DNA of 42,732 nt, taken from a virus. Its lineage: Duplodnaviria > Caudoviricetes. The translations under genes and the position numbers were made by a program. Shown piece by piece: positions 1 to 42,732 of this stretch. Below the pieces are notes generated by a model. The model searched no databases and was not told the DNA's origin. It worked only from the letters and a program-made list of their open reading frames with translations. The stretch covers positions 1-42,732 of the IMG/VR virus record IMGVR_UViG_3300031953_000287, one strand, 5' to 3'. Positions within the stretch are counted from its first letter, which is position 1. Each line of letters starts with the position of its first letter.

Positions 1-230
1 TGATATTAATTTGATTGTACCACCTGTACAACCCCAAAACTTATTATTTTTAATGCTTATTCCATAACCAATGGCAGTAAATTCTATAGCATTATGGATT
101 TCAGCAATATTAATAGGATCTTGTGCTGAAAAACTGCAACCCTCAATATTAATTCCCCAAGCACTAGCAGTATCACAATAAATACCTTTTTCAGTCATAT
201 CGAAGCCACAATTTTTTATATCACCACTTG
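1..230. repeat. Terminal overlap copy 1 (matches 42503-42732 at 229/230; mismatch G128 vs A42630), marking a circular 42,502-bp genome
   Basis: Direct comparison of both window ends; the tailspike reading frame continues in frame across the join. Confidence 0.97.
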
Positions 231-1602
231 CTATAGAACCACTTACACCATCTGTTATATAAATTCCCTTGTTATAACCCCAACAAAAACAATTTTCAAT
301 AATTATCCAATCGGCACGTTTTAATTTGAAAAGTATTGCATTTGCTCTTGTTATTTGACTAAAATCAGTTGGGGAAAAAGCATCTTTCCAAAATATTGGA
401 TTAATGTGTATATCTTTAAATCTATCAATATCAGTACAATTATCTACATCAAAACCTAAGTTTAAAACAAAACCTGTACACCTTTGTACTGTTATCCCAC
501 CGTGTGAGTTAGTAAAATCAGCTATTTGATATACATTTATAAATGCACAATCTAATATATCTATATCTGATGCACCACCTACATTGCTTAAAAATAGTGA
601 TGGGAATACAATAGCAGAACCAGCACCAGTATTTAATTGTGTAGGGTAATAAAATGTGATACCCTCAACACTGCATCCACTATTTAAAACTATTGCTTGG
701 GTTGTAGAATTAGTTATATATATGGCTGAACCTTGTTTTTCATCATCTTTAGATTTTACCCCAACTAAGTTAACACCTTTACTCAAAGTCAATTGCGACT
801 TCAAAACAAACTTACCAACGGGAATATATATTATGCCACCATTTATTAATGTGTTGTTAGCATCTATAAATGCTTGCGTATCATCAGTTGTTCCATCGCC
901 TACTGCTCCATAATCTTTAACATTTATAAATAATTCACCTTTTATCACTTTATTTGCCAAGGATGTATCAACTTTATCTAATCTTGTGTCTAAATTTATC
1001 TCTCCACCACGAGCATTTGTAATTTCTGTATTTGTAGTATCTAATGCACTTTGTGGTGCTTTCAGTGCTAGTTGTGTTACGTTATCTGCCAATGATGTAT
1101 CTATCTTTCCTATTTTGGTACCTAAATTTACTTCACCTTTTCGTGCATTTGTTACCTCTAAATCCACTCTGTCAATCGTGGTTAGCGCGTTAGTTAGTGC
1201 GGTAAACTCACTCGTACTTTGTATGGCTGCATCATCTCGAATAACTTCGCTTACTGTAAAGTTAAACGTTACTGATGTTAATATTTCACCAGCAGTACCG
1301 TAAATGGTTATTTCACTTGCTACTAACCCAGCATAACTTAATGCTTGAGTAGTTAATAGACAACTTAATTTACCTGTTAAAGCATTGTCCAGTGTACAGT
1401 CTAAAAATACTTTTGTTGCATCTGATTTTTCAAAATATATTCTCGAAGTTGTTCCTGTTAAGTCATATGCCACCGAACTGTTGAAAATGTTAATTACAAA
1501 TTTATGACTATTAGTATCATTTTTTTTAATATTAATAGATTGATTCATATTTATTTTATTTGCTAAGTCTATATTTATATTATGATTAATAGTGTTTATC
1601 AT
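1..1602 (-). CDS. Receptor-binding tailspike/depolymerase, 5' part: BppU-like baseplate N-domain, repeated neck motif, pectate-lyase-3-like beta-helix; continues at 42502->42128 (658 aa in total)
   Basis: Translated by hand from ATG at 1602: MINTINHNINIDL..KKNDTNSHKFVINIF (BppU-like); NVKDYGAVGDGTTDDTQAF; no stop down to base 1; in frame with ORF 42128..42700. Confidence 0.9.
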   Translation of the reverse strand, partial: MINTINHNINIDLANKINMNQSINIKKNDTNSHKFVINIFNSSVAYDLTGTTSRIYFEKSDATKVFLDCTLDNALTGKLSCLLTTQALSYAGLVASEITIYGTAGEILTSVTFNFTVSEVIRDDAAIQSTSEFTALTNALTTIDRVDLEVTNARKGEVNLGTKIGKIDTSLADNVTQLALKAPQSALDTTNTEITNARGGEINLDTRLDKVDTSLANKVIKGELFINVKDYGAVGDGTTDDTQAFIDANNTLINGGIIYIPVGKFVLKSQLTLSKGVNLVGVKSKDDEKQGSAIYITNSTTQAIVLNSGCSVEGITFYYPTQLNTGAGSAIVFPSLFLSNVGGASDIDILDCAFINVYQIADFTNSHGGITVQRCTGFVLNLGFDVDNCTDIDRFKDIHINPIFWKDAFSPTDFSQITRANAILFKLKRADWIIIENCFCWGYNKGIYITDGVSGSIASGDIKNCGFDMTEKGIYCDTASAWGINIEGCSFSAQDPINIAEIHNAIEFTAIGYGISIKNNKFWGCTGGTIKLIS

Positions 1603-1626
1603 TTATTCACCATCCCTTTCTACATT

Positions 1627-1651
1627 AAAAAAGTACCCTCTCAGGTACTTT
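1627..1651 (-). terminator. Intrinsic terminator after the Tal gene
   Basis: AAAGTACC-TGAGAG-GGTACTTT followed by a T-run on the minus strand. Confidence 0.6.
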
Positions 1652-1664
1652 AATTTTATTATTT

Positions 1665-3506
1665 TTAATTGTTATGTCCACCTGTAGCATCTATATGATA
1701 TACAACAGTCCCACCTATAACAAATTGAAAGACCGAACCTTGCATATTAATATAAGTTGCCTGACTTGAATGTATTCTAAGTCTATCTGTATTTATTGAT
1801 TGGAATGATGCTCCAAATTCACCTATATTAATTTTCCATTTACTTGTTTCTCCAACAATAGAATCTGTTATTACTCTATCGAGGGTTCTTATCTCTCCAG
1901 TTGAAAATATATTACCTAGAAAACTCCAATCACCTGAATTGTAAGCAAGATTTGTTACACCATTAGTAGCAACAATAAATCCCTTTGAACTATCAGCTAA
2001 GTTTACTTGTACTGCGGCTGAATTTCCTCTTATGCTTCCTGCTAACACACCTTGAGCATAAAATGATAATTCGTCACCATCAAGCTGCGATGTTTTTTGA
2101 TTTGCCGAATTATAGGTAGATAAATTGCTACCATCTAGCACTACTCTTGCACCTGCTGTTGCGGTTTGTACTGTAAACCCTGTTAGTATCCCAACTTTTA
2201 TAATACTTGCGTTTAATTGCCCTGTGTCTATAAAATCAGCTACTATATGTCCATCTGCCGTAATTGCAGTTCCAAATGGACCATTATAGCCAGTTCCACT
2301 ATATCCTAGCCCATTTTGGTTCCATCTCCAAACTTTGGTTGCCGTCATAGGATCTTCTGTATCCATTATTAATAGTTCACCATTACGTTTCATTACATAT
2401 CCACCTAATGCACTGTTTATTTGTGTTGTAGCATTATCTATAGCAAGTTGTAAACTACTTTTAGTATTCACTATATCTGTTTTAACTTCTTGAATTGAAT
2501 TATTAATAGTTGTTGCTAAATTAGGTTTAAAACTCCCTAACTCAATTTTCTCAATTCTGTCTGTTAATATATTTTTAGTTATTTTTATTACTTTTGCTTT
2601 TAAGTTTATATCCAATCTATTATGTTTTATAGTTACTGTGTCACCTAAATAAACTCTCTCTAATACTGCATAATTTTTATACTCCTCTGTTTTACTTAAT
2701 TCTAAAAAATCAATTTTATAATTAAATTGAGGAATATCTATTTTATTATCTGTCATGTATTCTTGTCCTGCAACTCTCAAAGTTCCTTCTGTTTCATAAT
2801 CACTTAATTCAACAACTTTGATTTTAGGATGTGAAAAGTTATCAATATAAATTGAATCAATATACTTTTCTGTAAGCAAAAGCCCGTCCTTACCAATAGG
2901 CATTAATCTAGTTGTAACTCCATCCATATCCAAATCCTCTTGGATTCCTTGTACGTTTTTACCATAGGCAACTAATACACCTCTATCAAGTCCTCTAGTA
3001 CCTAATAACTTAATGTTGAAATTGTCTCTTACTAATTCACCACCAATATTATTAATTAATCCATCAGTACCCATTATAGCTTCAACTACGTTTTTTCTGA
3101 TAAACTGTTTATTTGCTAATATTGAAACATCGCTCATTGATGTAAAACTATGTGCGTATTGAGTATTTGTAAGTATTGCATCTAAAGCACCAGCGCCGTT
3201 TATATTAGTCAATGTTATATCTTCTAAAAAATTATCAAGTAAATCATAATATATATGCCTTGCATTTATCTTAATTCCTTTTAAAGTTTTTACTTTATGA
3301 TATATACGAAACAGCTGAGAAGAAGCCTTTATAATATTTCCTTCTAAAAGTTGTTTCCATTTGCCATGTTCATCAAGTGGATATTCAATAGTAGCCTCAA
3401 ATACTGAATTGAGTTCCTCTTCAACAACACAAGAAATGCATTCATTAAGTACGACTAAACCATTGTTTGTGAAGTCTGTTTCTTTACTATCATAAATATT
3501 AATCAT
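1665..3506 (-). CDS. Tail-associated (Tal) prophage endopeptidase-type tail protein
   Basis: MINIYDSKETDFTNNGL..GGELVRDNF..YGKN..TRLMPIGKDGL..VWRWNQNGLGYS..AITADGHIVADFI; follows Dit. Confidence 0.85.
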   Translation of the reverse strand: MINIYDSKETDFTNNGLVVLNECISCVVEEELNSVFEATIEYPLDEHGKWKQLLEGNIIKASSQLFRIYHKVKTLKGIKINARHIYYDLLDNFLEDITLTNINGAGALDAILTNTQYAHSFTSMSDVSILANKQFIRKNVVEAIMGTDGLINNIGGELVRDNFNIKLLGTRGLDRGVLVAYGKNVQGIQEDLDMDGVTTRLMPIGKDGLLLTEKYIDSIYIDNFSHPKIKVVELSDYETEGTLRVAGQEYMTDNKIDIPQFNYKIDFLELSKTEEYKNYAVLERVYLGDTVTIKHNRLDINLKAKVIKITKNILTDRIEKIELGSFKPNLATTINNSIQEVKTDIVNTKSSLQLAIDNATTQINSALGGYVMKRNGELLIMDTEDPMTATKVWRWNQNGLGYSGTGYNGPFGTAITADGHIVADFIDTGQLNASIIKVGILTGFTVQTATAGARVVLDGSNLSTYNSANQKTSQLDGDELSFYAQGVLAGSIRGNSAAVQVNLADSSKGFIVATNGVTNLAYNSGDWSFLGNIFSTGEIRTLDRVITDSIVGETSKWKINIGEFGASFQSINTDRLRIHSSQATYINMQGSVFQFVIGGTVVYHIDATGGHNN

Positions 3507-4195
3507 TAAATCCACCTCCAATTAGGTGTTACTTCTAATTTTGTTATTGTACCAGTCCATGAAATAAAATTGTTTCCACCCTCTAAATTAAGAAACTCAC
3601 CACTCATATCATTGTTTTTTAAAAGTGTATTTTTATAACAATCAACCAAATCACTGTCCATAGTTACATAATCCACTATGTTAGTTAAATTTACAGTTTG
3701 ACTATTAATAGTAACACTCACATCACCACTACCAAACACTTTAATAATCGGTAGGCTAGTATTACCTGTCCCATTGTAAATCGTTCCTGCGTTCTCTAAG
3801 GTTATCAATTCTTCACCTATACTAAGTTTGTACGGTTGAACTTTAAACATCAAAGGAAATTCTCCAAAAGTTTTTAGACTCTGTGATATATCTATTTTAT
3901 TAATTATTCTAGCTTTATATTTATAATCAGAATCCCAACTAAATATCAAATCGCTAGATGTGTTCATTAACCATGCTTTTACTTCTTCTATTCGGCTTTC
4001 ATCCATGATCGTGCATTCAAGAGGTAAGATATAACTTTTCCTAGTTTTATAATCTATTGTCAAATTGCCATCCTTGCCCGGTAATTCGTACTCATCTATA
4101 TTGTTTTCGGGAACTACGCTAGGAGGCTTCACATTTATAATGACTCCAAAATCTTCGTAACTATCTTTATTATTGTATATAAAACTTGGGAACAT
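3506..4195 (-). CDS. Distal tail protein (Dit)
   Basis: LPGKDGNL..FKVQPYK..GEFLNLEGGNNFISW..PNWRWI; lies between TMP and Tal. Confidence 0.85.
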   Translation of the reverse strand: MFPSFIYNNKDSYEDFGVIINVKPPSVVPENNIDEYELPGKDGNLTIDYKTRKSYILPLECTIMDESRIEEVKAWLMNTSSDLIFSWDSDYKYKARIINKIDISQSLKTFGEFPLMFKVQPYKLSIGEELITLENAGTIYNGTGNTSLPIIKVFGSGDVSVTINSQTVNLTNIVDYVTMDSDLVDCYKNTLLKNNDMSGEFLNLEGGNNFISWTGTITKLEVTPNWRWI

Positions 4196-6247
4196 CTAAA
4201 CCCCTCCTAATTCTTTCTTTTTAATGTAATAACTTAATTCTTCGGCTAGTTCTTCAACGTCTTGTTTTCTTTCATTTACAAATGTTTCAATGTTTAAATT
4301 AAAACCACTATTTTTACTACTTGCTATTTTTGCACTATCTTTTGCGTTTTTAATAGTTTCTCCACCATTAAAGTTTAATAGTTCAGGACCTTTTTCTCCT
4401 ACCCAATGAAGTCCTTTTGTTGCATTAGTTGTTCCTGTTGCGTATCCTCTATCAGTAGTGCCTCCAGTTCTTGGGATGCCACTAGAGGAATATTTCGTTA
4501 CTCTATTTGTAGTTACTGTAGTACTTTTGTCTTCTGTTGGCTCTTTATTCCATTTTGTCAACCAATTCCAAGCTTTAGAGATTGCGGTGGTAACTGTTTC
4601 CCAATTTTTAACGAGCGCCACGATTCCAACACCAAGCGCTACGAGTGCAAGTATTACTATTGCTATAGGATTTAAACTCATAACTAAGTTAAAAGCAGCC
4701 ATTGCTACTGACCCAGCGGTTGTTGCAGCGGTTCCTATACCCTGTGCTATATATAAGGCGACAATTGAAGCGGTTAAAGCTACATCTTTAATTTTTGCGA
4801 TCCCAAGTTGTACATTATGTGCTAGTAATGCAATGTTACTTGCTAATACTATACCTTTTTGTGTTATCCATACTGTAGTTAACGCTATTACTACACCTTT
4901 TATAAGCGGTATGTTGTCACGCACCCACGTTAAAGCAGTTATTAAAATATCAAAAGCCTTAGTAGTTAATTCCTTTATAGTTTCGCCTAAATCAAAAGAC
5001 TTTGTATTCAAGTTAGGGAATATAGTTTCTGCAATTTCTTTGCCTACCTCGATTACTTTTTGAAATTTAGTTATTACTATTTCAACTACATCAGATACTG
5101 TTGTCATAGCATTGTCTATACCTTGCTTTATCTCCGGCATGTGCTTTATAACCCACTCGAGAACGTTGTTGAACATAGGTAGCAACTTTTCTCCGAGCGT
5201 TATCATTACAACATTAAAACTTTCTGTCATTTTCTGCATCATAGCAGAGACCGTAGCCTGTTGAGTTTTAAATGCTGCTTCTGTTGCTCCAGCTGCTTCT
5301 GCCATCGCCTTAGTTTTTTCTGTAAATATATCTGCTTGCGAGCCTGTTAGTGCTAATACTGCGGTTCCAGCTTCTACACTCCCAAACATATTTCCAAGTT
5401 CTGTAGTGTTACCGCCAACCGATTCTTTTAATCCTGTTAAAGCACCATTCAACCCCAAACTTTCCAAAGCTGCTGCCCCTGTTTCATATCCCATCCCTTT
5501 TAGTGCTGCTGACATACTTTCACTCGGTTTCATAAATGCTTGGATTGTTCCTCTAAGTTGCGTTGTAACCTCTGCAGTACCGCCTGTTACTCCAGTTAGT
5601 GTTGCCATTGCACCGAATAATTCTTCTTGACTAACTTTCATTGCTCCGGCTAAAGGTATCACCTTTCCCATATTTTGAGCCAAACTTGGAAAATCGGTTT
5701 GACCTAATTTTACTGTGAGAAATGCTAAATCAGACGTTTGTTGTGCTGCCTTTGCTGATGTATCACCATAACCTTTTGTTACTGCTGATAATAGATTAAC
5801 TGAATCCGTTACTGTAGCATTTCCTGCCGCTGCACCCTTTGTACTTATTTCAAGTATCTTCATAGCATCATCTGTTTCACCGAAAGCACTCACAACTTGA
5901 TACAATCCATCCGTCAATAATTCTGTGCTTGTGCCTGTCTCGCTACTCATTTTTTTAACTTGTGCGGACATATTACCTATTTTAGTTTTAACATCACCAT
6001 CTAAGAGAGTAGCAACATTAGCCATTTGTTTCTCATACGAAACTGCGGCTTTAAGTGCTACACCACCGATTGCTGCGGCTGCTGCTCCTGCTGCAAGTAC
6101 CATTGCACCGCCCCATTTTGCAGCGGTTGCAATACCTTTCCCAAGCGCACCATCAGCACGTCTTGCACTACCTTCAATTTCTCCTAAACTTCTATTTGCC
6201 CCGTTGTCCCTTAAAAATATCTCTCCAAATAATTCAAATGCTCTCAC
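4196..6247 (-). CDS. Tail tape measure protein (TP901 family, short, 683 aa)
   Basis: Ala/Gly-rich with TP901 core and GYATGT..VGEKGPEL motif. Confidence 0.92.
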   Translation of the reverse strand: MRAFELFGEIFLRDNGANRSLGEIEGSARRADGALGKGIATAAKWGGAMVLAAGAAAAAIGGVALKAAVSYEKQMANVATLLDGDVKTKIGNMSAQVKKMSSETGTSTELLTDGLYQVVSAFGETDDAMKILEISTKGAAAGNATVTDSVNLLSAVTKGYGDTSAKAAQQTSDLAFLTVKLGQTDFPSLAQNMGKVIPLAGAMKVSQEELFGAMATLTGVTGGTAEVTTQLRGTIQAFMKPSESMSAALKGMGYETGAAALESLGLNGALTGLKESVGGNTTELGNMFGSVEAGTAVLALTGSQADIFTEKTKAMAEAAGATEAAFKTQQATVSAMMQKMTESFNVVMITLGEKLLPMFNNVLEWVIKHMPEIKQGIDNAMTTVSDVVEIVITKFQKVIEVGKEIAETIFPNLNTKSFDLGETIKELTTKAFDILITALTWVRDNIPLIKGVVIALTTVWITQKGIVLASNIALLAHNVQLGIAKIKDVALTASIVALYIAQGIGTAATTAGSVAMAAFNLVMSLNPIAIVILALVALGVGIVALVKNWETVTTAISKAWNWLTKWNKEPTEDKSTTVTTNRVTKYSSSGIPRTGGTTDRGYATGTTNATKGLHWVGEKGPELLNFNGGETIKNAKDSAKIASSKNSGFNLNIETFVNERKQDVEELAEELSYYIKKKELGGV

Positions 6248-6552
6248 TTCACACCTCCCATAGAGGATAAAATTTTATCGACCTTACTTTGAATTTCTTC
6301 TTTAGTTTCACTCTTAACTTTTACAACTTTCTTATTGAAATAATCTTCAAAACTTTTATAAGGAATTTCGCCAGTTCTCATAAAATGCAAATCTACTAGA
6401 TATTCACTATGAGCCTTTTTACTTTGTTCCTTTTCATTTAGTTTTAAGACTAGTTTTATGACCGTTTTTAGTTTTTGTCTACGTATATAATCATAGTTAA
6501 AGCTATGAACTAAAATAATAATGTTTTCGTAGTCTAGTTCATAGGCTAAATA
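6244..6552 (-). CDS. Tail assembly chaperone -1 frameshift extension (gpGT-like)
   Basis: The -1 frame after CTT TTT is open for 102 codons to a TGA overlapping the TMP GTG; stem-loop at 6502-6545. Confidence 0.7.
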   Translation of the reverse strand, partial: YLAYELDYENIIILVHSFNYDYIRRQKLKTVIKLVLKLNEKEQSKKAHSEYLVDLHFMRTGEIPYKSFEDYFNKKVVKVKSETKEEIQSKVDKILSSMGGVK

Positions 6553-6893
6553 AAAAGTTCTTTTATATCCTCATCATTTAGTAAAGTTTTTAACGCTAAT
6601 ATAGACTTGATTAAACCTTGTTTTTTAACAATTTCAATATCGATTTCTTGAACGATTGAAACAATTTCAAATATTTCTTCTTTAATTGATTTTGCATTTT
6701 TAAATACTAATATAAAAACAGTATCTAAAAGTACATCAAGTCCGATCTTCTTTGCCATTTCTTCTTTGCTTAATCCCTCGTGTTTTGCAACTGCTTTCTG
6801 TGCCTGTGCTTTCATATATTCTTTGACATCTAGTTTCTCATAAATGCTGCCTATTAGTGGCAGCAAATCAAGTGCTTTTTCTGTGTTTAACAT
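6546..6893 (-). CDS. Tail assembly chaperone (gpG-like)
   Basis: Between major tail protein and TMP; ends GAA CTT TTT ATT TAG. Confidence 0.75.
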   Translation of the reverse strand: MLNTEKALDLLPLIGSIYEKLDVKEYMKAQAQKAVAKHEGLSKEEMAKKIGLDVLLDTVFILVFKNAKSIKEEIFEIVSIVQEIDIEIVKKQGLIKSILALKTLLNDEDIKELFI

Positions 6894-6936
6894 ATATTCC
6901 TCCTAAAATTAAAGAGAGCCATAAGGCTCCCTAGTT

Positions 6937-7824
6937 TTATACTGTTGTGAAATTTGTTATATTATTTTGTGCTAGTGCATTCCCACTTATATCTTTTATA
7001 TTAGTTGTAGCAAGTGCAGTATAAGCGGTAGCGGTTATTAAATCTGCTATTGGTGTAAATGTAACTGTGAGTTTGTCTAACGACTGTGTTAACGCTCCAG
7101 CCACTGAAACCCCTGCTTCTAGTAAGAAGAAGTTTGCACTACTTACGCTAACATTTGAAATAGCTTCACTAAATGTCCATATTATAGCCGAGTTCAATGC
7201 AACCGCTGTTGCTGAATCAGCAGGAACTACTGTAACTGTAGGCGGTGCTGTATCACCAGGAATTTTAGGATTATAAATAGTGAATGGAACTGTTCCTTGT
7301 GTTGTTGGACCATAATGTCCTGTGAATAATGCTTCCATTGTACCCTCGTTTTTATCTTCACTCGCAAGTGTTAATCCCTGTAAATTGATAGCATTTGAAA
7401 CTTGAATTATAATAGGTAAAGCAGATCCACTTATAGTACCTATATAAGTTATATTAGTAAGATAATCAGCATCCTCTATTTTATCTTTACCTGTTACAAT
7501 ATCATATGTTGCTTCTGTAACACTATCCACTGAAGAGGCACCTAATAGTGCTTGAAAATTAGCAGTAGTCATTTCTAACATAGTACCTTTTAATGTAACA
7601 ACCCAATTATCAATACGATTAAACCCTGCGGTGTTTTCTTTAATTCCATCCGCTACAATAGCTCTAATTGTAGGCACTGCGGAAAACTCTCCGCCACCTC
7701 TTGTAAGTCCTAGTAATTTAGCACTTGCGGTTGCTACTGTATCTGTTGCCATATCAAAATTTTTATAAAATGCGCCACTATCTAACATAAAATGTTTTGG
7801 TGATTCTGCGGTATATCCGTTCAT
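6937..7824 (-). CDS. Major tail protein with C-terminal Ig-like (Big_5-type) domain
   Basis: LDSGAFYKNF..LGLTRGGGEF N-domain; DTAPPTV..WTFSEAI..VTFTP..NIKDISGNAL..NFTT. Confidence 0.85.
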   Translation of the reverse strand: MNGYTAESPKHFMLDSGAFYKNFDMATDTVATASAKLLGLTRGGGEFSAVPTIRAIVADGIKENTAGFNRIDNWVVTLKGTMLEMTTANFQALLGASSVDSVTEATYDIVTGKDKIEDADYLTNITYIGTISGSALPIIIQVSNAINLQGLTLASEDKNEGTMEALFTGHYGPTTQGTVPFTIYNPKIPGDTAPPTVTVVPADSATAVALNSAIIWTFSEAISNVSVSSANFFLLEAGVSVAGALTQSLDKLTVTFTPIADLITATAYTALATTNIKDISGNALAQNNITNFTTV

Positions 7825-7825
7825 T

Positions 7826-8203
7826 TTAACCCCTCCTGTATAATTTAATATTGTATCTTAGTCTACGTCTATCTATTATTGGATCTTCATCTGGTATATT
7901 TAATTTATAAGGATTATCCCTATATATTTTACATTGAAAGTTAGCATCTAAATTCATAAGCCTATTTAGTTTTTTATCTACATTTTCGGTAATGGTTTCT
8001 AATTCCACTATATCGCCCGTATTAGTCCATACGTCTACTTCTAATACTGTGTCCTCTCTAACTTCTACTTCGCTAGTATTTGGCATATGGTAGACTACAT
8101 AAGGATATTCTGTGCTTTGTGGCGCTTTTTCAAAATAAGTTTTTGAATGAACGCTTTGTATCTGCTCATATATAAAAGTAAGTAAGTCCATCATGTTAAT
8201 CAC
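7826..8203 (-). CDS. Tail terminator / head-tail completion protein
   Basis: YPYVVY..LEVDVW motif; upstream of the major tail gene. Confidence 0.75.
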   Translation of the reverse strand: MINMMDLLTFIYEQIQSVHSKTYFEKAPQSTEYPYVVYHMPNTSEVEVREDTVLEVDVWTNTGDIVELETITENVDKKLNRLMNLDANFQCKIYRDNPYKLNIPDEDPIIDRRRLRYNIKLYRRG

Positions 8204-8516
8204 CCACTCCGTTTAATTCTCTTTCTGTGATTCTTTTAATTTCGTCTACATTTTCTTCTACACTGCCTGTTAATATTCTTTGTGCTCTCTGTCTGCTCGT
8301 TCCAAATTCCACAAATTTTGCATAAAAAACGTCACTCCCCACCGTAACTCTATCCTCACTGACCTCATGTTCCCACGAACTTTTAAGTCTACCACTTACA
8401 ACTGGACTTCTCGAAACTGCTTCACCATCAACATATAAGCCTATCTTTTCAAGTGCTCTTTGTTCCGCCCTAGTAACTTCTTGCATTACTTCTCTGCGAT
8501 AACTTCTAAATGTCAT
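8196..8516 (-). CDS. HK97 gp10-family neck protein
   Basis: SPVVSGRLKSS..YAKFVEFGT. Confidence 0.85.
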   Translation of the reverse strand: MTFRSYRREVMQEVTRAEQRALEKIGLYVDGEAVSRSPVVSGRLKSSWEHEVSEDRVTVGSDVFYAKFVEFGTSRQRAQRILTGSVEENVDEIKRITERELNGVGD

Positions 8517-8824
8517 TCTATCAACTCCAAACTAATTTGATAAAATTCTCTTTTATTATCAATCAATTTAACATCATACAAATGTCCATTATAAACAACT
8601 CTATCAGCTTCAATAATATCTGTAATATAACAGTACATTTTGTGTGTGGAGTATACAGTAACTTTGTCAGTACTAACTCTCTCATTACCATTTAAAGTTC
8701 TTATATAGCCTTGTATGGTGGTTAAATCATTCCATGATGTTACTGTGTTTCCAAACGTTCCAATAGTGACAGTAAGTCTTTTGATTAAGATATCCTCAAA
8801 GTATTCTTCGAACTCCTCTATCAT
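8513..8824 (-). CDS. Head closure (stopper) protein
   Basis: Size and position; DIIEADRVVYNGHLYDV. Confidence 0.7.
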   Translation of the reverse strand: MIEEFEEYFEDILIKRLTVTIGTFGNTVTSWNDLTTIQGYIRTLNGNERVSTDKVTVYSTHKMYCYITDIIEADRVVYNGHLYDVKLIDNKREFYQISLELIE

Positions 8825-9132
8825 ACAAACTTCACCAACGCTCTGGGTAGCAATCCCATAATGTCGTTAGGCAGTCCCATTGGATTATTGACATAAGATA
8901 AACTTAAATCGCCTATACTTTTTGAAGCAATCCCACTTTTAACGCTGTCTAAATATTGAATACCTCTAGCAACAAACAATTTTACACCGCCTGGAATAGT
9001 AACACTAAAATCTCTATTTGTTTTATCCTCTGCTACTTCTAAGAGAATGGGGATCATAGCATCATAATAAGCATCTTTACTTACATTTAATATATCTATA
9101 TTAAGTAACAATTTAATATCATCAGCGGTCAA
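8821..9132 (-). CDS. Head-tail adaptor (SPP1 gp15-like)
   Basis: GIASKSIGDLSLSY motif; position. Confidence 0.75.
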   Translation of the reverse strand: MTADDIKLLLNIDILNVSKDAYYDAMIPILLEVAEDKTNRDFSVTIPGGVKLFVARGIQYLDSVKSGIASKSIGDLSLSYVNNPMGLPNDIMGLLPRALVKFV

Positions 9133-9137
9133 TTAAA

Positions 9138-9332
9138 TCACCTCTTTTTACTTTTCTTTTCTACCTTTTCTACCTTTTCTTCTATTTCTTCTATTTCTTC
9201 TTCAACTACTTCTTCAACTTCCTCTGTCGTTATTTCTTCAACCTCTTCAATAACTTCTATTTCTTTTTTAACTTCTTTTGCTTTCTTTTCTGCTGCCAAT
9301 CTCCTAGCCTTATTAAATGAACTTAATCCCAT
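9138..9332 (-). CDS. Small charged head-module protein
   Basis: MGLSSFNKARR followed by an E/K-rich tail; RBS GGAGG. Confidence 0.6.
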   Translation of the reverse strand: MGLSSFNKARRLAAEKKAKEVKKEIEVIEEVEEITTEEVEEVVEEEIEEIEEKVEKVEKKSKKR

Positions 9333-9342
9333 ATTATCCCTC

Positions 9343-9810
9343 CTACGCTATTAAAGTATCAACACTGGTTTTATCTGATATTGCATAACCTAGTTTAGTA
9401 CTTCCTGTTATTGTTAAAGTTTGTGTATCTGCTGCTGCCCAAGCTCCTATATATTCTAAATCAACTGTTCCTTTCCCCTCTGTTAATAATATAGTAGTTG
9501 CTCCACCTGCTATTGTTGCGGTTCCTGTTCCAACAGTTACTTCGGCTACTGCTATTGCAAAAGTACCATTTAAAAATGTGCATCTTTCATCTGCTGCGGT
9601 TTTTAACTCCACTGTTACCGTTCTTACAAATTTAGTTTCTACACCACCTATTGCAGCATTAACTACGGTTGCACTGCTACCTAATATGGCTGGTGTTACA
9701 GTTAAGACCATGTCTCCATTGATACCTTTTTCAAGTGTTTCGAGATAAGCGTATACATCTTTTAGTGAATGTTTAAATGTCTTTTGTTTAAAAGTTGCTA
9801 TTTTACTCAT
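9343..9810 (-). CDS. Putative head decoration/fiber protein
   Basis: Beta-rich, T/A/G-rich; immediately after MCP; strong RBS. Confidence 0.5.
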   Translation of the reverse strand: MSKIATFKQKTFKHSLKDVYAYLETLEKGINGDMVLTVTPAILGSSATVVNAAIGGVETKFVRTVTVELKTAADERCTFLNGTFAIAVAEVTVGTGTATIAGGATTILLTEGKGTVDLEYIGAWAAADTQTLTITGSTKLGYAISDKTSVDTLIA

Positions 9811-9861
9811 ATAATTACCTCCTTAAAATAAAGAGGGTTTTTATACCCTCTAATTTGTTGC

Positions 9862-10815
9862 CTATACTATTTTGTGCTTGAATATGATAATTCTCACGTT
9901 TGTTGGAGTATATGTCAAAGTCCAATTTGCTGCGGTTGCTAATTCTGCGAATGTTGGTGAATCTGCTGCAACGGTTGCTTCGTTCCATTTAATACCTCTA
10001 GGATGCAAAAGGAAGTGTTGTCTATTGATTAATACATCTTCTCCGGCTAGACTATCTCTATCTGTCTCTGTTGGTACTGGTGCTCCACCTTGACCTAATG
10101 CTATAGCACCTTGACCAAATAAGTAAGTTGTATAAACTCCAGCATCTACTGGGCATTGATCGTCTACTATAACTTTATAACCGATATAAGTTGGAATTTG
10201 AACTTGTGTTTGTGAATCTGTTACAAAATCTATTTCATTGTTTTTCTGTAATTTTGTATAAACCGCGGAGTGCATAGCAATAGCAGTTATTAATTCAGCG
10301 TTTTCCCCAAATTTCTGTTTTGCATCTAAAGTAGTTCCAACGCTGATAACTCCTTCGACACCTGCTAATGCGGATATGTCTAACACGTTTGTAGCTGCTA
10401 AAGTTGTTTCAACACCTTTCAAAGTATTAAATAACGCTTTGCTTCTTTCTCCCATCCAAAATTTAGCAACTCTTGAAGCAATAACACCCATTGGATCATC
10501 ACCGCTTAATGCAGTAGCAAGGTCATTAACTCCCCATGCTTTACCTCTCATGTTCAATCTCGCTAAATCTTTACCACTTGTAATAGCATTTACACTTAAT
10601 GGACCACCATCACTCAACTCTTCTGAATCACCAGTAAGGTCATTCCAGTAAGGCATACTTAATATATTCCCACCTTGTGAAGCAAGTGCATCAAAAGCAG
10701 AATCATTTGCCACGATTCCCGCTTGAATAAATTTGTCTAGTCTATTTGTTTCTTGTACAACGTAAGGATTAAAAACTTCTGGGATTATAATATTTGTTAA
10801 TAGTGTTGCTGCCAT
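9862..10815 (-). CDS. Major capsid protein
   Basis: IIPEVFNPYV..MPYWNDL..RGKAWG..GDDPM..MHSAVY..HPRGIKW. Confidence 0.92.
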   Translation of the reverse strand: MAATLLTNIIIPEVFNPYVVQETNRLDKFIQAGIVANDSAFDALASQGGNILSMPYWNDLTGDSEELSDGGPLSVNAITSGKDLARLNMRGKAWGVNDLATALSGDDPMGVIASRVAKFWMGERSKALFNTLKGVETTLAATNVLDISALAGVEGVISVGTTLDAKQKFGENAELITAIAMHSAVYTKLQKNNEIDFVTDSQTQVQIPTYIGYKVIVDDQCPVDAGVYTTYLFGQGAIALGQGGAPVPTETDRDSLAGEDVLINRQHFLLHPRGIKWNEATVAADSPTFAELATAANWTLTYTPTNVRIIIFKHKIV

Positions 10816-10844
10816 TAATAAAACCACCTTTTTTATTTATTATT

Positions 10845-11456
10845 TTATTTATTTGCCATTAAACTCTTTGCGAGTTCTGGATTTTCTTTTAGCATTTTAC
10901 CTTGAAGTGTAAGATTGAATGTATCTTTTTTCCATGGATTAACTCCACTGTGTTTTGTATTAGTAGAGTTATTAACTTCTCTACCGCCACCCTTAAATCG
11001 TTCCTCTACTGCCTTTTGCACCGCTGCATCAAAATTGCTTTTAAAAGTATCTATATTCGTGTAAGTTATTTCAGCATCTTTAGCAACTAACATATCAATA
11101 AAGCTTATAGGCACTTGCTTATCGGTCATTATCTTTACTGCTTCAAATTTTAACCTTTCATTTTGAAATGACTGTTTGCTTTCCTCTAGCTCCTTTTGTT
11201 GTCTCTCAAAGATAACCTTTTGCTTTTCACTTTCAGAAAGTTTAGCAAGTTTTTCCGCTTCTACTCTTTCAGCCACTAACTTCTCTTTAAATTCTGTTTC
11301 CCATTTTGCCTGTGAAGTTTTAAGTGCCTGTGAAACTCTTTTGTCTGCTTCGCTATTCAATGCCTTTTCATATTCTTCTTTAGTCATTTTTACATCTTCA
11401 TTTTGTACCTCGTCAGATACAACCGTTTCTTCTACATTATCTATTGCTTCACTCAT
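10845..11456 (-). CDS. Capsid scaffolding protein (DUF4355-like)
   Basis: SEADKRVSQAL..AKLSESEK..NPWKKDTFNLT. Confidence 0.85.
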   Translation of the reverse strand: MSEAIDNVEETVVSDEVQNEDVKMTKEEYEKALNSEADKRVSQALKTSQAKWETEFKEKLVAERVEAEKLAKLSESEKQKVIFERQQKELEESKQSFQNERLKFEAVKIMTDKQVPISFIDMLVAKDAEITYTNIDTFKSNFDAAVQKAVEERFKGGGREVNNSTNTKHSGVNPWKKDTFNLTLQGKMLKENPELAKSLMANK

Positions 11457-11522
11457 AATTTTTAACTCCTCCACCCTTATAGTCTTTTACCCCTACAAGT
11501 GCTTACTTTATTTTTGTTAGTT

Positions 11523-11993
11523 TTAAGTCATCCCGGACATAATAAAAAGCCTTATTTCTAAGACTTGTATTCCACACTCTTTATTTTTTTTATTTATATA
11601 TTTAGATAACTCATTCGCTATTTCTTCAATATCAAACTTTGGAAAGTTAACAAATGATTTATTAGGTGTATTGGGATGAGGTGAAGTTGGGTTCTGTGTG
11701 CCAAATGCATTCATATGTGGTTGCATACCTTGTGACATACTATTGCATTTATTAATTTTCTTCTGTTTTTCTATTATTCTGTCTAACTGTGATTCAATAT
11801 CATTAAGACTTTCTTTTAAATCCTCATAGCCTTGTAATGTAACACCTACCGTTAATTCTCCCATACTTTTTGAATTGTTGAATACTTTTGATTCTTTAGG
11901 CGAGTCATATAGTTCTTCGCCATATGAACCATTACGATACGCTTCTTTAGGTAAATCAAATATTCCACCCTTACTCACAATAAAACCTCCCAT
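11523..11993 (-). CDS. Hypothetical protein
   Basis: ORF track; its 3' end runs through a terminator-like hairpin, so the boundaries are uncertain. Confidence 0.45.
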   Translation of the reverse strand: MGGFIVSKGGIFDLPKEAYRNGSYGEELYDSPKESKVFNNSKSMGELTVGVTLQGYEDLKESLNDIESQLDRIIEKQKKINKCNSMSQGMQPHMNAFGTQNPTSPHPNTPNKSFVNFPKFDIEEIANELSKYINKKNKECGIQVLEIRLFIMSGMT

Positions 11994-12006
11994 AATAAAA
12001 GCACCC

Positions 12007-12174
12007 CTAAGGATGCCTTAATAATTCTTTAATATCATAACCTTTGTACATACGTCTTAATTCTAGTTCGATATAGTCCTTTGTAGCCTGTGTAGTGTCC
12101 TTTTGATTGTATACGTGTACTAATATGTTTAATAGCTTTCTTGGTGCGGTAAGTCCTGTTAATTCAATATTCAT
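12007..12174 (-). CDS. Hypothetical 55-aa protein
   Basis: Hand-translated MNIELTGLTAPRKLL..LRHP; RBS AGGTGA. Confidence 0.5.
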   Translation of the reverse strand: MNIELTGLTAPRKLLNILVHVYNQKDTTQATKDYIELELRRMYKGYDIKELLRHP

Positions 12175-12191
12175 ATTATCACCTACTATTA

Positions 12192-12347
12192 TTATAACCT
12201 ATCCAATACAATTCTTTTCCACACTCTTCTTATTTCTTGCATTGTTGAAGTATTAAATTCAACTTGTTGTTCATTTCCACAAACTATACATTTTTCTAAA
12301 TTATAACCTATTAAGTCAGCTCTACCATTACATTCTTTACAACTCAT
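12192..12347 (-). CDS. 51-aa CxxC..CxxC zinc-ribbon protein
   Basis: MSCKECNG..KCIVCG. Confidence 0.5.
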   Translation of the reverse strand: MSCKECNGRADLIGYNLEKCIVCGNEQQVEFNTSTMQEIRRVWKRIVLDRL

Positions 12348-12443
12348 TTACATTCTCACCCCTTGCCCTATACTCAAAAATATAAGCATATACTCATCAT
12401 CAAACATGATTGCAATCGGGAACAAACTCGCTTTTATATACAT
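12348..12443 (-). CDS. 31-aa small protein
   Basis: RBS AGGAGG; MYIKASLFPIAIMFDDEYMLIFLSIGQGVRM. Confidence 0.4.
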   Translation of the reverse strand: MYIKASLFPIAIMFDDEYMLIFLSIGQGVRM

Positions 12444-12462
12444 GCTAATTTCCTCCTATCTA

Positions 12463-12505
12463 TTTAATACCTTTAAGTTCTTTCCACTCCATGTAATTCA
12501 TCTGT
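12463..12505. repeat. 43-bp direct repeat (37/43 with 12997-13039): relic of the gp7 3' end
   Basis: Encodes QMNYMEWKELKGIK; the other copy encodes QMNYTEWKALKGIKQ; gp7 ends IPSTTYPEWKKFKNIV. Confidence 0.8.
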
Positions 12506-12512
12506 GGAATAT

Positions 12513-12538
12513 AAAAAAGACACCCTTGTGAGCGTCTT
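12513..12538 (-). terminator. Intrinsic terminator of cassette 1
   Basis: AAGACGCTC-ACAA-GGGTGTCTT followed by a T-run. Confidence 0.75.
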
Positions 12539-12680
12539 AATTGATTCTAATTGCAACTTTTATATTTACATTTTTAGTTATGAATTTTATATAGCTTGAA
12601 ATATCTAATCCCAGTTCAGCTGCATCTTCTTTTATCTTGGAGTATTCTTCATTTGTTAATCTTACGTTTAGAGTAGCCAT
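12537..12680 (-). CDS. 47-aa ribbon-helix-helix protein (cassette 1)
   Basis: MATLNVRLTNEEYSKIKEDAAELGLDISSYIKF..; starts 2 nt after the upstream stop. Confidence 0.75.
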   Translation of the reverse strand: MATLNVRLTNEEYSKIKEDAAELGLDISSYIKFITKNVNIKVAIRIN

Positions 12681-12682
12681 TA

Positions 12683-12892
12683 TTAAACACCAAATATTGA
12701 ATTTTCTTCTACACATTCTGGTGCTTTTATTTCTATGTGTATTTTATCAAGTAGCATTGCTAATTCTTCTTTTTCTATTAACATTGCATCAAATGTTTCT
12801 TTATCCATTGTAGCCACTTCATTGTTAATATTTTCTCTTGCTTCATATAAATTGTTGTATATAACTCTCAATTCTGTTTTATTAAATTCCAT
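12683..12892 (-). CDS. 69-aa acidic protein ending EENSIFGV (cassette 1)
   Basis: ORF track; RBS GAGGGG; own promoter. Confidence 0.75.
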   Translation of the reverse strand: MEFNKTELRVIYNNLYEARENINNEVATMDKETFDAMLIEKEELAMLLDKIHIEIKAPECVEENSIFGV

Positions 12893-12938
12893 TTTTAATA
12901 TCCCCTCTCATGTAGGTTATTTCCTAACCTCTAAGTAT

Positions 12939-12967
12939 ATTGTACTGCTAATTGCATTACATGTCAA
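12939..12967 (-). promoter_or_regulatory. Sigma-A promoter with overlapping inverted-repeat operator (cassette 1)
   Basis: TTGACA-17-TACAAT; TGTAATGC-N5-GCAGTACA at 12941-12961. Confidence 0.8.
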
Positions 12968-12996
12968 GAGTTATTTAAAATATATTTTATTTATTG

Positions 12997-13039
12997 TTTA
13001 ATGCCTTTAAGTGCTTTCCACTCTGTATAATTCATTTGT
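12997..13039. repeat. 43-bp direct repeat, second relic of the gp7 3' end
   Basis: 37/43 identity with 12463-12505. Confidence 0.8.
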
Positions 13040-14105
13040 TAATAGTTAAGATGTATTCTTTCAACTGTTCTTCTGTATTATTTCTAGTCCCATACGCATG
13101 ATGGAAACTGCCTTTAACACATGGGTTGTGGCAATTATTGCATAATGTTATACCATTCTCTAAGTCAAGTCTTAATTCTTTATACTTTGAAAAGTTATAT
13201 ATGTGGTGTGCTTGTAAATTGCCACCTCTTTTGTCTCCACAACATTGACAAGTATAATTATCTCTTTTGAATATTTCTTTTCTCCATGATGTAACTTTAT
13301 AATTTTGTCTTTCGTTGTTTGTTGTTGTTATCATTTTATCCCAGGTGCAAAATTTACAACCAATTCTTTCAGAAAGTTTATTATATGACCTATATTGTAT
13401 ACCTACTTTTTTATGGTTAGGACATATATAAGCCAAAGGTGTACTTGCGTTAATATAATTTTTATCTATAAGTATCAAGCCGGCTTTAGTAAAAGCACTC
13501 TTAACTGTCTTATAATCTAATTTTTGTTTTAAATGTGCTTTATGTGCAGAACATTTAGGGCATAAAAAATCTTTTTTTAAAGGCGCTTTACCCTCATAAC
13601 CGCATTCATAACAAACAAAGTCTATTTCTGTATAACCTTTTTTAATAATTCTTTTTTTAAGCATCATCCTATTCTCATATAATCTGTTTGAAATTTCTTC
13701 ATTAGTAATTCTCCTAGCAGATACTTTTCCTATATGGTAAGCCTTGAAAATTTTCCCCATTGCTTTTCTTCTCTTGGGATTGTTTTCCCATTGTGTTTTT
13801 ATAGCTTCTCCGCCTTGTCTTATAGGCACGTTATAATAAGTTAAAAAGCTTTTAACACTTCTGTTATTTTTAGTTTCTAACAATTTCATTATTTCCCTAA
13901 ATGATAATCTTTCGTTTACATATTTTTCAGTAATCCATTTTCCCATGTCTGCTATATTAAACTTTGTTTCATATTTTTTTATAGTTTCTATTGTCATAAA
14001 ATTACCTTTACATTTATGAGAACAAAAATGGTTTTTATATTCTTTTAGCTTCGAATTAGAAATTTTAATCTCTTTTTTACAATAATCACATTCTGTAAAC
14101 GGCAT
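13032..14105 (-). CDS. HNH homing endonuclease with multiple Zn-finger/DNA-binding repeats
   Basis: WRKEIFKRDNYTCQCCG..LQAHHI..NGITLCNNCH. Confidence 0.88.
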   Translation of the reverse strand: MPFTECDYCKKEIKISNSKLKEYKNHFCSHKCKGNFMTIETIKKYETKFNIADMGKWITEKYVNERLSFREIMKLLETKNNRSVKSFLTYYNVPIRQGGEAIKTQWENNPKRRKAMGKIFKAYHIGKVSARRITNEEISNRLYENRMMLKKRIIKKGYTEIDFVCYECGYEGKAPLKKDFLCPKCSAHKAHLKQKLDYKTVKSAFTKAGLILIDKNYINASTPLAYICPNHKKVGIQYRSYNKLSERIGCKFCTWDKMITTTNNERQNYKVTSWRKEIFKRDNYTCQCCGDKRGGNLQAHHIYNFSKYKELRLDLENGITLCNNCHNPCVKGSFHHAYGTRNNTEEQLKEYILTINK

Positions 14106-14149
14106 AATATCAACTCCCTACCTATATTATACCACATCTACAATTGATA

Positions 14150-15079
14150 CTAAACAATATTTTTAAATTTTTTCCATTCCGGGTAAGTTGTGGATGGTAT
14201 TAATATCGTTTTGCCTTGCTCGTCTCTAGTTGCCCTTAGTTTTGGTGAAAGTCCATCTATTTCATAATACATTGAACAGCGACAATTCACGTCATCCGAA
14301 GCATTTGATAGGCTCCCGGGCGCTAACCCATAACCACCTATGTCGGATTTGAAATTCTCATTAACTCCAATCTTTTTACCATCTAAACTCTGATGTGAAT
14401 TTCTAGTCTTACTGTCAAGTGTAGCATCCCACACCTTAAGCATTACTATTCCCATTGCATCCGCTTTTATCCCAGCTTCTAGTCTACCTTGATTTAATAC
14501 TCTGTGCGTTTCTGTTTGCGCAACTCTAATTGCCTTACTTGCATCACCATCAAGCTTACTTTTAATTCTCTTTGCTATCTTGCCATAACCCTCACCCCTA
14601 ATAAGCCCTTGTGTGACCTCTGACTTGATATTGATTATAATGTCACCTCTATGCTTTTCTAATCGTTCTGATAGAGTCAAGCCCGATATAGGGTTTTCAA
14701 TTGAAGCGGTTATTGTGTCCATATTAATCATAGCAAACTTTAAATTAATCATTGCTTCTGTTTCTATAGCATACCCAGCTCCTAGATAGGCTTCATTGTA
14801 TACATTGTGCAATAAGCCTTTAATACCTTTACCATTACTTTTATAAACCTTGTCTAGTTTCTTACTTAGTTCATCATTCAAAGCCTTTAGGCGGTTATAT
14901 TTAGCCATTTCGCTATATGATAAAGTTCCATCCTTAGAATACTTTTCATAATACATTGCTAACGAACTTCGCATTTCTTTTAAGGCTTTTGAGAACTCTT
15001 TTATAATTTCTTTCTGTGTGTTTTTGCTCATTTTTTCGATTGCTATATCTGTTGCGGATAACTTGCTATTGAGTGACAT
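14150..15079 (-). CDS. Minor head morphogenesis protein (SPP1 gp7 / Mu gpF family)
   Basis: RVAQTETHRV..KVWDATLDSKTRNSHQSLDG..VNCRC. Confidence 0.92.
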   Translation of the reverse strand: MSLNSKLSATDIAIEKMSKNTQKEIIKEFSKALKEMRSSLAMYYEKYSKDGTLSYSEMAKYNRLKALNDELSKKLDKVYKSNGKGIKGLLHNVYNEAYLGAGYAIETEAMINLKFAMINMDTITASIENPISGLTLSERLEKHRGDIIINIKSEVTQGLIRGEGYGKIAKRIKSKLDGDASKAIRVAQTETHRVLNQGRLEAGIKADAMGIVMLKVWDATLDSKTRNSHQSLDGKKIGVNENFKSDIGGYGLAPGSLSNASDDVNCRCSMYYEIDGLSPKLRATRDEQGKTILIPSTTYPEWKKFKNIV

Positions 15080-16424
15080 TTGTATCAACTACTTTATCTA
15101 AGTTAACTGTATCATCCTTTTGTTCCTCTGCTATTGTGTCCATCTCATATTGTATATCTTCGACGAATGGTAACTGTGCAAGTAGTGTCCTGTCAGATAC
15201 AATACCTTTGAACTTAGTTGCTACATCACCCAAATAAGAGAGGTCTACTGGTATACTTCTTTTAAATGTGAAAAATAGATCCAAATAATTCAGCGGAACT
15301 CCTTTAGTATTCCAAGCACTACAAATAACTTTAAACATTTCTCTTAATCCAGTACCAAACTTTCTTTCTTTTGTAATTGCTTTAAATTCTAATACTAATA
15401 GTTTCCACTTTCTACTCTCACCACTCATAGTAGCACCGGAGAATGTTTCGTCTGACATATCAACACTTGAACTAAATTTATATATGTTTTCGTTTAAAGT
15501 TCTTTTATGATCCTCTAAAAATGTATTGTTAATGTTTTTAGTGATAAACCCGGCATCCGCATTTTCCGGCAAACTAAAGGCTCCTGTGTTTTGTGCTTGT
15601 AGTTTAGTTTCTGCATCTATTTCACACCCTATAAACTTCATATACGCTAATCTAAATTCTTCTAATTCATTTTGACTATCAGAAACTATCCTATCATAGC
15701 TATCAATTAAGTTTTCTACCTTGTCACAATCGCCCTGTTCTTCACTGTTATTTAAAAACTCTATAATGGGCATATAAGCAAATTGGTGTGCTTTTTCTTC
15801 TACAACAACAAAGTCTGATTCTCCATTGTTAGAATAAGTAACAAATTTAGTACTATCATAGAACTCTACATTTGTAACCTCTTTACCCTCGACATTAAAT
15901 GTATTGTAAATATAAAATGCGTATTCTATATCGTTCTTATTATTTTTAAGTGCGATAACATCCCAAGGATTAATATTAATAACCTTTTCAAATCCCTCTA
16001 AGTCGATATAACACAGCCTGTAAGCTTTCCCACATATGGCTTGAAGCTTTCCTGTCTCACTGTCTAAATCAGCAAGGTTATTCATTACATTAAATTCGCT
16101 TAACTTTAAATTAAGTGTTTCAAAGGTACTATCATTATATAGTGCTTTGTCTATTTGATAACTAATAGGCTTACCGAATACATAACCCATTGATTGCAAA
16201 ACAATAGTTCCTCTATAATCATCATTTATTTTATTATTAACTTTTGTAGCATCATCGAACTTTCTATCCTGGATAAGAAGTTCCTCTGCTTTGAATTGAC
16301 TATATTTCTTTTTTAAATTAGCACTAACAAATGCAAAATCTTCTAATAACTCTTTTAACATTTCAGAGTTCATTGGTAAACCCGATTTTAATTGTGCTAA
16401 TATTTTGCTTTGTATATCTGTCAC
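15066..16424 (-). CDS. SPP1-type portal protein
   Basis: NNKI..GYVFGKPI..PIIEFLNN..LIDSYD..SGESRKWKL. Confidence 0.93.
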   Translation of the reverse strand: MTDIQSKILAQLKSGLPMNSEMLKELLEDFAFVSANLKKKYSQFKAEELLIQDRKFDDATKVNNKINDDYRGTIVLQSMGYVFGKPISYQIDKALYNDSTFETLNLKLSEFNVMNNLADLDSETGKLQAICGKAYRLCYIDLEGFEKVININPWDVIALKNNKNDIEYAFYIYNTFNVEGKEVTNVEFYDSTKFVTYSNNGESDFVVVEEKAHQFAYMPIIEFLNNSEEQGDCDKVENLIDSYDRIVSDSQNELEEFRLAYMKFIGCEIDAETKLQAQNTGAFSLPENADAGFITKNINNTFLEDHKRTLNENIYKFSSSVDMSDETFSGATMSGESRKWKLLVLEFKAITKERKFGTGLREMFKVICSAWNTKGVPLNYLDLFFTFKRSIPVDLSYLGDVATKFKGIVSDRTLLAQLPFVEDIQYEMDTIAEEQKDDTVNLDKVVDTNVTQ

Positions 16425-16451
16425 TTAATCACCCCTTTTGCTTTGCATATA

Positions 16452-16781
16452 TTAATTACTCATTAAAAATCCTTCATCTTTGAAAGCATCTGCTACAAGT
16501 TCATAATAAGAATCAACTTTCATTTTAGGTCCTTTTAAAATTCTTTTTAAACTTTCCTCATTTTCAGCAACTACTATATGTCTTTCGTTCTTTTCCATAA
16601 CAAAATAATATTTCATTTTAACACCCCTCTGTTGTATTTTATTAATAGTTTCCCATATTGCTAAATTATCTACATCTTTGTTAGCTTCTAAATCTTTTAT
16701 TCTATCTTCTAATAAACTAATTCTTTCTATTTGTATAGTGATTACTTCTGATAATGTTCTTTTTCTAATTGGTACATCCAT
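16452..16781 (-). CDS. Hypothetical protein with a possible second in-frame start at 16616
   Basis: RBS-like AGGGGTG before both ATG 16781 and ATG 16616. Confidence 0.5.
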   Translation of the reverse strand: MDVPIRKRTLSEVITIQIERISLLEDRIKDLEANKDVDNLAIWETINKIQQRGVKMKYYFVMEKNERHIVVAENEESLKRILKGPKMKVDSYYELVADAFKDEGFLMSN

Positions 16782-17010
16782 AATTAACACCCCTTTTATC
16801 ATTTCTAATTGAGAATATCACCCTATAAACTACATATATGCAATTAAATTCTTACCCAAGGATGGTAGAACCTCACTAAACCCTTTAAAATAGCCATTCT
16901 ATATTTTATAAAAACGTCGTGAAATAGGTTATTTCACGTCGTTATGCAAAACGTACAGTTTCAACCCGTATGTTTTTATATTAAATTATCGCATTTACAT
17001 ATCCCAAGCA

Positions 17011-17757
17011 CTAGCTAGTAGCTTTTCTAACTGCGACAATTCTCTCATTCGCTATATTAAAATAGCCTGTATCAAGTTCAAACCCTATAAATCTACGGTT
17101 TGTATTAATGCAAGCTATCATTGTACTGGCTGAACCACAACAATTATCTAAAATCGTTTCATTTTCTTCACTATACGTTTTTATTAAATATTCTAATAGT
17201 GGTACTGGTTTTTCAGTTGGATGCATTGGCTTCCTAACTACTCCAAATTCCAAAATATCTCTTGGGTAATTCTCGTATTTTTGAACAGAATTCTTTGTAG
17301 CAATACCGTAATTTGTTCCACCGGCGCCTCTATCCTTTTTGCCTCTACTACCTTTGTTAATAGTAGGTACAGCCTTTTCAATTAATCCTTGAGGATTATA
17401 TATAGGTATTTTTTTATAAAAAATCAATATGTTTTCATGTGCCTTTAAAGGCATTTTCTTTGAGTTTAAAAATCCTGTTGATTTATTTTTCTTCCATATC
17501 CACTCATATTTTAACTGTTTTAAATTACTATTTCCAAGTGTTTTATCGAAAGGAGTTTGAGCAAATAAAGCAATACAACCATTTTCTTTTATTATTCTTT
17601 CGTATTGTTTCCATAAAAGAGGTAAATTAATAACGGAATCCCATTTATTTTGAGTAGTTCCATAAGGTAAATCACATAATATCATATCAATAGATTTATC
17701 AGCAATATCTTTCATACCCTCTAAACAATCCATATTATATATCTTATCAAGTTCCAA
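17011..17757 (-). CDS. N6-adenine/N4-cytosine DNA methyltransferase (beta class), orphan
   Basis: DLPYG..HPTEKP..ILDNCCGSAST. Confidence 0.92.
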   Translation of the reverse strand: MELDKIYNMDCLEGMKDIADKSIDMILCDLPYGTTQNKWDSVINLPLLWKQYERIIKENGCIALFAQTPFDKTLGNSNLKQLKYEWIWKKNKSTGFLNSKKMPLKAHENILIFYKKIPIYNPQGLIEKAVPTINKGSRGKKDRGAGGTNYGIATKNSVQKYENYPRDILEFGVVRKPMHPTEKPVPLLEYLIKTYSEENETILDNCCGSASTMIACINTNRRFIGFELDTGYFNIANERIVAVRKATS

Positions 17758-17771
17758 TTAATCACCTCATT

Positions 17772-19028
17772 TTAATATAATGACTTGGCAGCTTTTACTT
17801 TAGTGGACTTGTTAACATCTTCAAGCGCATATCTTAAAGCATCTAAAATATGATTCTCTCTATCCACCGGAATAGGTAATACATTTCCGTTTTTATCTTC
17901 TTTCCATTTATATTTACTAAATTCTGATTTTGTATTAACACACCTAGGATGTATTATTATTTCTAATCCTTGTAAAAACTTAATACCATATTCAATACTT
18001 CCAGGACCTTTCTTTGCACTTGCTGCATTAACTCTTAAACGTCTAAAGTCAGCCACGGATTTTGGCTCTGATCCATCACATACAACTCTTTCTTTACCTA
18101 TTATATCTAATACTAGCGGTGCTGATTCTTCATTCAATAACCCTTGCACTTCTAATTCATGGCATATATAAAGCCTTTTCCTAGTTTTATCATAATGACT
18201 TCTTATAAATGCAAACGGATCATCACTAAAACCCCAGTCAATTCCATTGTAGTAATTATCAAATGTACTTTCTAACTCTGTAAAATCTTCTACTTTCCAA
18301 TTCTTGAATATTACTGCTCCTAATACACCCCAGTTTCCAAGCGTATATACGGAATAGTAATATAAGTCGCTCTCATTCTCTAGTGCGCTTATATCGTCTT
18401 TAGTGAGGAATGAGTTATCTTTGTATATGGTTTTCAGTATACTTGTATCATTCTTTTCTACATACTTCTTATCATCCTCCCATATATCAAAGTAATTAGT
18501 ATATATCCAGTGATCCTTAAGTATAGGATTGAAACTTAATGTCATTCTCTTTTTAAATTTACTACGACCTCTAAGCCTTTTATCTAATTGTTTAACATCT
18601 TTGTATAAACACTCAGTGCTTTCCTCGATCCAAATATCTGTCAAAACTCCATCTATAGGAGTGATACTTTTAATTTTTTCTACATCATCTAAACCTGCGA
18701 ATAGTATTTGTTTATTATTTAAAGTACAAGTAATAATAAGATCTGTTTTATTAATAGTAAAATACCCACCTAATTTAAAACTACTTATAGCTTTTGTTAT
18801 TTCATTTAGACATGAGCGTTTTATAGTAGCTTGAACATTTCTAACTACTAAGTAATTACGTCCATTGATAACGTCTAATATAGTTCTTTGTGCTAGACTA
18901 TAAGACTTACCGCTACTCGACCCGCCATAATATATCTGATAACGGTTTTGATTCTTTAGCTGATACTTTAAATAAATTTTATTGAATACTTTTGCGTTTA
19001 TGTCTAAGTTAATCAAGTTCCTCACCAT
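17772..19028 (-). CDS. terL: Terminase large subunit (PBSX family)
   Basis: YGGSSSGKS Walker A; IWIEE; SFNP; GIDWGF; NHILDALRYA. Confidence 0.95.
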   Translation of the reverse strand: MVRNLINLDINAKVFNKIYLKYQLKNQNRYQIYYGGSSSGKSYSLAQRTILDVINGRNYLVVRNVQATIKRSCLNEITKAISSFKLGGYFTINKTDLIITCTLNNKQILFAGLDDVEKIKSITPIDGVLTDIWIEESTECLYKDVKQLDKRLRGRSKFKKRMTLSFNPILKDHWIYTNYFDIWEDDKKYVEKNDTSILKTIYKDNSFLTKDDISALENESDLYYYSVYTLGNWGVLGAVIFKNWKVEDFTELESTFDNYYNGIDWGFSDDPFAFIRSHYDKTRKRLYICHELEVQGLLNEESAPLVLDIIGKERVVCDGSEPKSVADFRRLRVNAASAKKGPGSIEYGIKFLQGLEIIIHPRCVNTKSEFSKYKWKEDKNGNVLPIPVDRENHILDALRYALEDVNKSTKVKAAKSLY

Positions 19029-19464
19029 CTATTTTAATAACTACATTATTGTCTAAGGCTCCACTCATTTCGATATCTCGTTTATCTCTCCACTCTTTAG
19101 GTTTACGATTCTTTAACCAAAATATTTGAGCGGTAGTATCGGGAACATAATGCTTTGTGACCCTCTTAGTGACTTCTAAGGCAGTTTCTTTTGTTTCAGT
19201 ATTATATACTGGTTCTTTTGTTACTTCTTCATAGTCATAACCCATAGCACGCTTTAATAGCTTTTGTTCTACTTCGTAGTCTATTACTTCTTTACCGCGT
19301 TTTAGGGCTTCTCTTAAATCCTCATGTTCTACTTTATATCTTGAAAATGTTGACATTACTACATTTAATTTCTTTGCTATTTCAATTTCGATTAGCCCAT
19401 CCTTACACCAATTCTCTATAAGAGGTAACTTTTCTTTTACTGATTCCCATTTACTTTTACCCAA
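19009..19464 (-). CDS. terS: Terminase small subunit
   Basis: N-terminal HTH; LLKRAMGY..PDTTAQIFWLKNRKP..WRDK. Confidence 0.85.
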   Translation of the reverse strand: MGKSKWESVKEKLPLIENWCKDGLIEIEIAKKLNVVMSTFSRYKVEHEDLREALKRGKEVIDYEVEQKLLKRAMGYDYEEVTKEPVYNTETKETALEVTKRVTKHYVPDTTAQIFWLKNRKPKEWRDKRDIEMSGALDNNVVIKIDGEELD

Positions 19465-19810
19465 TGAACTAACCCTCCTTTTATTTGTTCCTTAAATCAT
19501 CTAATACCTCTGTTCTATCTTCATAAGTAGTTGTTGAAGTTTTTAATTGATTCAAGGCTTCATTAATATTTTCTAATACTTTTATTCTATCTGCTAACAT
19601 ATTCATACCAATTGTTAGTGTTCTAATTATTCTTTTTGTTTCACCATCCATATTAACAGCCCCTTATTTCTTTTTAAAAATTATTTTAAGTGAATGAACT
19701 TCTAAATTAAAATTAAACTTACCTACTTTTATATTAATTGTTATGCCCTTCCATATCATAATAAGTAATATCGAATATAGTATAATTTTTATAATGTTTA
19801 CCACCTCTAT

Positions 19811-19906
19811 CTAATTTATAAATAACAATGTAAATACTAATGCTAAACTTAATAATGCATTAATAGCTGGTAATATCATATCTTTGTTCCTTTGAAATAT
19901 ATTCAT
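19811..19906 (-). CDS. 31-aa single-TM peptide
   Basis: RBS AAGGAG; MNIFQRNKDMILPAINALLSLALVFTLLFIN. Confidence 0.45.
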   Translation of the reverse strand: MNIFQRNKDMILPAINALLSLALVFTLLFIN

Positions 19907-20031
19907 TCCAACCACTCCTTATGTACTGTAATAGGTAAAACCATCTATAGCATTACTCTTGTCCTTTAGTTTGCTATTATTCGTTTACTTAAGTGAGATT
20001 CCTTATACTCGCCTATTACAATTATGTATAT

Positions 20032-20061
20032 AAAAAAGAAGCCCTATTTATTAAGGCTTCT
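20032..20061 (-). terminator. Intrinsic terminator of cassette 2
   Basis: AGAAGCCTTA..TAGGGCTTCT followed by a T-run. Confidence 0.75.
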
Positions 20062-20178
20062 ATATCTATCTTCTATTAACTGAATTAACTCTTTTGTTAT
20101 ACTCCTATTATCTTCTTTAGCTATTGCTTGGAGTTTATCTTTAAGCTCCTCTGTACATCTTATATTTAAGGTAGCCAT
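20044..20178 (-). CDS. 44-aa Arc-like ribbon-helix-helix protein (cassette 2)
   Basis: MATLNIRCTEELKDKLQAIAKEDNRSITKELIQLI..; TAATG coupling to the upstream gene. Confidence 0.8.
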   Translation of the reverse strand: MATLNIRCTEELKDKLQAIAKEDNRSITKELIQLIEDRYRSLNK

Positions 20179-20387
20179 TATTCTATCCCAAATATTGATG
20201 TTTCTTCTTTGTCTATTGGATATCTTTCATTTACTATATTGACTAACTTTACCGATAATTTAATTAATTTAATTGCATTTTCCATTTCTTCACTATTTTC
20301 TTCTGCTTTAATGTCTCTCGCTATAGCTGATGCGTCCAACACTGTGCTTACTAGTAATCTCATTTCTTTTTCATTTAAATTTGTCAT
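20178..20387 (-). CDS. 69-aa protein ending EETSIFGIE (cassette 2)
   Basis: ORF track; RBS GAGGGGG; own promoter. Confidence 0.75.
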   Translation of the reverse strand: MTNLNEKEMRLLVSTVLDASAIARDIKAEENSEEMENAIKLIKLSVKLVNIVNERYPIDKEETSIFGIE

Positions 20388-20429
20388 TTTAATTCCCCCT
20401 CATGGCTACTGTTTGCAACCTATAAACAT

Positions 20430-20458
20430 ATTGTAATGCATAACACATTACATGTCAA
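20430..20458 (-). promoter_or_regulatory. Sigma-A promoter with overlapping palindromic operator (cassette 2)
   Basis: TTGACA-17-TACAAT; TGTAATG-N7-CATTACA at 20432-20452. Confidence 0.8.
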
Positions 20459-20483
20459 GCGTTTTTATAAATATGTTTTGAAT

Positions 20484-20512
20484 AAAAAAAGTACCTACAT
20501 TGTAAGCACTTT
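20484..20512 (-). terminator. Terminator in the late leader
   Basis: AAAGTGCTTACA-A-TGTAGGTACTTT followed by a T-run. Confidence 0.6.
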
Positions 20513-20617
20513 AATATGGAAATATGTCAGATATAAAGGGATATATCTTGTTAATCTTTAGTAGGTACATCAATTATTAATCATTAGTGATATGTTTTTG
20601 AAACTCTTTACACTAGT

Positions 20618-20662
20618 ATTATAACATGGTTTGTATTGTAATAAACTCACATAAAACTCACA
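20618..20662 (-). promoter_or_regulatory. Putative late promoter with activator direct repeats
   Basis: TGnTATAAT at 20618-20626; TGTGAGTTT twice with 11-bp period (20643-20662); downstream of the late activator gene. Confidence 0.6.
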
Positions 20663-20677
20663 CCTTTTATTACGTCG

Positions 20678-20836
20678 CTATTTTATCTTTGCTAATATTT
20701 TTTTAATTGATTCTTCTTTTTCCTTATTTCTCTTATGATAAGTCCAACCATCACTGGTAATGCCTATTTCAAGTGTATATATTTTTGCTTTTTTCAACGT
20801 TCTCGAAAGATACCAAATTGCCAATTTTTCAAACAT
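20678..20836 (-). CDS. 52-aa hypothetical protein
   Basis: Hand-translated MFEKLAIWYL..AKIK; RBS AAGGAG. Confidence 0.5.
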   Translation of the reverse strand: MFEKLAIWYLSRTLKKAKIYTLEIGITSDGWTYHKRNKEKEESIKKILAKIK

Positions 20837-20848
20837 TTAAATTTTCTC

Positions 20849-20876
20849 CTTTCGCATTATAATCAGATAACGCAAC
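20849..20876. repeat. 28-bp 11-6-11 junction site (dispersed family)
   Basis: CTTTCGCATTA TAATCA GATAACGCAAC. Confidence 0.6.
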
Positions 20877-21308
20877 CTATACCTCTTTTTTATTAATTTT
20901 AGCACTTATATTTTGTATGTACCCTAGTGTGTGGTTTAATTGTGTTGCTATTTCTTGAAGTGATTTCCCTTTTGCTCTAAGATAAGCCACCTTATACTCT
21001 AAATCATCAAATATCTTTAGTTTATCATCAATCAATTTTTCTTCATTCATCATACCCTCTAGTATTGTATTATCTATTAGCATCATGTTTTCAAGTCTAG
21101 TCATAGCTTCTTCAAGTCTACCGTATTCAACTGAACATCCTCCTGGTGGCATATCTGTATAAACCATTGCACGAAGTTCTTTAACAGGAGATACAAACGC
21201 ATTCATTAAGGTAGTGAGCTGTTCTTTCTGTTCATCATGACATTTTAATCTAGTCTTTAGAGCATCTATTTCAAGTATTAATGTCTTATAATTATCTATA
21301 GAATACAT
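20877..21308 (-). CDS. Late transcriptional activator (ArpU/RinA-like, sigma70-r4-type HTH)
   Basis: YTDMPPGG motif; C-terminal GKSLQEIATQLNHT; upstream of terS. Confidence 0.75.
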   Translation of the reverse strand: MYSIDNYKTLILEIDALKTRLKCHDEQKEQLTTLMNAFVSPVKELRAMVYTDMPPGGCSVEYGRLEEAMTRLENMMLIDNTILEGMMNEEKLIDDKLKIFDDLEYKVAYLRAKGKSLQEIATQLNHTLGYIQNISAKINKKEV

Positions 21309-21317
21309 TTTATCCCC

Positions 21318-21512
21318 CTATCTAAATGTTATTACTAAATTCTCAACATAATCTTCTAATCCACATTCCGAACAAACTAATTGCGTTTCTTTGTAATCTT
21401 CATGGAGCAGATAACTTTGACCTTCTATTTTTATATTTGTAACTTCTGTTTTTTTAAAGTTTGTAGAACCACATTTAAAGCAACTTAGTATTAATTCCAT
21501 TTTATCCCCCAT
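21318..21512 (-). CDS. Zinc-ribbon protein
   Basis: CFKCG..CSECG. Confidence 0.55.
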   Translation of the reverse strand: MGDKMELILSCFKCGSTNFKKTEVTNIKIEGQSYLLHEDYKETQLVCSECGLEDYVENLVITFR

Positions 21513-21899
21513 TTTTAATCTTTTTACGTAACTTACATTTAGCTACTGCATAACTAAAAAACTCATTATCCTTTTTCTTTAGTTCCTCGCGGTGTTTCTG
21601 TTCAATTTCTTCCGCCATTATTAAAGCTAGTTCTTTCCAATCTTTCTTTTCTATTGCTTCATCTGCGGTCATACTTACCACTCCTTATTAATAAACAAGT
21701 CATAATGCTACCGATTGTTAGTACAAAAATAGTTAATACCATCTTCATAGTTTTATAACTTTACTAAACTCTTTTCTAGCCTTCGTGTCCATATTCTCTA
21801 GTAATATACCGCAATCTTTGAAACTCATGTCTGTTGCCCTTGTAAGGCTCATTTGTGTTAGTAATCTTTTAATAATGTTCATTGTTTACCCCCCTATTT

Positions 21900-21927
21900 A
21901 TTGCGTACTGTTTTTGAAGTATGCAAT
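21900..21927. repeat. 28-bp 11-6-11 junction site
   Basis: ATTGCGTACTG TTTTTG AAGTATGCAAT (arms 9/11 inverted). Confidence 0.65.
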
Positions 21928-22667
21928 TAACTTGTTAATTTTAATGTTTTGTCATACCACTTTTTATCCATATCATTTACTATAAATTTTCTATTAGTAT
22001 TTTTACAAGCTATTGCAGTAGTTCCTCCACCAACAACACCATCAAATACAATATCACCCTCATTTGTATAGGTTTTAATTAAATATTCAAATATTGAAAT
22101 AGGTTTAGCATTTACGTGACCACCATGGATACACCCATGTTTAAAATAATGTCTTTCTGCTTTCTGTCTTTCTACACCTTTTTTATCTGTATATTTCTCA
22201 TTTTGATTATTGAAAATCCAGTTACTACCTTTCCTGTTCCAAATAAAAAATTCATAAGGTTGCAATGCCATTCGTTGCATATTAAATACAGAAGGATTAG
22301 CTTTCTCCCATATTCCTATTCGTCTACCTCCGTAATCTTTGCCTTTTATAAATGTTTTATATATATTTTCTATATTATTAAGTTGTTGCCATGCACTCCA
22401 AACAATAATACTTCTACTAGGTTTTAGTATCCTATAACATTCCTTAATATAAGTATCTACATCAAATTCTTTATCCCACTCGCCAAAATCCATACAACAA
22501 TAATCACTTTTCCCATCTTTTGCTTGATGTTCCATTATGTTTTTAAAGTTTTGTTTTTTACTTATTAAATATGGTATATCTGTTAAAACAAAATCTACTG
22601 AATTGCTTTCAATTTTTTTAAATAAATCAAATACATTTTCATTGTAAACCATATTGGTTTCAATCAT
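21927..22667 (-). CDS. N6/N4 DNA methyltransferase (beta class), orphan
   Basis: TDIPY..DFGEWDK..HVNAKP..VFDGVVGGGTT. Confidence 0.9.
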   Translation of the reverse strand: MIETNMVYNENVFDLFKKIESNSVDFVLTDIPYLISKKQNFKNIMEHQAKDGKSDYCCMDFGEWDKEFDVDTYIKECYRILKPSRSIIVWSAWQQLNNIENIYKTFIKGKDYGGRRIGIWEKANPSVFNMQRMALQPYEFFIWNRKGSNWIFNNQNEKYTDKKGVERQKAERHYFKHGCIHGGHVNAKPISIFEYLIKTYTNEGDIVFDGVVGGGTTAIACKNTNRKFIVNDMDKKWYDKTLKLTS

Positions 22668-22806
22668 TTTTAATCACCCAATACTTAGGTTTCCATATAT
22701 ATATTTTACCTAAATTAAATTTTGTATTAGTTATATTCCATATCCATTTTTTACAATTTATAATGCCTATAATTTTAATTAATCTCATAAATATTCTCCT
22801 CTCATT

Positions 22807-22834
22807 ACTTCGTCCTTTTCTCATATTACGTAAT
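22807..22834. repeat. 28-bp 11-6-11 junction site
   Basis: ACTTCGTCCTT TTCTCA TATTACGTAAT. Confidence 0.6.
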
Positions 22835-23361
22835 CATTTAGTTCCCCATGCTGAACTCATTTGTTCTAATTCTCTTTTTGTGATAGTCTCTATATCTAAG
22901 TCTTTGGCTTCTTGTACTACTCCGTTTATTAAAGCTGACATTTCTAAATTTGAGTATGTACTACTACCAAAGAAACATTGAATTTGTACTCCTGTCTTTC
23001 CATTTATAGTAACCTCACCTAATTCTCTGACAGTTCGCCATTGTTCTATAACCCTTTGTACTACATTCTCTTTAACTATGATGTGAGTAAATACTCCATA
23101 ACGGTCAAGCACTTGCAGATATAATTCGTCTTTAGTTGTTCTTAATGCTACCGACATTTTGTTGAGCAGTACCCATAAATACGCATTACTATCAAGCGAC
23201 CTTTTAACTCTATACTGTTTAATATCTACAACTAACATTTTACCTTTTGATATTATTTCTTTTAACTCATCTATATTTATATTACCTTTTGCTTTTAAGA
23301 CTATTTCAGCTTCTTTATTTTCGTCATATTGGATTCTTATATTATTAGCTAATATTTTCAT
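22834..23361 (-). CDS. NinB-like recombination protein
   Basis: KRSLDSNAYLWVLL..GSSTYSNLEMSALINGV. Confidence 0.7.
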   Translation of the reverse strand: MKILANNIRIQYDENKEAEIVLKAKGNINIDELKEIISKGKMLVVDIKQYRVKRSLDSNAYLWVLLNKMSVALRTTKDELYLQVLDRYGVFTHIIVKENVVQRVIEQWRTVRELGEVTINGKTGVQIQCFFGSSTYSNLEMSALINGVVQEAKDLDIETITKRELEQMSSAWGTK

Positions 23362-23705
23362 AATATAGGCTCATAATCTTTATATAATTTCATCCAATCG
23401 TTTATTGTCATAGTAACGAGCCATTCCGATCTATCTTTCCTGTGAAATACTGTAGGCAACTCTGTTTCTTTTACATCTGCTTTAGCTTGGCTTATTGCAT
23501 CATATATATTTAGCTTTTCTACTCTTTTACATTCAATGTGTATACCATCTAATCCAACCACATCAGCATCACCATTAGCACCACAGTATTGTTGTCCTCT
23601 CCTAGTTTTGAACCCATATTCTTTTAACTTGCTTGATAATTCCCTTTCACCTCTAGCACCTTTAGCTTTACTATTAACTTTCAATACATCCGCCCCCCTA
23701 AACAT
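23358..23705 (-). CDS. PD-(D/E)XK Holliday junction resolvase-like nuclease
   Basis: SKAKGARGERE..ADVVG..HIECKR. Confidence 0.75.
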   Translation of the reverse strand: MFRGADVLKVNSKAKGARGERELSSKLKEYGFKTRRGQQYCGANGDADVVGLDGIHIECKRVEKLNIYDAISQAKADVKETELPTVFHRKDRSEWLVTMTINDWMKLYKDYEPIL

Positions 23706-24049
23706 CTTCTAATGAGTTGCTCCGAACTATAGCCTAATACATAGTTTGATAATTTCTTTAGTATCAAGTCCATATCTTTATCAGTACACTGTAGATTAGT
23801 CTGTATTTCCTCTCTACTATAAAATTTATTTATAAAAATAGTCTGTAGTCTAGTTTGTAGTTGTTGTTTCAGTTTTATATCTAGTTTCTTGTTACTGTGT
23901 ACTCCATGCGTTCCCCTGTGGCAATCCATACAAAGAGGTACTAGATTAAGTTTAATTGTTTTCATATGCCTAGCTTGGCTTCTAAGAATTACATGATGCC
24001 ATTCAACATATCCACTCTTTCCGCAATTGATACATTCACCGCCACACAT
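23681..24049 (-). CDS. HNH-type nuclease
   Basis: CINCG..EWHHV..LVPLCMDCH..GVH. Confidence 0.75.
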   Translation of the reverse strand: MCGGECINCGKSGYVEWHHVILRSQARHMKTIKLNLVPLCMDCHRGTHGVHSNKKLDIKLKQQLQTRLQTIFINKFYSREEIQTNLQCTDKDMDLILKKLSNYVLGYSSEQLIRRCLGGRMY

Positions 24050-24399
24050 TAGTAGCCTTCTTTTTGTCTGATATGATTAACTAAATTCTTTTTAACATAA
24101 GCCTGTTCTATTTCCTCTACTGTGAATTTCATTGTATTTCCTATGCTAAAGACAAAATGTAGTATGTCAGCATATTCATCAAGTAGACGTTCTTTTGATT
24201 CACTCGGCTTATCTGACCAGTATTTGAAGCACCTTGAAGCATTTGCGAACTCTCCAACCTCTGCGAATAATGCTAATATCCTATCATTTAAAAACATTAT
24301 GTCGTTATGCCTATTTTTATCGTTTGGATTGACTACAATCTTTTCTACAATAACTTTATCTAGTTTATCTTGTAATTTATAAAACTCTTTTAATTCCAT
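24049..24399 (-). CDS. dut: Dimeric dUTPase / MazG-fold nucleotide pyrophosphatase
   Basis: ALFAEVGEFAN..FKYWS..LLDEYADILHF..KKNLVNHIRQKEGY. Confidence 0.85.
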   Translation of the reverse strand: MELKEFYKLQDKLDKVIVEKIVVNPNDKNRHNDIMFLNDRILALFAEVGEFANASRCFKYWSDKPSESKERLLDEYADILHFVFSIGNTMKFTVEEIEQAYVKKNLVNHIRQKEGY

Positions 24400-24409
24400 G
24401 TTATCCCCC

Positions 24410-24985
24410 TTAAATTTCATTACCCCAATTATCCATAAATTTTGCTATCATTCTTAATTCTTCTGCTGTTGAATCTTGTTTGTGTTTATTACATCGCCAA
24501 CATAAAATAGCAACGTTGTTTTTTTCATACCCCTTATTAGAATCAACTCTATCCATAGAGGGAGAATTATCATTAAATTTGTTATCTTCTTTAAATCCAA
24601 TATCCAATTGTTTGTCACAACACTCACATTTAGGATTTTCTGATAATCTGTTCATTAAATATTTAACTGTAAAAAAATCATTATCAAATTTAATGTTCTT
24701 TAATCTTGACCTTTCTACCATACCTTGTCTTAACAACTGGCATCTTACCCTTAATGGTTGTAATTGTTTCCTTTTATTTTCTCTTTTCTTAACTTCTAGA
24801 CCTTCTGTTTCTGCATAACGTATTCTTCTTTTTGTAGCCAATCTTTTACTGTTTTTTGTTTTCCAATCTTTTGAATATTTATTTTGACAACTTTTGCAAA
24901 TCCCTGCGAATCCATCTTTGCAATGTATATTTTTAATAAATTCATCTAATTGCCTGTATTCACTACATTTATTACATTTTTTCAT
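24410..24985 (-). CDS. HNH/His-Me homing endonuclease
   Basis: CNKC..CKSC; SPSMDRVDSNKGYEKNNVAILCWRCNKHK. Confidence 0.8.
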   Translation of the reverse strand: MKKCNKCSEYRQLDEFIKNIHCKDGFAGICKSCQNKYSKDWKTKNSKRLATKRRIRYAETEGLEVKKRENKRKQLQPLRVRCQLLRQGMVERSRLKNIKFDNDFFTVKYLMNRLSENPKCECCDKQLDIGFKEDNKFNDNSPSMDRVDSNKGYEKNNVAILCWRCNKHKQDSTAEELRMIAKFMDNWGNEI

Positions 24986-25024
24986 AATATTCACACCTCA
25001 TTTCTATATAATAATCAAAGTATG

Positions 25025-25636
25025 CTATAAACTATTTTGCTGTGTAATTAATTTAATACTTTTATTAATGTCTTTACCATCTAAATCAAATCCTAATGAA
25101 TCCCAACCTTCAAATTTTTCTCTAGCAAATAATTCTATTTTTCCGTTTGCATTAGCGCTGACTTTTTCTATCATTGTTCTCATTTCAATAGGTTTCTGAC
25201 TATGTTCCCTTCTAGGAGAAATCACAATTGTGTTGCCTTGCTGCCTTTTACCATCTTTGCTTGCATAAGGTATCATTCCTTTTCTGCCAAATAGACACAC
25301 TTCGTCTTGCCCTCTAAAGTATTGTCCTAGTCCTGCATTGTCAAGTTTTAAAACCCCATCTTGCAAAATTTTTCCTTTTACCCATGTAATCTTAGTTATA
25401 TACTTAAACCCCCATGCCTTCATAACTAACAACCCATCTTCTAAAAAATTATTAGTAACCCATAGGTATATATGGCAATTGTCATCTGTTATTTTTGCAA
25501 CTGGTAAGTTAGCAATATCTTTAGTTTTCATTAAAGGATAATGCCTATCTGCCCCTCTTTTTATTTTTCCACCACCTGATTCATTCCAAGGTGGATCTGC
25601 ATATATTATTTGATATTTTTTATTAGGAAATTTCAT
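25025..25636 (-). CDS. MT-A70-family adenine methyltransferase
   Basis: YADPPW..YLWVTN..WGFKY..HSQKP..IELFAR. Confidence 0.92.
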   Translation of the reverse strand: MKFPNKKYQIIYADPPWNESGGGKIKRGADRHYPLMKTKDIANLPVAKITDDNCHIYLWVTNNFLEDGLLVMKAWGFKYITKITWVKGKILQDGVLKLDNAGLGQYFRGQDEVCLFGRKGMIPYASKDGKRQQGNTIVISPRREHSQKPIEMRTMIEKVSANANGKIELFAREKFEGWDSLGFDLDGKDINKSIKLITQQNSL

Positions 25637-25690
25637 TGTTATCCCCCTCCTGTGTATAAAACTGTGCATAACTTAACTTTCCGTTAAACT

Positions 25691-25954
25691 CTAGTCCGAA
25701 AAAACAACCTCTGAACTTCTTAAATCTGTAATACAACATTCACATAGTGCATTGCCTTTATAGTTTGTCATATCCTCTTGAACATCTCCGCATAATGTAC
25801 ATCCACGCTTGTACTTCTTTAAGATAATAGTATCTTTGTCTGTGTATATTTCCATTGGTGTTCCGCTTGGTAAGTCTAATTTATTTCTTAATTCTGCTGC
25901 AATTACAATTCTTCCTAATACATCAATTTTTCTAACAATTCCAGTATCACGCAT
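25691..25954 (-). CDS. abrB: AbrB/SpoVT-family transition-state regulator homologue
   Basis: TGIVRKIDVLGRIVI..ELR..IILKKY plus C-terminal CxxC..CxxC. Confidence 0.88.
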   Translation of the reverse strand: MRDTGIVRKIDVLGRIVIAAELRNKLDLPSGTPMEIYTDKDTIILKKYKRGCTLCGDVQEDMTNYKGNALCECCITDLRSSEVVFSD

Positions 25955-26016
25955 TATTAATTCCCCCTTATTATGTATAAATATAAGTAACAAGATTTAT
26001 ATTTCTTATTACTTAT

Positions 26017-26045
26017 ATTATACCATAATTTAACGTTTAGTTAAA
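26017..26045 (-). promoter_or_regulatory. Promoter of the AbrB-like gene with TTAAC-N5-GTTAA palindrome
   Basis: TTTAAC-17-TATAAT with TGn; palindrome at 26030-26044. Confidence 0.55.
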
Positions 26046-26070
26046 GACTTTCTTAAAATGTTATTTTCTA

Positions 26071-26475
26071 CTAGAACGGAATATCATCCTCTGAAACTTC
26101 TGCAGACTCATTATTAGAATATTCTTCGTTTACGTGTTCACTTGTGGAAATACTTTCACCTTTCTTTTCTAAGAAATTAACTTCATCAGCAATCACTTCC
26201 GTTACATATCTTCTTGTACCGTCCTTAGCTTCATAATTCCTTGTGTTTATACTTCCAGCTAAACTAACTAACTTGCCTTTAGTCATAAAATTAGCCACAT
26301 TTTCTGCTAACTTATTAAAACAAACTATTTGTATAAAATCTGCATCCGGCTGACCTTCTTTTTTAAATCTTTTATTTACTACTAAAGTGAAATTGCAAAT
26401 TCCTACTCCCGTTCCTTGCGCAAATTTAAGTACTGGATCGGCGGTTAATCTCCCAACTAAAACTGTTTTATTAAT
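26071..26475 (-). CDS. ssb: Single-stranded DNA-binding protein, probable ATT start
   Basis: (M)NKTVLVGRLTADP..ADFIQIVCF..DDIPF; AGAGGG 8 nt before ATT. Confidence 0.88.
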   Translation of the reverse strand: MNKTVLVGRLTADPVLKFAQGTGVGICNFTLVVNKRFKKEGQPDADFIQIVCFNKLAENVANFMTKGKLVSLAGSINTRNYEAKDGTRRYVTEVIADEVNFLEKKGESISTSEHVNEEYSNNESAEVSEDDIPF

Positions 26476-26506
26476 GATAATTACCCTCTTTCTTTTTTTA
26501 TTTGTT

Positions 26507-26534
26507 GTTGCGTGTTGTTTTTGAAGTGTGAACT
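26507..26534. repeat. 28-bp 11-6-11 junction site
   Basis: GTTGCGTGTTG TTTTTG AAGTGTGAACT. Confidence 0.55.
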
Positions 26535-26537
26535 AAT

Positions 26538-26666
26538 TTATTTTGGTATTTCTGATCCAACATCTTCAATGTTAGCAAATTCTATTCGTCGTTTTTGTGC
26601 TTCTACATCCTTATAACCTTCGATTAGAGCCAATTCTATATCTTTTGGAATTTTATTCTCCGTCAT
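26538..26666 (-). CDS. 42-aa hypothetical protein between two junction sites
   Basis: RBS AAGGAGG; MTENKIPKDIEL..EIPK. Confidence 0.5.
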   Translation of the reverse strand: MTENKIPKDIELALIEGYKDVEAQKRRIEFANIEDVGSEIPK

Positions 26667-26683
26667 CTTAATTCCTCCTTTCA

Positions 26684-26733
26684 ATGTCGTATTATAATCA
26701 CACATATTGCCTACAGTTTTTGTATTGTGACAG
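26684..26733. repeat. Two overlapping 28-bp junction sites
   Basis: ATGTCGTATTA TAATCA CACATATTGCC and ATTGCCTACAG TTTTTG TATTGTGACAG. Confidence 0.6.
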
Positions 26734-26734
26734 A

Positions 26735-26971
26735 TTATAATGTATTAAAATACTCTTGTTCTTTATAAAATTCATAAATACCAATTATATCGTTTTCGTT
26801 TTTTAATATTTCTACCTGTGATTTATCCATAGCAAATTTTACAACTTTATTGTTTTCATATCCAGTAAACTCAACGCTCCCATCTTTATTATAAGTAGTA
26901 CCATTTAATTTTATTTCACCCTCAACTTGCATAAACGTTCTTATCAAATCAACTTTATATTCAATTAACAT
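26735..26971 (-). CDS. Hypothetical protein
   Basis: ORF track; RBS AGGAGG. Confidence 0.55.
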   Translation of the reverse strand: MLIEYKVDLIRTFMQVEGEIKLNGTTYNKDGSVEFTGYENNKVVKFAMDKSQVEILKNENDIIGIYEFYKEQEYFNTL

Positions 26972-26994
26972 TTTGTTTCCTCCTATCAATTTTT

Positions 26995-27037
26995 AGTTCA
27001 TACTTTTCTCATAGTAACTATTTTTGTATGATGCAAC
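26995..27037. repeat. Compound 28-bp junction sites
   Basis: AGTTCATACTT TTCTCA.. and ..TTTTTG TATGATGCAAC. Confidence 0.5.
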
Positions 27038-27041
27038 TAGA

Positions 27042-27203
27042 CTATTTGTATAATTCAATATTGCTTATTTGATGTGTTGCCCCTTCATATCTTTTATCTT
27101 TCATTTCCTTTTGTATATAATCCCATGCTTTATCCTCTGTTTCACATACTACACAATTAATATCTTTGTTTTCAGCAAAACAATGTAATGTTACTAATAC
27201 CAT
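27042..27203 (-). CDS. 53-aa hypothetical protein
   Basis: RBS AAGGAGG; MVLVTLHCFAENKD.. Confidence 0.5.
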   Translation of the reverse strand: MVLVTLHCFAENKDINCVVCETEDKAWDYIQKEMKDKRYEGATHQISNIELYK

Positions 27204-27227
27204 CGATATTACCTCCTTATATTTTAA

Positions 27228-27527
27228 TTAAAGTACCTCTGTTAATACCCTAAACTCTTTTAACATTTGTCCCTCAAATATACATTCAACTGGTATATTT
27301 AAAAGCTTATCTATCGTTTCTACCTTTGCATCTTCTAATAGCTTTTGCACACCAGTTGCCATTCTAACTAAGCCTTCTGTTGTTCCCTCTGCACCTTTGT
27401 AGTTAGGATTGTAATAGTAATTCGTTCCAACTCCCCAACCCTCTCCACCTAATTCAAGGGTTAATCCAAACATATATTCTCTAAACCCAAATTTTACACT
27501 TTTAATTTTTGCTAATTTCTTTTCCAT
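27228..27527 (-). CDS. Hypothetical phage protein
   Basis: ORF track; RBS AAGGAGG. Confidence 0.6.
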   Translation of the reverse strand: MEKKLAKIKSVKFGFREYMFGLTLELGGEGWGVGTNYYYNPNYKGAEGTTEGLVRMATGVQKLLEDAKVETIDKLLNIPVECIFEGQMLKEFRVLTEVL

Positions 27528-27546
27528 AATTTCCTCCTTAATTTTA

Positions 27547-27574
27547 GTTGCACACTTTACTCATATAGTGCCGC
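27547..27574. repeat. 28-bp 11-6-11 junction site
   Basis: GTTGCACACTT TACTCA TATAGTGCCGC. Confidence 0.45.
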
Positions 27575-27652
27575 TACTCAAATATAATAATGCAGATCGG
27601 CAACACTAAAAACATAATTATAAATATTACATACATTCCTTTATCGCAATCC

Positions 27653-27928
27653 CTATCCATTATTTTCATTTTCTATTTCAATAATAGTCATTAGCGAATA
27701 GTTTGCTAAGTCTCTTAATGTATCAACTATACTTTCGTCACTTACCATTGCTGATTCTTTTATAAGCGTTTTAAATCTATTAAGCTTATCGTCTAGCCTT
27801 ATTGCAGCCATTATAACACCGTAGTCTTTATAGGATTTTCCGAAACTATCACCGTAATCATGATTTTTAGATACATATAATTCTTTTAATTCATCACATA
27901 ATTTTTCATGTTCTTTTATTTTGTTCAT
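27653..27928 (-). CDS. DUF1599 / nucleotide-modification-associated domain protein
   Basis: KNHDYGDSF..IRLDDKLNR..DESIVDTLRDLANY. Confidence 0.85.
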   Translation of the reverse strand: MNKIKEHEKLCDELKELYVSKNHDYGDSFGKSYKDYGVIMAAIRLDDKLNRFKTLIKESAMVSDESIVDTLRDLANYSLMTIIEIENENNG

Positions 27929-27954
27929 TTTAAAACCTCCATATATTTTATTTG

Positions 27955-28722
27955 CTAATATGCAACATTAAACTTTTCAATTTGCCCGCTCCTTTTTATT
28001 TTTAAAATACTACTATTATAAACTTGTTGCGCTCTTTGCTTTGTAAAATTACTACTTATTGCAATTTCTTCATAAGTTGCGCCATTCATTTTACTCATAA
28101 GCACCTTATATTCTCTTTCTTTTAATATCTTTTTTATAAATATAAGCATTTCTTTATTACAAATATCATTTACGAGGTTTTCTGTTGCGTCTGTATCATC
28201 CCTAATCCTGTTTATCATATCTTCGCCTGTGCCATTTTCATTTAAATTCACATCCAAACTACATACACTGAGCATAGTTTTTTTAAATGTCTTAATCTGT
28301 TTTTCAGTTTTTCCCGTATGCTCCGCTAATTCTTCAATCGTTGCAACCCTTTCTAGGTCTTGTTCTAGCGCCTTATTTTCTCTTAATATATTGTAATTCT
28401 CTCTAAATGCATGGACAGGAACTCTTATTGCCCTACTGTAATTTTGTATATATCGCACCATATATTCCATTATAAATTTATAAGAGTAAGTACCTAATTT
28501 AACTTTTTTAGTTTTATCAAATAATTGAACCGCCCTCATTAATCCCATATATCCCACTTGCATAAGATCATCCACTTCAACCGTTTCGGATGTTAGTTTA
28601 ATTGCTATTGTTTTAACTAGTCCTACGTTAGCTTCTAAAATATCATTCATAGCAATTTTACAACCGCCCTGTGCCTTACTGATTAACTCTCTTTCCTTTT
28701 CTATAGTTAACAACTCTGCCAT
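27955..28722 (-). CDS. Phage-encoded sigma70-family sigma factor (regions 2, 3 and 4)
   Basis: DDLMQVGYMGLMRAVQLFD..IRVP..ATIEELAE..SLD..TYEEIA..TKQRAQQ. Confidence 0.9.
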   Translation of the reverse strand: MAELLTIEKERELISKAQGGCKIAMNDILEANVGLVKTIAIKLTSETVEVDDLMQVGYMGLMRAVQLFDKTKKVKLGTYSYKFIMEYMVRYIQNYSRAIRVPVHAFRENYNILRENKALEQDLERVATIEELAEHTGKTEKQIKTFKKTMLSVCSLDVNLNENGTGEDMINRIRDDTDATENLVNDICNKEMLIFIKKILKEREYKVLMSKMNGATYEEIAISSNFTKQRAQQVYNSSILKIKRSGQIEKFNVAY

Positions 28723-28731
28723 CTTATCCCC

Positions 28732-28833
28732 CTATTTACAATACTTTGACCAATTATATAAACCTCTTAATGTAGCAGTTACACTATGTTTTTTACAATA
28801 TCCCATATATCTTTGTAAGCTTCTTGTACTCAT
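28732..28833 (-). CDS. 33-aa basic peptide
   Basis: RBS GGAGG; MSTRSLQRYMGYCKK.. Confidence 0.45.
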   Translation of the reverse strand: MSTRSLQRYMGYCKKHSVTATLRGLYNWSKYCK

Positions 28834-28860
28834 ATTAACCTCCATATGTGTTATAATATG

Positions 28861-28938
28861 AAGTAAGCAACTGATCTCACAAAAGTTGGTTGCCTACTTT
28901 AATTTTGCTTAATGCCCTTTTAATTAAGGGTATTTTTT
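28861..28938 (+). ncRNA. Candidate antisense sRNA (~75 nt)
   Basis: TGnTATAAT at 28849-28857, long hairpin 28861-28899, plus-strand terminator 28911-28938. Confidence 0.5.
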
Positions 28939-29212
28939 ATTTAAAGTTTTCTTGTACCTTATCTTCTAAATCTTCTATTAACTCATTTGCAGTGACTAAA
29001 TCAGATTCTAACCCTAAACAAATATCCTCTAATTCTGTGTAAGTAGTTTCATGCAATCTTAAATCCAATTCATTAAATAACTTCTCCGCCTGTTCTTTTG
29101 ACATAAATGTTCTTAATTCTTCACCTATATAAAGAACTTTGCTCCCGTCTTTTAATTCTTCTAATTCAAATTCATCCTCTAATTCCACAAATACTTGTAT
29201 CATATTGCTCAT
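28937..29212 (-). CDS. Acidic hypothetical protein
   Basis: ORF track; very E/D-rich; coupled to DUF1351. Confidence 0.65.
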   Translation of the reverse strand: MSNMIQVFVELEDEFELEELKDGSKVLYIGEELRTFMSKEQAEKLFNELDLRLHETTYTELEDICLGLESDLVTANELIEDLEDKVQENFK

Positions 29213-30243
29213 TACATTTCCCCCTTATTAGTTGCTTCATATTTGTAATTATTATCTTTTAAAAACTGGCTCAATGCTTTTACTTCTTTAATGGTTGCAT
29301 TTACTACTTTCATATCTATAAAATATAGTTTTTCTGTAGGCTCTAAATCTATATCCCTTGCCATAGTTCTCAATTTTGCTTCTTGTTCAAGTTTTTCAGT
29401 TACTTTGTTTCTTTTAGCATCTTCTATGCCTTTTAATCTAAGTTCCTCTTTAGCTATTTCAGATATTCTTGCATTTTCCTCAACTCTTGCCTGTTCAGTT
29501 GCTGCCCTTGTTGCCATTGCTATTCTTTCTAACACTTCTTTTTCTGCTGCTGCTTTTCTATCTTTTATGGCTTTTAACTCGTTAGCTTTTATTCTCTCTG
29601 CTCTTGCGTTTATATTCGCTATTACATTTATAACTGGACTAAGTTCGATTTCTGTTTTAAAATCTTCAAGTAATATTTTTGCATCTATGCCTTTGTTAAC
29701 TGTCTCAATAGTGTTTTTTATAATCTGTAAATTTTCTGCTTCTTGATTCTGTTCTTGTTGTAGTAGCAAGGCTCTTTTTTCTATATCCTCTTTAATCTTT
29801 TTAACGCTCATATTAACATTTGTATATTCGCTTGATACAATTAGTTGACTACCATACTTATTGTTTAACAGGAGGTCTGTGGTGAGTTTATTAATGTGTT
29901 CCTGTGCTATTTCTCTTTTAACTTCTCTCGCTTTATCGTCAAATACTAAAATTGATTCTTTGATGGGATTTTCTACGTCTACTACTAAACCTATTAATGT
30001 TTTACATTGGTTTTCAAAGTTTGTAACTGGGATAAGCATTTCTTTTTTAATAGTCTTTCTATAGGTGTCTAGGTCACTTTTAGTTTTAGAAAGTTCCTTT
30101 TGCATTATCTTACAATCTTTTAAATTCTCATCTGTAACAACTAAATTTCTGTACTTTTCTGATCCGCTTATTAATGAAGCTTTTACCTCATCAAAATTTA
30201 TTTGTACTACAGGAAGTTGCTTTTCTAGTTTAATATCAATCAT
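29212..30243 (-). CDS. DUF1351-family protein
   Basis: INFDEVK..KYRNLVVT..LDTYRKTIKK; next to ERF. Confidence 0.8.
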   Translation of the reverse strand: MIDIKLEKQLPVVQINFDEVKASLISGSEKYRNLVVTDENLKDCKIMQKELSKTKSDLDTYRKTIKKEMLIPVTNFENQCKTLIGLVVDVENPIKESILVFDDKAREVKREIAQEHINKLTTDLLLNNKYGSQLIVSSEYTNVNMSVKKIKEDIEKRALLLQQEQNQEAENLQIIKNTIETVNKGIDAKILLEDFKTEIELSPVINVIANINARAERIKANELKAIKDRKAAAEKEVLERIAMATRAATEQARVEENARISEIAKEELRLKGIEDAKRNKVTEKLEQEAKLRTMARDIDLEPTEKLYFIDMKVVNATIKEVKALSQFLKDNNYKYEATNKGEM

Positions 30244-30867
30244 TTATATTACCCCCTCTAAAGCATTTTCTTTATGATTCGGTTTAGTATTTAATTTCTT
30301 TGTTGCCGTATTCCAACTTTCAAAATTCATTTGTTCAAACTTTGTGATATTGTAAGCTGCGCATATAGCCGATTCTTTTATGCCTTTTTTAATTGCTAGT
30401 GTTTTAATAGATTCAACTTTATTTTTATCTATTAATGTAATTGTAGGTTTTTTTTCTTCTTTCTTATCTGTTTTGTTCCCTGTTGCGTGGTTTCCATCGT
30501 CGTCTTCTTCACCAGCTAAACCCAACATTGCACTTAGTTGATACCTACGAGCATATGTTATAGCACTTCCAGCTCCCTGTGCGGTTACTTTATCAGCCTT
30601 TAATGTTAATACATCTGATTCAATCCATTCTCCCTCACACATCAATATAGTTACACATGATACTGATTCACCATTGCCACTCGGTATCTGTATATATGAA
30701 AGACCATATTTCCCTAGTGATTCTTTAGCGGTGTTTATTACTACATCTAACGGAGCGTACTTACTTTTAAAAAATGGATTACTAGCACTGTTTGGTGGAT
30801 TTTTCACTTCTGATTGAAATTTGCTTAATGCCATTGATAACTTTGTTATACTTTCAGATTTATTCAT
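30244..30867 (-). CDS. erf: ERF-family single-strand annealing protein
   Basis: NPFFKSKYAPL..QGAGSAITYARRYQL..DDDG. Confidence 0.92.
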   Translation of the reverse strand: MNKSESITKLSMALSKFQSEVKNPPNSASNPFFKSKYAPLDVVINTAKESLGKYGLSYIQIPSGNGESVSCVTILMCEGEWIESDVLTLKADKVTAQGAGSAITYARRYQLSAMLGLAGEEDDDGNHATGNKTDKKEEKKPTITLIDKNKVESIKTLAIKKGIKESAICAAYNITKFEQMNFESWNTATKKLNTKPNHKENALEGVI

Positions 30868-30884
30868 TTATTAATTTTCCCCCT

Positions 30885-31073
30885 CTATATACTATTAATA
30901 TTTATATTTAGTACCCTAGCTAGTTGTTTCGCTTGAAGTAAACTTATATTTCTGCCATTCTCAATTTTTGAATACTCTTGGGTAGATATATTTAAGTAAG
31001 TTGCAACGTCCTTTTGAAATAATTCTTTTTTTACCCTTGCGAGTTTTAATTCCATTCTTTTCATTTTGTACAC
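30885..31073 (-). CDS. Cro-like XRE HTH regulator
   Basis: LKLARVKKELFQKDVA..YSKIENG; divergent from cI. Confidence 0.85.
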   Translation of the reverse strand: MYKMKRMELKLARVKKELFQKDVATYLNISTQEYSKIENGRNISLLQAKQLARVLNININSI

Positions 31074-31117
31074 CTCTTTCCTTTTCTTGGATTAATTTAC
31101 TATATGTTCTGTAATTT

Positions 31118-31169
31118 CATTATGTGCTTAAAAGTTAAACAAGTCAAGTAAAATTTATCAGAAAGTTAA
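31118..31169 (-). promoter_or_regulatory. Early lytic promoter and adjacent candidate operator
   Basis: TTGACT-17-CATAAT; TTAAC-N5-GATAA at 31155-31169. Confidence 0.6.
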
Positions 31170-31309
31170 AATCTTTTTTCTTAGTAGCGAATTTCGTTCG
31201 CCTTACGCAAACGCACTGTTAAAGTTTAATGAACCTCTCTAAAAAGTGTATCAAATTTTTAACACTCGGATATAATATTAGTAGATTGAAATTTGTGGGG
31301 GGTATTAAT

Positions 31310-31747
31310 ATGGAAAAAGATATAAAAAGTGATGCTGAATTATTGAAAGTGTTTTCAGAAAGAATAAGAATGCTAAGAAAAGAGAAAGGACTTACACTAA
31401 AAGAATTAGAAAAGATTCTCTTAGAGAGATATGAGTTAAAGCAAAGTTATGGAAACTTAGCAAATTATGAGCGTGGGTATAGATCGCCCTATATATTTGT
31501 TTTAAATGCTTTCAGTGATTTTTATAATGTAAGTGTTGACTGGTTGTTAGGAAGAACAGACGAAAGAACAGCTAAAGTTTTACAAACTACAATATTTGAT
31601 GAAGAAAATAATCCTCACGAAGTTAAAATAGCGGTGGATAAAGATTCCAAACTAGCAGATATGCCATTAAAGGATGTTATGAAATTGGTTAAAGAACTCC
31701 AAGAACTGGGAATAGACTTTAATACAATTAAAAAACCTGTCGAATAA
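31310..31747 (+). CDS. CI-like XRE repressor (no S24 peptidase domain)
   Basis: FSERIRMLRKEKGLTLKEL..LANYERG..FYNVSVDWLLGRT; RBS GGGGG before ATG 31310. Confidence 0.9.
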   Translation: MEKDIKSDAELLKVFSERIRMLRKEKGLTLKELEKILLERYELKQSYGNLANYERGYRSPYIFVLNAFSDFYNVSVDWLLGRTDERTAKVLQTTIFDEENNPHEVKIAVDKDSKLADMPLKDVMKLVKELQELGIDFNTIKKPVE

Positions 31748-31849
31748 CCGCATTAATTTGTGGTTATTTTCTTTATAAATCTTACCTTTATTACCCTTTA
31801 TAAGTGCTATAATATAATTAGATAGTAATTTATGAGGGGGATACAAATA

Positions 31850-31933
31850 ATGGCTAACAACATAATAACTAAAGAGGATATAAAAGATATTATTTATGTA
31901 GAAATAGACAATGTAAAGGTTTATGTTAGATAA
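31850..31933 (+). CDS. 27-aa peptide in its own transcription unit
   Basis: TGnTATAAT 31805-31813; RBS GAGGGGG; MANNIITKEDIKDIIYVEIDNVKVYVR; terminator 31937-31974. Confidence 0.65.
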   Translation: MANNIITKEDIKDIIYVEIDNVKVYVR

Positions 31934-31976
31934 TACATAAAAGCACTTACAATTAAATTTGCAAGTGCTTTTATTT

Positions 31977-32004
31977 ATTGCGTTATATTTTTGTATGATG
32001 TAAC
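31977..32004. repeat. 28-bp 11-6-11 junction site
   Basis: ATTGCGTTATA TTTTTG TATGATGTAAC. Confidence 0.6.
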
Positions 32005-32309
32005 TAAATTAAATTTTTTGAATCAATTATTTTTGTAGTGTGCGGATTAAATTTGTCTAGTGCATATTGTAATCCAAAATGTTTTATAGCCATAGAATAT
32101 TTGTCGATATAAAAATAGCATTCATTTGATTCGCATTTACAAGAAGTTTGCATTGTAGTTGCTTTGTTTCTCCAATTAGAACACTCTTTATTAACCCATT
32201 CACAGTTATTCTTTTCAAACAATGTCAAAATCCTATCTACTTCTTCTTTGTTTTTGCAATATACAATATGTCCTTCATTTATAAATTCTAAAATATTAAT
32301 ATCATTCAC
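32004..32309 (-). CDS. Hypothetical protein flanked by two junction sites
   Basis: ORF track. Confidence 0.6.
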   Translation of the reverse strand: MNDINILEFINEGHIVYCKNKEEVDRILTLFEKNNCEWVNKECSNWRNKATTMQTSCKCESNECYFYIDKYSMAIKHFGLQYALDKFNPHTTKIIDSKNLI

Positions 32310-32325
32310 CCCCCCCTTAAATTTT

Positions 32326-32353
32326 GTATCGCCATATAATCATATTACACATT
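32326..32353. repeat. 28-bp 11-6-11 junction site
   Basis: GTATCGCCATA TAATCA TATTACACATT. Confidence 0.55.
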
Positions 32354-32374
32354 ATCTATATATCCAACTTGTTT

Positions 32375-32566
32375 TTATCCCTCTATTAATTCATACTCGC
32401 TAATTTCTTGATATGTTAATTTTCTATCATAATCAACATATCCCCAGGCACCGCAACCTATTAAATCTATAAATGTTTTAATTCCATAATCATGTGTATT
32501 GATAGTTTTCTTAGGCTGACAAAATGGTCCTGGACCTCTCTGTGTTAAATAGTATCTATAATTCAT
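32375..32566 (-). CDS. DarA C-terminal-like domain protein
   Basis: YRYYLTQRGPGPFCQPK..AWGYVDYDRKLT..EYEL pattern recalled for DarA_C. Confidence 0.6.
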   Translation of the reverse strand: MNYRYYLTQRGPGPFCQPKKTINTHDYGIKTFIDLIGCGAWGYVDYDRKLTYQEISEYELIEG

Positions 32567-32578
32567 TTAATACCCTCC

Positions 32579-32794
32579 CTACTCTAAATATTCTGAATAA
32601 TCCTCATATACAATTTCTTTTTCTAGTTTTCTACCGCATATAGGGCAATAATTTATTTTCATAATAGCGTTACCATCCGCTACCCCACTAATCCAATATT
32701 CTCCACAAATAAGTTCAATATATAAATTAACCCAATCACCAACGCTTATTAGCTTTTCTTCTCCCTCTTTTACGTTACATATACAACCATTCAT
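32579..32794 (-). CDS. Small Cys-rich phage protein
   Basis: INYCPICGRKL. Confidence 0.6.
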   Translation of the reverse strand: MNGCICNVKEGEEKLISVGDWVNLYIELICGEYWISGVADGNAIMKINYCPICGRKLEKEIVYEDYSEYLE

Positions 32795-32845
32795 TCTTAT
32801 ACCCTCCCTATACTACCTATTAACTTTTAAAGTGTCTGTGTGTTG

Positions 32846-33028
32846 CTATGTGGCTTGTGTGTTATGGTTTAATTTCTCTAATAACTTCATTTTTGATTTT
32901 ATTATATATTCAGTACTTTCTGAGTCATATTCTAAATATTGTAAATGCCTCAAATATCTTTTATCTTTCTTTATATCTTTTTTAACTAATATAGCTAAGT
33001 ATTCAATATCTTTATAATTTAAATCCAT
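32846..33028 (-). CDS. Hypothetical protein
   Basis: ORF track; RBS AGGAGG. Confidence 0.5.
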   Translation of the reverse strand: MDLNYKDIEYLAILVKKDIKKDKRYLRHLQYLEYDSESTEYIIKSKMKLLEKLNHNTQAT

Positions 33029-33056
33029 CTTATACCCTCCTACTTCTATAAATTAT

Positions 33057-33266
33057 TTATATATCCCACTTATTTCCGCATCCCATACATACTGCTCTAG
33101 TCTTAGTTTTTACCTTACCTTTTCTCTTGCCTATCAATAGCCACAAACCTGCTGTACAACATATTAATATAAATCTACCTATTCCCCATAAGATGCCCTT
33201 GCCATGCGTGCTAGAGTTACCTTGGACTACCTGTATGTTTTCACTACCACATTTTTTACAATTCAT
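33057..33266 (-). CDS. Zinc-ribbon membrane protein
   Basis: CKKCG..hydrophobic ILICCTAGLWLLI..CMGCG. Confidence 0.7.
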   Translation of the reverse strand: MNCKKCGSENIQVVQGNSSTHGKGILWGIGRFILICCTAGLWLLIGKRKGKVKTKTRAVCMGCGNKWDI

Positions 33267-33283
33267 TATTAATTCCCCCTATT

Positions 33284-33430
33284 TTAATTTATTATATACA
33301 TATTTTCTGTATCTTCAATTTTTCTTATGTCATAATATCCACCTTTTGTTCCTGTGAAGCTATCGTCATAAGAAATTTCTTTTTCTTGTTCCAAATCTCC
33401 GAGCAATTTTATTAATTCTTTAACTTTCAT
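33284..33430 (-). CDS. 48-aa hypothetical protein
   Basis: MKVKELIKLL..; RBS AGGAGG. Confidence 0.55.
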   Translation of the reverse strand: MKVKELIKLLGDLEQEKEISYDDSFTGTKGGYYDIRKIEDTENMYIIN

Positions 33431-33454
33431 TTACTATCCTCCTACTTCTATAAA

Positions 33455-34036
33455 TTATTTTAAATTATCTTTAGCATACTTTGCTTGTGATGGTGTAAAT
33501 TTATTTCCATTAGCTGATACTAATTGGTCATAAATTGCACTTGGAGACATATTCATTTCTGTTTGGTATGTCTCTGCCGTTTTTAATGCATTTTTATTCC
33601 AATCTGCTTTTACATTGTCTACTGCATATTTAGCAGATTCTTTTGTAAATTTATTTCCATACTCGGATGTTAACTGGTCATAAATTGAATCTTTAGACAT
33701 ATTCATTGTACTAGCATATATTTCTGCTGATGCTAGTGCTGAAATATATTCTGTTGGAACAGTTGGTTTTGTAGGTGCAGGTGCAGTAGTTGTAGCAGGT
33801 TCTTCAGTAGTTGTAGGTGCTGATGATGTAGCGTTATCTATACTAGCTACTGGTGTAGTTGTCGTATCTTTATTACCCATATTGCCAATTGCTACTAATA
33901 ATACTATTACTGCTAGTCCTGTTAATATCTTATGCTTACCAAAGAAATTCCTTTGGTCATGTCCACAACTTGGACATTTCTTCACACTCTTCGATATTTC
34001 CTTGTTACACGCTTTACAATTTACTAATTTACTCAT
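33455..34036 (-). CDS. ltp: Ltp-family superinfection exclusion protein with N-terminal zinc ribbon and TM segment
   Basis: Two Ltp repeats (MS..IYDQL.S..GNKFT...AKYA.DN) joined by ADWNKNAL. Confidence 0.9.
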   Translation of the reverse strand: MSKLVNCKACNKEISKSVKKCPSCGHDQRNFFGKHKILTGLAVIVLLVAIGNMGNKDTTTTPVASIDNATSSAPTTTEEPATTTAPAPTKPTVPTEYISALASAEIYASTMNMSKDSIYDQLTSEYGNKFTKESAKYAVDNVKADWNKNALKTAETYQTEMNMSPSAIYDQLVSANGNKFTPSQAKYAKDNLK

Positions 34037-34094
34037 TATTAATTCCCCCTATTTCATATTTAAACAGGTCATTTCAAACAACCTGTTTTATGAT

Positions 34095-34520
34095 TTATTT
34101 TAAAAGGTCTTTATTCTCGTAAATGTTTCCTATAATTCTAAATCCTTGTAAATGTATTTTTAAATCCAGTATAAAAATTTCGGTTTTATTGGAACTTGAA
34201 TATGAAGTCCATTTTTTAAACCATTGTTGCCTAAAACCTCCATCTTTAAATATCACTTCTGTCCAATCCTTATTAAATATCTCACCCTCTTTATTTTCTA
34301 ATTCTCTTAGCAATATATCACCCTCATATATTTCTACTCCATTTTTATCTTTCAAGCCTGCGTACTGTCCTACTGTATTTGTATCAACTACTATGCAATC
34401 TATTTCAGCATCTTGGTTATAAAAGAATATAGTAGGCTCGGGAATTGTGCAATAGTCACCATAATAAAACCATTTGCCATTATCTTTACTTTTACCTCTA
34501 AACTTTATTTCCCTATTCAT
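34095..34520 (-). CDS. YopX-family protein
   Basis: REIKFRG..GQYAGLKDKNGVEIYEGDIL..IIGNIYEN. Confidence 0.92.
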   Translation of the reverse strand: MNREIKFRGKSKDNGKWFYYGDYCTIPEPTIFFYNQDAEIDCIVVDTNTVGQYAGLKDKNGVEIYEGDILLRELENKEGEIFNKDWTEVIFKDGGFRQQWFKKWTSYSSSNKTEIFILDLKIHLQGFRIIGNIYENKDLLK

Positions 34521-34839
34521 TATTAATATCCCCCTCATTGCTTTTAACATAATCATAAATAGCCATCATTTTTTTAGTTTCAAGTGCATTATCTAACATT
34601 CTTTTATGCCCATGATAACTTGCGTGTTCTTTCCTATCCATAATAATCAAATTTTCTAAGCGGTTATCATCTTTTTCGCCATTTATATGATGTACAACTT
34701 CATTGCTATCTAATTTTCTTCCTAAATATAATTCCATAATATATCTGTGTATATAAACGGTTTTATGATTGACCTCTATTACTCTATGTCCTCCACCTTT
34801 TCTATTGATAGCCAAAGCACTTAATGATAAATCTTTCAT
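34513..34839 (-). CDS. HNH (HNH_3) endonuclease
   Basis: HRYIME..EVVHHINGEKDDNRLENL. Confidence 0.85.
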   Translation of the reverse strand: MKDLSLSALAINRKGGGHRVIEVNHKTVYIHRYIMELYLGRKLDSNEVVHHINGEKDDNRLENLIIMDRKEHASYHGHKRMLDNALETKKMMAIYDYVKSNEGDINNE

Positions 34840-34988
34840 TATTTGATTTCCTCCTTAACTTCATTATTTTTAACATAATCATATATAGCCATTAGTATTT
34901 CACTATTCACCGACCTCTTATTTCTTTTTGCTAGCACTTCTATTTCTTTTTTAAATTCATCATCTATCCTTAGTAATATCTTAGCCAT
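34839..34988 (-). CDS. 49-aa Arc-family repressor
   Basis: MAKILLRIDDEFKKEI..NKRSVNSEIL. Confidence 0.85.
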   Translation of the reverse strand: MAKILLRIDDEFKKEIEVLAKRNKRSVNSEILMAIYDYVKNNEVKEEIK

Positions 34989-35009
34989 AATTATCAACTC
35001 CTTAATACT

Positions 35010-35038
35010 ATTATACTACTAATATGATAGCATTACAA
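35010..35038 (-). promoter_or_regulatory. Sigma-A promoter of the accessory operon with inverted repeat in the spacer
   Basis: TTGTAA-17-TATAAT; ATGCTA..TAGTAT. Confidence 0.7.
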
Positions 35039-35105
35039 CCCTATTTAAAAAATAAATTTCCGAATTTAAGGATAAATATACCCTAATATATGTTATAATA
35101 TAAGT

Positions 35106-35265
35106 ATCATGGTAGAGAGTTATAAATTGTGTGAAACAACTATACTAATATAGAGGATAGAACAGGTAGCTATCACCACACAGAAATGTGTTAGGAAATG
35201 TGGAAAGACCGACCACCTATATTAGAAAAGCAACTATATTTGTAGCAAGGTATAGTTGCTTTTTT
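35106..35265 (+). ncRNA. Candidate structured ncRNA (~160 nt)
   Basis: TGnTATAAT 35091-35099; nested stems; GAAA-loop hairpin; terminator 35226-35265. Confidence 0.6.
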
Positions 35266-35355
35266 ACGTTTACTATTCAGTACCTCTCTGCCGTGTATAA
35301 ATGTTTCTATATACATAAAAACCCCCTATTTCTAGGAGGTTAATTGTTGTGCTAT

Positions 35356-35532
35356 TTAATTTGGATTGTTAGGAACTTCAAGTCTTGTAAAATGTGTAAC
35401 ATCATCTGGAAAGTCACAGTCTAAAGGATTTCCACAATAAGGTGGCTCCTCTATAGGAAACTTCCACCATAAACAATCCGCATCTTCTTCGTACCAATCT
35501 TCAAGCGTATAAAGTTTTATTTCATTATTCAT
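35356..35532 (-). CDS. 58-aa acidic protein
   Basis: Hand-translated MNNEIKLYTLEDWYEEDADCLWWKFPIEEPPY..; RBS GAGGGGG. Confidence 0.6.
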   Translation of the reverse strand: MNNEIKLYTLEDWYEEDADCLWWKFPIEEPPYCGNPLDCDFPDDVTHFTRLEVPNNPN

Positions 35533-35628
35533 AATATCCCCCTCAATTTCAATAATATAAATATAATCTTTTCTAGTACCTTATTGCCCTTGTAAGCGTA
35601 TTTTTCAAAGTATAAAGTTTGTAGTTCA

Positions 35629-35934
35629 TCAACTAACTTTGTCATATAATATAAACCCACCTAATGTTTGTCTATCGTCCAATTCATCTCCTGTTATTCT
35701 TTTGTATTCTAACCGCAACAAAGATAAATTTTTACTATATGTCATTAAAAAATTACTGTATTTTTCAATTTCGATATCTGTTCTGATAGGCTCTTCGATG
35801 TAGCAACTGCACCTATAAAACAATTCTAAAGCTATATTATACCTATTACAAAATTCTCTATGGTTTAAAACAAAATCTCTAATATTCAAACAAATTCGCC
35901 CCCTAATATGGTAACTCGTCAGTTTCGACATCAT
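35629..35934 (-). CDS. Hypothetical protein coupled to the primase-helicase
   Basis: ORF track. Confidence 0.55.
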   Translation of the reverse strand: MMSKLTSYHIRGRICLNIRDFVLNHREFCNRYNIALELFYRCSCYIEEPIRTDIEIEKYSNFLMTYSKNLSLLRLEYKRITGDELDDRQTLGGFILYDKVS

Positions 35935-37783
35935 TTACATAAACAGGATTTAGGGTATTTTTTCTTTTAGCATCCAAATACTTTCTCCATCCAAAATTAT
36001 AAGCTTCTGCGTTCCCTGTGGCCTTGTTGATTTCTAATAATAGGCCCGTTTCAACTTCAAAATGAATATCACATACCGGATTGTCTGAATAGTATCTATT
36101 TTTTAATACTGAAATTCTACCATGTATACCCTCGGCTTTTACTTCTTCGTCATACTCTTTTCTTACTGAAATAATATTATCAGCCTTATTTGCTATATCT
36201 GCGGAACCACTTATTTGTTCAAAATCCATATCGTCACCTTTTTTTAATGTTTTATTAGGATGAATAACTAAAATAATATGTGTATTATATGCTTGTGCTA
36301 AATCGTGGCACCTCTGAACGAAGTCGGCTTGTGCTTCTAACTTGTCAGCAGCTTGAACGGATAAAATGCTCATAAGGTTATCTATTACCACTAAATCAAA
36401 CTTATTTATTTTAATTTCAATTTCTACCATTTTGAATAACTGTGCTATGGTTTTTAGTTTAGATTCGCCTTTGTTGAATAAAGTAAACTTTCCTTTGTGC
36501 CACTCTTGTATAGCTTCTAAGACGTCTTTCTTTGGCTCCTTATGATACTTCCTATTAATTTTAATTGTATCGTAAGCGTTAACGTCACGTCCTATAACAC
36601 ATTGATACAATTCGTTTATCAATTTTTCCGGGTCACCCTCACCACTCATAAGATAAACTTTGTTATTTTTATCTATTGCATTAGCCATTATTTGTTTTGT
36701 AAATGTTGTTTTCCCTCCGTTACTTCTCCCAGCTATAAGAGTTACACATCCAGGGGCCAGTTCGTTTATTGCGTCATCTACACTATTAATCCCTGTTGGT
36801 ATATACTTTCCTGTTTTTGCTTTAAGGCCCATATAAGGTGTTTTGTCTAAATCCCTCCGGCCCTCGATTTTAAATCGACCGCTTTCAATTATTTTTATAA
36901 TCCTTTCTTCTTTAAAAAATATAAATTCCTCGTTTATATCATTGTGGGAGTATAATTTTTTATCTATTAACTTTGCCTTTTCTCCAAATGCTTCAACAAA
37001 TAACTGATCCATAACGGTTCCGGCCTTGTCATTGTCAGAAACTATTATTAAATTATCAAATTTATTTAAGTATTCTTTGGCCTGTTCTATTAATACATTT
37101 AAACTCCCAGCTCCAGCCCCAACACTAACTACATTCTTAAAACCGCATTGTGAAATAATCATGCAATCAAATTCACCCTCACATATGATTAATTCGGCCC
37201 CTGTTTCAATATTCTGTGAGTTAAATAGATAAGGTTTACTTCCTGTTATACTCTGCATTTTAGGTTTTCCGGGGTTTTTAATAGGTTTCCTTGTCTTATA
37301 CCCTATAACAGTTTCATGTTTAATATATGGAAATGCTATTTTCCCATCATAGGAACCTAGTTTAAATTCATTTATAGTAGTTGGTGTAATACCTCTTTTG
37401 CCTATATATTCAATACATTCATCAGTAATAGGCTTTACTTTCTTTAATTGCTCTGAAAATGTATCTCTATTAATTTGCATAGAGGTTTTTTTATAATCTT
37501 CTACACCTAATAATTCGCTTATTATTTCTTGATGTGAATAATTCAAGTGTTCTCTGTAGTAGCCATATAAGTCGATATTCATACCACACCCGAAACAATG
37601 ATACTGCAAAGCCTTTCTATCCCAACTCATACTTGGATCCTTATCACCATGAGTATGTGCTGCGGTATTAGGGCATCTATAACTTTTGCCTTTACTAACT
37701 AAATTCAAGCCGTTTGCTATTATGATTTCAGCCTGTTGACCGTACTTCTGTTTTATTTCCTCTATTTTTTCTATTTCATTCAT
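35903..37783 (-). CDS. Bifunctional primase-helicase (Zn finger + TOPRIM + DnaB/SF4)
   Basis: HGDKDPS..CFGC; ICEGEFD..DNDKAG; AGRSNGGKT; VIDNL; SGSADI. Confidence 0.92.
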   Translation of the reverse strand: MNEIEKIEEIKQKYGQQAEIIIANGLNLVSKGKSYRCPNTAAHTHGDKDPSMSWDRKALQYHCFGCGMNIDLYGYYREHLNYSHQEIISELLGVEDYKKTSMQINRDTFSEQLKKVKPITDECIEYIGKRGITPTTINEFKLGSYDGKIAFPYIKHETVIGYKTRKPIKNPGKPKMQSITGSKPYLFNSQNIETGAELIICEGEFDCMIISQCGFKNVVSVGAGAGSLNVLIEQAKEYLNKFDNLIIVSDNDKAGTVMDQLFVEAFGEKAKLIDKKLYSHNDINEEFIFFKEERIIKIIESGRFKIEGRRDLDKTPYMGLKAKTGKYIPTGINSVDDAINELAPGCVTLIAGRSNGGKTTFTKQIMANAIDKNNKVYLMSGEGDPEKLINELYQCVIGRDVNAYDTIKINRKYHKEPKKDVLEAIQEWHKGKFTLFNKGESKLKTIAQLFKMVEIEIKINKFDLVVIDNLMSILSVQAADKLEAQADFVQRCHDLAQAYNTHIILVIHPNKTLKKGDDMDFEQISGSADIANKADNIISVRKEYDEEVKAEGIHGRISVLKNRYYSDNPVCDIHFEVETGLLLEINKATGNAEAYNFGWRKYLDAKRKNTLNPVYVNDVETDELPY

Positions 37784-38438
37784 TATAAGGTACCTCCACA
37801 ATTTTTACTTTAGGCTTTTGTGAAGTTGTTTTTGTAGTTTCTATATAATCCATATACCCACCGTTAAAAAATGTACTACCGTAAGGAATAAATTTAATTT
37901 CAGTTTTCTTGTTTTCTTCTATAAATTGTTTAACACATTTTTCTAATTCTTCATATCCTAATTTTTTTAATAATTTAGGTATAGTTTTCATAGCAGAAGC
38001 TTTTCCTTTTTTATTTGGGTAAAGGCTCCATATCTTATCTGTGTTTATATCTGTGTTTATATATGGTATAGGTGCAACGTTTTCGGTATATCCATTTGAC
38101 GTTTTCGGTATATCCATTCCACCATATGGTATAATGTCTGTTACCAACGTTGTTAGGGTAAACCAGCGCGTTCTGTCATAACCGACTTTATTATAGTTGC
38201 CTACGAGTATTGCACCTTTATCTTTTAAAGATTTTAGTACTCTATCAATCTGTCTTTCACTCCAATATGGAAATAATTCACTAAATGCTCTAGTGCTATT
38301 ATAAGTCCAATAGAAGCCATCATAAAAGTGTGTCCTATTTGCTTTATTCTTGACTATCCAAAAATGCAAGTTGTTAATTACTATTGCTTCATCAACCCCA
38401 TATTTTTGTGCCATTTCAATATTAAAAGCGTGATCCAT
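37776..38438 (-). CDS. Replication initiator (winged helix plus C-terminal YPNKKGK domain)
   Basis: AQKYGVDEA..YWTYNS..FPYWS..YDRTRW; IWSLYPNKKGK..PYGSTFFN. Confidence 0.85.
   Translation of the reverse strand: MDHAFNIEMAQKYGVDEAIVINNLHFWIVKNKANRTHFYDGFYWTYNSTRAFSELFPYWSERQIDRVLKSLKDKGAILVGNYNKVGYDRTRWFTLTTLVTDIIPYGGMDIPKTSNGYTENVAPIPYINTDINTDKIWSLYPNKKGKASAMKTIPKLLKKLGYEELEKCVKQFIEENKKTEIKFIPYGSTFFNGGYMDYIETTKTTSQKPKVKIVEVPYNE
38037..38118. repeat. Iteron-like repeats (probable origin) inside the initiator gene
   Basis: ACGTTTTCGGTATATCCATT at 38077 and 38099 (22-bp period); ATCTGTGTTTAT twice at 38037-38060. Confidence 0.7.
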
Positions 38439-38651
38439 CGTTAATTCCTCCCTTTGTTTGAGAAAAGAATTATATTCCTGTATATTTTATATACATTTTG
38501 GTATATACTATAAATAGATTAATATTTAAGCATCTAACTGAATATAAATTTTCTCATTTAGCGAGTCGACCATGACTTGCTATTTTTCTTTTTTGCTTTG
38601 GTATTCTCATTATAAACCCTCTTTACGTTAAATTCTATACTTTGAGTTAAA

Positions 38652-38912
38652 TTATTTATATTGTTCTAGTAATACTCTAACTTTTTCAGCAATGGGTTTA
38701 TTGAGTTCAGAATGTCCTTTTTTATGTGATTCTAAAATAACACCTAACATTAATCTAAGTGTTTCCCTGTCTTTAATCAAAAGTTTAACTTCGTCTAATA
38801 TTTGCTTATTTCCACTCTCTAATAGCTTATTTCTTTTTTGAAAATCTTCGATTACTGATTCTAAACATTTAACTATTGGTAATTTTATATTCCTATTGTC
38901 TTTTATTATCAT
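38652..38912 (-). CDS. Hypothetical coiled-coil protein
   Basis: ORF track; directly follows the AbrB-like gene. Confidence 0.55.
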   Translation of the reverse strand: MIIKDNRNIKLPIVKCLESVIEDFQKRNKLLESGNKQILDEVKLLIKDRETLRLMLGVILESHKKGHSELNKPIAEKVRVLLEQYK

Positions 38913-39062
38913 TTATTTTTTACCATCCTTCTCAATAATTATCTTACCACCTTCAATAGATACATTCACATAGTCGCCTATAAATACACCTATCTCCCTT
39001 AATTCTGTTGTAAGTCTTACCAATGAAGCACCGCCAACTGTTCCCACTTTTCTTTTAGACAT
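38913..39062 (-). CDS. 49-aa AbrB/MazE-fold DNA-binding protein
   Basis: MSKRKVGTVGGASLVRLTTELREIGVFIGDYVNVSIEGGKIIIEK. Confidence 0.75.
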   Translation of the reverse strand: MSKRKVGTVGGASLVRLTTELREIGVFIGDYVNVSIEGGKIIIEKDGKK

Positions 39063-39082
39063 TTATATCACCTCTTTATTAC

Positions 39083-39111
39083 ATTATATACGATATGATA
39101 TGATATAGCAA
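39083..39111 (-). promoter_or_regulatory. Sigma-A promoter of the replication operon with ATATC x3 in the spacer
   Basis: TTGCTA-TATCATATCATATCGTA-TATAAT. Confidence 0.75.
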
Positions 39112-39175
39112 CCCTTTTTAATATTTAATTTTAGCAATAAAAATAAACCCCTAGAAAAAAATCTAAGGGTATTTG

Positions 39176-39589
39176 TTATTTTATATTATTTACAAAGGTT
39201 TCTACTATATAATTTATAAGTTGGTTACGGCTATAATGTTTTTCTTCACAAATGTGGTCTAGTCTATCAACTAAATCTAATTCCATAACTACATTAAAAG
39301 CTTTCTTAGTTATTTTCTTTTTAGTCTTAGTTGGTATCTTAAATATATCATCTTTAACTAGATTAGTTTTGTTGGCTACTTTTTTAGTCTGTGTAGTTGG
39401 CTTATCTTCAATACTTACATATTGTCTAGTTGCTGAACTGTATACATAACCATTCTTCTTAAATAAATCTGATATAGTACTCTTGTTTAGTTTTAAGTCT
39501 GTACTTATAGCACGTATACTCTCACCATTGGCTAGTCTATTGTTAATATTAGTTACTTCTTCTATTGAAAATTCCATTTGATACATCAC
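39176..39589 (-). CDS. HTH plus C-terminal RHH DNA-binding protein (plasmid-type, possibly partition/copy control)
   Basis: GESIRAISTDLKLNKSTIS..; KAFNVVMELDLVDRLD..SRNQLINYIV. Confidence 0.65.
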   Translation of the reverse strand: MMYQMEFSIEEVTNINNRLANGESIRAISTDLKLNKSTISDLFKKNGYVYSSATRQYVSIEDKPTTQTKKVANKTNLVKDDIFKIPTKTKKKITKKAFNVVMELDLVDRLDHICEEKHYSRNQLINYIVETFVNNIK

Positions 39590-39656
39590 CCCTAAAACTA
39601 GTATACCCCAAAAAATAAAAAAATACTCCTACATTTTACTGTAAGAGTAGACTAGT

Positions 39657-39854
39657 CTATAGTTTATCTGTGTAGCCTGTGCCTGTTGATGGATTTGATA
39701 AAATACCAGCTAGTACGAGTATTCCAAGTATTGCAGAACATATTTCTGTGTAGTTTGTTGGCAACACATCTACACCAAAACCCTCTAATATCATTGGTAT
39801 TAAAGCTAATATTGAAACCCATAAGCCGACATTTTTAAAACGTGAATTTTTCAT
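39657..39854 (-). CDS. Holin
   Basis: RFKNVGLWVS..two TM segments..GILSNPSTG. Confidence 0.85.
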   Translation of the reverse strand: MKNSRFKNVGLWVSILALIPMILEGFGVDVLPTNYTEICSAILGILVLAGILSNPSTGTGYTDKL

Positions 39855-39905
39855 TAATAATTACCTCCTCGAATATATTTAGATAGACCTTGACCACCTA
39901 CCTCT

Positions 39906-40583
39906 CTAAACTAAAGTAACAAAAGCCTTTATACCTAATTTATTTATTCTTTCAGCTTCTGCATCTGCATAACTTTTGTTTGAAAATGCGCCAACTTGAA
40001 TTTTAAAATAATGACCTTGTGGTGCTATGACATCAATATTTTTGTCAGAAACTTTGACAATCTTTTTTTCGACAAAAGGAACTTTTAAATATTCACATAC
40101 CCCACGCGCTATAAGTTCAGCTATTTTTTCGATATTGTTCATTATAAAAACACTGTCGAGCGGTGAATCGTGGAAGGCAACCTCTAAGTACGCAGCCACT
40201 GCAACAGTATGATTTAATTCATACAAATTATCATTCTGTCTACATCCTCTATCCGGCGTAGGTGTAAAAGCTTCTAATCTCTTATATATTGCATTTGATA
40301 GTTTAAAGCCACTATCACTCACATACATACTTTGAGTACCCCTAACGGCCTTATTAAACGCATTAGAATGTATAGCAATATGTATATCACACTTTAACTT
40401 ATTTGATTCTGCTACCGCTTGTTGAAAGGTCATACTTTTATGTGAAATATATGTTTGTTGTTTGCACCTCTCTAATATTCTTTTTGTTGCTTCGCCTACT
40501 TTGTGCATTTCGTCTTGTTCTGTTCCATAATTTCCGTAACCTATGTTTCTGTTTTGGTTTGATGGACTTAGATATATATTCAT
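39906..40583 (-). CDS. Endolysin: N-acetylmuramoyl-L-alanine amidase (Amidase_3) plus SPOR domain
   Basis: IYLSPSNQ..E..IAIHSNA..YLEVAFHD; FKIQVGAFS. Confidence 0.92.
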   Translation of the reverse strand: MNIYLSPSNQNRNIGYGNYGTEQDEMHKVGEATKRILERCKQQTYISHKSMTFQQAVAESNKLKCDIHIAIHSNAFNKAVRGTQSMYVSDSGFKLSNAIYKRLEAFTPTPDRGCRQNDNLYELNHTVAVAAYLEVAFHDSPLDSVFIMNNIEKIAELIARGVCEYLKVPFVEKKIVKVSDKNIDVIAPQGHYFKIQVGAFSNKSYADAEAERINKLGIKAFVTLV

Positions 40584-40595
40584 AATGTTTCCTCC

Positions 40596-40829
40596 TTATT
40601 TACTGCTTAATGTCCATATCATTGTTAAAATATTTAAAACTACAAAACCTATCGTAGTATTACGCATAATCTTATAAGTATCTAAAATAGATTGGACGTT
40701 AATTTCTATTCTAATATCGGTTTTTTCTATTTTTATAATATTTGTTTTAATATCTTTTACATCAACTTTAATACTTTTTATTTCTTCTTCGTGTTGTTCT
40801 AGCATAAGTTCCGTACGTTCTTCTCCCAT
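40596..40829 (-). CDS. XhlA-like coiled-coil/TM lysis protein
   Basis: Coiled coil plus C-terminal TM; upstream of the endolysin; RBS AGGAGG. Confidence 0.6.
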   Translation of the reverse strand: MGEERTELMLEQHEEEIKSIKVDVKDIKTNIIKIEKTDIRIEINVQSILDTYKIMRNTTIGFVVLNILTMIWTLSSK

Positions 40830-40893
40830 GTTGTGCCTCCTGTTTGTCATTTATCGCCTATTGTTTTTTGCCATGAAAGAAAATATAATAAAT

Positions 40894-40958
40894 TATAATC
40901 TTTCGGGATTATAGTATTTACCCTAAAGGTGGATTTTGCGATTGCCTTTAGGGTTTTT
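40894..40958 (+). ncRNA. Candidate antisense sRNA (~63 nt)
   Basis: TTGTTT-17-TATAAT 40861-40889; UUCG hairpin 40894-40913; plus-strand terminator 40920-40958. Confidence 0.5.
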
Positions 40959-40961
40959 ATG

Positions 40962-41006
40962 TTATTTTAGTTTATAAAAAAGCCACCAAAAAAAGTTTGG
41001 CATCAT
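40962..41006 (-). CDS. 14-aa aromatic peptide MMPNFFWWLFYKLK
   Basis: Strong RBS AAAGGAGGG correctly spaced before ATG. Confidence 0.5.
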   Translation of the reverse strand: MMPNFFWWLFYKLK

Positions 41007-41151
41007 AATAATCCCTCCTTTCCTCACCTTTTACATAAAAAAATAAGCACTGATTAGAGTGCTTATATCTTATTATTTAAATATTATGCTAGCTGAATCA
41101 TATATTCCTAAGTCGTCTTAATATAATGCATATTTAAAAAGAAAAGAGCAC

Positions 41152-41973
41152 TTAATTAGTGCTCTTCCTATATAATGCAATAAAACCTCTTGAATGTTCT
41201 GTTGGTTCTTCTGTTATATTAAACATTAACATAGAGAAGAACATTGATATTTTTCCTAATTGATTATAAAGCTTGTATTTATACCAAAATTCACTTACAT
41301 TGTCACCATCATCATTAATATTATTTATAAAGAGTAATTTTTCTCGCTTAAGTCCCTTTACACTAGAAAATCTATTTTCAATAGCATTCATATCATACCT
41401 TTTTTCATATCCATGATGATAATGTTCGGTAACAGATTCACTAAATTCTGGACTATAAGGAGCTGTGAATATAAAGTAACCATCATTTTTTAAAACACGA
41501 CTAATTTCATGTATAGCATCTATGTCCCCTCTATCTGGAATATGCTCCAATGCACTTATAGAGCATATAGCATCAAATGTTGAGTTTTCATAAGTCATTT
41601 TTGTTGCATCTTGACATTCTATAAAAAACTTTTTATCAAGTTCTTCGATTCCACCGATATTATAAAGATAATGCTTTTGCATTTCAAGTTGTTTCAAATC
41701 TATGTCGGTTGCATAGGTATTACATTTAAACTCATTGAAAATCAATGTAGCCCAAGTTGTACTTGAACTTCCAATATCCAACACTTTCGAATCATGATTA
41801 AGTTTGTCTTTTAACCACCTGTATGGAAAAACATACTCATAATTTCTATAAATATCTATTCCTGATGTTTCTCTATTGCTATCAATTTTACAGTTAATGA
41901 AATACAATTCGATTAAGTCTTGTAGCAATTCTTCATCAATATTAATTTTCTTAATATATTCTTCAAATATCAT
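41152..41973 (-). CDS. Class I SAM-dependent methyltransferase (Methyltransf_11-like; not DNA-type)
   Basis: VLDIGS..DATKMTYENSTFDAICSISALEHI..EISRVLK.DG..IFTAP. Confidence 0.85.
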   Translation of the reverse strand: MIFEEYIKKINIDEELLQDLIELYFINCKIDSNRETSGIDIYRNYEYVFPYRWLKDKLNHDSKVLDIGSSSTTWATLIFNEFKCNTYATDIDLKQLEMQKHYLYNIGGIEELDKKFFIECQDATKMTYENSTFDAICSISALEHIPDRGDIDAIHEISRVLKNDGYFIFTAPYSPEFSESVTEHYHHGYEKRYDMNAIENRFSSVKGLKREKLLFINNINDDGDNVSEFWYKYKLYNQLGKISMFFSMLMFNITEEPTEHSRGFIALYRKSTN

Positions 41974-42097
41974 CTCATCATCTCCTATAATGTAATTCTC
42001 CTTATTATACTGCATTTTATAGGAAATAAACAGGTTATATGGAAAACAAAGCCTTATTAGTCAAATATCAAATTATAAGTATATTTTTATTATACTT

Positions 42098-42125
42098 ATG
42101 TCGTACTGTTATCATAAGACGTTAT
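42098..42125. repeat. 28-bp 11-6-11 junction site
   Basis: ATGTCGTACTG TTATCA TAAGACGTTAT. Confidence 0.6.
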
Positions 42126-42127
42126 AA

Positions 42128-42732
42128 CTATGCTAAATTTTCTGTGACTAATTTATTTATTCCTGTCGCAGTATCAGATATTGCATTTCCAGTCGTTTTT
42201 ATTATATTATGTTTAACAATATAATAATCACTAATAGGAAGACCACCAGCATCAAGCACCATTATTCCATCATTTGCAATGTCTTGTATAACATTTCCAG
42301 TTATCACTTGGTTTCTACATGAAATTAATCTTATACCTCTAGCGTAAGCATAACTATTACCTTTTAGTATATTATTCCCAACTATAAGTCCCTCAACGTT
42401 TTGAACTAATATCCCATATTGCAAATCTGTAGATATAGATTTTGAACCCCATGACATAATTTGATTACCCTCGATAATAACCCCTTTTGGTGTTCCAGAA
42501 ATTGATATTAATTTGATTGTACCACCTGTACAACCCCAAAACTTATTATTTTTAATGCTTATTCCATAACCAATGGCAGTAAATTCTATAGCATTATGGA
42601 TTTCAGCAATATTAATAGGATCTTGTGCTAAAAAACTGCAACCCTCAATATTAATTCCCCAAGCACTAGCAGTATCACAATAAATACCTTTTTCAGTCAT
42701 ATCGAAGCCACAATTTTTTATATCACCACTTG
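42128..42732 (-). CDS. Tailspike beta-helix, 3' part (joins 1..1602)
   Basis: Right-handed beta-helix repeats (I.GN.I); in frame across the terminal overlap. Confidence 0.9.
   Translation of the reverse strand, partial: SGDIKNCGFDMTEKGIYCDTASAWGINIEGCSFLAQDPINIAEIHNAIEFTAIGYGISIKNNKFWGCTGGTIKLISISGTPKGVIIEGNQIMSWGSKSISTDLQYGILVQNVEGLIVGNNILKGNSYAYARGIRLISCRNQVITGNVIQDIANDGIMVLDAGGLPISDYYIVKHNIIKTTGNAISDTATGINKLVTENLA
42503..42732. repeat. Terminal overlap copy 2
   Basis: Matches 1-230 except at one base. Confidence 0.97.

Follow-up and report, generated by a model that had tools for sequence, protein, structure and literature searches.

Twin RHH-linked cassettes of a Clostridium-type siphophage and the small, exchangeable proteins they encode

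Two cassettes of one design lie in the window, the whole stretch of 42,732 nucleotides analyzed here (IMG/VR record IMGVR_UViG_3300031953_000287), which belongs to a Clostridium-type siphophage. Each comprises a promoter with a palindrome, a 69-aa open reading frame (the cargo, A1 or A2), a coupled ribbon-helix-helix (RHH) gene (R1 or R2) and a terminator, all on the minus strand. The regulation is ordinary; the novelty is the family of small proteins to which A1 belongs. We favor, with modest confidence, reading the cassettes as stand-alone accessory operons: the strong promoter would likely yield a burst of the small cargo protein, and the RHH protein, encoded last, would accumulate, bind the promoter palindrome as predicted and shut transcription off. 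The most likely target of the cargos would be a host protein, the purpose probably being counter-defense and an acidic IFG tail the likely contact.

Architecture of the twin cassettes

As Table 1 shows, both of the cassettes that an earlier note had described are present. The tail, which had been given as SIFG(V/I), holds in that form for A1 but not for A2, whose end reads SIFGIE. Both cassettes are found in the packaging/head region, outside any early-gene block and on the same strand as their neighbors.

Table 1. Positions of the cassette features and flanking elements in the window
Feature	Position	Strand	Remark
Cassette 1 promoter, sigma-70/sigma-A-type TTGACA-17-TACAAT	12939..12967	-	11/12 consensus matches
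Cassette 1 operator palindrome TGTAATG-N7-CAGTACA, predicted RHH site, over spacer and -10	12941..12961	-	
Cassette 1 leader hairpin AGGTTA/TAACCT, near predicted 5' end	12914..12930	-	z -2.0
Cargo A1, 69 aa, tail EENSIFGV	12683..12892	-	new family, 8 sequences
RHH repressor R1 (predicted), 47 aa, MATLNVR...	12537..12680	-	Pfam NikA-like, E 2e-7
Cassette 1 intrinsic terminator	12511..12538	-	z -4.9; narrower bounds 12517..12538
43-nt direct repeat bracketing cassette 1, upstream copy	12997..13039	-	resembles gp7/MuF domain end; 86% identity
43-nt direct repeat, copy downstream of cassette 1	12463..12505	-	
Terminator upstream of cassette 2, insulating cassette 2	20488..20512	-	
Cassette 2 promoter TTGACA-17-TACAAT	20430..20458	-	11/12 consensus matches
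Cassette 2 operator palindrome TGTAATG-N7-CATTACA, predicted RHH site	20432..20452	-	
Cassette 2 leader hairpin GGTTGC/GTAGCC	20404..20420	-	z -2.2
Cargo A2, 69 aa, orphan, tail EETSIFGIE	20178..20387	-	
RHH repressor R2 (predicted), 44 aa, MATLNIR...	20044..20178	-	Pfam Arc, E 5.9e-6
Cassette 2 intrinsic terminator	20032..20061	-	z -4.0; narrower bounds 20037..20061

Chance would give 1.4e-7 occurrences of the 29-nt promoter/operator pattern per window; two are observed, and the pattern is not a product of chance. Between positions 11500 and 21500, these two alone among 45 promoter-like sites reach the consensus score given in Table 1, and the cassette terminators rank at the top of the seven terminators listed. 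The palindrome matches nowhere else in this phage genome. The proposed leader hairpins are indeed present in both cassettes, but they are weak by their z scores, and none of the six pairs is changed on both sides across the four sequences compared.

R1 matches a NikA-like Pfam profile at 31.5 bits (cut-off 27) and R2 the Arc profile at 26.5 bits (cut-off 20.4); R2 also matches Arc/Mnt proteins at 41–50% identity. Both proteins are bare RHH domains that lack a C-terminal neutralizing arm. Considering their shared N-terminal strand, the near-identical operators and the presence of only two such sites in the genome, R1 and R2 may each repress both cassettes.

The cassette frame and the exchange of its cargos

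The promoter/operator together with a terminal RHH gene is found in eight other distinct cassettes (L001-type, L003, L004, L017, L030/L108, L085, L087 and L032/L123). The resulting ten distinct cassettes carry eight unrelated first cargos, and an all-against-all BLASTP comparison of 17 cargo proteins linked only A1 with L001 and L085a with L108a. Cassettes L017 and L003 are 99.3% identical over the 1154 nt that lead to the start of the cargo gene, beyond which the cargos are unrelated. The charge of the cargos spans -13 to +9. On these comparisons of sequence, the cassette frame is a reusable chassis for small unrelated genes, and the proposal of an autoregulated layout resembling acr-aca, with an exchangeable cargo preceding the RHH gene, is supported by both layout and cassette comparison.

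The close relative G003 lacks cassette 2 at the corresponding site; as insertions that vary by presence or absence, the cassettes bring their own promoter and terminator. These properties would also suit a self-repressed chassis with cargos that benefit the lysogen or alter host functions, through superinfection exclusion, sporulation/growth control or antirepression. The phage has a divergent gene pair resembling cI/cro, besides a sigma factor and AbrB-like genes, and P22 arc-ant, an antirepressor operon under RHH control, offers a precedent in view of the Arc/Mnt matches of R2. Self-repression, however, would hold expression low in a lysogen, and neither cargo has a membrane segment or a known domain, and we regard this alternative as possible though doubtful.

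The operator also extends beyond phages. Twelve metagenome matches comprise the two cassettes of the window, four phage cassettes and six non-phage loci. In non-phage genomes an RHH-type ORF is adjacent to the operator in five of eight matches, three of the five scoring over the Pfam cut-off, and in locus L026 a RelB gene lies directly behind it. A looser operator scan returned 51 loci, with an RHH gene within 1.5 kb in 11 as judged by our own profile; seven of these 11 either served as seeds of that profile or are near-identical to one. No RHH gene was found within that distance at the other 40, of which 13 share one identical 23-mer.

RelB is an RHH protein with an N-x-R strand, as in R1 and R2. 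The RelB-type operator, the true RelB gene that uses it in L026 and the weak RelB/DinJ or CopG-antitoxin matches are all consistent with the suggestion that the cassettes are toxin-antitoxin pairs, which would be of type II in reverse order with the RHH as antitoxin. The bare RHH domains argue against this, as does the lack of a fixed cognate partner: the RHH proteins of R2, L003 and L017 are 61–70% identical, yet they pair with unrelated cargos, and no R1-like gene accompanies P0005, a homologue of A1. Nor was a toxin fold found for the two-helix hairpins, which gave generic matches only. The suggestion is thereby weakened, and we consider toxin-antitoxin pairs decidedly unlikely.

The cargo proteins and their acidic tail

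A1 is acidic (net charge -9) and is predicted to form a two-helix hairpin (residues 5–21/31–56) followed by a loose tail. It belongs to a new small-protein family whose eight sequences share 41–91% identity, one homologue being neutral in charge. A profile search found no members beyond these eight, A1 had no family match in annotated phages or plasmids, and the best ESM Atlas score was 0.84 for A1, with nothing usable for P0005. The latter is the first gene after a near-consensus promoter with a different operator and lies 43 nt before a non-RHH gene. Its operon contains SNF2 helicase, PAPS-reductase/DUF3440, ParB-like and methyltransferase genes and ends with a weakly RHH-like 53-aa ORF.

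A2 (net charge -5) is likewise predicted to be a two-helix hairpin (6–24/33–55) with a tail, and has no relative among viral contigs in a search less exhaustive than that made for A1. When A2 is scored against the A1-family profile, 30 of 3000 shuffles do as well with the tail included and 1030–1194 of 3000 with the tail removed; hhalign aligns 13 columns at a probability of 12.8%. The similarity outside the tail is not significant, which weakens the view of the two cargos as paralogues, although they agree in length and in helix layout.

Neither A1 nor A2 has a family in Pfam, PHROGs, NCBIfam or PADLOC. Comparison with PDB sequences gave a best E of 0.15 and no family, word-index searches returned each protein itself only, and fold searches gave generic hairpins, none at E < 0.001, with a best Z of 8.0 among helical bundles. 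In the family libraries used, no cargo scanned across the ten cassettes matches a known anti-CRISPR, anti-restriction, toxin, structural or other named family, which leaves no basis for an argument from association. The profile and structure searches called for previously thus yielded no anti-defense or toxin family, but they point to no virion component either. The literature searched, which included few subscription papers, gave no description of the cassette or the tail.

Within the A1 family, F67 and G68 are invariant in eight of eight members, P0005 included, while the preceding linker varies. The expectation that homologues conserve the tail therefore holds for cargo 1 and fails for the other RHH-linked cargos: 14 of 15 cargos examined from outside the window lack the tail, the exception being L001, an orthologue of A1. 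Viral contigs were scanned for a C-terminal EExSIFGx-stop with a pattern limited to the EE form, to serine codons of the TCN type and to TAA or TAG stops. Of its 13 matches, three are A1 orthologues and ten are out-of-frame chance matches, and no unrelated protein with this ending was found. As the mark of a module family, the tail has accordingly lost ground. The absence of matches to named families, the packaging/head location, the variable cargo charge and the rarity of the tail among cargos count against the favored reading.

In the window, the RHH gene probably has its ribosome-binding site at the FG codons, and this second role might contribute to the retention of FG in A2. Rather than a target-docking motif, the tail might be a remnant of the cargo-RHH junction or a protease-recognition end, with A2 a protein of unrelated body that acquired the tail through recombination. 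This would fit both the dependence of the A2 score on the tail and the tail scan, in which the real matches were all A1 orthologues. Against it, P0005 keeps the tail with no RHH gene directly behind, A1 and A2 are equal in length and nearly so in predicted helix limits, and the tail can end in V, I, K, N or IE, a variability at the final residue that most C-terminal degrons do not show. We give this explanation a fairly low probability.

The comparison with a beta-clamp (DnaN) motif, by which the cargos would interfere with host replication, draws on the flexible C-terminal position, the invariant F and the resemblance of xxSIF to QL[S/D]LF. That motif requires positions 1, 4 and 5 (QxxLF; PMC12309361). 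Position 1 is E in seven of nine tails and A in two, with Q in none, and position 4 is I or M in all nine, so that the required Q and L are both lacking; the invariant G has no counterpart in the motif. The idea is weakened accordingly, and even a variant clamp motif seems highly improbable.

In sister phages, the MuF ADP-ribosyltransferase carried in the virion has a loop that reads EESIFG, though this is visible only in near-identical phages and may be due to chance. One could imagine the acidic IFG tail as a new short docking motif, shared by the otherwise unrelated A1 family, A2 and MuF loop, that grips one clostridial host protein. The RHH chassis would then serve as a cartridge system for host-hijacking or counter-defense effectors, mobilized by repeats that were copied from the junction of the MuF toxin; we consider this improbable as a whole. 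Should the tail prove to be a docking motif, it would lead to a host protein exploited by several phage effectors; without a known target, the cassettes present a familiar regulatory design around an uncharacterized protein family. The operator and RHH together can serve as bait for early-acting small genes in Clostridia phages, from which few counter-defense proteins are known, and the 15 unrelated cargos gathered in this analysis offer material for immediate testing.

Comparison with known systems

In the immI region of P22, arc-ant, a small RHH protein represses its own strong promoter and so limits a co-transcribed effector, and the same design would apply here. The P22 system differs in that the repressor gene arc comes before ant, which encodes a large antirepressor, and in that there is no cargo exchange. 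With acr-aca operons the cassettes share a single strong promoter that serves one or more small genes and, after them, the gene of a DNA-binding repressor, and an inverted repeat that overlaps the promoter and is conserved alongside the repressor. By analogy the cassettes would work like acr-aca, the closest case by layout and description being the RHH-type Aca14 of Pasteurella multocida, which represses its own and a neighboring anti-defense operon (bioRxiv 10.64898/2026.07.27.740549). Common to both are a variable small cargo in first place, a repressor in last place, the RHH fold and one repressor type matching two operons, and Aca1, 2, 10 and 12 are described with a 5' UTR hairpin just past the start site, as here. 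In contrast, known acr genes in the Aca14 operons number over 40, whereas these cassettes were found to contain none, and the host phylum is different. Aca14 as described there has a long helical extension, for which R1 and R2, at only 44–47 aa, have no room, and no conserved RNA motif.

E. coli relBE shares the half-site TGTAATG, which is included in relO and in both operators here (PMC2812701). Unlike relBE, the cassettes lack an antitoxin arm and a RelE-like toxin, their gene order is reversed and the partner is exchangeable. Finally, the RHH protein Reg576 controls the establishment genes of the Bacillus plasmid p576 (PMC8708921), and is similar in that, in a Firmicute host, an RHH protein governs several promoters, all strong, whose small genes are for the most part of unknown function. 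Reg576 acts from a conjugative plasmid through direct heptamer operators, with a single repressor gene and the known anti-restriction gene ardC, whereas the cassettes belong to a phage and have a palindromic operator and one RHH gene each. The Reg576-controlled genes are expressed transiently on entry, and the cassettes may well follow the same timing.

Two cassettes on a shared regulatory chassis

Every element that the earlier note listed for the two cassettes is found in the sequence: promoter, operator, leader hairpin, 69-aa cargo (A1 and A2), ribbon-helix-helix (RHH) gene and terminator. The cargo endings are as described with respect to the SIFG tail, except that A2 ends in SIFGIE rather than SIFGI. 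Of the 45 promoter-like sites across 10 kb, the two cassette promoters alone reach 11/12 matches; the two terminators rank as the top two of seven in the same 10 kb. The operator (TGTAATG-N7-CA(G/T)TACA) is present at two places in the window only, at cassettes 1 and 2, and the chance expectation of the 29-nt promoter/operator pattern is 1.4e-7 per window. Of the RHH proteins, R1 scores above the Pfam cut-off for a NikA-like RHH and R2 above that for Arc; they have MATLN(V/I)R in common, yet overall identity is 27%. The leader hairpins are present as claimed but weak (z about -2). They are retained in four distinct cassettes with one-sided pair-preserving changes, no two-sided compensation is seen across these four, and no hairpin is evident by eye in the remaining distinct cassettes.

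Exact promoter/operator scans matched 5 loci in viral, 12 in metagenome and 8 in genome sequences; looser scans of viral sequences matched 11 and 51. After merging of duplicates there are 10 distinct cassettes, the window's two included, each combining the promoter/operator and an RHH gene with one to three small genes. Their first cargos comprise 8 unrelated proteins, and BLASTP relates only two pairs among 17 cargo proteins. Loci L017 and L003 are 99.3% identical across 1154 nt to the cargo start codon and divergent beyond it; their RHHs are 70% identical to each other and 61–64% to R2. In G003, a close relative of the window phage, cassette 1 is present and the cassette 2 site is empty.

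We infer, with good support, that R1 and R2 bind the palindromes and would cross-repress, because the same operator adjoins RHH-type genes in 5/8 bacterial genome matches from other phyla, also sits 5' of a RelB gene, and shares TGTAATG with the E. coli relO half-site (PMC2812701). An RHH is absent nearby in 40/51 loosely matched operator loci, which warns against over-reading such matches. The same promoter/operator also occurs at transposase- or TnpB-like genes in unrelated phyla (L007, L038, L040, L041), with a divergent RHH gene beside it in the last three; it is a widely reused RHH operator.

The cargo proteins and their tail

The A1 family consists of six proteins (exhaustive search) and an orthologue at locus L001, at 41–91% identity. 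Its invariant columns (L8, V26, A27, F34, M37, E40, K41, K50, F67, G68) place conservation in the turn of the hairpin as well as in the tail, and the linker between them is variable. AlphaFold models A1 as a hairpin of two helices (pLDDT 81), the tail being of low confidence, and A2 modelled alone has the same outline. A word-index search returned only A2 itself, and no relative turned up in viral contigs, leaving it an orphan whose likeness to the A1 family is confined to the tail. Conservation of the tail holds in A1 homologues, F67 and G68 being invariant, and does not extend to the chassis cargos other than A2; a scan of viral contigs for proteins ending in EExSIFGx returned A1 orthologues only. 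Against the suggested likeness to a beta-clamp motif, the tail mismatches QxxLF, the form given in PMC12309361.

Genomic context was examined for one distant homologue of the six, P0005, which is encoded on an 82.6-kb prophage-like record, within its accessory region. The P0005 gene comes first 3' of a near-consensus promoter carrying a different operator. Since the next gene starts 43 nt on and is not an RHH, the tail of P0005, judged from sequence, is retained for protein-level reasons. Next in the operon come genes for SNF2 helicase, PAPS-reductase/DUF3440, ParB-like and methyltransferase proteins; its last ORF (53 aa) has a weak NikA-like match (E 0.009). These surroundings are of DNA-modification type, compatible with counter-defence and no proof of it. 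The long operon, RHH-like end included, lies between lysis genes and the integrase.

Phage context and possible exchange at the MuF site

The 42.7-kb contig is complete and terminally redundant (31% G+C). Its packaging, head and tail genes are SPP1-like, and it also encodes a sigma factor, several methyltransferases and a divergent repressor pair. Among annotated terminases, the one of Clostridium phage phiCT453A comes closest (76%), which points to a Clostridium-type host. No integrase was found among the 76 window ORFs scanned, despite a cI/cro-like pair. Other small regulator units include an Arc-like RHH followed by HNH and an AbrB/MazE-like 49-aa gene ahead of an 86-aa orphan, with a promoter-like site 5' of each, as well as an HTH-RHH fusion gene.

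Features and their coordinates
Feature	Position	Remark
Cassette 1	12513-12967 (-)	3' of gp7/MuF minor head gene and HNH gene, 5' of scaffold gene
Cassette 2	20032-20458 (-)	between late-activator-like gene and small terminase
43-nt direct repeats	12463-12505, 12997-13039	flank cassette 1
Site listed with the repeats and short MuF	14150-14190	
RNA polymerase sigma factor gene	27955-28722	phrog_351, phage-encoded
cI/cro-like pair	30885-31747	
Small regulator units	34513-35030, 38652-39110, 39176-39589	
Skipping-rope RNA	35146-35224 (+)	RF02924, 57.9 bits; sole Rfam match in window
Terminal repeat	42503	
MuF-ADP-ribosyltransferase (G003)	L053:17913-19508	EESIFG at residues about 498-503
Prophage-like record G001 (P0005)	L049:5426-19175	Replic_Relax + FtsK + M23 module present

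The repeat copies around cassette 1 are 86% identical, and their translation resembles the end of the gp7/MuF domain, where the G003 toxin domain is fused; recombination between them could insert or remove modules. Polymorphic MuF toxins are already described in PMC5576092, whose main text does not contain the word "recombination". The window has a short MuF and an HNH gene, and the G003 counterpart is a MuF fused to an ADP-ribosyltransferase domain, with a 52-aa cysteine-rich gene, likely an immunity gene, at that place. The fused MuF of sister phages carries EESIFG near its end, directly 5' of cassette 1. This echo of the cargo tail may be chance, because EESIFG was found only in near-identical MuF copies.

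Proposed action and related systems

On incoming phage DNA the strong cassette promoters would be unrepressed and cargo would be made immediately; the translationally coupled RHH would next shut down both cassettes. This regulatory half of our best reading, an unrepressed burst on entry and then RHH silencing, is very probably right. The cargo would make contact with a host protein that probably belongs to a defence system, and the tail would be one of the points of contact; counter-defence as its job is a possible, tentative assignment. In contrast to acr-aca14 (bioRxiv 10.64898/2026.07.27.740549) and the Reg576 regulon (PMC8708921), no known anti-defence gene was found among the chassis cargos, and the chassis is therefore kept out of the Aca families. 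In operation, the window cassettes would resemble both systems.

Follow-up and report, generated by a model that had tools for sequence, protein, structure and literature searches.

The closest described systems, cited here from excerpts of each paper, resemble in different ways the 28-bp sites that we analyzed in a phage sequence of 42,732 nt (the window). Integrons and CALINs (IntI, attI, attC; PMC4889954) have single-gene cassettes with their own 3' site, cross over at the right-box edge, tolerate spacers that do not match, and include arrays with no integrase nearby. The present sites appear similar in these respects, and the candidate enzyme belongs to an integron-like subgroup. They differ from integrons in being 28 bp long and unfolded with no attC hairpin, in having two centre classes, and in being dispersed in phages. 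The pdif/dif modules of Acinetobacter plasmids (PMC9455709) also have 11-6-11 sites around accessory genes, an enzyme acting in trans, and modules found in several contexts. The SE elements of Vibrio (PMC9345347) have a 6-bp spacer and a strand-biased exchange that moves the spacer into the new right junction, but they are autonomous and carry a left-end spacer, whereas the present cassettes carry a nearly invariant 3' centre. The rAID-1 arrays of Bacteroidales (bioRxiv 10.1101/471110) are integron-like arrays with repeated intergenic motifs outside Proteobacteria; there a linked recombinase heads the array, whereas the arrays described below have no linked one. SPBRE of phage SPbeta (PMC10516654) is, like our sites, a dispersed intergenic repeat of a Bacillota phage linked to a recombinase fold, since it is bound by MrpR, a catalytically dead tyrosine-recombinase fold. 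Unlike our sites, it is a 15-bp promoter-region operator of a phage-encoded repressor and has no cassette polarity. Some IS91-family elements carry a tyrosine recombinase that is closest to IntI and lacks its insertion, and the excerpt of that preprint gives no target rule (bioRxiv 10.1101/542381). In the literature searched we found no earlier account of an integron-like cassette system with unfolded sites, and no activity for the IS91-linked IntI relatives.

We think it probable, from comparison of sequences, that the 28-bp elements are recombination sites of a clostridial cassette system, in which an integron-integrase-like tyrosine recombinase from outside the phage would insert and exchange small genes. 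The features are given in Table 1.

Table 1. Features along the phage (positions in the window; centres are written on the gene strand).
Feature	Position	Strand	Basis or remark
Nearly perfect palindrome, xerS-adjacent (dif-like) type of the host, 7-nt centre; outside the cassette family	16914..16942	.	
Cargo ORF of 52 aa (20678-20836), then lone left arm 20668-20678 (B half site)	20668..20836	-	
Type A site, TGATTA	20849..20876	-	site scan
Type B site, CAAAAA	21900..21927	-	site scan
Cargo: doubtful 54-aa ORF and DNA methylase PF01555 (21927-22667)	21927..22824	-	ORF list, Pfam
Type A site, TGAGAA	22807..22834	-	overlaps stop codon upstream; site scan
Type B site, CAAAAA, upstream of ssb	26507..26534	-	site scan
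Cargo ORF, longest frame 55 aa	26538..26705	-	ORF list; probably starts near 26666, after the ribosome site
Compound: B 26706-26733 (CAAAAA), then A half site 26684-26711 (TGATTA, degenerate left arm)	26684..26733	-	
Cargo ORF, about 76-84 aa	26735..26989	-	no family match
Compound junction: B 27010-27037 (CAAAAA), then A 26995-27022 (TGAGAA), inner arms overlapping	26995..27037	-	9.0 bits (B) and 11.3 bits (A), independent model
Two cargo ORFs: 99 aa (27228-27527) and 53 aa (27042-27203)	27042..27527	-	ORF list
Type A site, TGAGTA	27547..27574	-	site scan
Erf single-strand annealing protein	30244..30867	-	PF04404
Type B site, CAAAAA	31977..32004	-	overlaps cargo stop codon; site scan
Cargo ORF, 101 aa	32004..32309	-	no Pfam or NCBIfam match; unrelated gene instead in G001
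Type A site, TGATTA; opens the slot beside the repressor region	32326..32353	-	site scan
Lone site, TGATAA, right after the last tail gene, before methyltransferase and lysis genes	42098..42125	-	

The original prediction had listed 12 such strings, and all are present in the phage at the positions given for them. When each site was left out in turn, 7 of the 12 were top-ranked among non-training positions, where shuffles are expected to give at most 0.3. An independent model, trained on 25 sites from other phages with no site of this phage included, gave 9 of the 12 at least 12 bits; both sites of the compound junction at 26995 score lower (Table 1), and the site at 26684 fails (-3.9) and is a half site. 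At 12 bits or more the window has 10 matches (these nine and a coding match at 7751), whereas 100 local dinucleotide shuffles average 1.07 and reach 4 at most, so the sites do exceed shuffled controls. Site inspection and model scans bear out the 11-6-11 architecture flanking accessory genes. In 8 of the 12 sites the left arm on the plus strand has the shared CG at its positions 5-6 (CG observed/expected in the window is 0.65), and 8 of the 12 start -1 to +4 nt from a stop codon. All sites of the phage point one way, as predicted, whereas pdif sites alternate in orientation.

Other parts of the prediction needed revision. What had been described as a single T..T(CA/TG) core is actually two separate centre classes, and these classes and their polarity had been missed. 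Read on the gene strand, a slot starts at a type A site (centre TGA[T/G]WA) and ends at a type B site (centre CAAAAA). Tandem sites, thought to be empty slots, are B-then-A junctions joining neighboring cassettes rather than clean empty slots. Single small genes had been described between sites, but two slots have two ORFs. The cargo genes are encoded on the minus strand, which corrects the earlier reading, and the B half site at 20668-20678 was absent from its list. Between the arms of the 12 sites there are 1-9 matches in 11, so the arms are weakly palindromic and would not make the long hairpin of attC. A terminator or RNA hairpin was ruled out as the identity of the sites because the palindromes are weak and a T-run is absent.

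The A-gene-B order is repeated in 18 slots of nine phage and prophage loci. The inner arms outscore the outer ones, with 9.4 bits for the right arm of A against 4.4 for its left, and 8.5 bits for the left arm of B against 6.2 for its right. We compared centres between pairs of sites, leaving out self-overlapping pairs, one coding-match pair (L102/L126) and pairs out of register. The centre was identical in 7 of 8 pairs with common upstream DNA and in 2 of 6 in-register pairs with common downstream DNA. Judging by these pairs, the centre travels with the upstream side of the site.

G001, which aligns to the phage in BLASTN blocks of 70-96% identity, has a swap at the homologous slot. The left arm and centre of site 32326 are common to both and homology ends at 32337, which is the end of the centre; a different gene comes next and homology returns at the B site. 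The right arms of this site and its counterpart differ. The centre pairs and this break point to a cassette with its own 3' site and a crossover at the right-box edge, as in integrons, with one contrary joint (discussed below).

We propose that a cassette would comprise right arm, ribosome site, gene, stop codon and left arm, together with a 6-bp centre of its own (mostly CAAAAA). After circularizing, it would enter a target and leave the TGA-type centre of that target to its left. Since these two centres are mismatched, we predict that one strand is exchanged and that replication then resolves the product, as happens with the cassettes of integrons, although the sites here are double-stranded and unfolded. 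The enzyme acting on the phage sites would be supplied in trans: the claim that the phage encodes no recombinase stood, as a search for PF00589 found no tyrosine recombinase (0/1 phage) and a Pfam scan of 81 ORFs found no integrase. Recombination itself is predicted, and we consider it likely.

There are further units in relatives that differ in content or place. An A-gene-B unit stands between erf and DUF1351 in both L061 and prophage G367; the two units differ, and their right outer arms are similar. G367 also has a different A-gene-B cassette ahead of ssb. Genomes L116 and L117 have one cassette in common, flanked by different DNA. In run X11 a contig departs from the phage sequence inside the B centre of the 26507 site and runs into another compound site, a contig joint in X12 jumps from 20669 to 20896, and another joint stops at 26700, where the A centre of the 26684 half site has its edge. 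Runs with small shares are no evidence of habitat. Among the joints and loose ends listed (15 of 21 and 24 of 221, in contigs from four of 21 runs), only three end at a centre edge, and one of these, 26700, is at the edge opposite to the proposed model.

It had been suggested that gain and loss breakpoints in relatives would fall in the 6-bp core. The break at 32337 is at the end of the centre, but most gene gain and loss between relatives breaks away from the sites; an MT-A70 indel, for instance, breaks at ribosome-site microhomology. Of six site-bearing phage regions, only one has sites in G001, and L265 has sites in none of them. Relatives lack an empty site at most slots: we found none at the erf/DUF1351 junction in the phage, G001, L058, L062, L265 or L151, and none among three genomes in the genus of G439. 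No cargo gene was common to two phage cassettes among 14 cargo ORFs compared with a filter that missed others, and homologs of cargo genes are also found without sites, as for the 99-aa cargo in G367. Searches of viral contigs with the methylase and with DUF1351 alignments gave no useful relatives, and phiCT453A had no convincing site.

Phage mosaicism is usually ascribed to homologous or illegitimate recombination. The phage encodes Erf, a candidate agent of site-independent gene swaps, and the sites could be shared linkers from stop codon to ribosome site where Erf swaps genes by short-homology recombination with no site-specific enzyme. Most breakpoints between relatives are at ribosome sites or gene ends and most homologous junctions have no empty site, which speaks for this reading. 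We nevertheless believe it to be unlikely: it does not account for centres of two fixed classes, for their constant polarity and the dyad arms, for the 32337 break at a centre edge with differing right arms, for identical insertions at one register in such sites, or for chromosomal arrays away from phages.

The insertions are those of IS91-family elements with the recombinase. In Clostridiaceae these have insertion sites with the present arms, and the cassettes encode neither enzyme of the elements. In 18 of 36 cases the left target arm agrees in register with the model of phage arms (background 1%; other offsets 0-3), and the right target arm does so in 11 of 17. When a model made from IS91 targets alone ranked 42,475 positions, 8 of the 12 sites came among the first 13. 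The elements break sites of this family at the edge between centre and right arm, and identical copies insert there at one register. Target-site duplication was ruled out, as the 2 nt beside the ends agree in 4 of 12 copies. In prophage G616 such an element fills the lone site at the tail-lysis junction, which is empty in pCM034-51 and G003. We read the lone site at 42098 as an unfilled or once-used target. Lone sites at the end of the tail module are found in other phages too; in viral contigs, 7 of 11 pattern matches (6 distinct) are empty sites at a gene end, five of them directly before a tail gene or holin- or lysin-like ORFs (judged from translations).

Read as its reverse complement, the invariant end hexamer of the elements (TATTCA in 13 of 17) is an A-type centre, and one joint is at the 5' edge of an A centre. 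This would fit cassettes that are non-autonomous passengers of the IS91 rolling-circle machinery, with the HUH transposase cutting them and the A centre as their own end. We give this very little credence, since the cassettes have no conserved terminal stretches of the element and the centre in cassette pairs follows the upstream side.

For the proposed cassette system, the 282-aa IS91-linked recombinase is the best-fitting candidate binder, but it may exploit the sites as a parasite instead of driving the system. It had no match in four of five array-rich genomes, and was found in 19 of 66 motif-rich and 65 of 285 other genomes, with no clear enrichment in the motif-rich ones, a hand count with a confounded motif count and seven candidates scored per genome. 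Against TIGR02249 the candidate enzymes score 196 and 220 bits in two stretches, below the integron-integrase cut-off of 265, and they lack the IntI insertion. An IntI with that insertion next to attI was not found, with no PF00589 in the phage and none linked to the arrays.

The dif/pdif sites of host Xer had been the original prediction. Of 81 Clostridiaceae genomes, 77 have a XerS-like gene, and all five array-rich genomes are among these. At 31 of 34 loci a palindrome adjoins xerS; it has the 11-6-11 form and the CG at positions 5-6, and its centre is TGATTA in 2 of 31. By analogy with XerS/difSL, we infer that this palindrome is the true host dif. The phage sites might then be secondary targets of this housekeeping enzyme, a clostridial counterpart of pdif modules, but we find this quite improbable. 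At arm position 10, 62 of 62 palindrome arms have A, against T in 95% of phage arms, so the arms do not match the host dif candidate; for 57 of 58 phage arms the target model of the IS91 recombinase fits better than the dif model does. Under the dif model, which is narrow and so penalizes any deviation, the 12 sites come at ranks 32 to 24,524. The phage also has a separate dif-type copy (Table 1). The arms of the cassette sites are one symmetric motif, not the XerC plus XerD boxes of pdif sites (PMC9455709, excerpt). The earlier reading as an exchange system thus keeps its cassette boundaries, tyrosine-recombinase geometry and trans action (the swap at a homologous slot, chromosomal arrays, IS91 insertions), but not the host Xer dif/pdif.

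The alternative named in the earlier note, that the sites are operators, or transcription roadblocks, of a phage or host DNA-binding protein, has the precedent of MrpR (PMC10516654, excerpt), and Pfam finds several HTH and ribbon-helix-helix proteins encoded in the phage. It is a weak one and we consider it highly improbable: the repressor/cro intergenic region (31073-31229) has no match, where an operator of the SPBRE type should have one, Pfam found no recombinase-fold protein in the phage, site number and place vary between relatives, and the sites coincide with insertion ends.

Clostridial chromosomes have arrays of promoter-bearing cassettes with the same sites (G623, G452, G508), and in prophage G455 a chromosome-type cassette occupies a phage-type slot. 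No recombinase was found beside the chromosomal arrays. The nearest ones, a 208-aa prophage enzyme and one of 342 aa encoded within a type I restriction-modification locus, were rejected as drivers. IntI-like enzymes of 350-370 aa head arrays with long hairpin sites, which are a different system; attC-like hairpin sites are present in a separate clostridial array type. Pattern scans gave little: the strict B pattern had no matches, an all-GTDB genome scan had 36 scattered matches that we read as chance, and a Clostridia-wide sample and a non-Clostridiaceae family had 8/301 and 2/38. In Clostridiaceae the B pattern matched 33 of 351 genomes, about the same rate as a reversed control, and these matches were used solely for locating loci. 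A strict A-plus-ribosome-site pattern matched 0 of 351, which is uninformative because known prophage sites do not fit it.

A wider version of the reading is less likely than not, and we offer it tentatively: a family-wide integron counterpart in Clostridia that works on unfolded 28-bp sites. The direction of its cassettes would come from the two non-matching centre classes. An enzyme that is sister to IntI would carry single genes without promoters between phages, and cassettes with promoters between chromosomes, and the phages would leave a landing site vacant at the tail-lysis junction. A recombinase that accepts unmatched spacers is a possible tool, and the sites are a testable substrate for the IS91-linked IntI relatives. 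The system may show how cassette recombination works without attC hairpins. The route would be set in Clostridiaceae, within the Firmicutes, where no complete integron was found according to the excerpt of PMC4889954. If true, there would be a site-specific route common to the phages, prophages, plasmids and chromosomes of Clostridiaceae, and it would explain part of their accessory-gene turnover.

The dispersed 28-bp sites of the window are a real feature. All twelve 11-6-11 sites of the original prediction, named here by start coordinate, are in the window exactly as given, and a model trained independently on 25 sites of other phages found 10 window matches of at least 12 bits, against a mean of 1.07 in 100 shuffles. 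Nine of these matches are predicted sites and one is coding; sites 26995 and 27010 scored 11.3 and 9.0 bits, and site 26684 failed because its left arm is degenerate. In leave-one-out scans of the window, seven predicted sites reached rank 1. The claim that most sites start 0-5 nt from a stop codon holds for eight of the twelve (-1 to +4 nt). The sites do form a same-orientation family, but the single T..T(CA/TG) core proposed for it missed two centre classes on the gene strand.

That strand is the minus strand, which carries nearly all window genes. The centres of 37 phage sites read CAAAAA (15), TGAGAA (8), TGATTA (7) and TGATAA (2), with five singletons. Slots begin with a TGA-type (A) site and end, at the stop codon, with a CAA-type (B) site; a purine-rich ribosome-site motif follows 17 of 19 A sites (31% at random). 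Five A-gene-B units lie in the window, along with a sixth that is closed by a half site, and the lone site 42098. The same order recurs in other phages and prophages, in G001 (two), G002, G003, G367 (two), G455 and one G399 prophage, and at loci L061 (three) and L062 (two); two of these are A-B-B arrays. Cargo-facing arms score higher under the model than those on the outer side.

Coordinates of features in the window, and of one region of relative G001
Position	Feature	Details
1-1665 and 42128-42502	Tail-fibre gene	Crosses the assembly junction; ORF 42128-42700 is its 3' end
12885-13001 / 20358-20483; 12649-12710 / 20147-20208	Duplicated promoter-like stretch	Small gene and ribbon-helix-helix gene behind both copies
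16914-16942	Near-perfect palindrome of host xerS-adjacent type	7-nt centre; 6 nt in relative L265
20668-20678	Half site	Ends the sixth unit
24410-25642	MT-A70 methylase and HNH-like ORF	1.2-kb indel; absent from G001 and from variants in runs X9 and X10
27575-27591	Second TGAGTA hexamer	Abuts the left arm of site 27547 on its upstream side; resembles a tandem remnant
39176-39589	RepB-like regulator	
41092	Weak site-like match, centre GGAATA	10.5 bits; may close the moron at 41152-42015
41152-42015	SAM methyltransferase moron	After lone site 42098
G001 6081-6694	Promoter-bearing cassette	Starts with the boxA-like motif; both ends carry the inverted accessory repeat of 15 bp

The phage is tailed, with 42.5 kb, a 230-nt terminal repeat, and portal, terminase, tail, Erf, SSB, primase-helicase, sigma factor and lysis genes. 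Among named entries it comes closest to Clostridium phage phiCT453A (terminase, 76%) and to a C. estertheticum plasmid-prophage (DUF1351, 57%), so that its host is probably clostridial. As first noted, it encodes no recombinase: we found no tyrosine recombinase in the window and no integrase among 81 ORFs. This lack of an integrase, the xerS-type palindrome and the RepB-like regulator together point to a plasmid prophage that relies on its host for dimer resolution.

Gene exchange is seen at site 32326, where the left arm and centre are common to G001, homology stops at 32337, and an unrelated gene follows until homology resumes at the B site. Between erf and DUF1351, L061 and G367 carry different cassettes. 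Leaving out self-overlapping pairs, out-of-register pairs and one coding-match pair (L102/L126), phage and chromosomal sites with common upstream DNA had the same centre in 7 of 8 pairs, against 2 of 6 (with two class changes) for common downstream DNA, and therefore the centre goes with the upstream side.

There is also substantial evidence against site-driven exchange. Five of the six site-bearing window regions have no site in G001 and all six have none in L265, no empty site was found at the erf/DUF1351 junction in six phages, and the MT-A70 indel breaks at ribosome-site microhomology. In contigs of four runs, only three of the ends listed (from 15 of 21 joints and 24 of 221 loose ends) were at a centre edge, and one of these three was at the opposite edge. 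The centre-edge break in G001 is where the proposed system would put it, but most gene gain and loss in relatives breaks elsewhere. Since sites are missing in relatives and breaks lie away from centres, the sites explain a minority of the mosaicism of the window phage.

Clostridiaceae chromosomes hold co-oriented cassette arrays with sites identical in kind to the phage sites. Their cassettes come with a promoter-like stretch of their own and with two accessory motifs, and encode acetyltransferase-like and regulator-like proteins and proteins of no known kind, as judged from translations by eye. Such cassettes also occur in phages (the YopX cassette of G001 and one in prophage G455). The 5' motif of the promoter-bearing cassettes matched in 275 of 351 genomes, with at least five copies in about 84 by hand count (control 1); because it resembles the rRNA antitermination boxA, rRNA operons swell these figures, which do not give numbers of cassettes. 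At three loci in the arrays of G623 (L133, L134, L136), each end of the cassette carries an inverted accessory repeat of 15 bp. The boxA-like motif and this repeat are possibly an antitermination signal and an accessory-protein site.

We found no recombinase adjoining the chromosomal arrays. A 330-aa XerS-like gene is present in 77 of 81 genomes, and an 11-6-11 palindrome of variable centre, a candidate dif site, adjoins it at 31 of 34 clostridial loci (L155, L158, L167, L171, L268-L297). Its arms have CG at positions 5-6 as in the phage sites but end in AAA, and the predicted sites rank poorly under its model, which speaks against host dif. PMC3025954 describes dif prediction failing for two species of that clostridial genus. 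IntI-like recombinases of 350-370 aa head co-oriented Clostridiaceae arrays spaced by long attC-like hairpin sites (L245-L247, L251, L252), which form a separate, second cassette system. The right boxes of those arrays resemble the 28-bp arms.

A further enzyme is a 282-aa recombinase (PF13495 plus PF00589) partnered with an IS91 transposase. Its relatives matched in 66 of 342 genomes, the IntI-like group counted in, and the transposase is present at 29 of their 30 best loci. Insertion targets of the element fit the phage arm model in register (left arms 18/36, background 1%; right arms 11/17). A model of 48 target arms alone, with no centre, ranked eight predicted sites 1, 2, 6, 7, 8, 10, 12 and 13 among 42,475 positions, and for 57 of 58 phage arms its fit is better than that of the dif model. 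Downstream of the tail genes of prophage G616, the element separates the centre of a lone site from its right arm; pCM034-51 has an empty site with the same left arm, and G003 a similar one. Of 11 viral matches to this pattern, seven are unfilled sites where a gene ends, all in phage contigs of low GC; the other four are coding or unrelated. An IS91 element that carries a recombinase thus uses sites of the phage cassette family. As a mover of the cassettes the recombinase is a candidate; against it, four of five array-rich genomes have no match to it, and it has no clear co-occurrence with the cassette motif.

Identical copies of the element within one genome retain their own 3' hexamer, and their left centres are variable in G540 but show little variation in G506 and none in G406. 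Left junctions are of the G|TT kind in 7 of 31; integrons cross over at G|TT, and IS91 has a GTTC end. In G540 (L225-L227), three near-identical copies differ in the two bases that separate the target centre from the IS91 terminus; the pattern (n=3) fits serial transfer, with each copy bringing along two bases of the right flank of its donor. A more distant subfamily of IS91-linked recombinases (L234, L235, L238, L239, L242) has one and the same centre at its two ends and inserts at sites that resemble the Bacillus dif left arm.

The sites thus have fixed polarity and two classes, swaps break at the centre edge, phages and chromosomes both use them, and a recombinase element inserts at the same register. 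We think it likely, on balance, that they are recombination sites of a clostridial cassette system served by an integron-integrase-like tyrosine recombinase from outside the phage. A cassette circle would carry the B centre and the target site the A centre, and a recombinase acting in trans would exchange one strand, followed by replicative resolution; this one-strand route is modelled on integron cassettes and on the SE elements of PMC9345347. The system works in the mode of integrons but has neither IntI nor an attC hairpin. Its sites share the geometry of pdif sites, which alternate in orientation, but do not match the host dif candidate. In a full-text literature search, with most subscription papers outside its scope, this family of clostridial sites was not found described.
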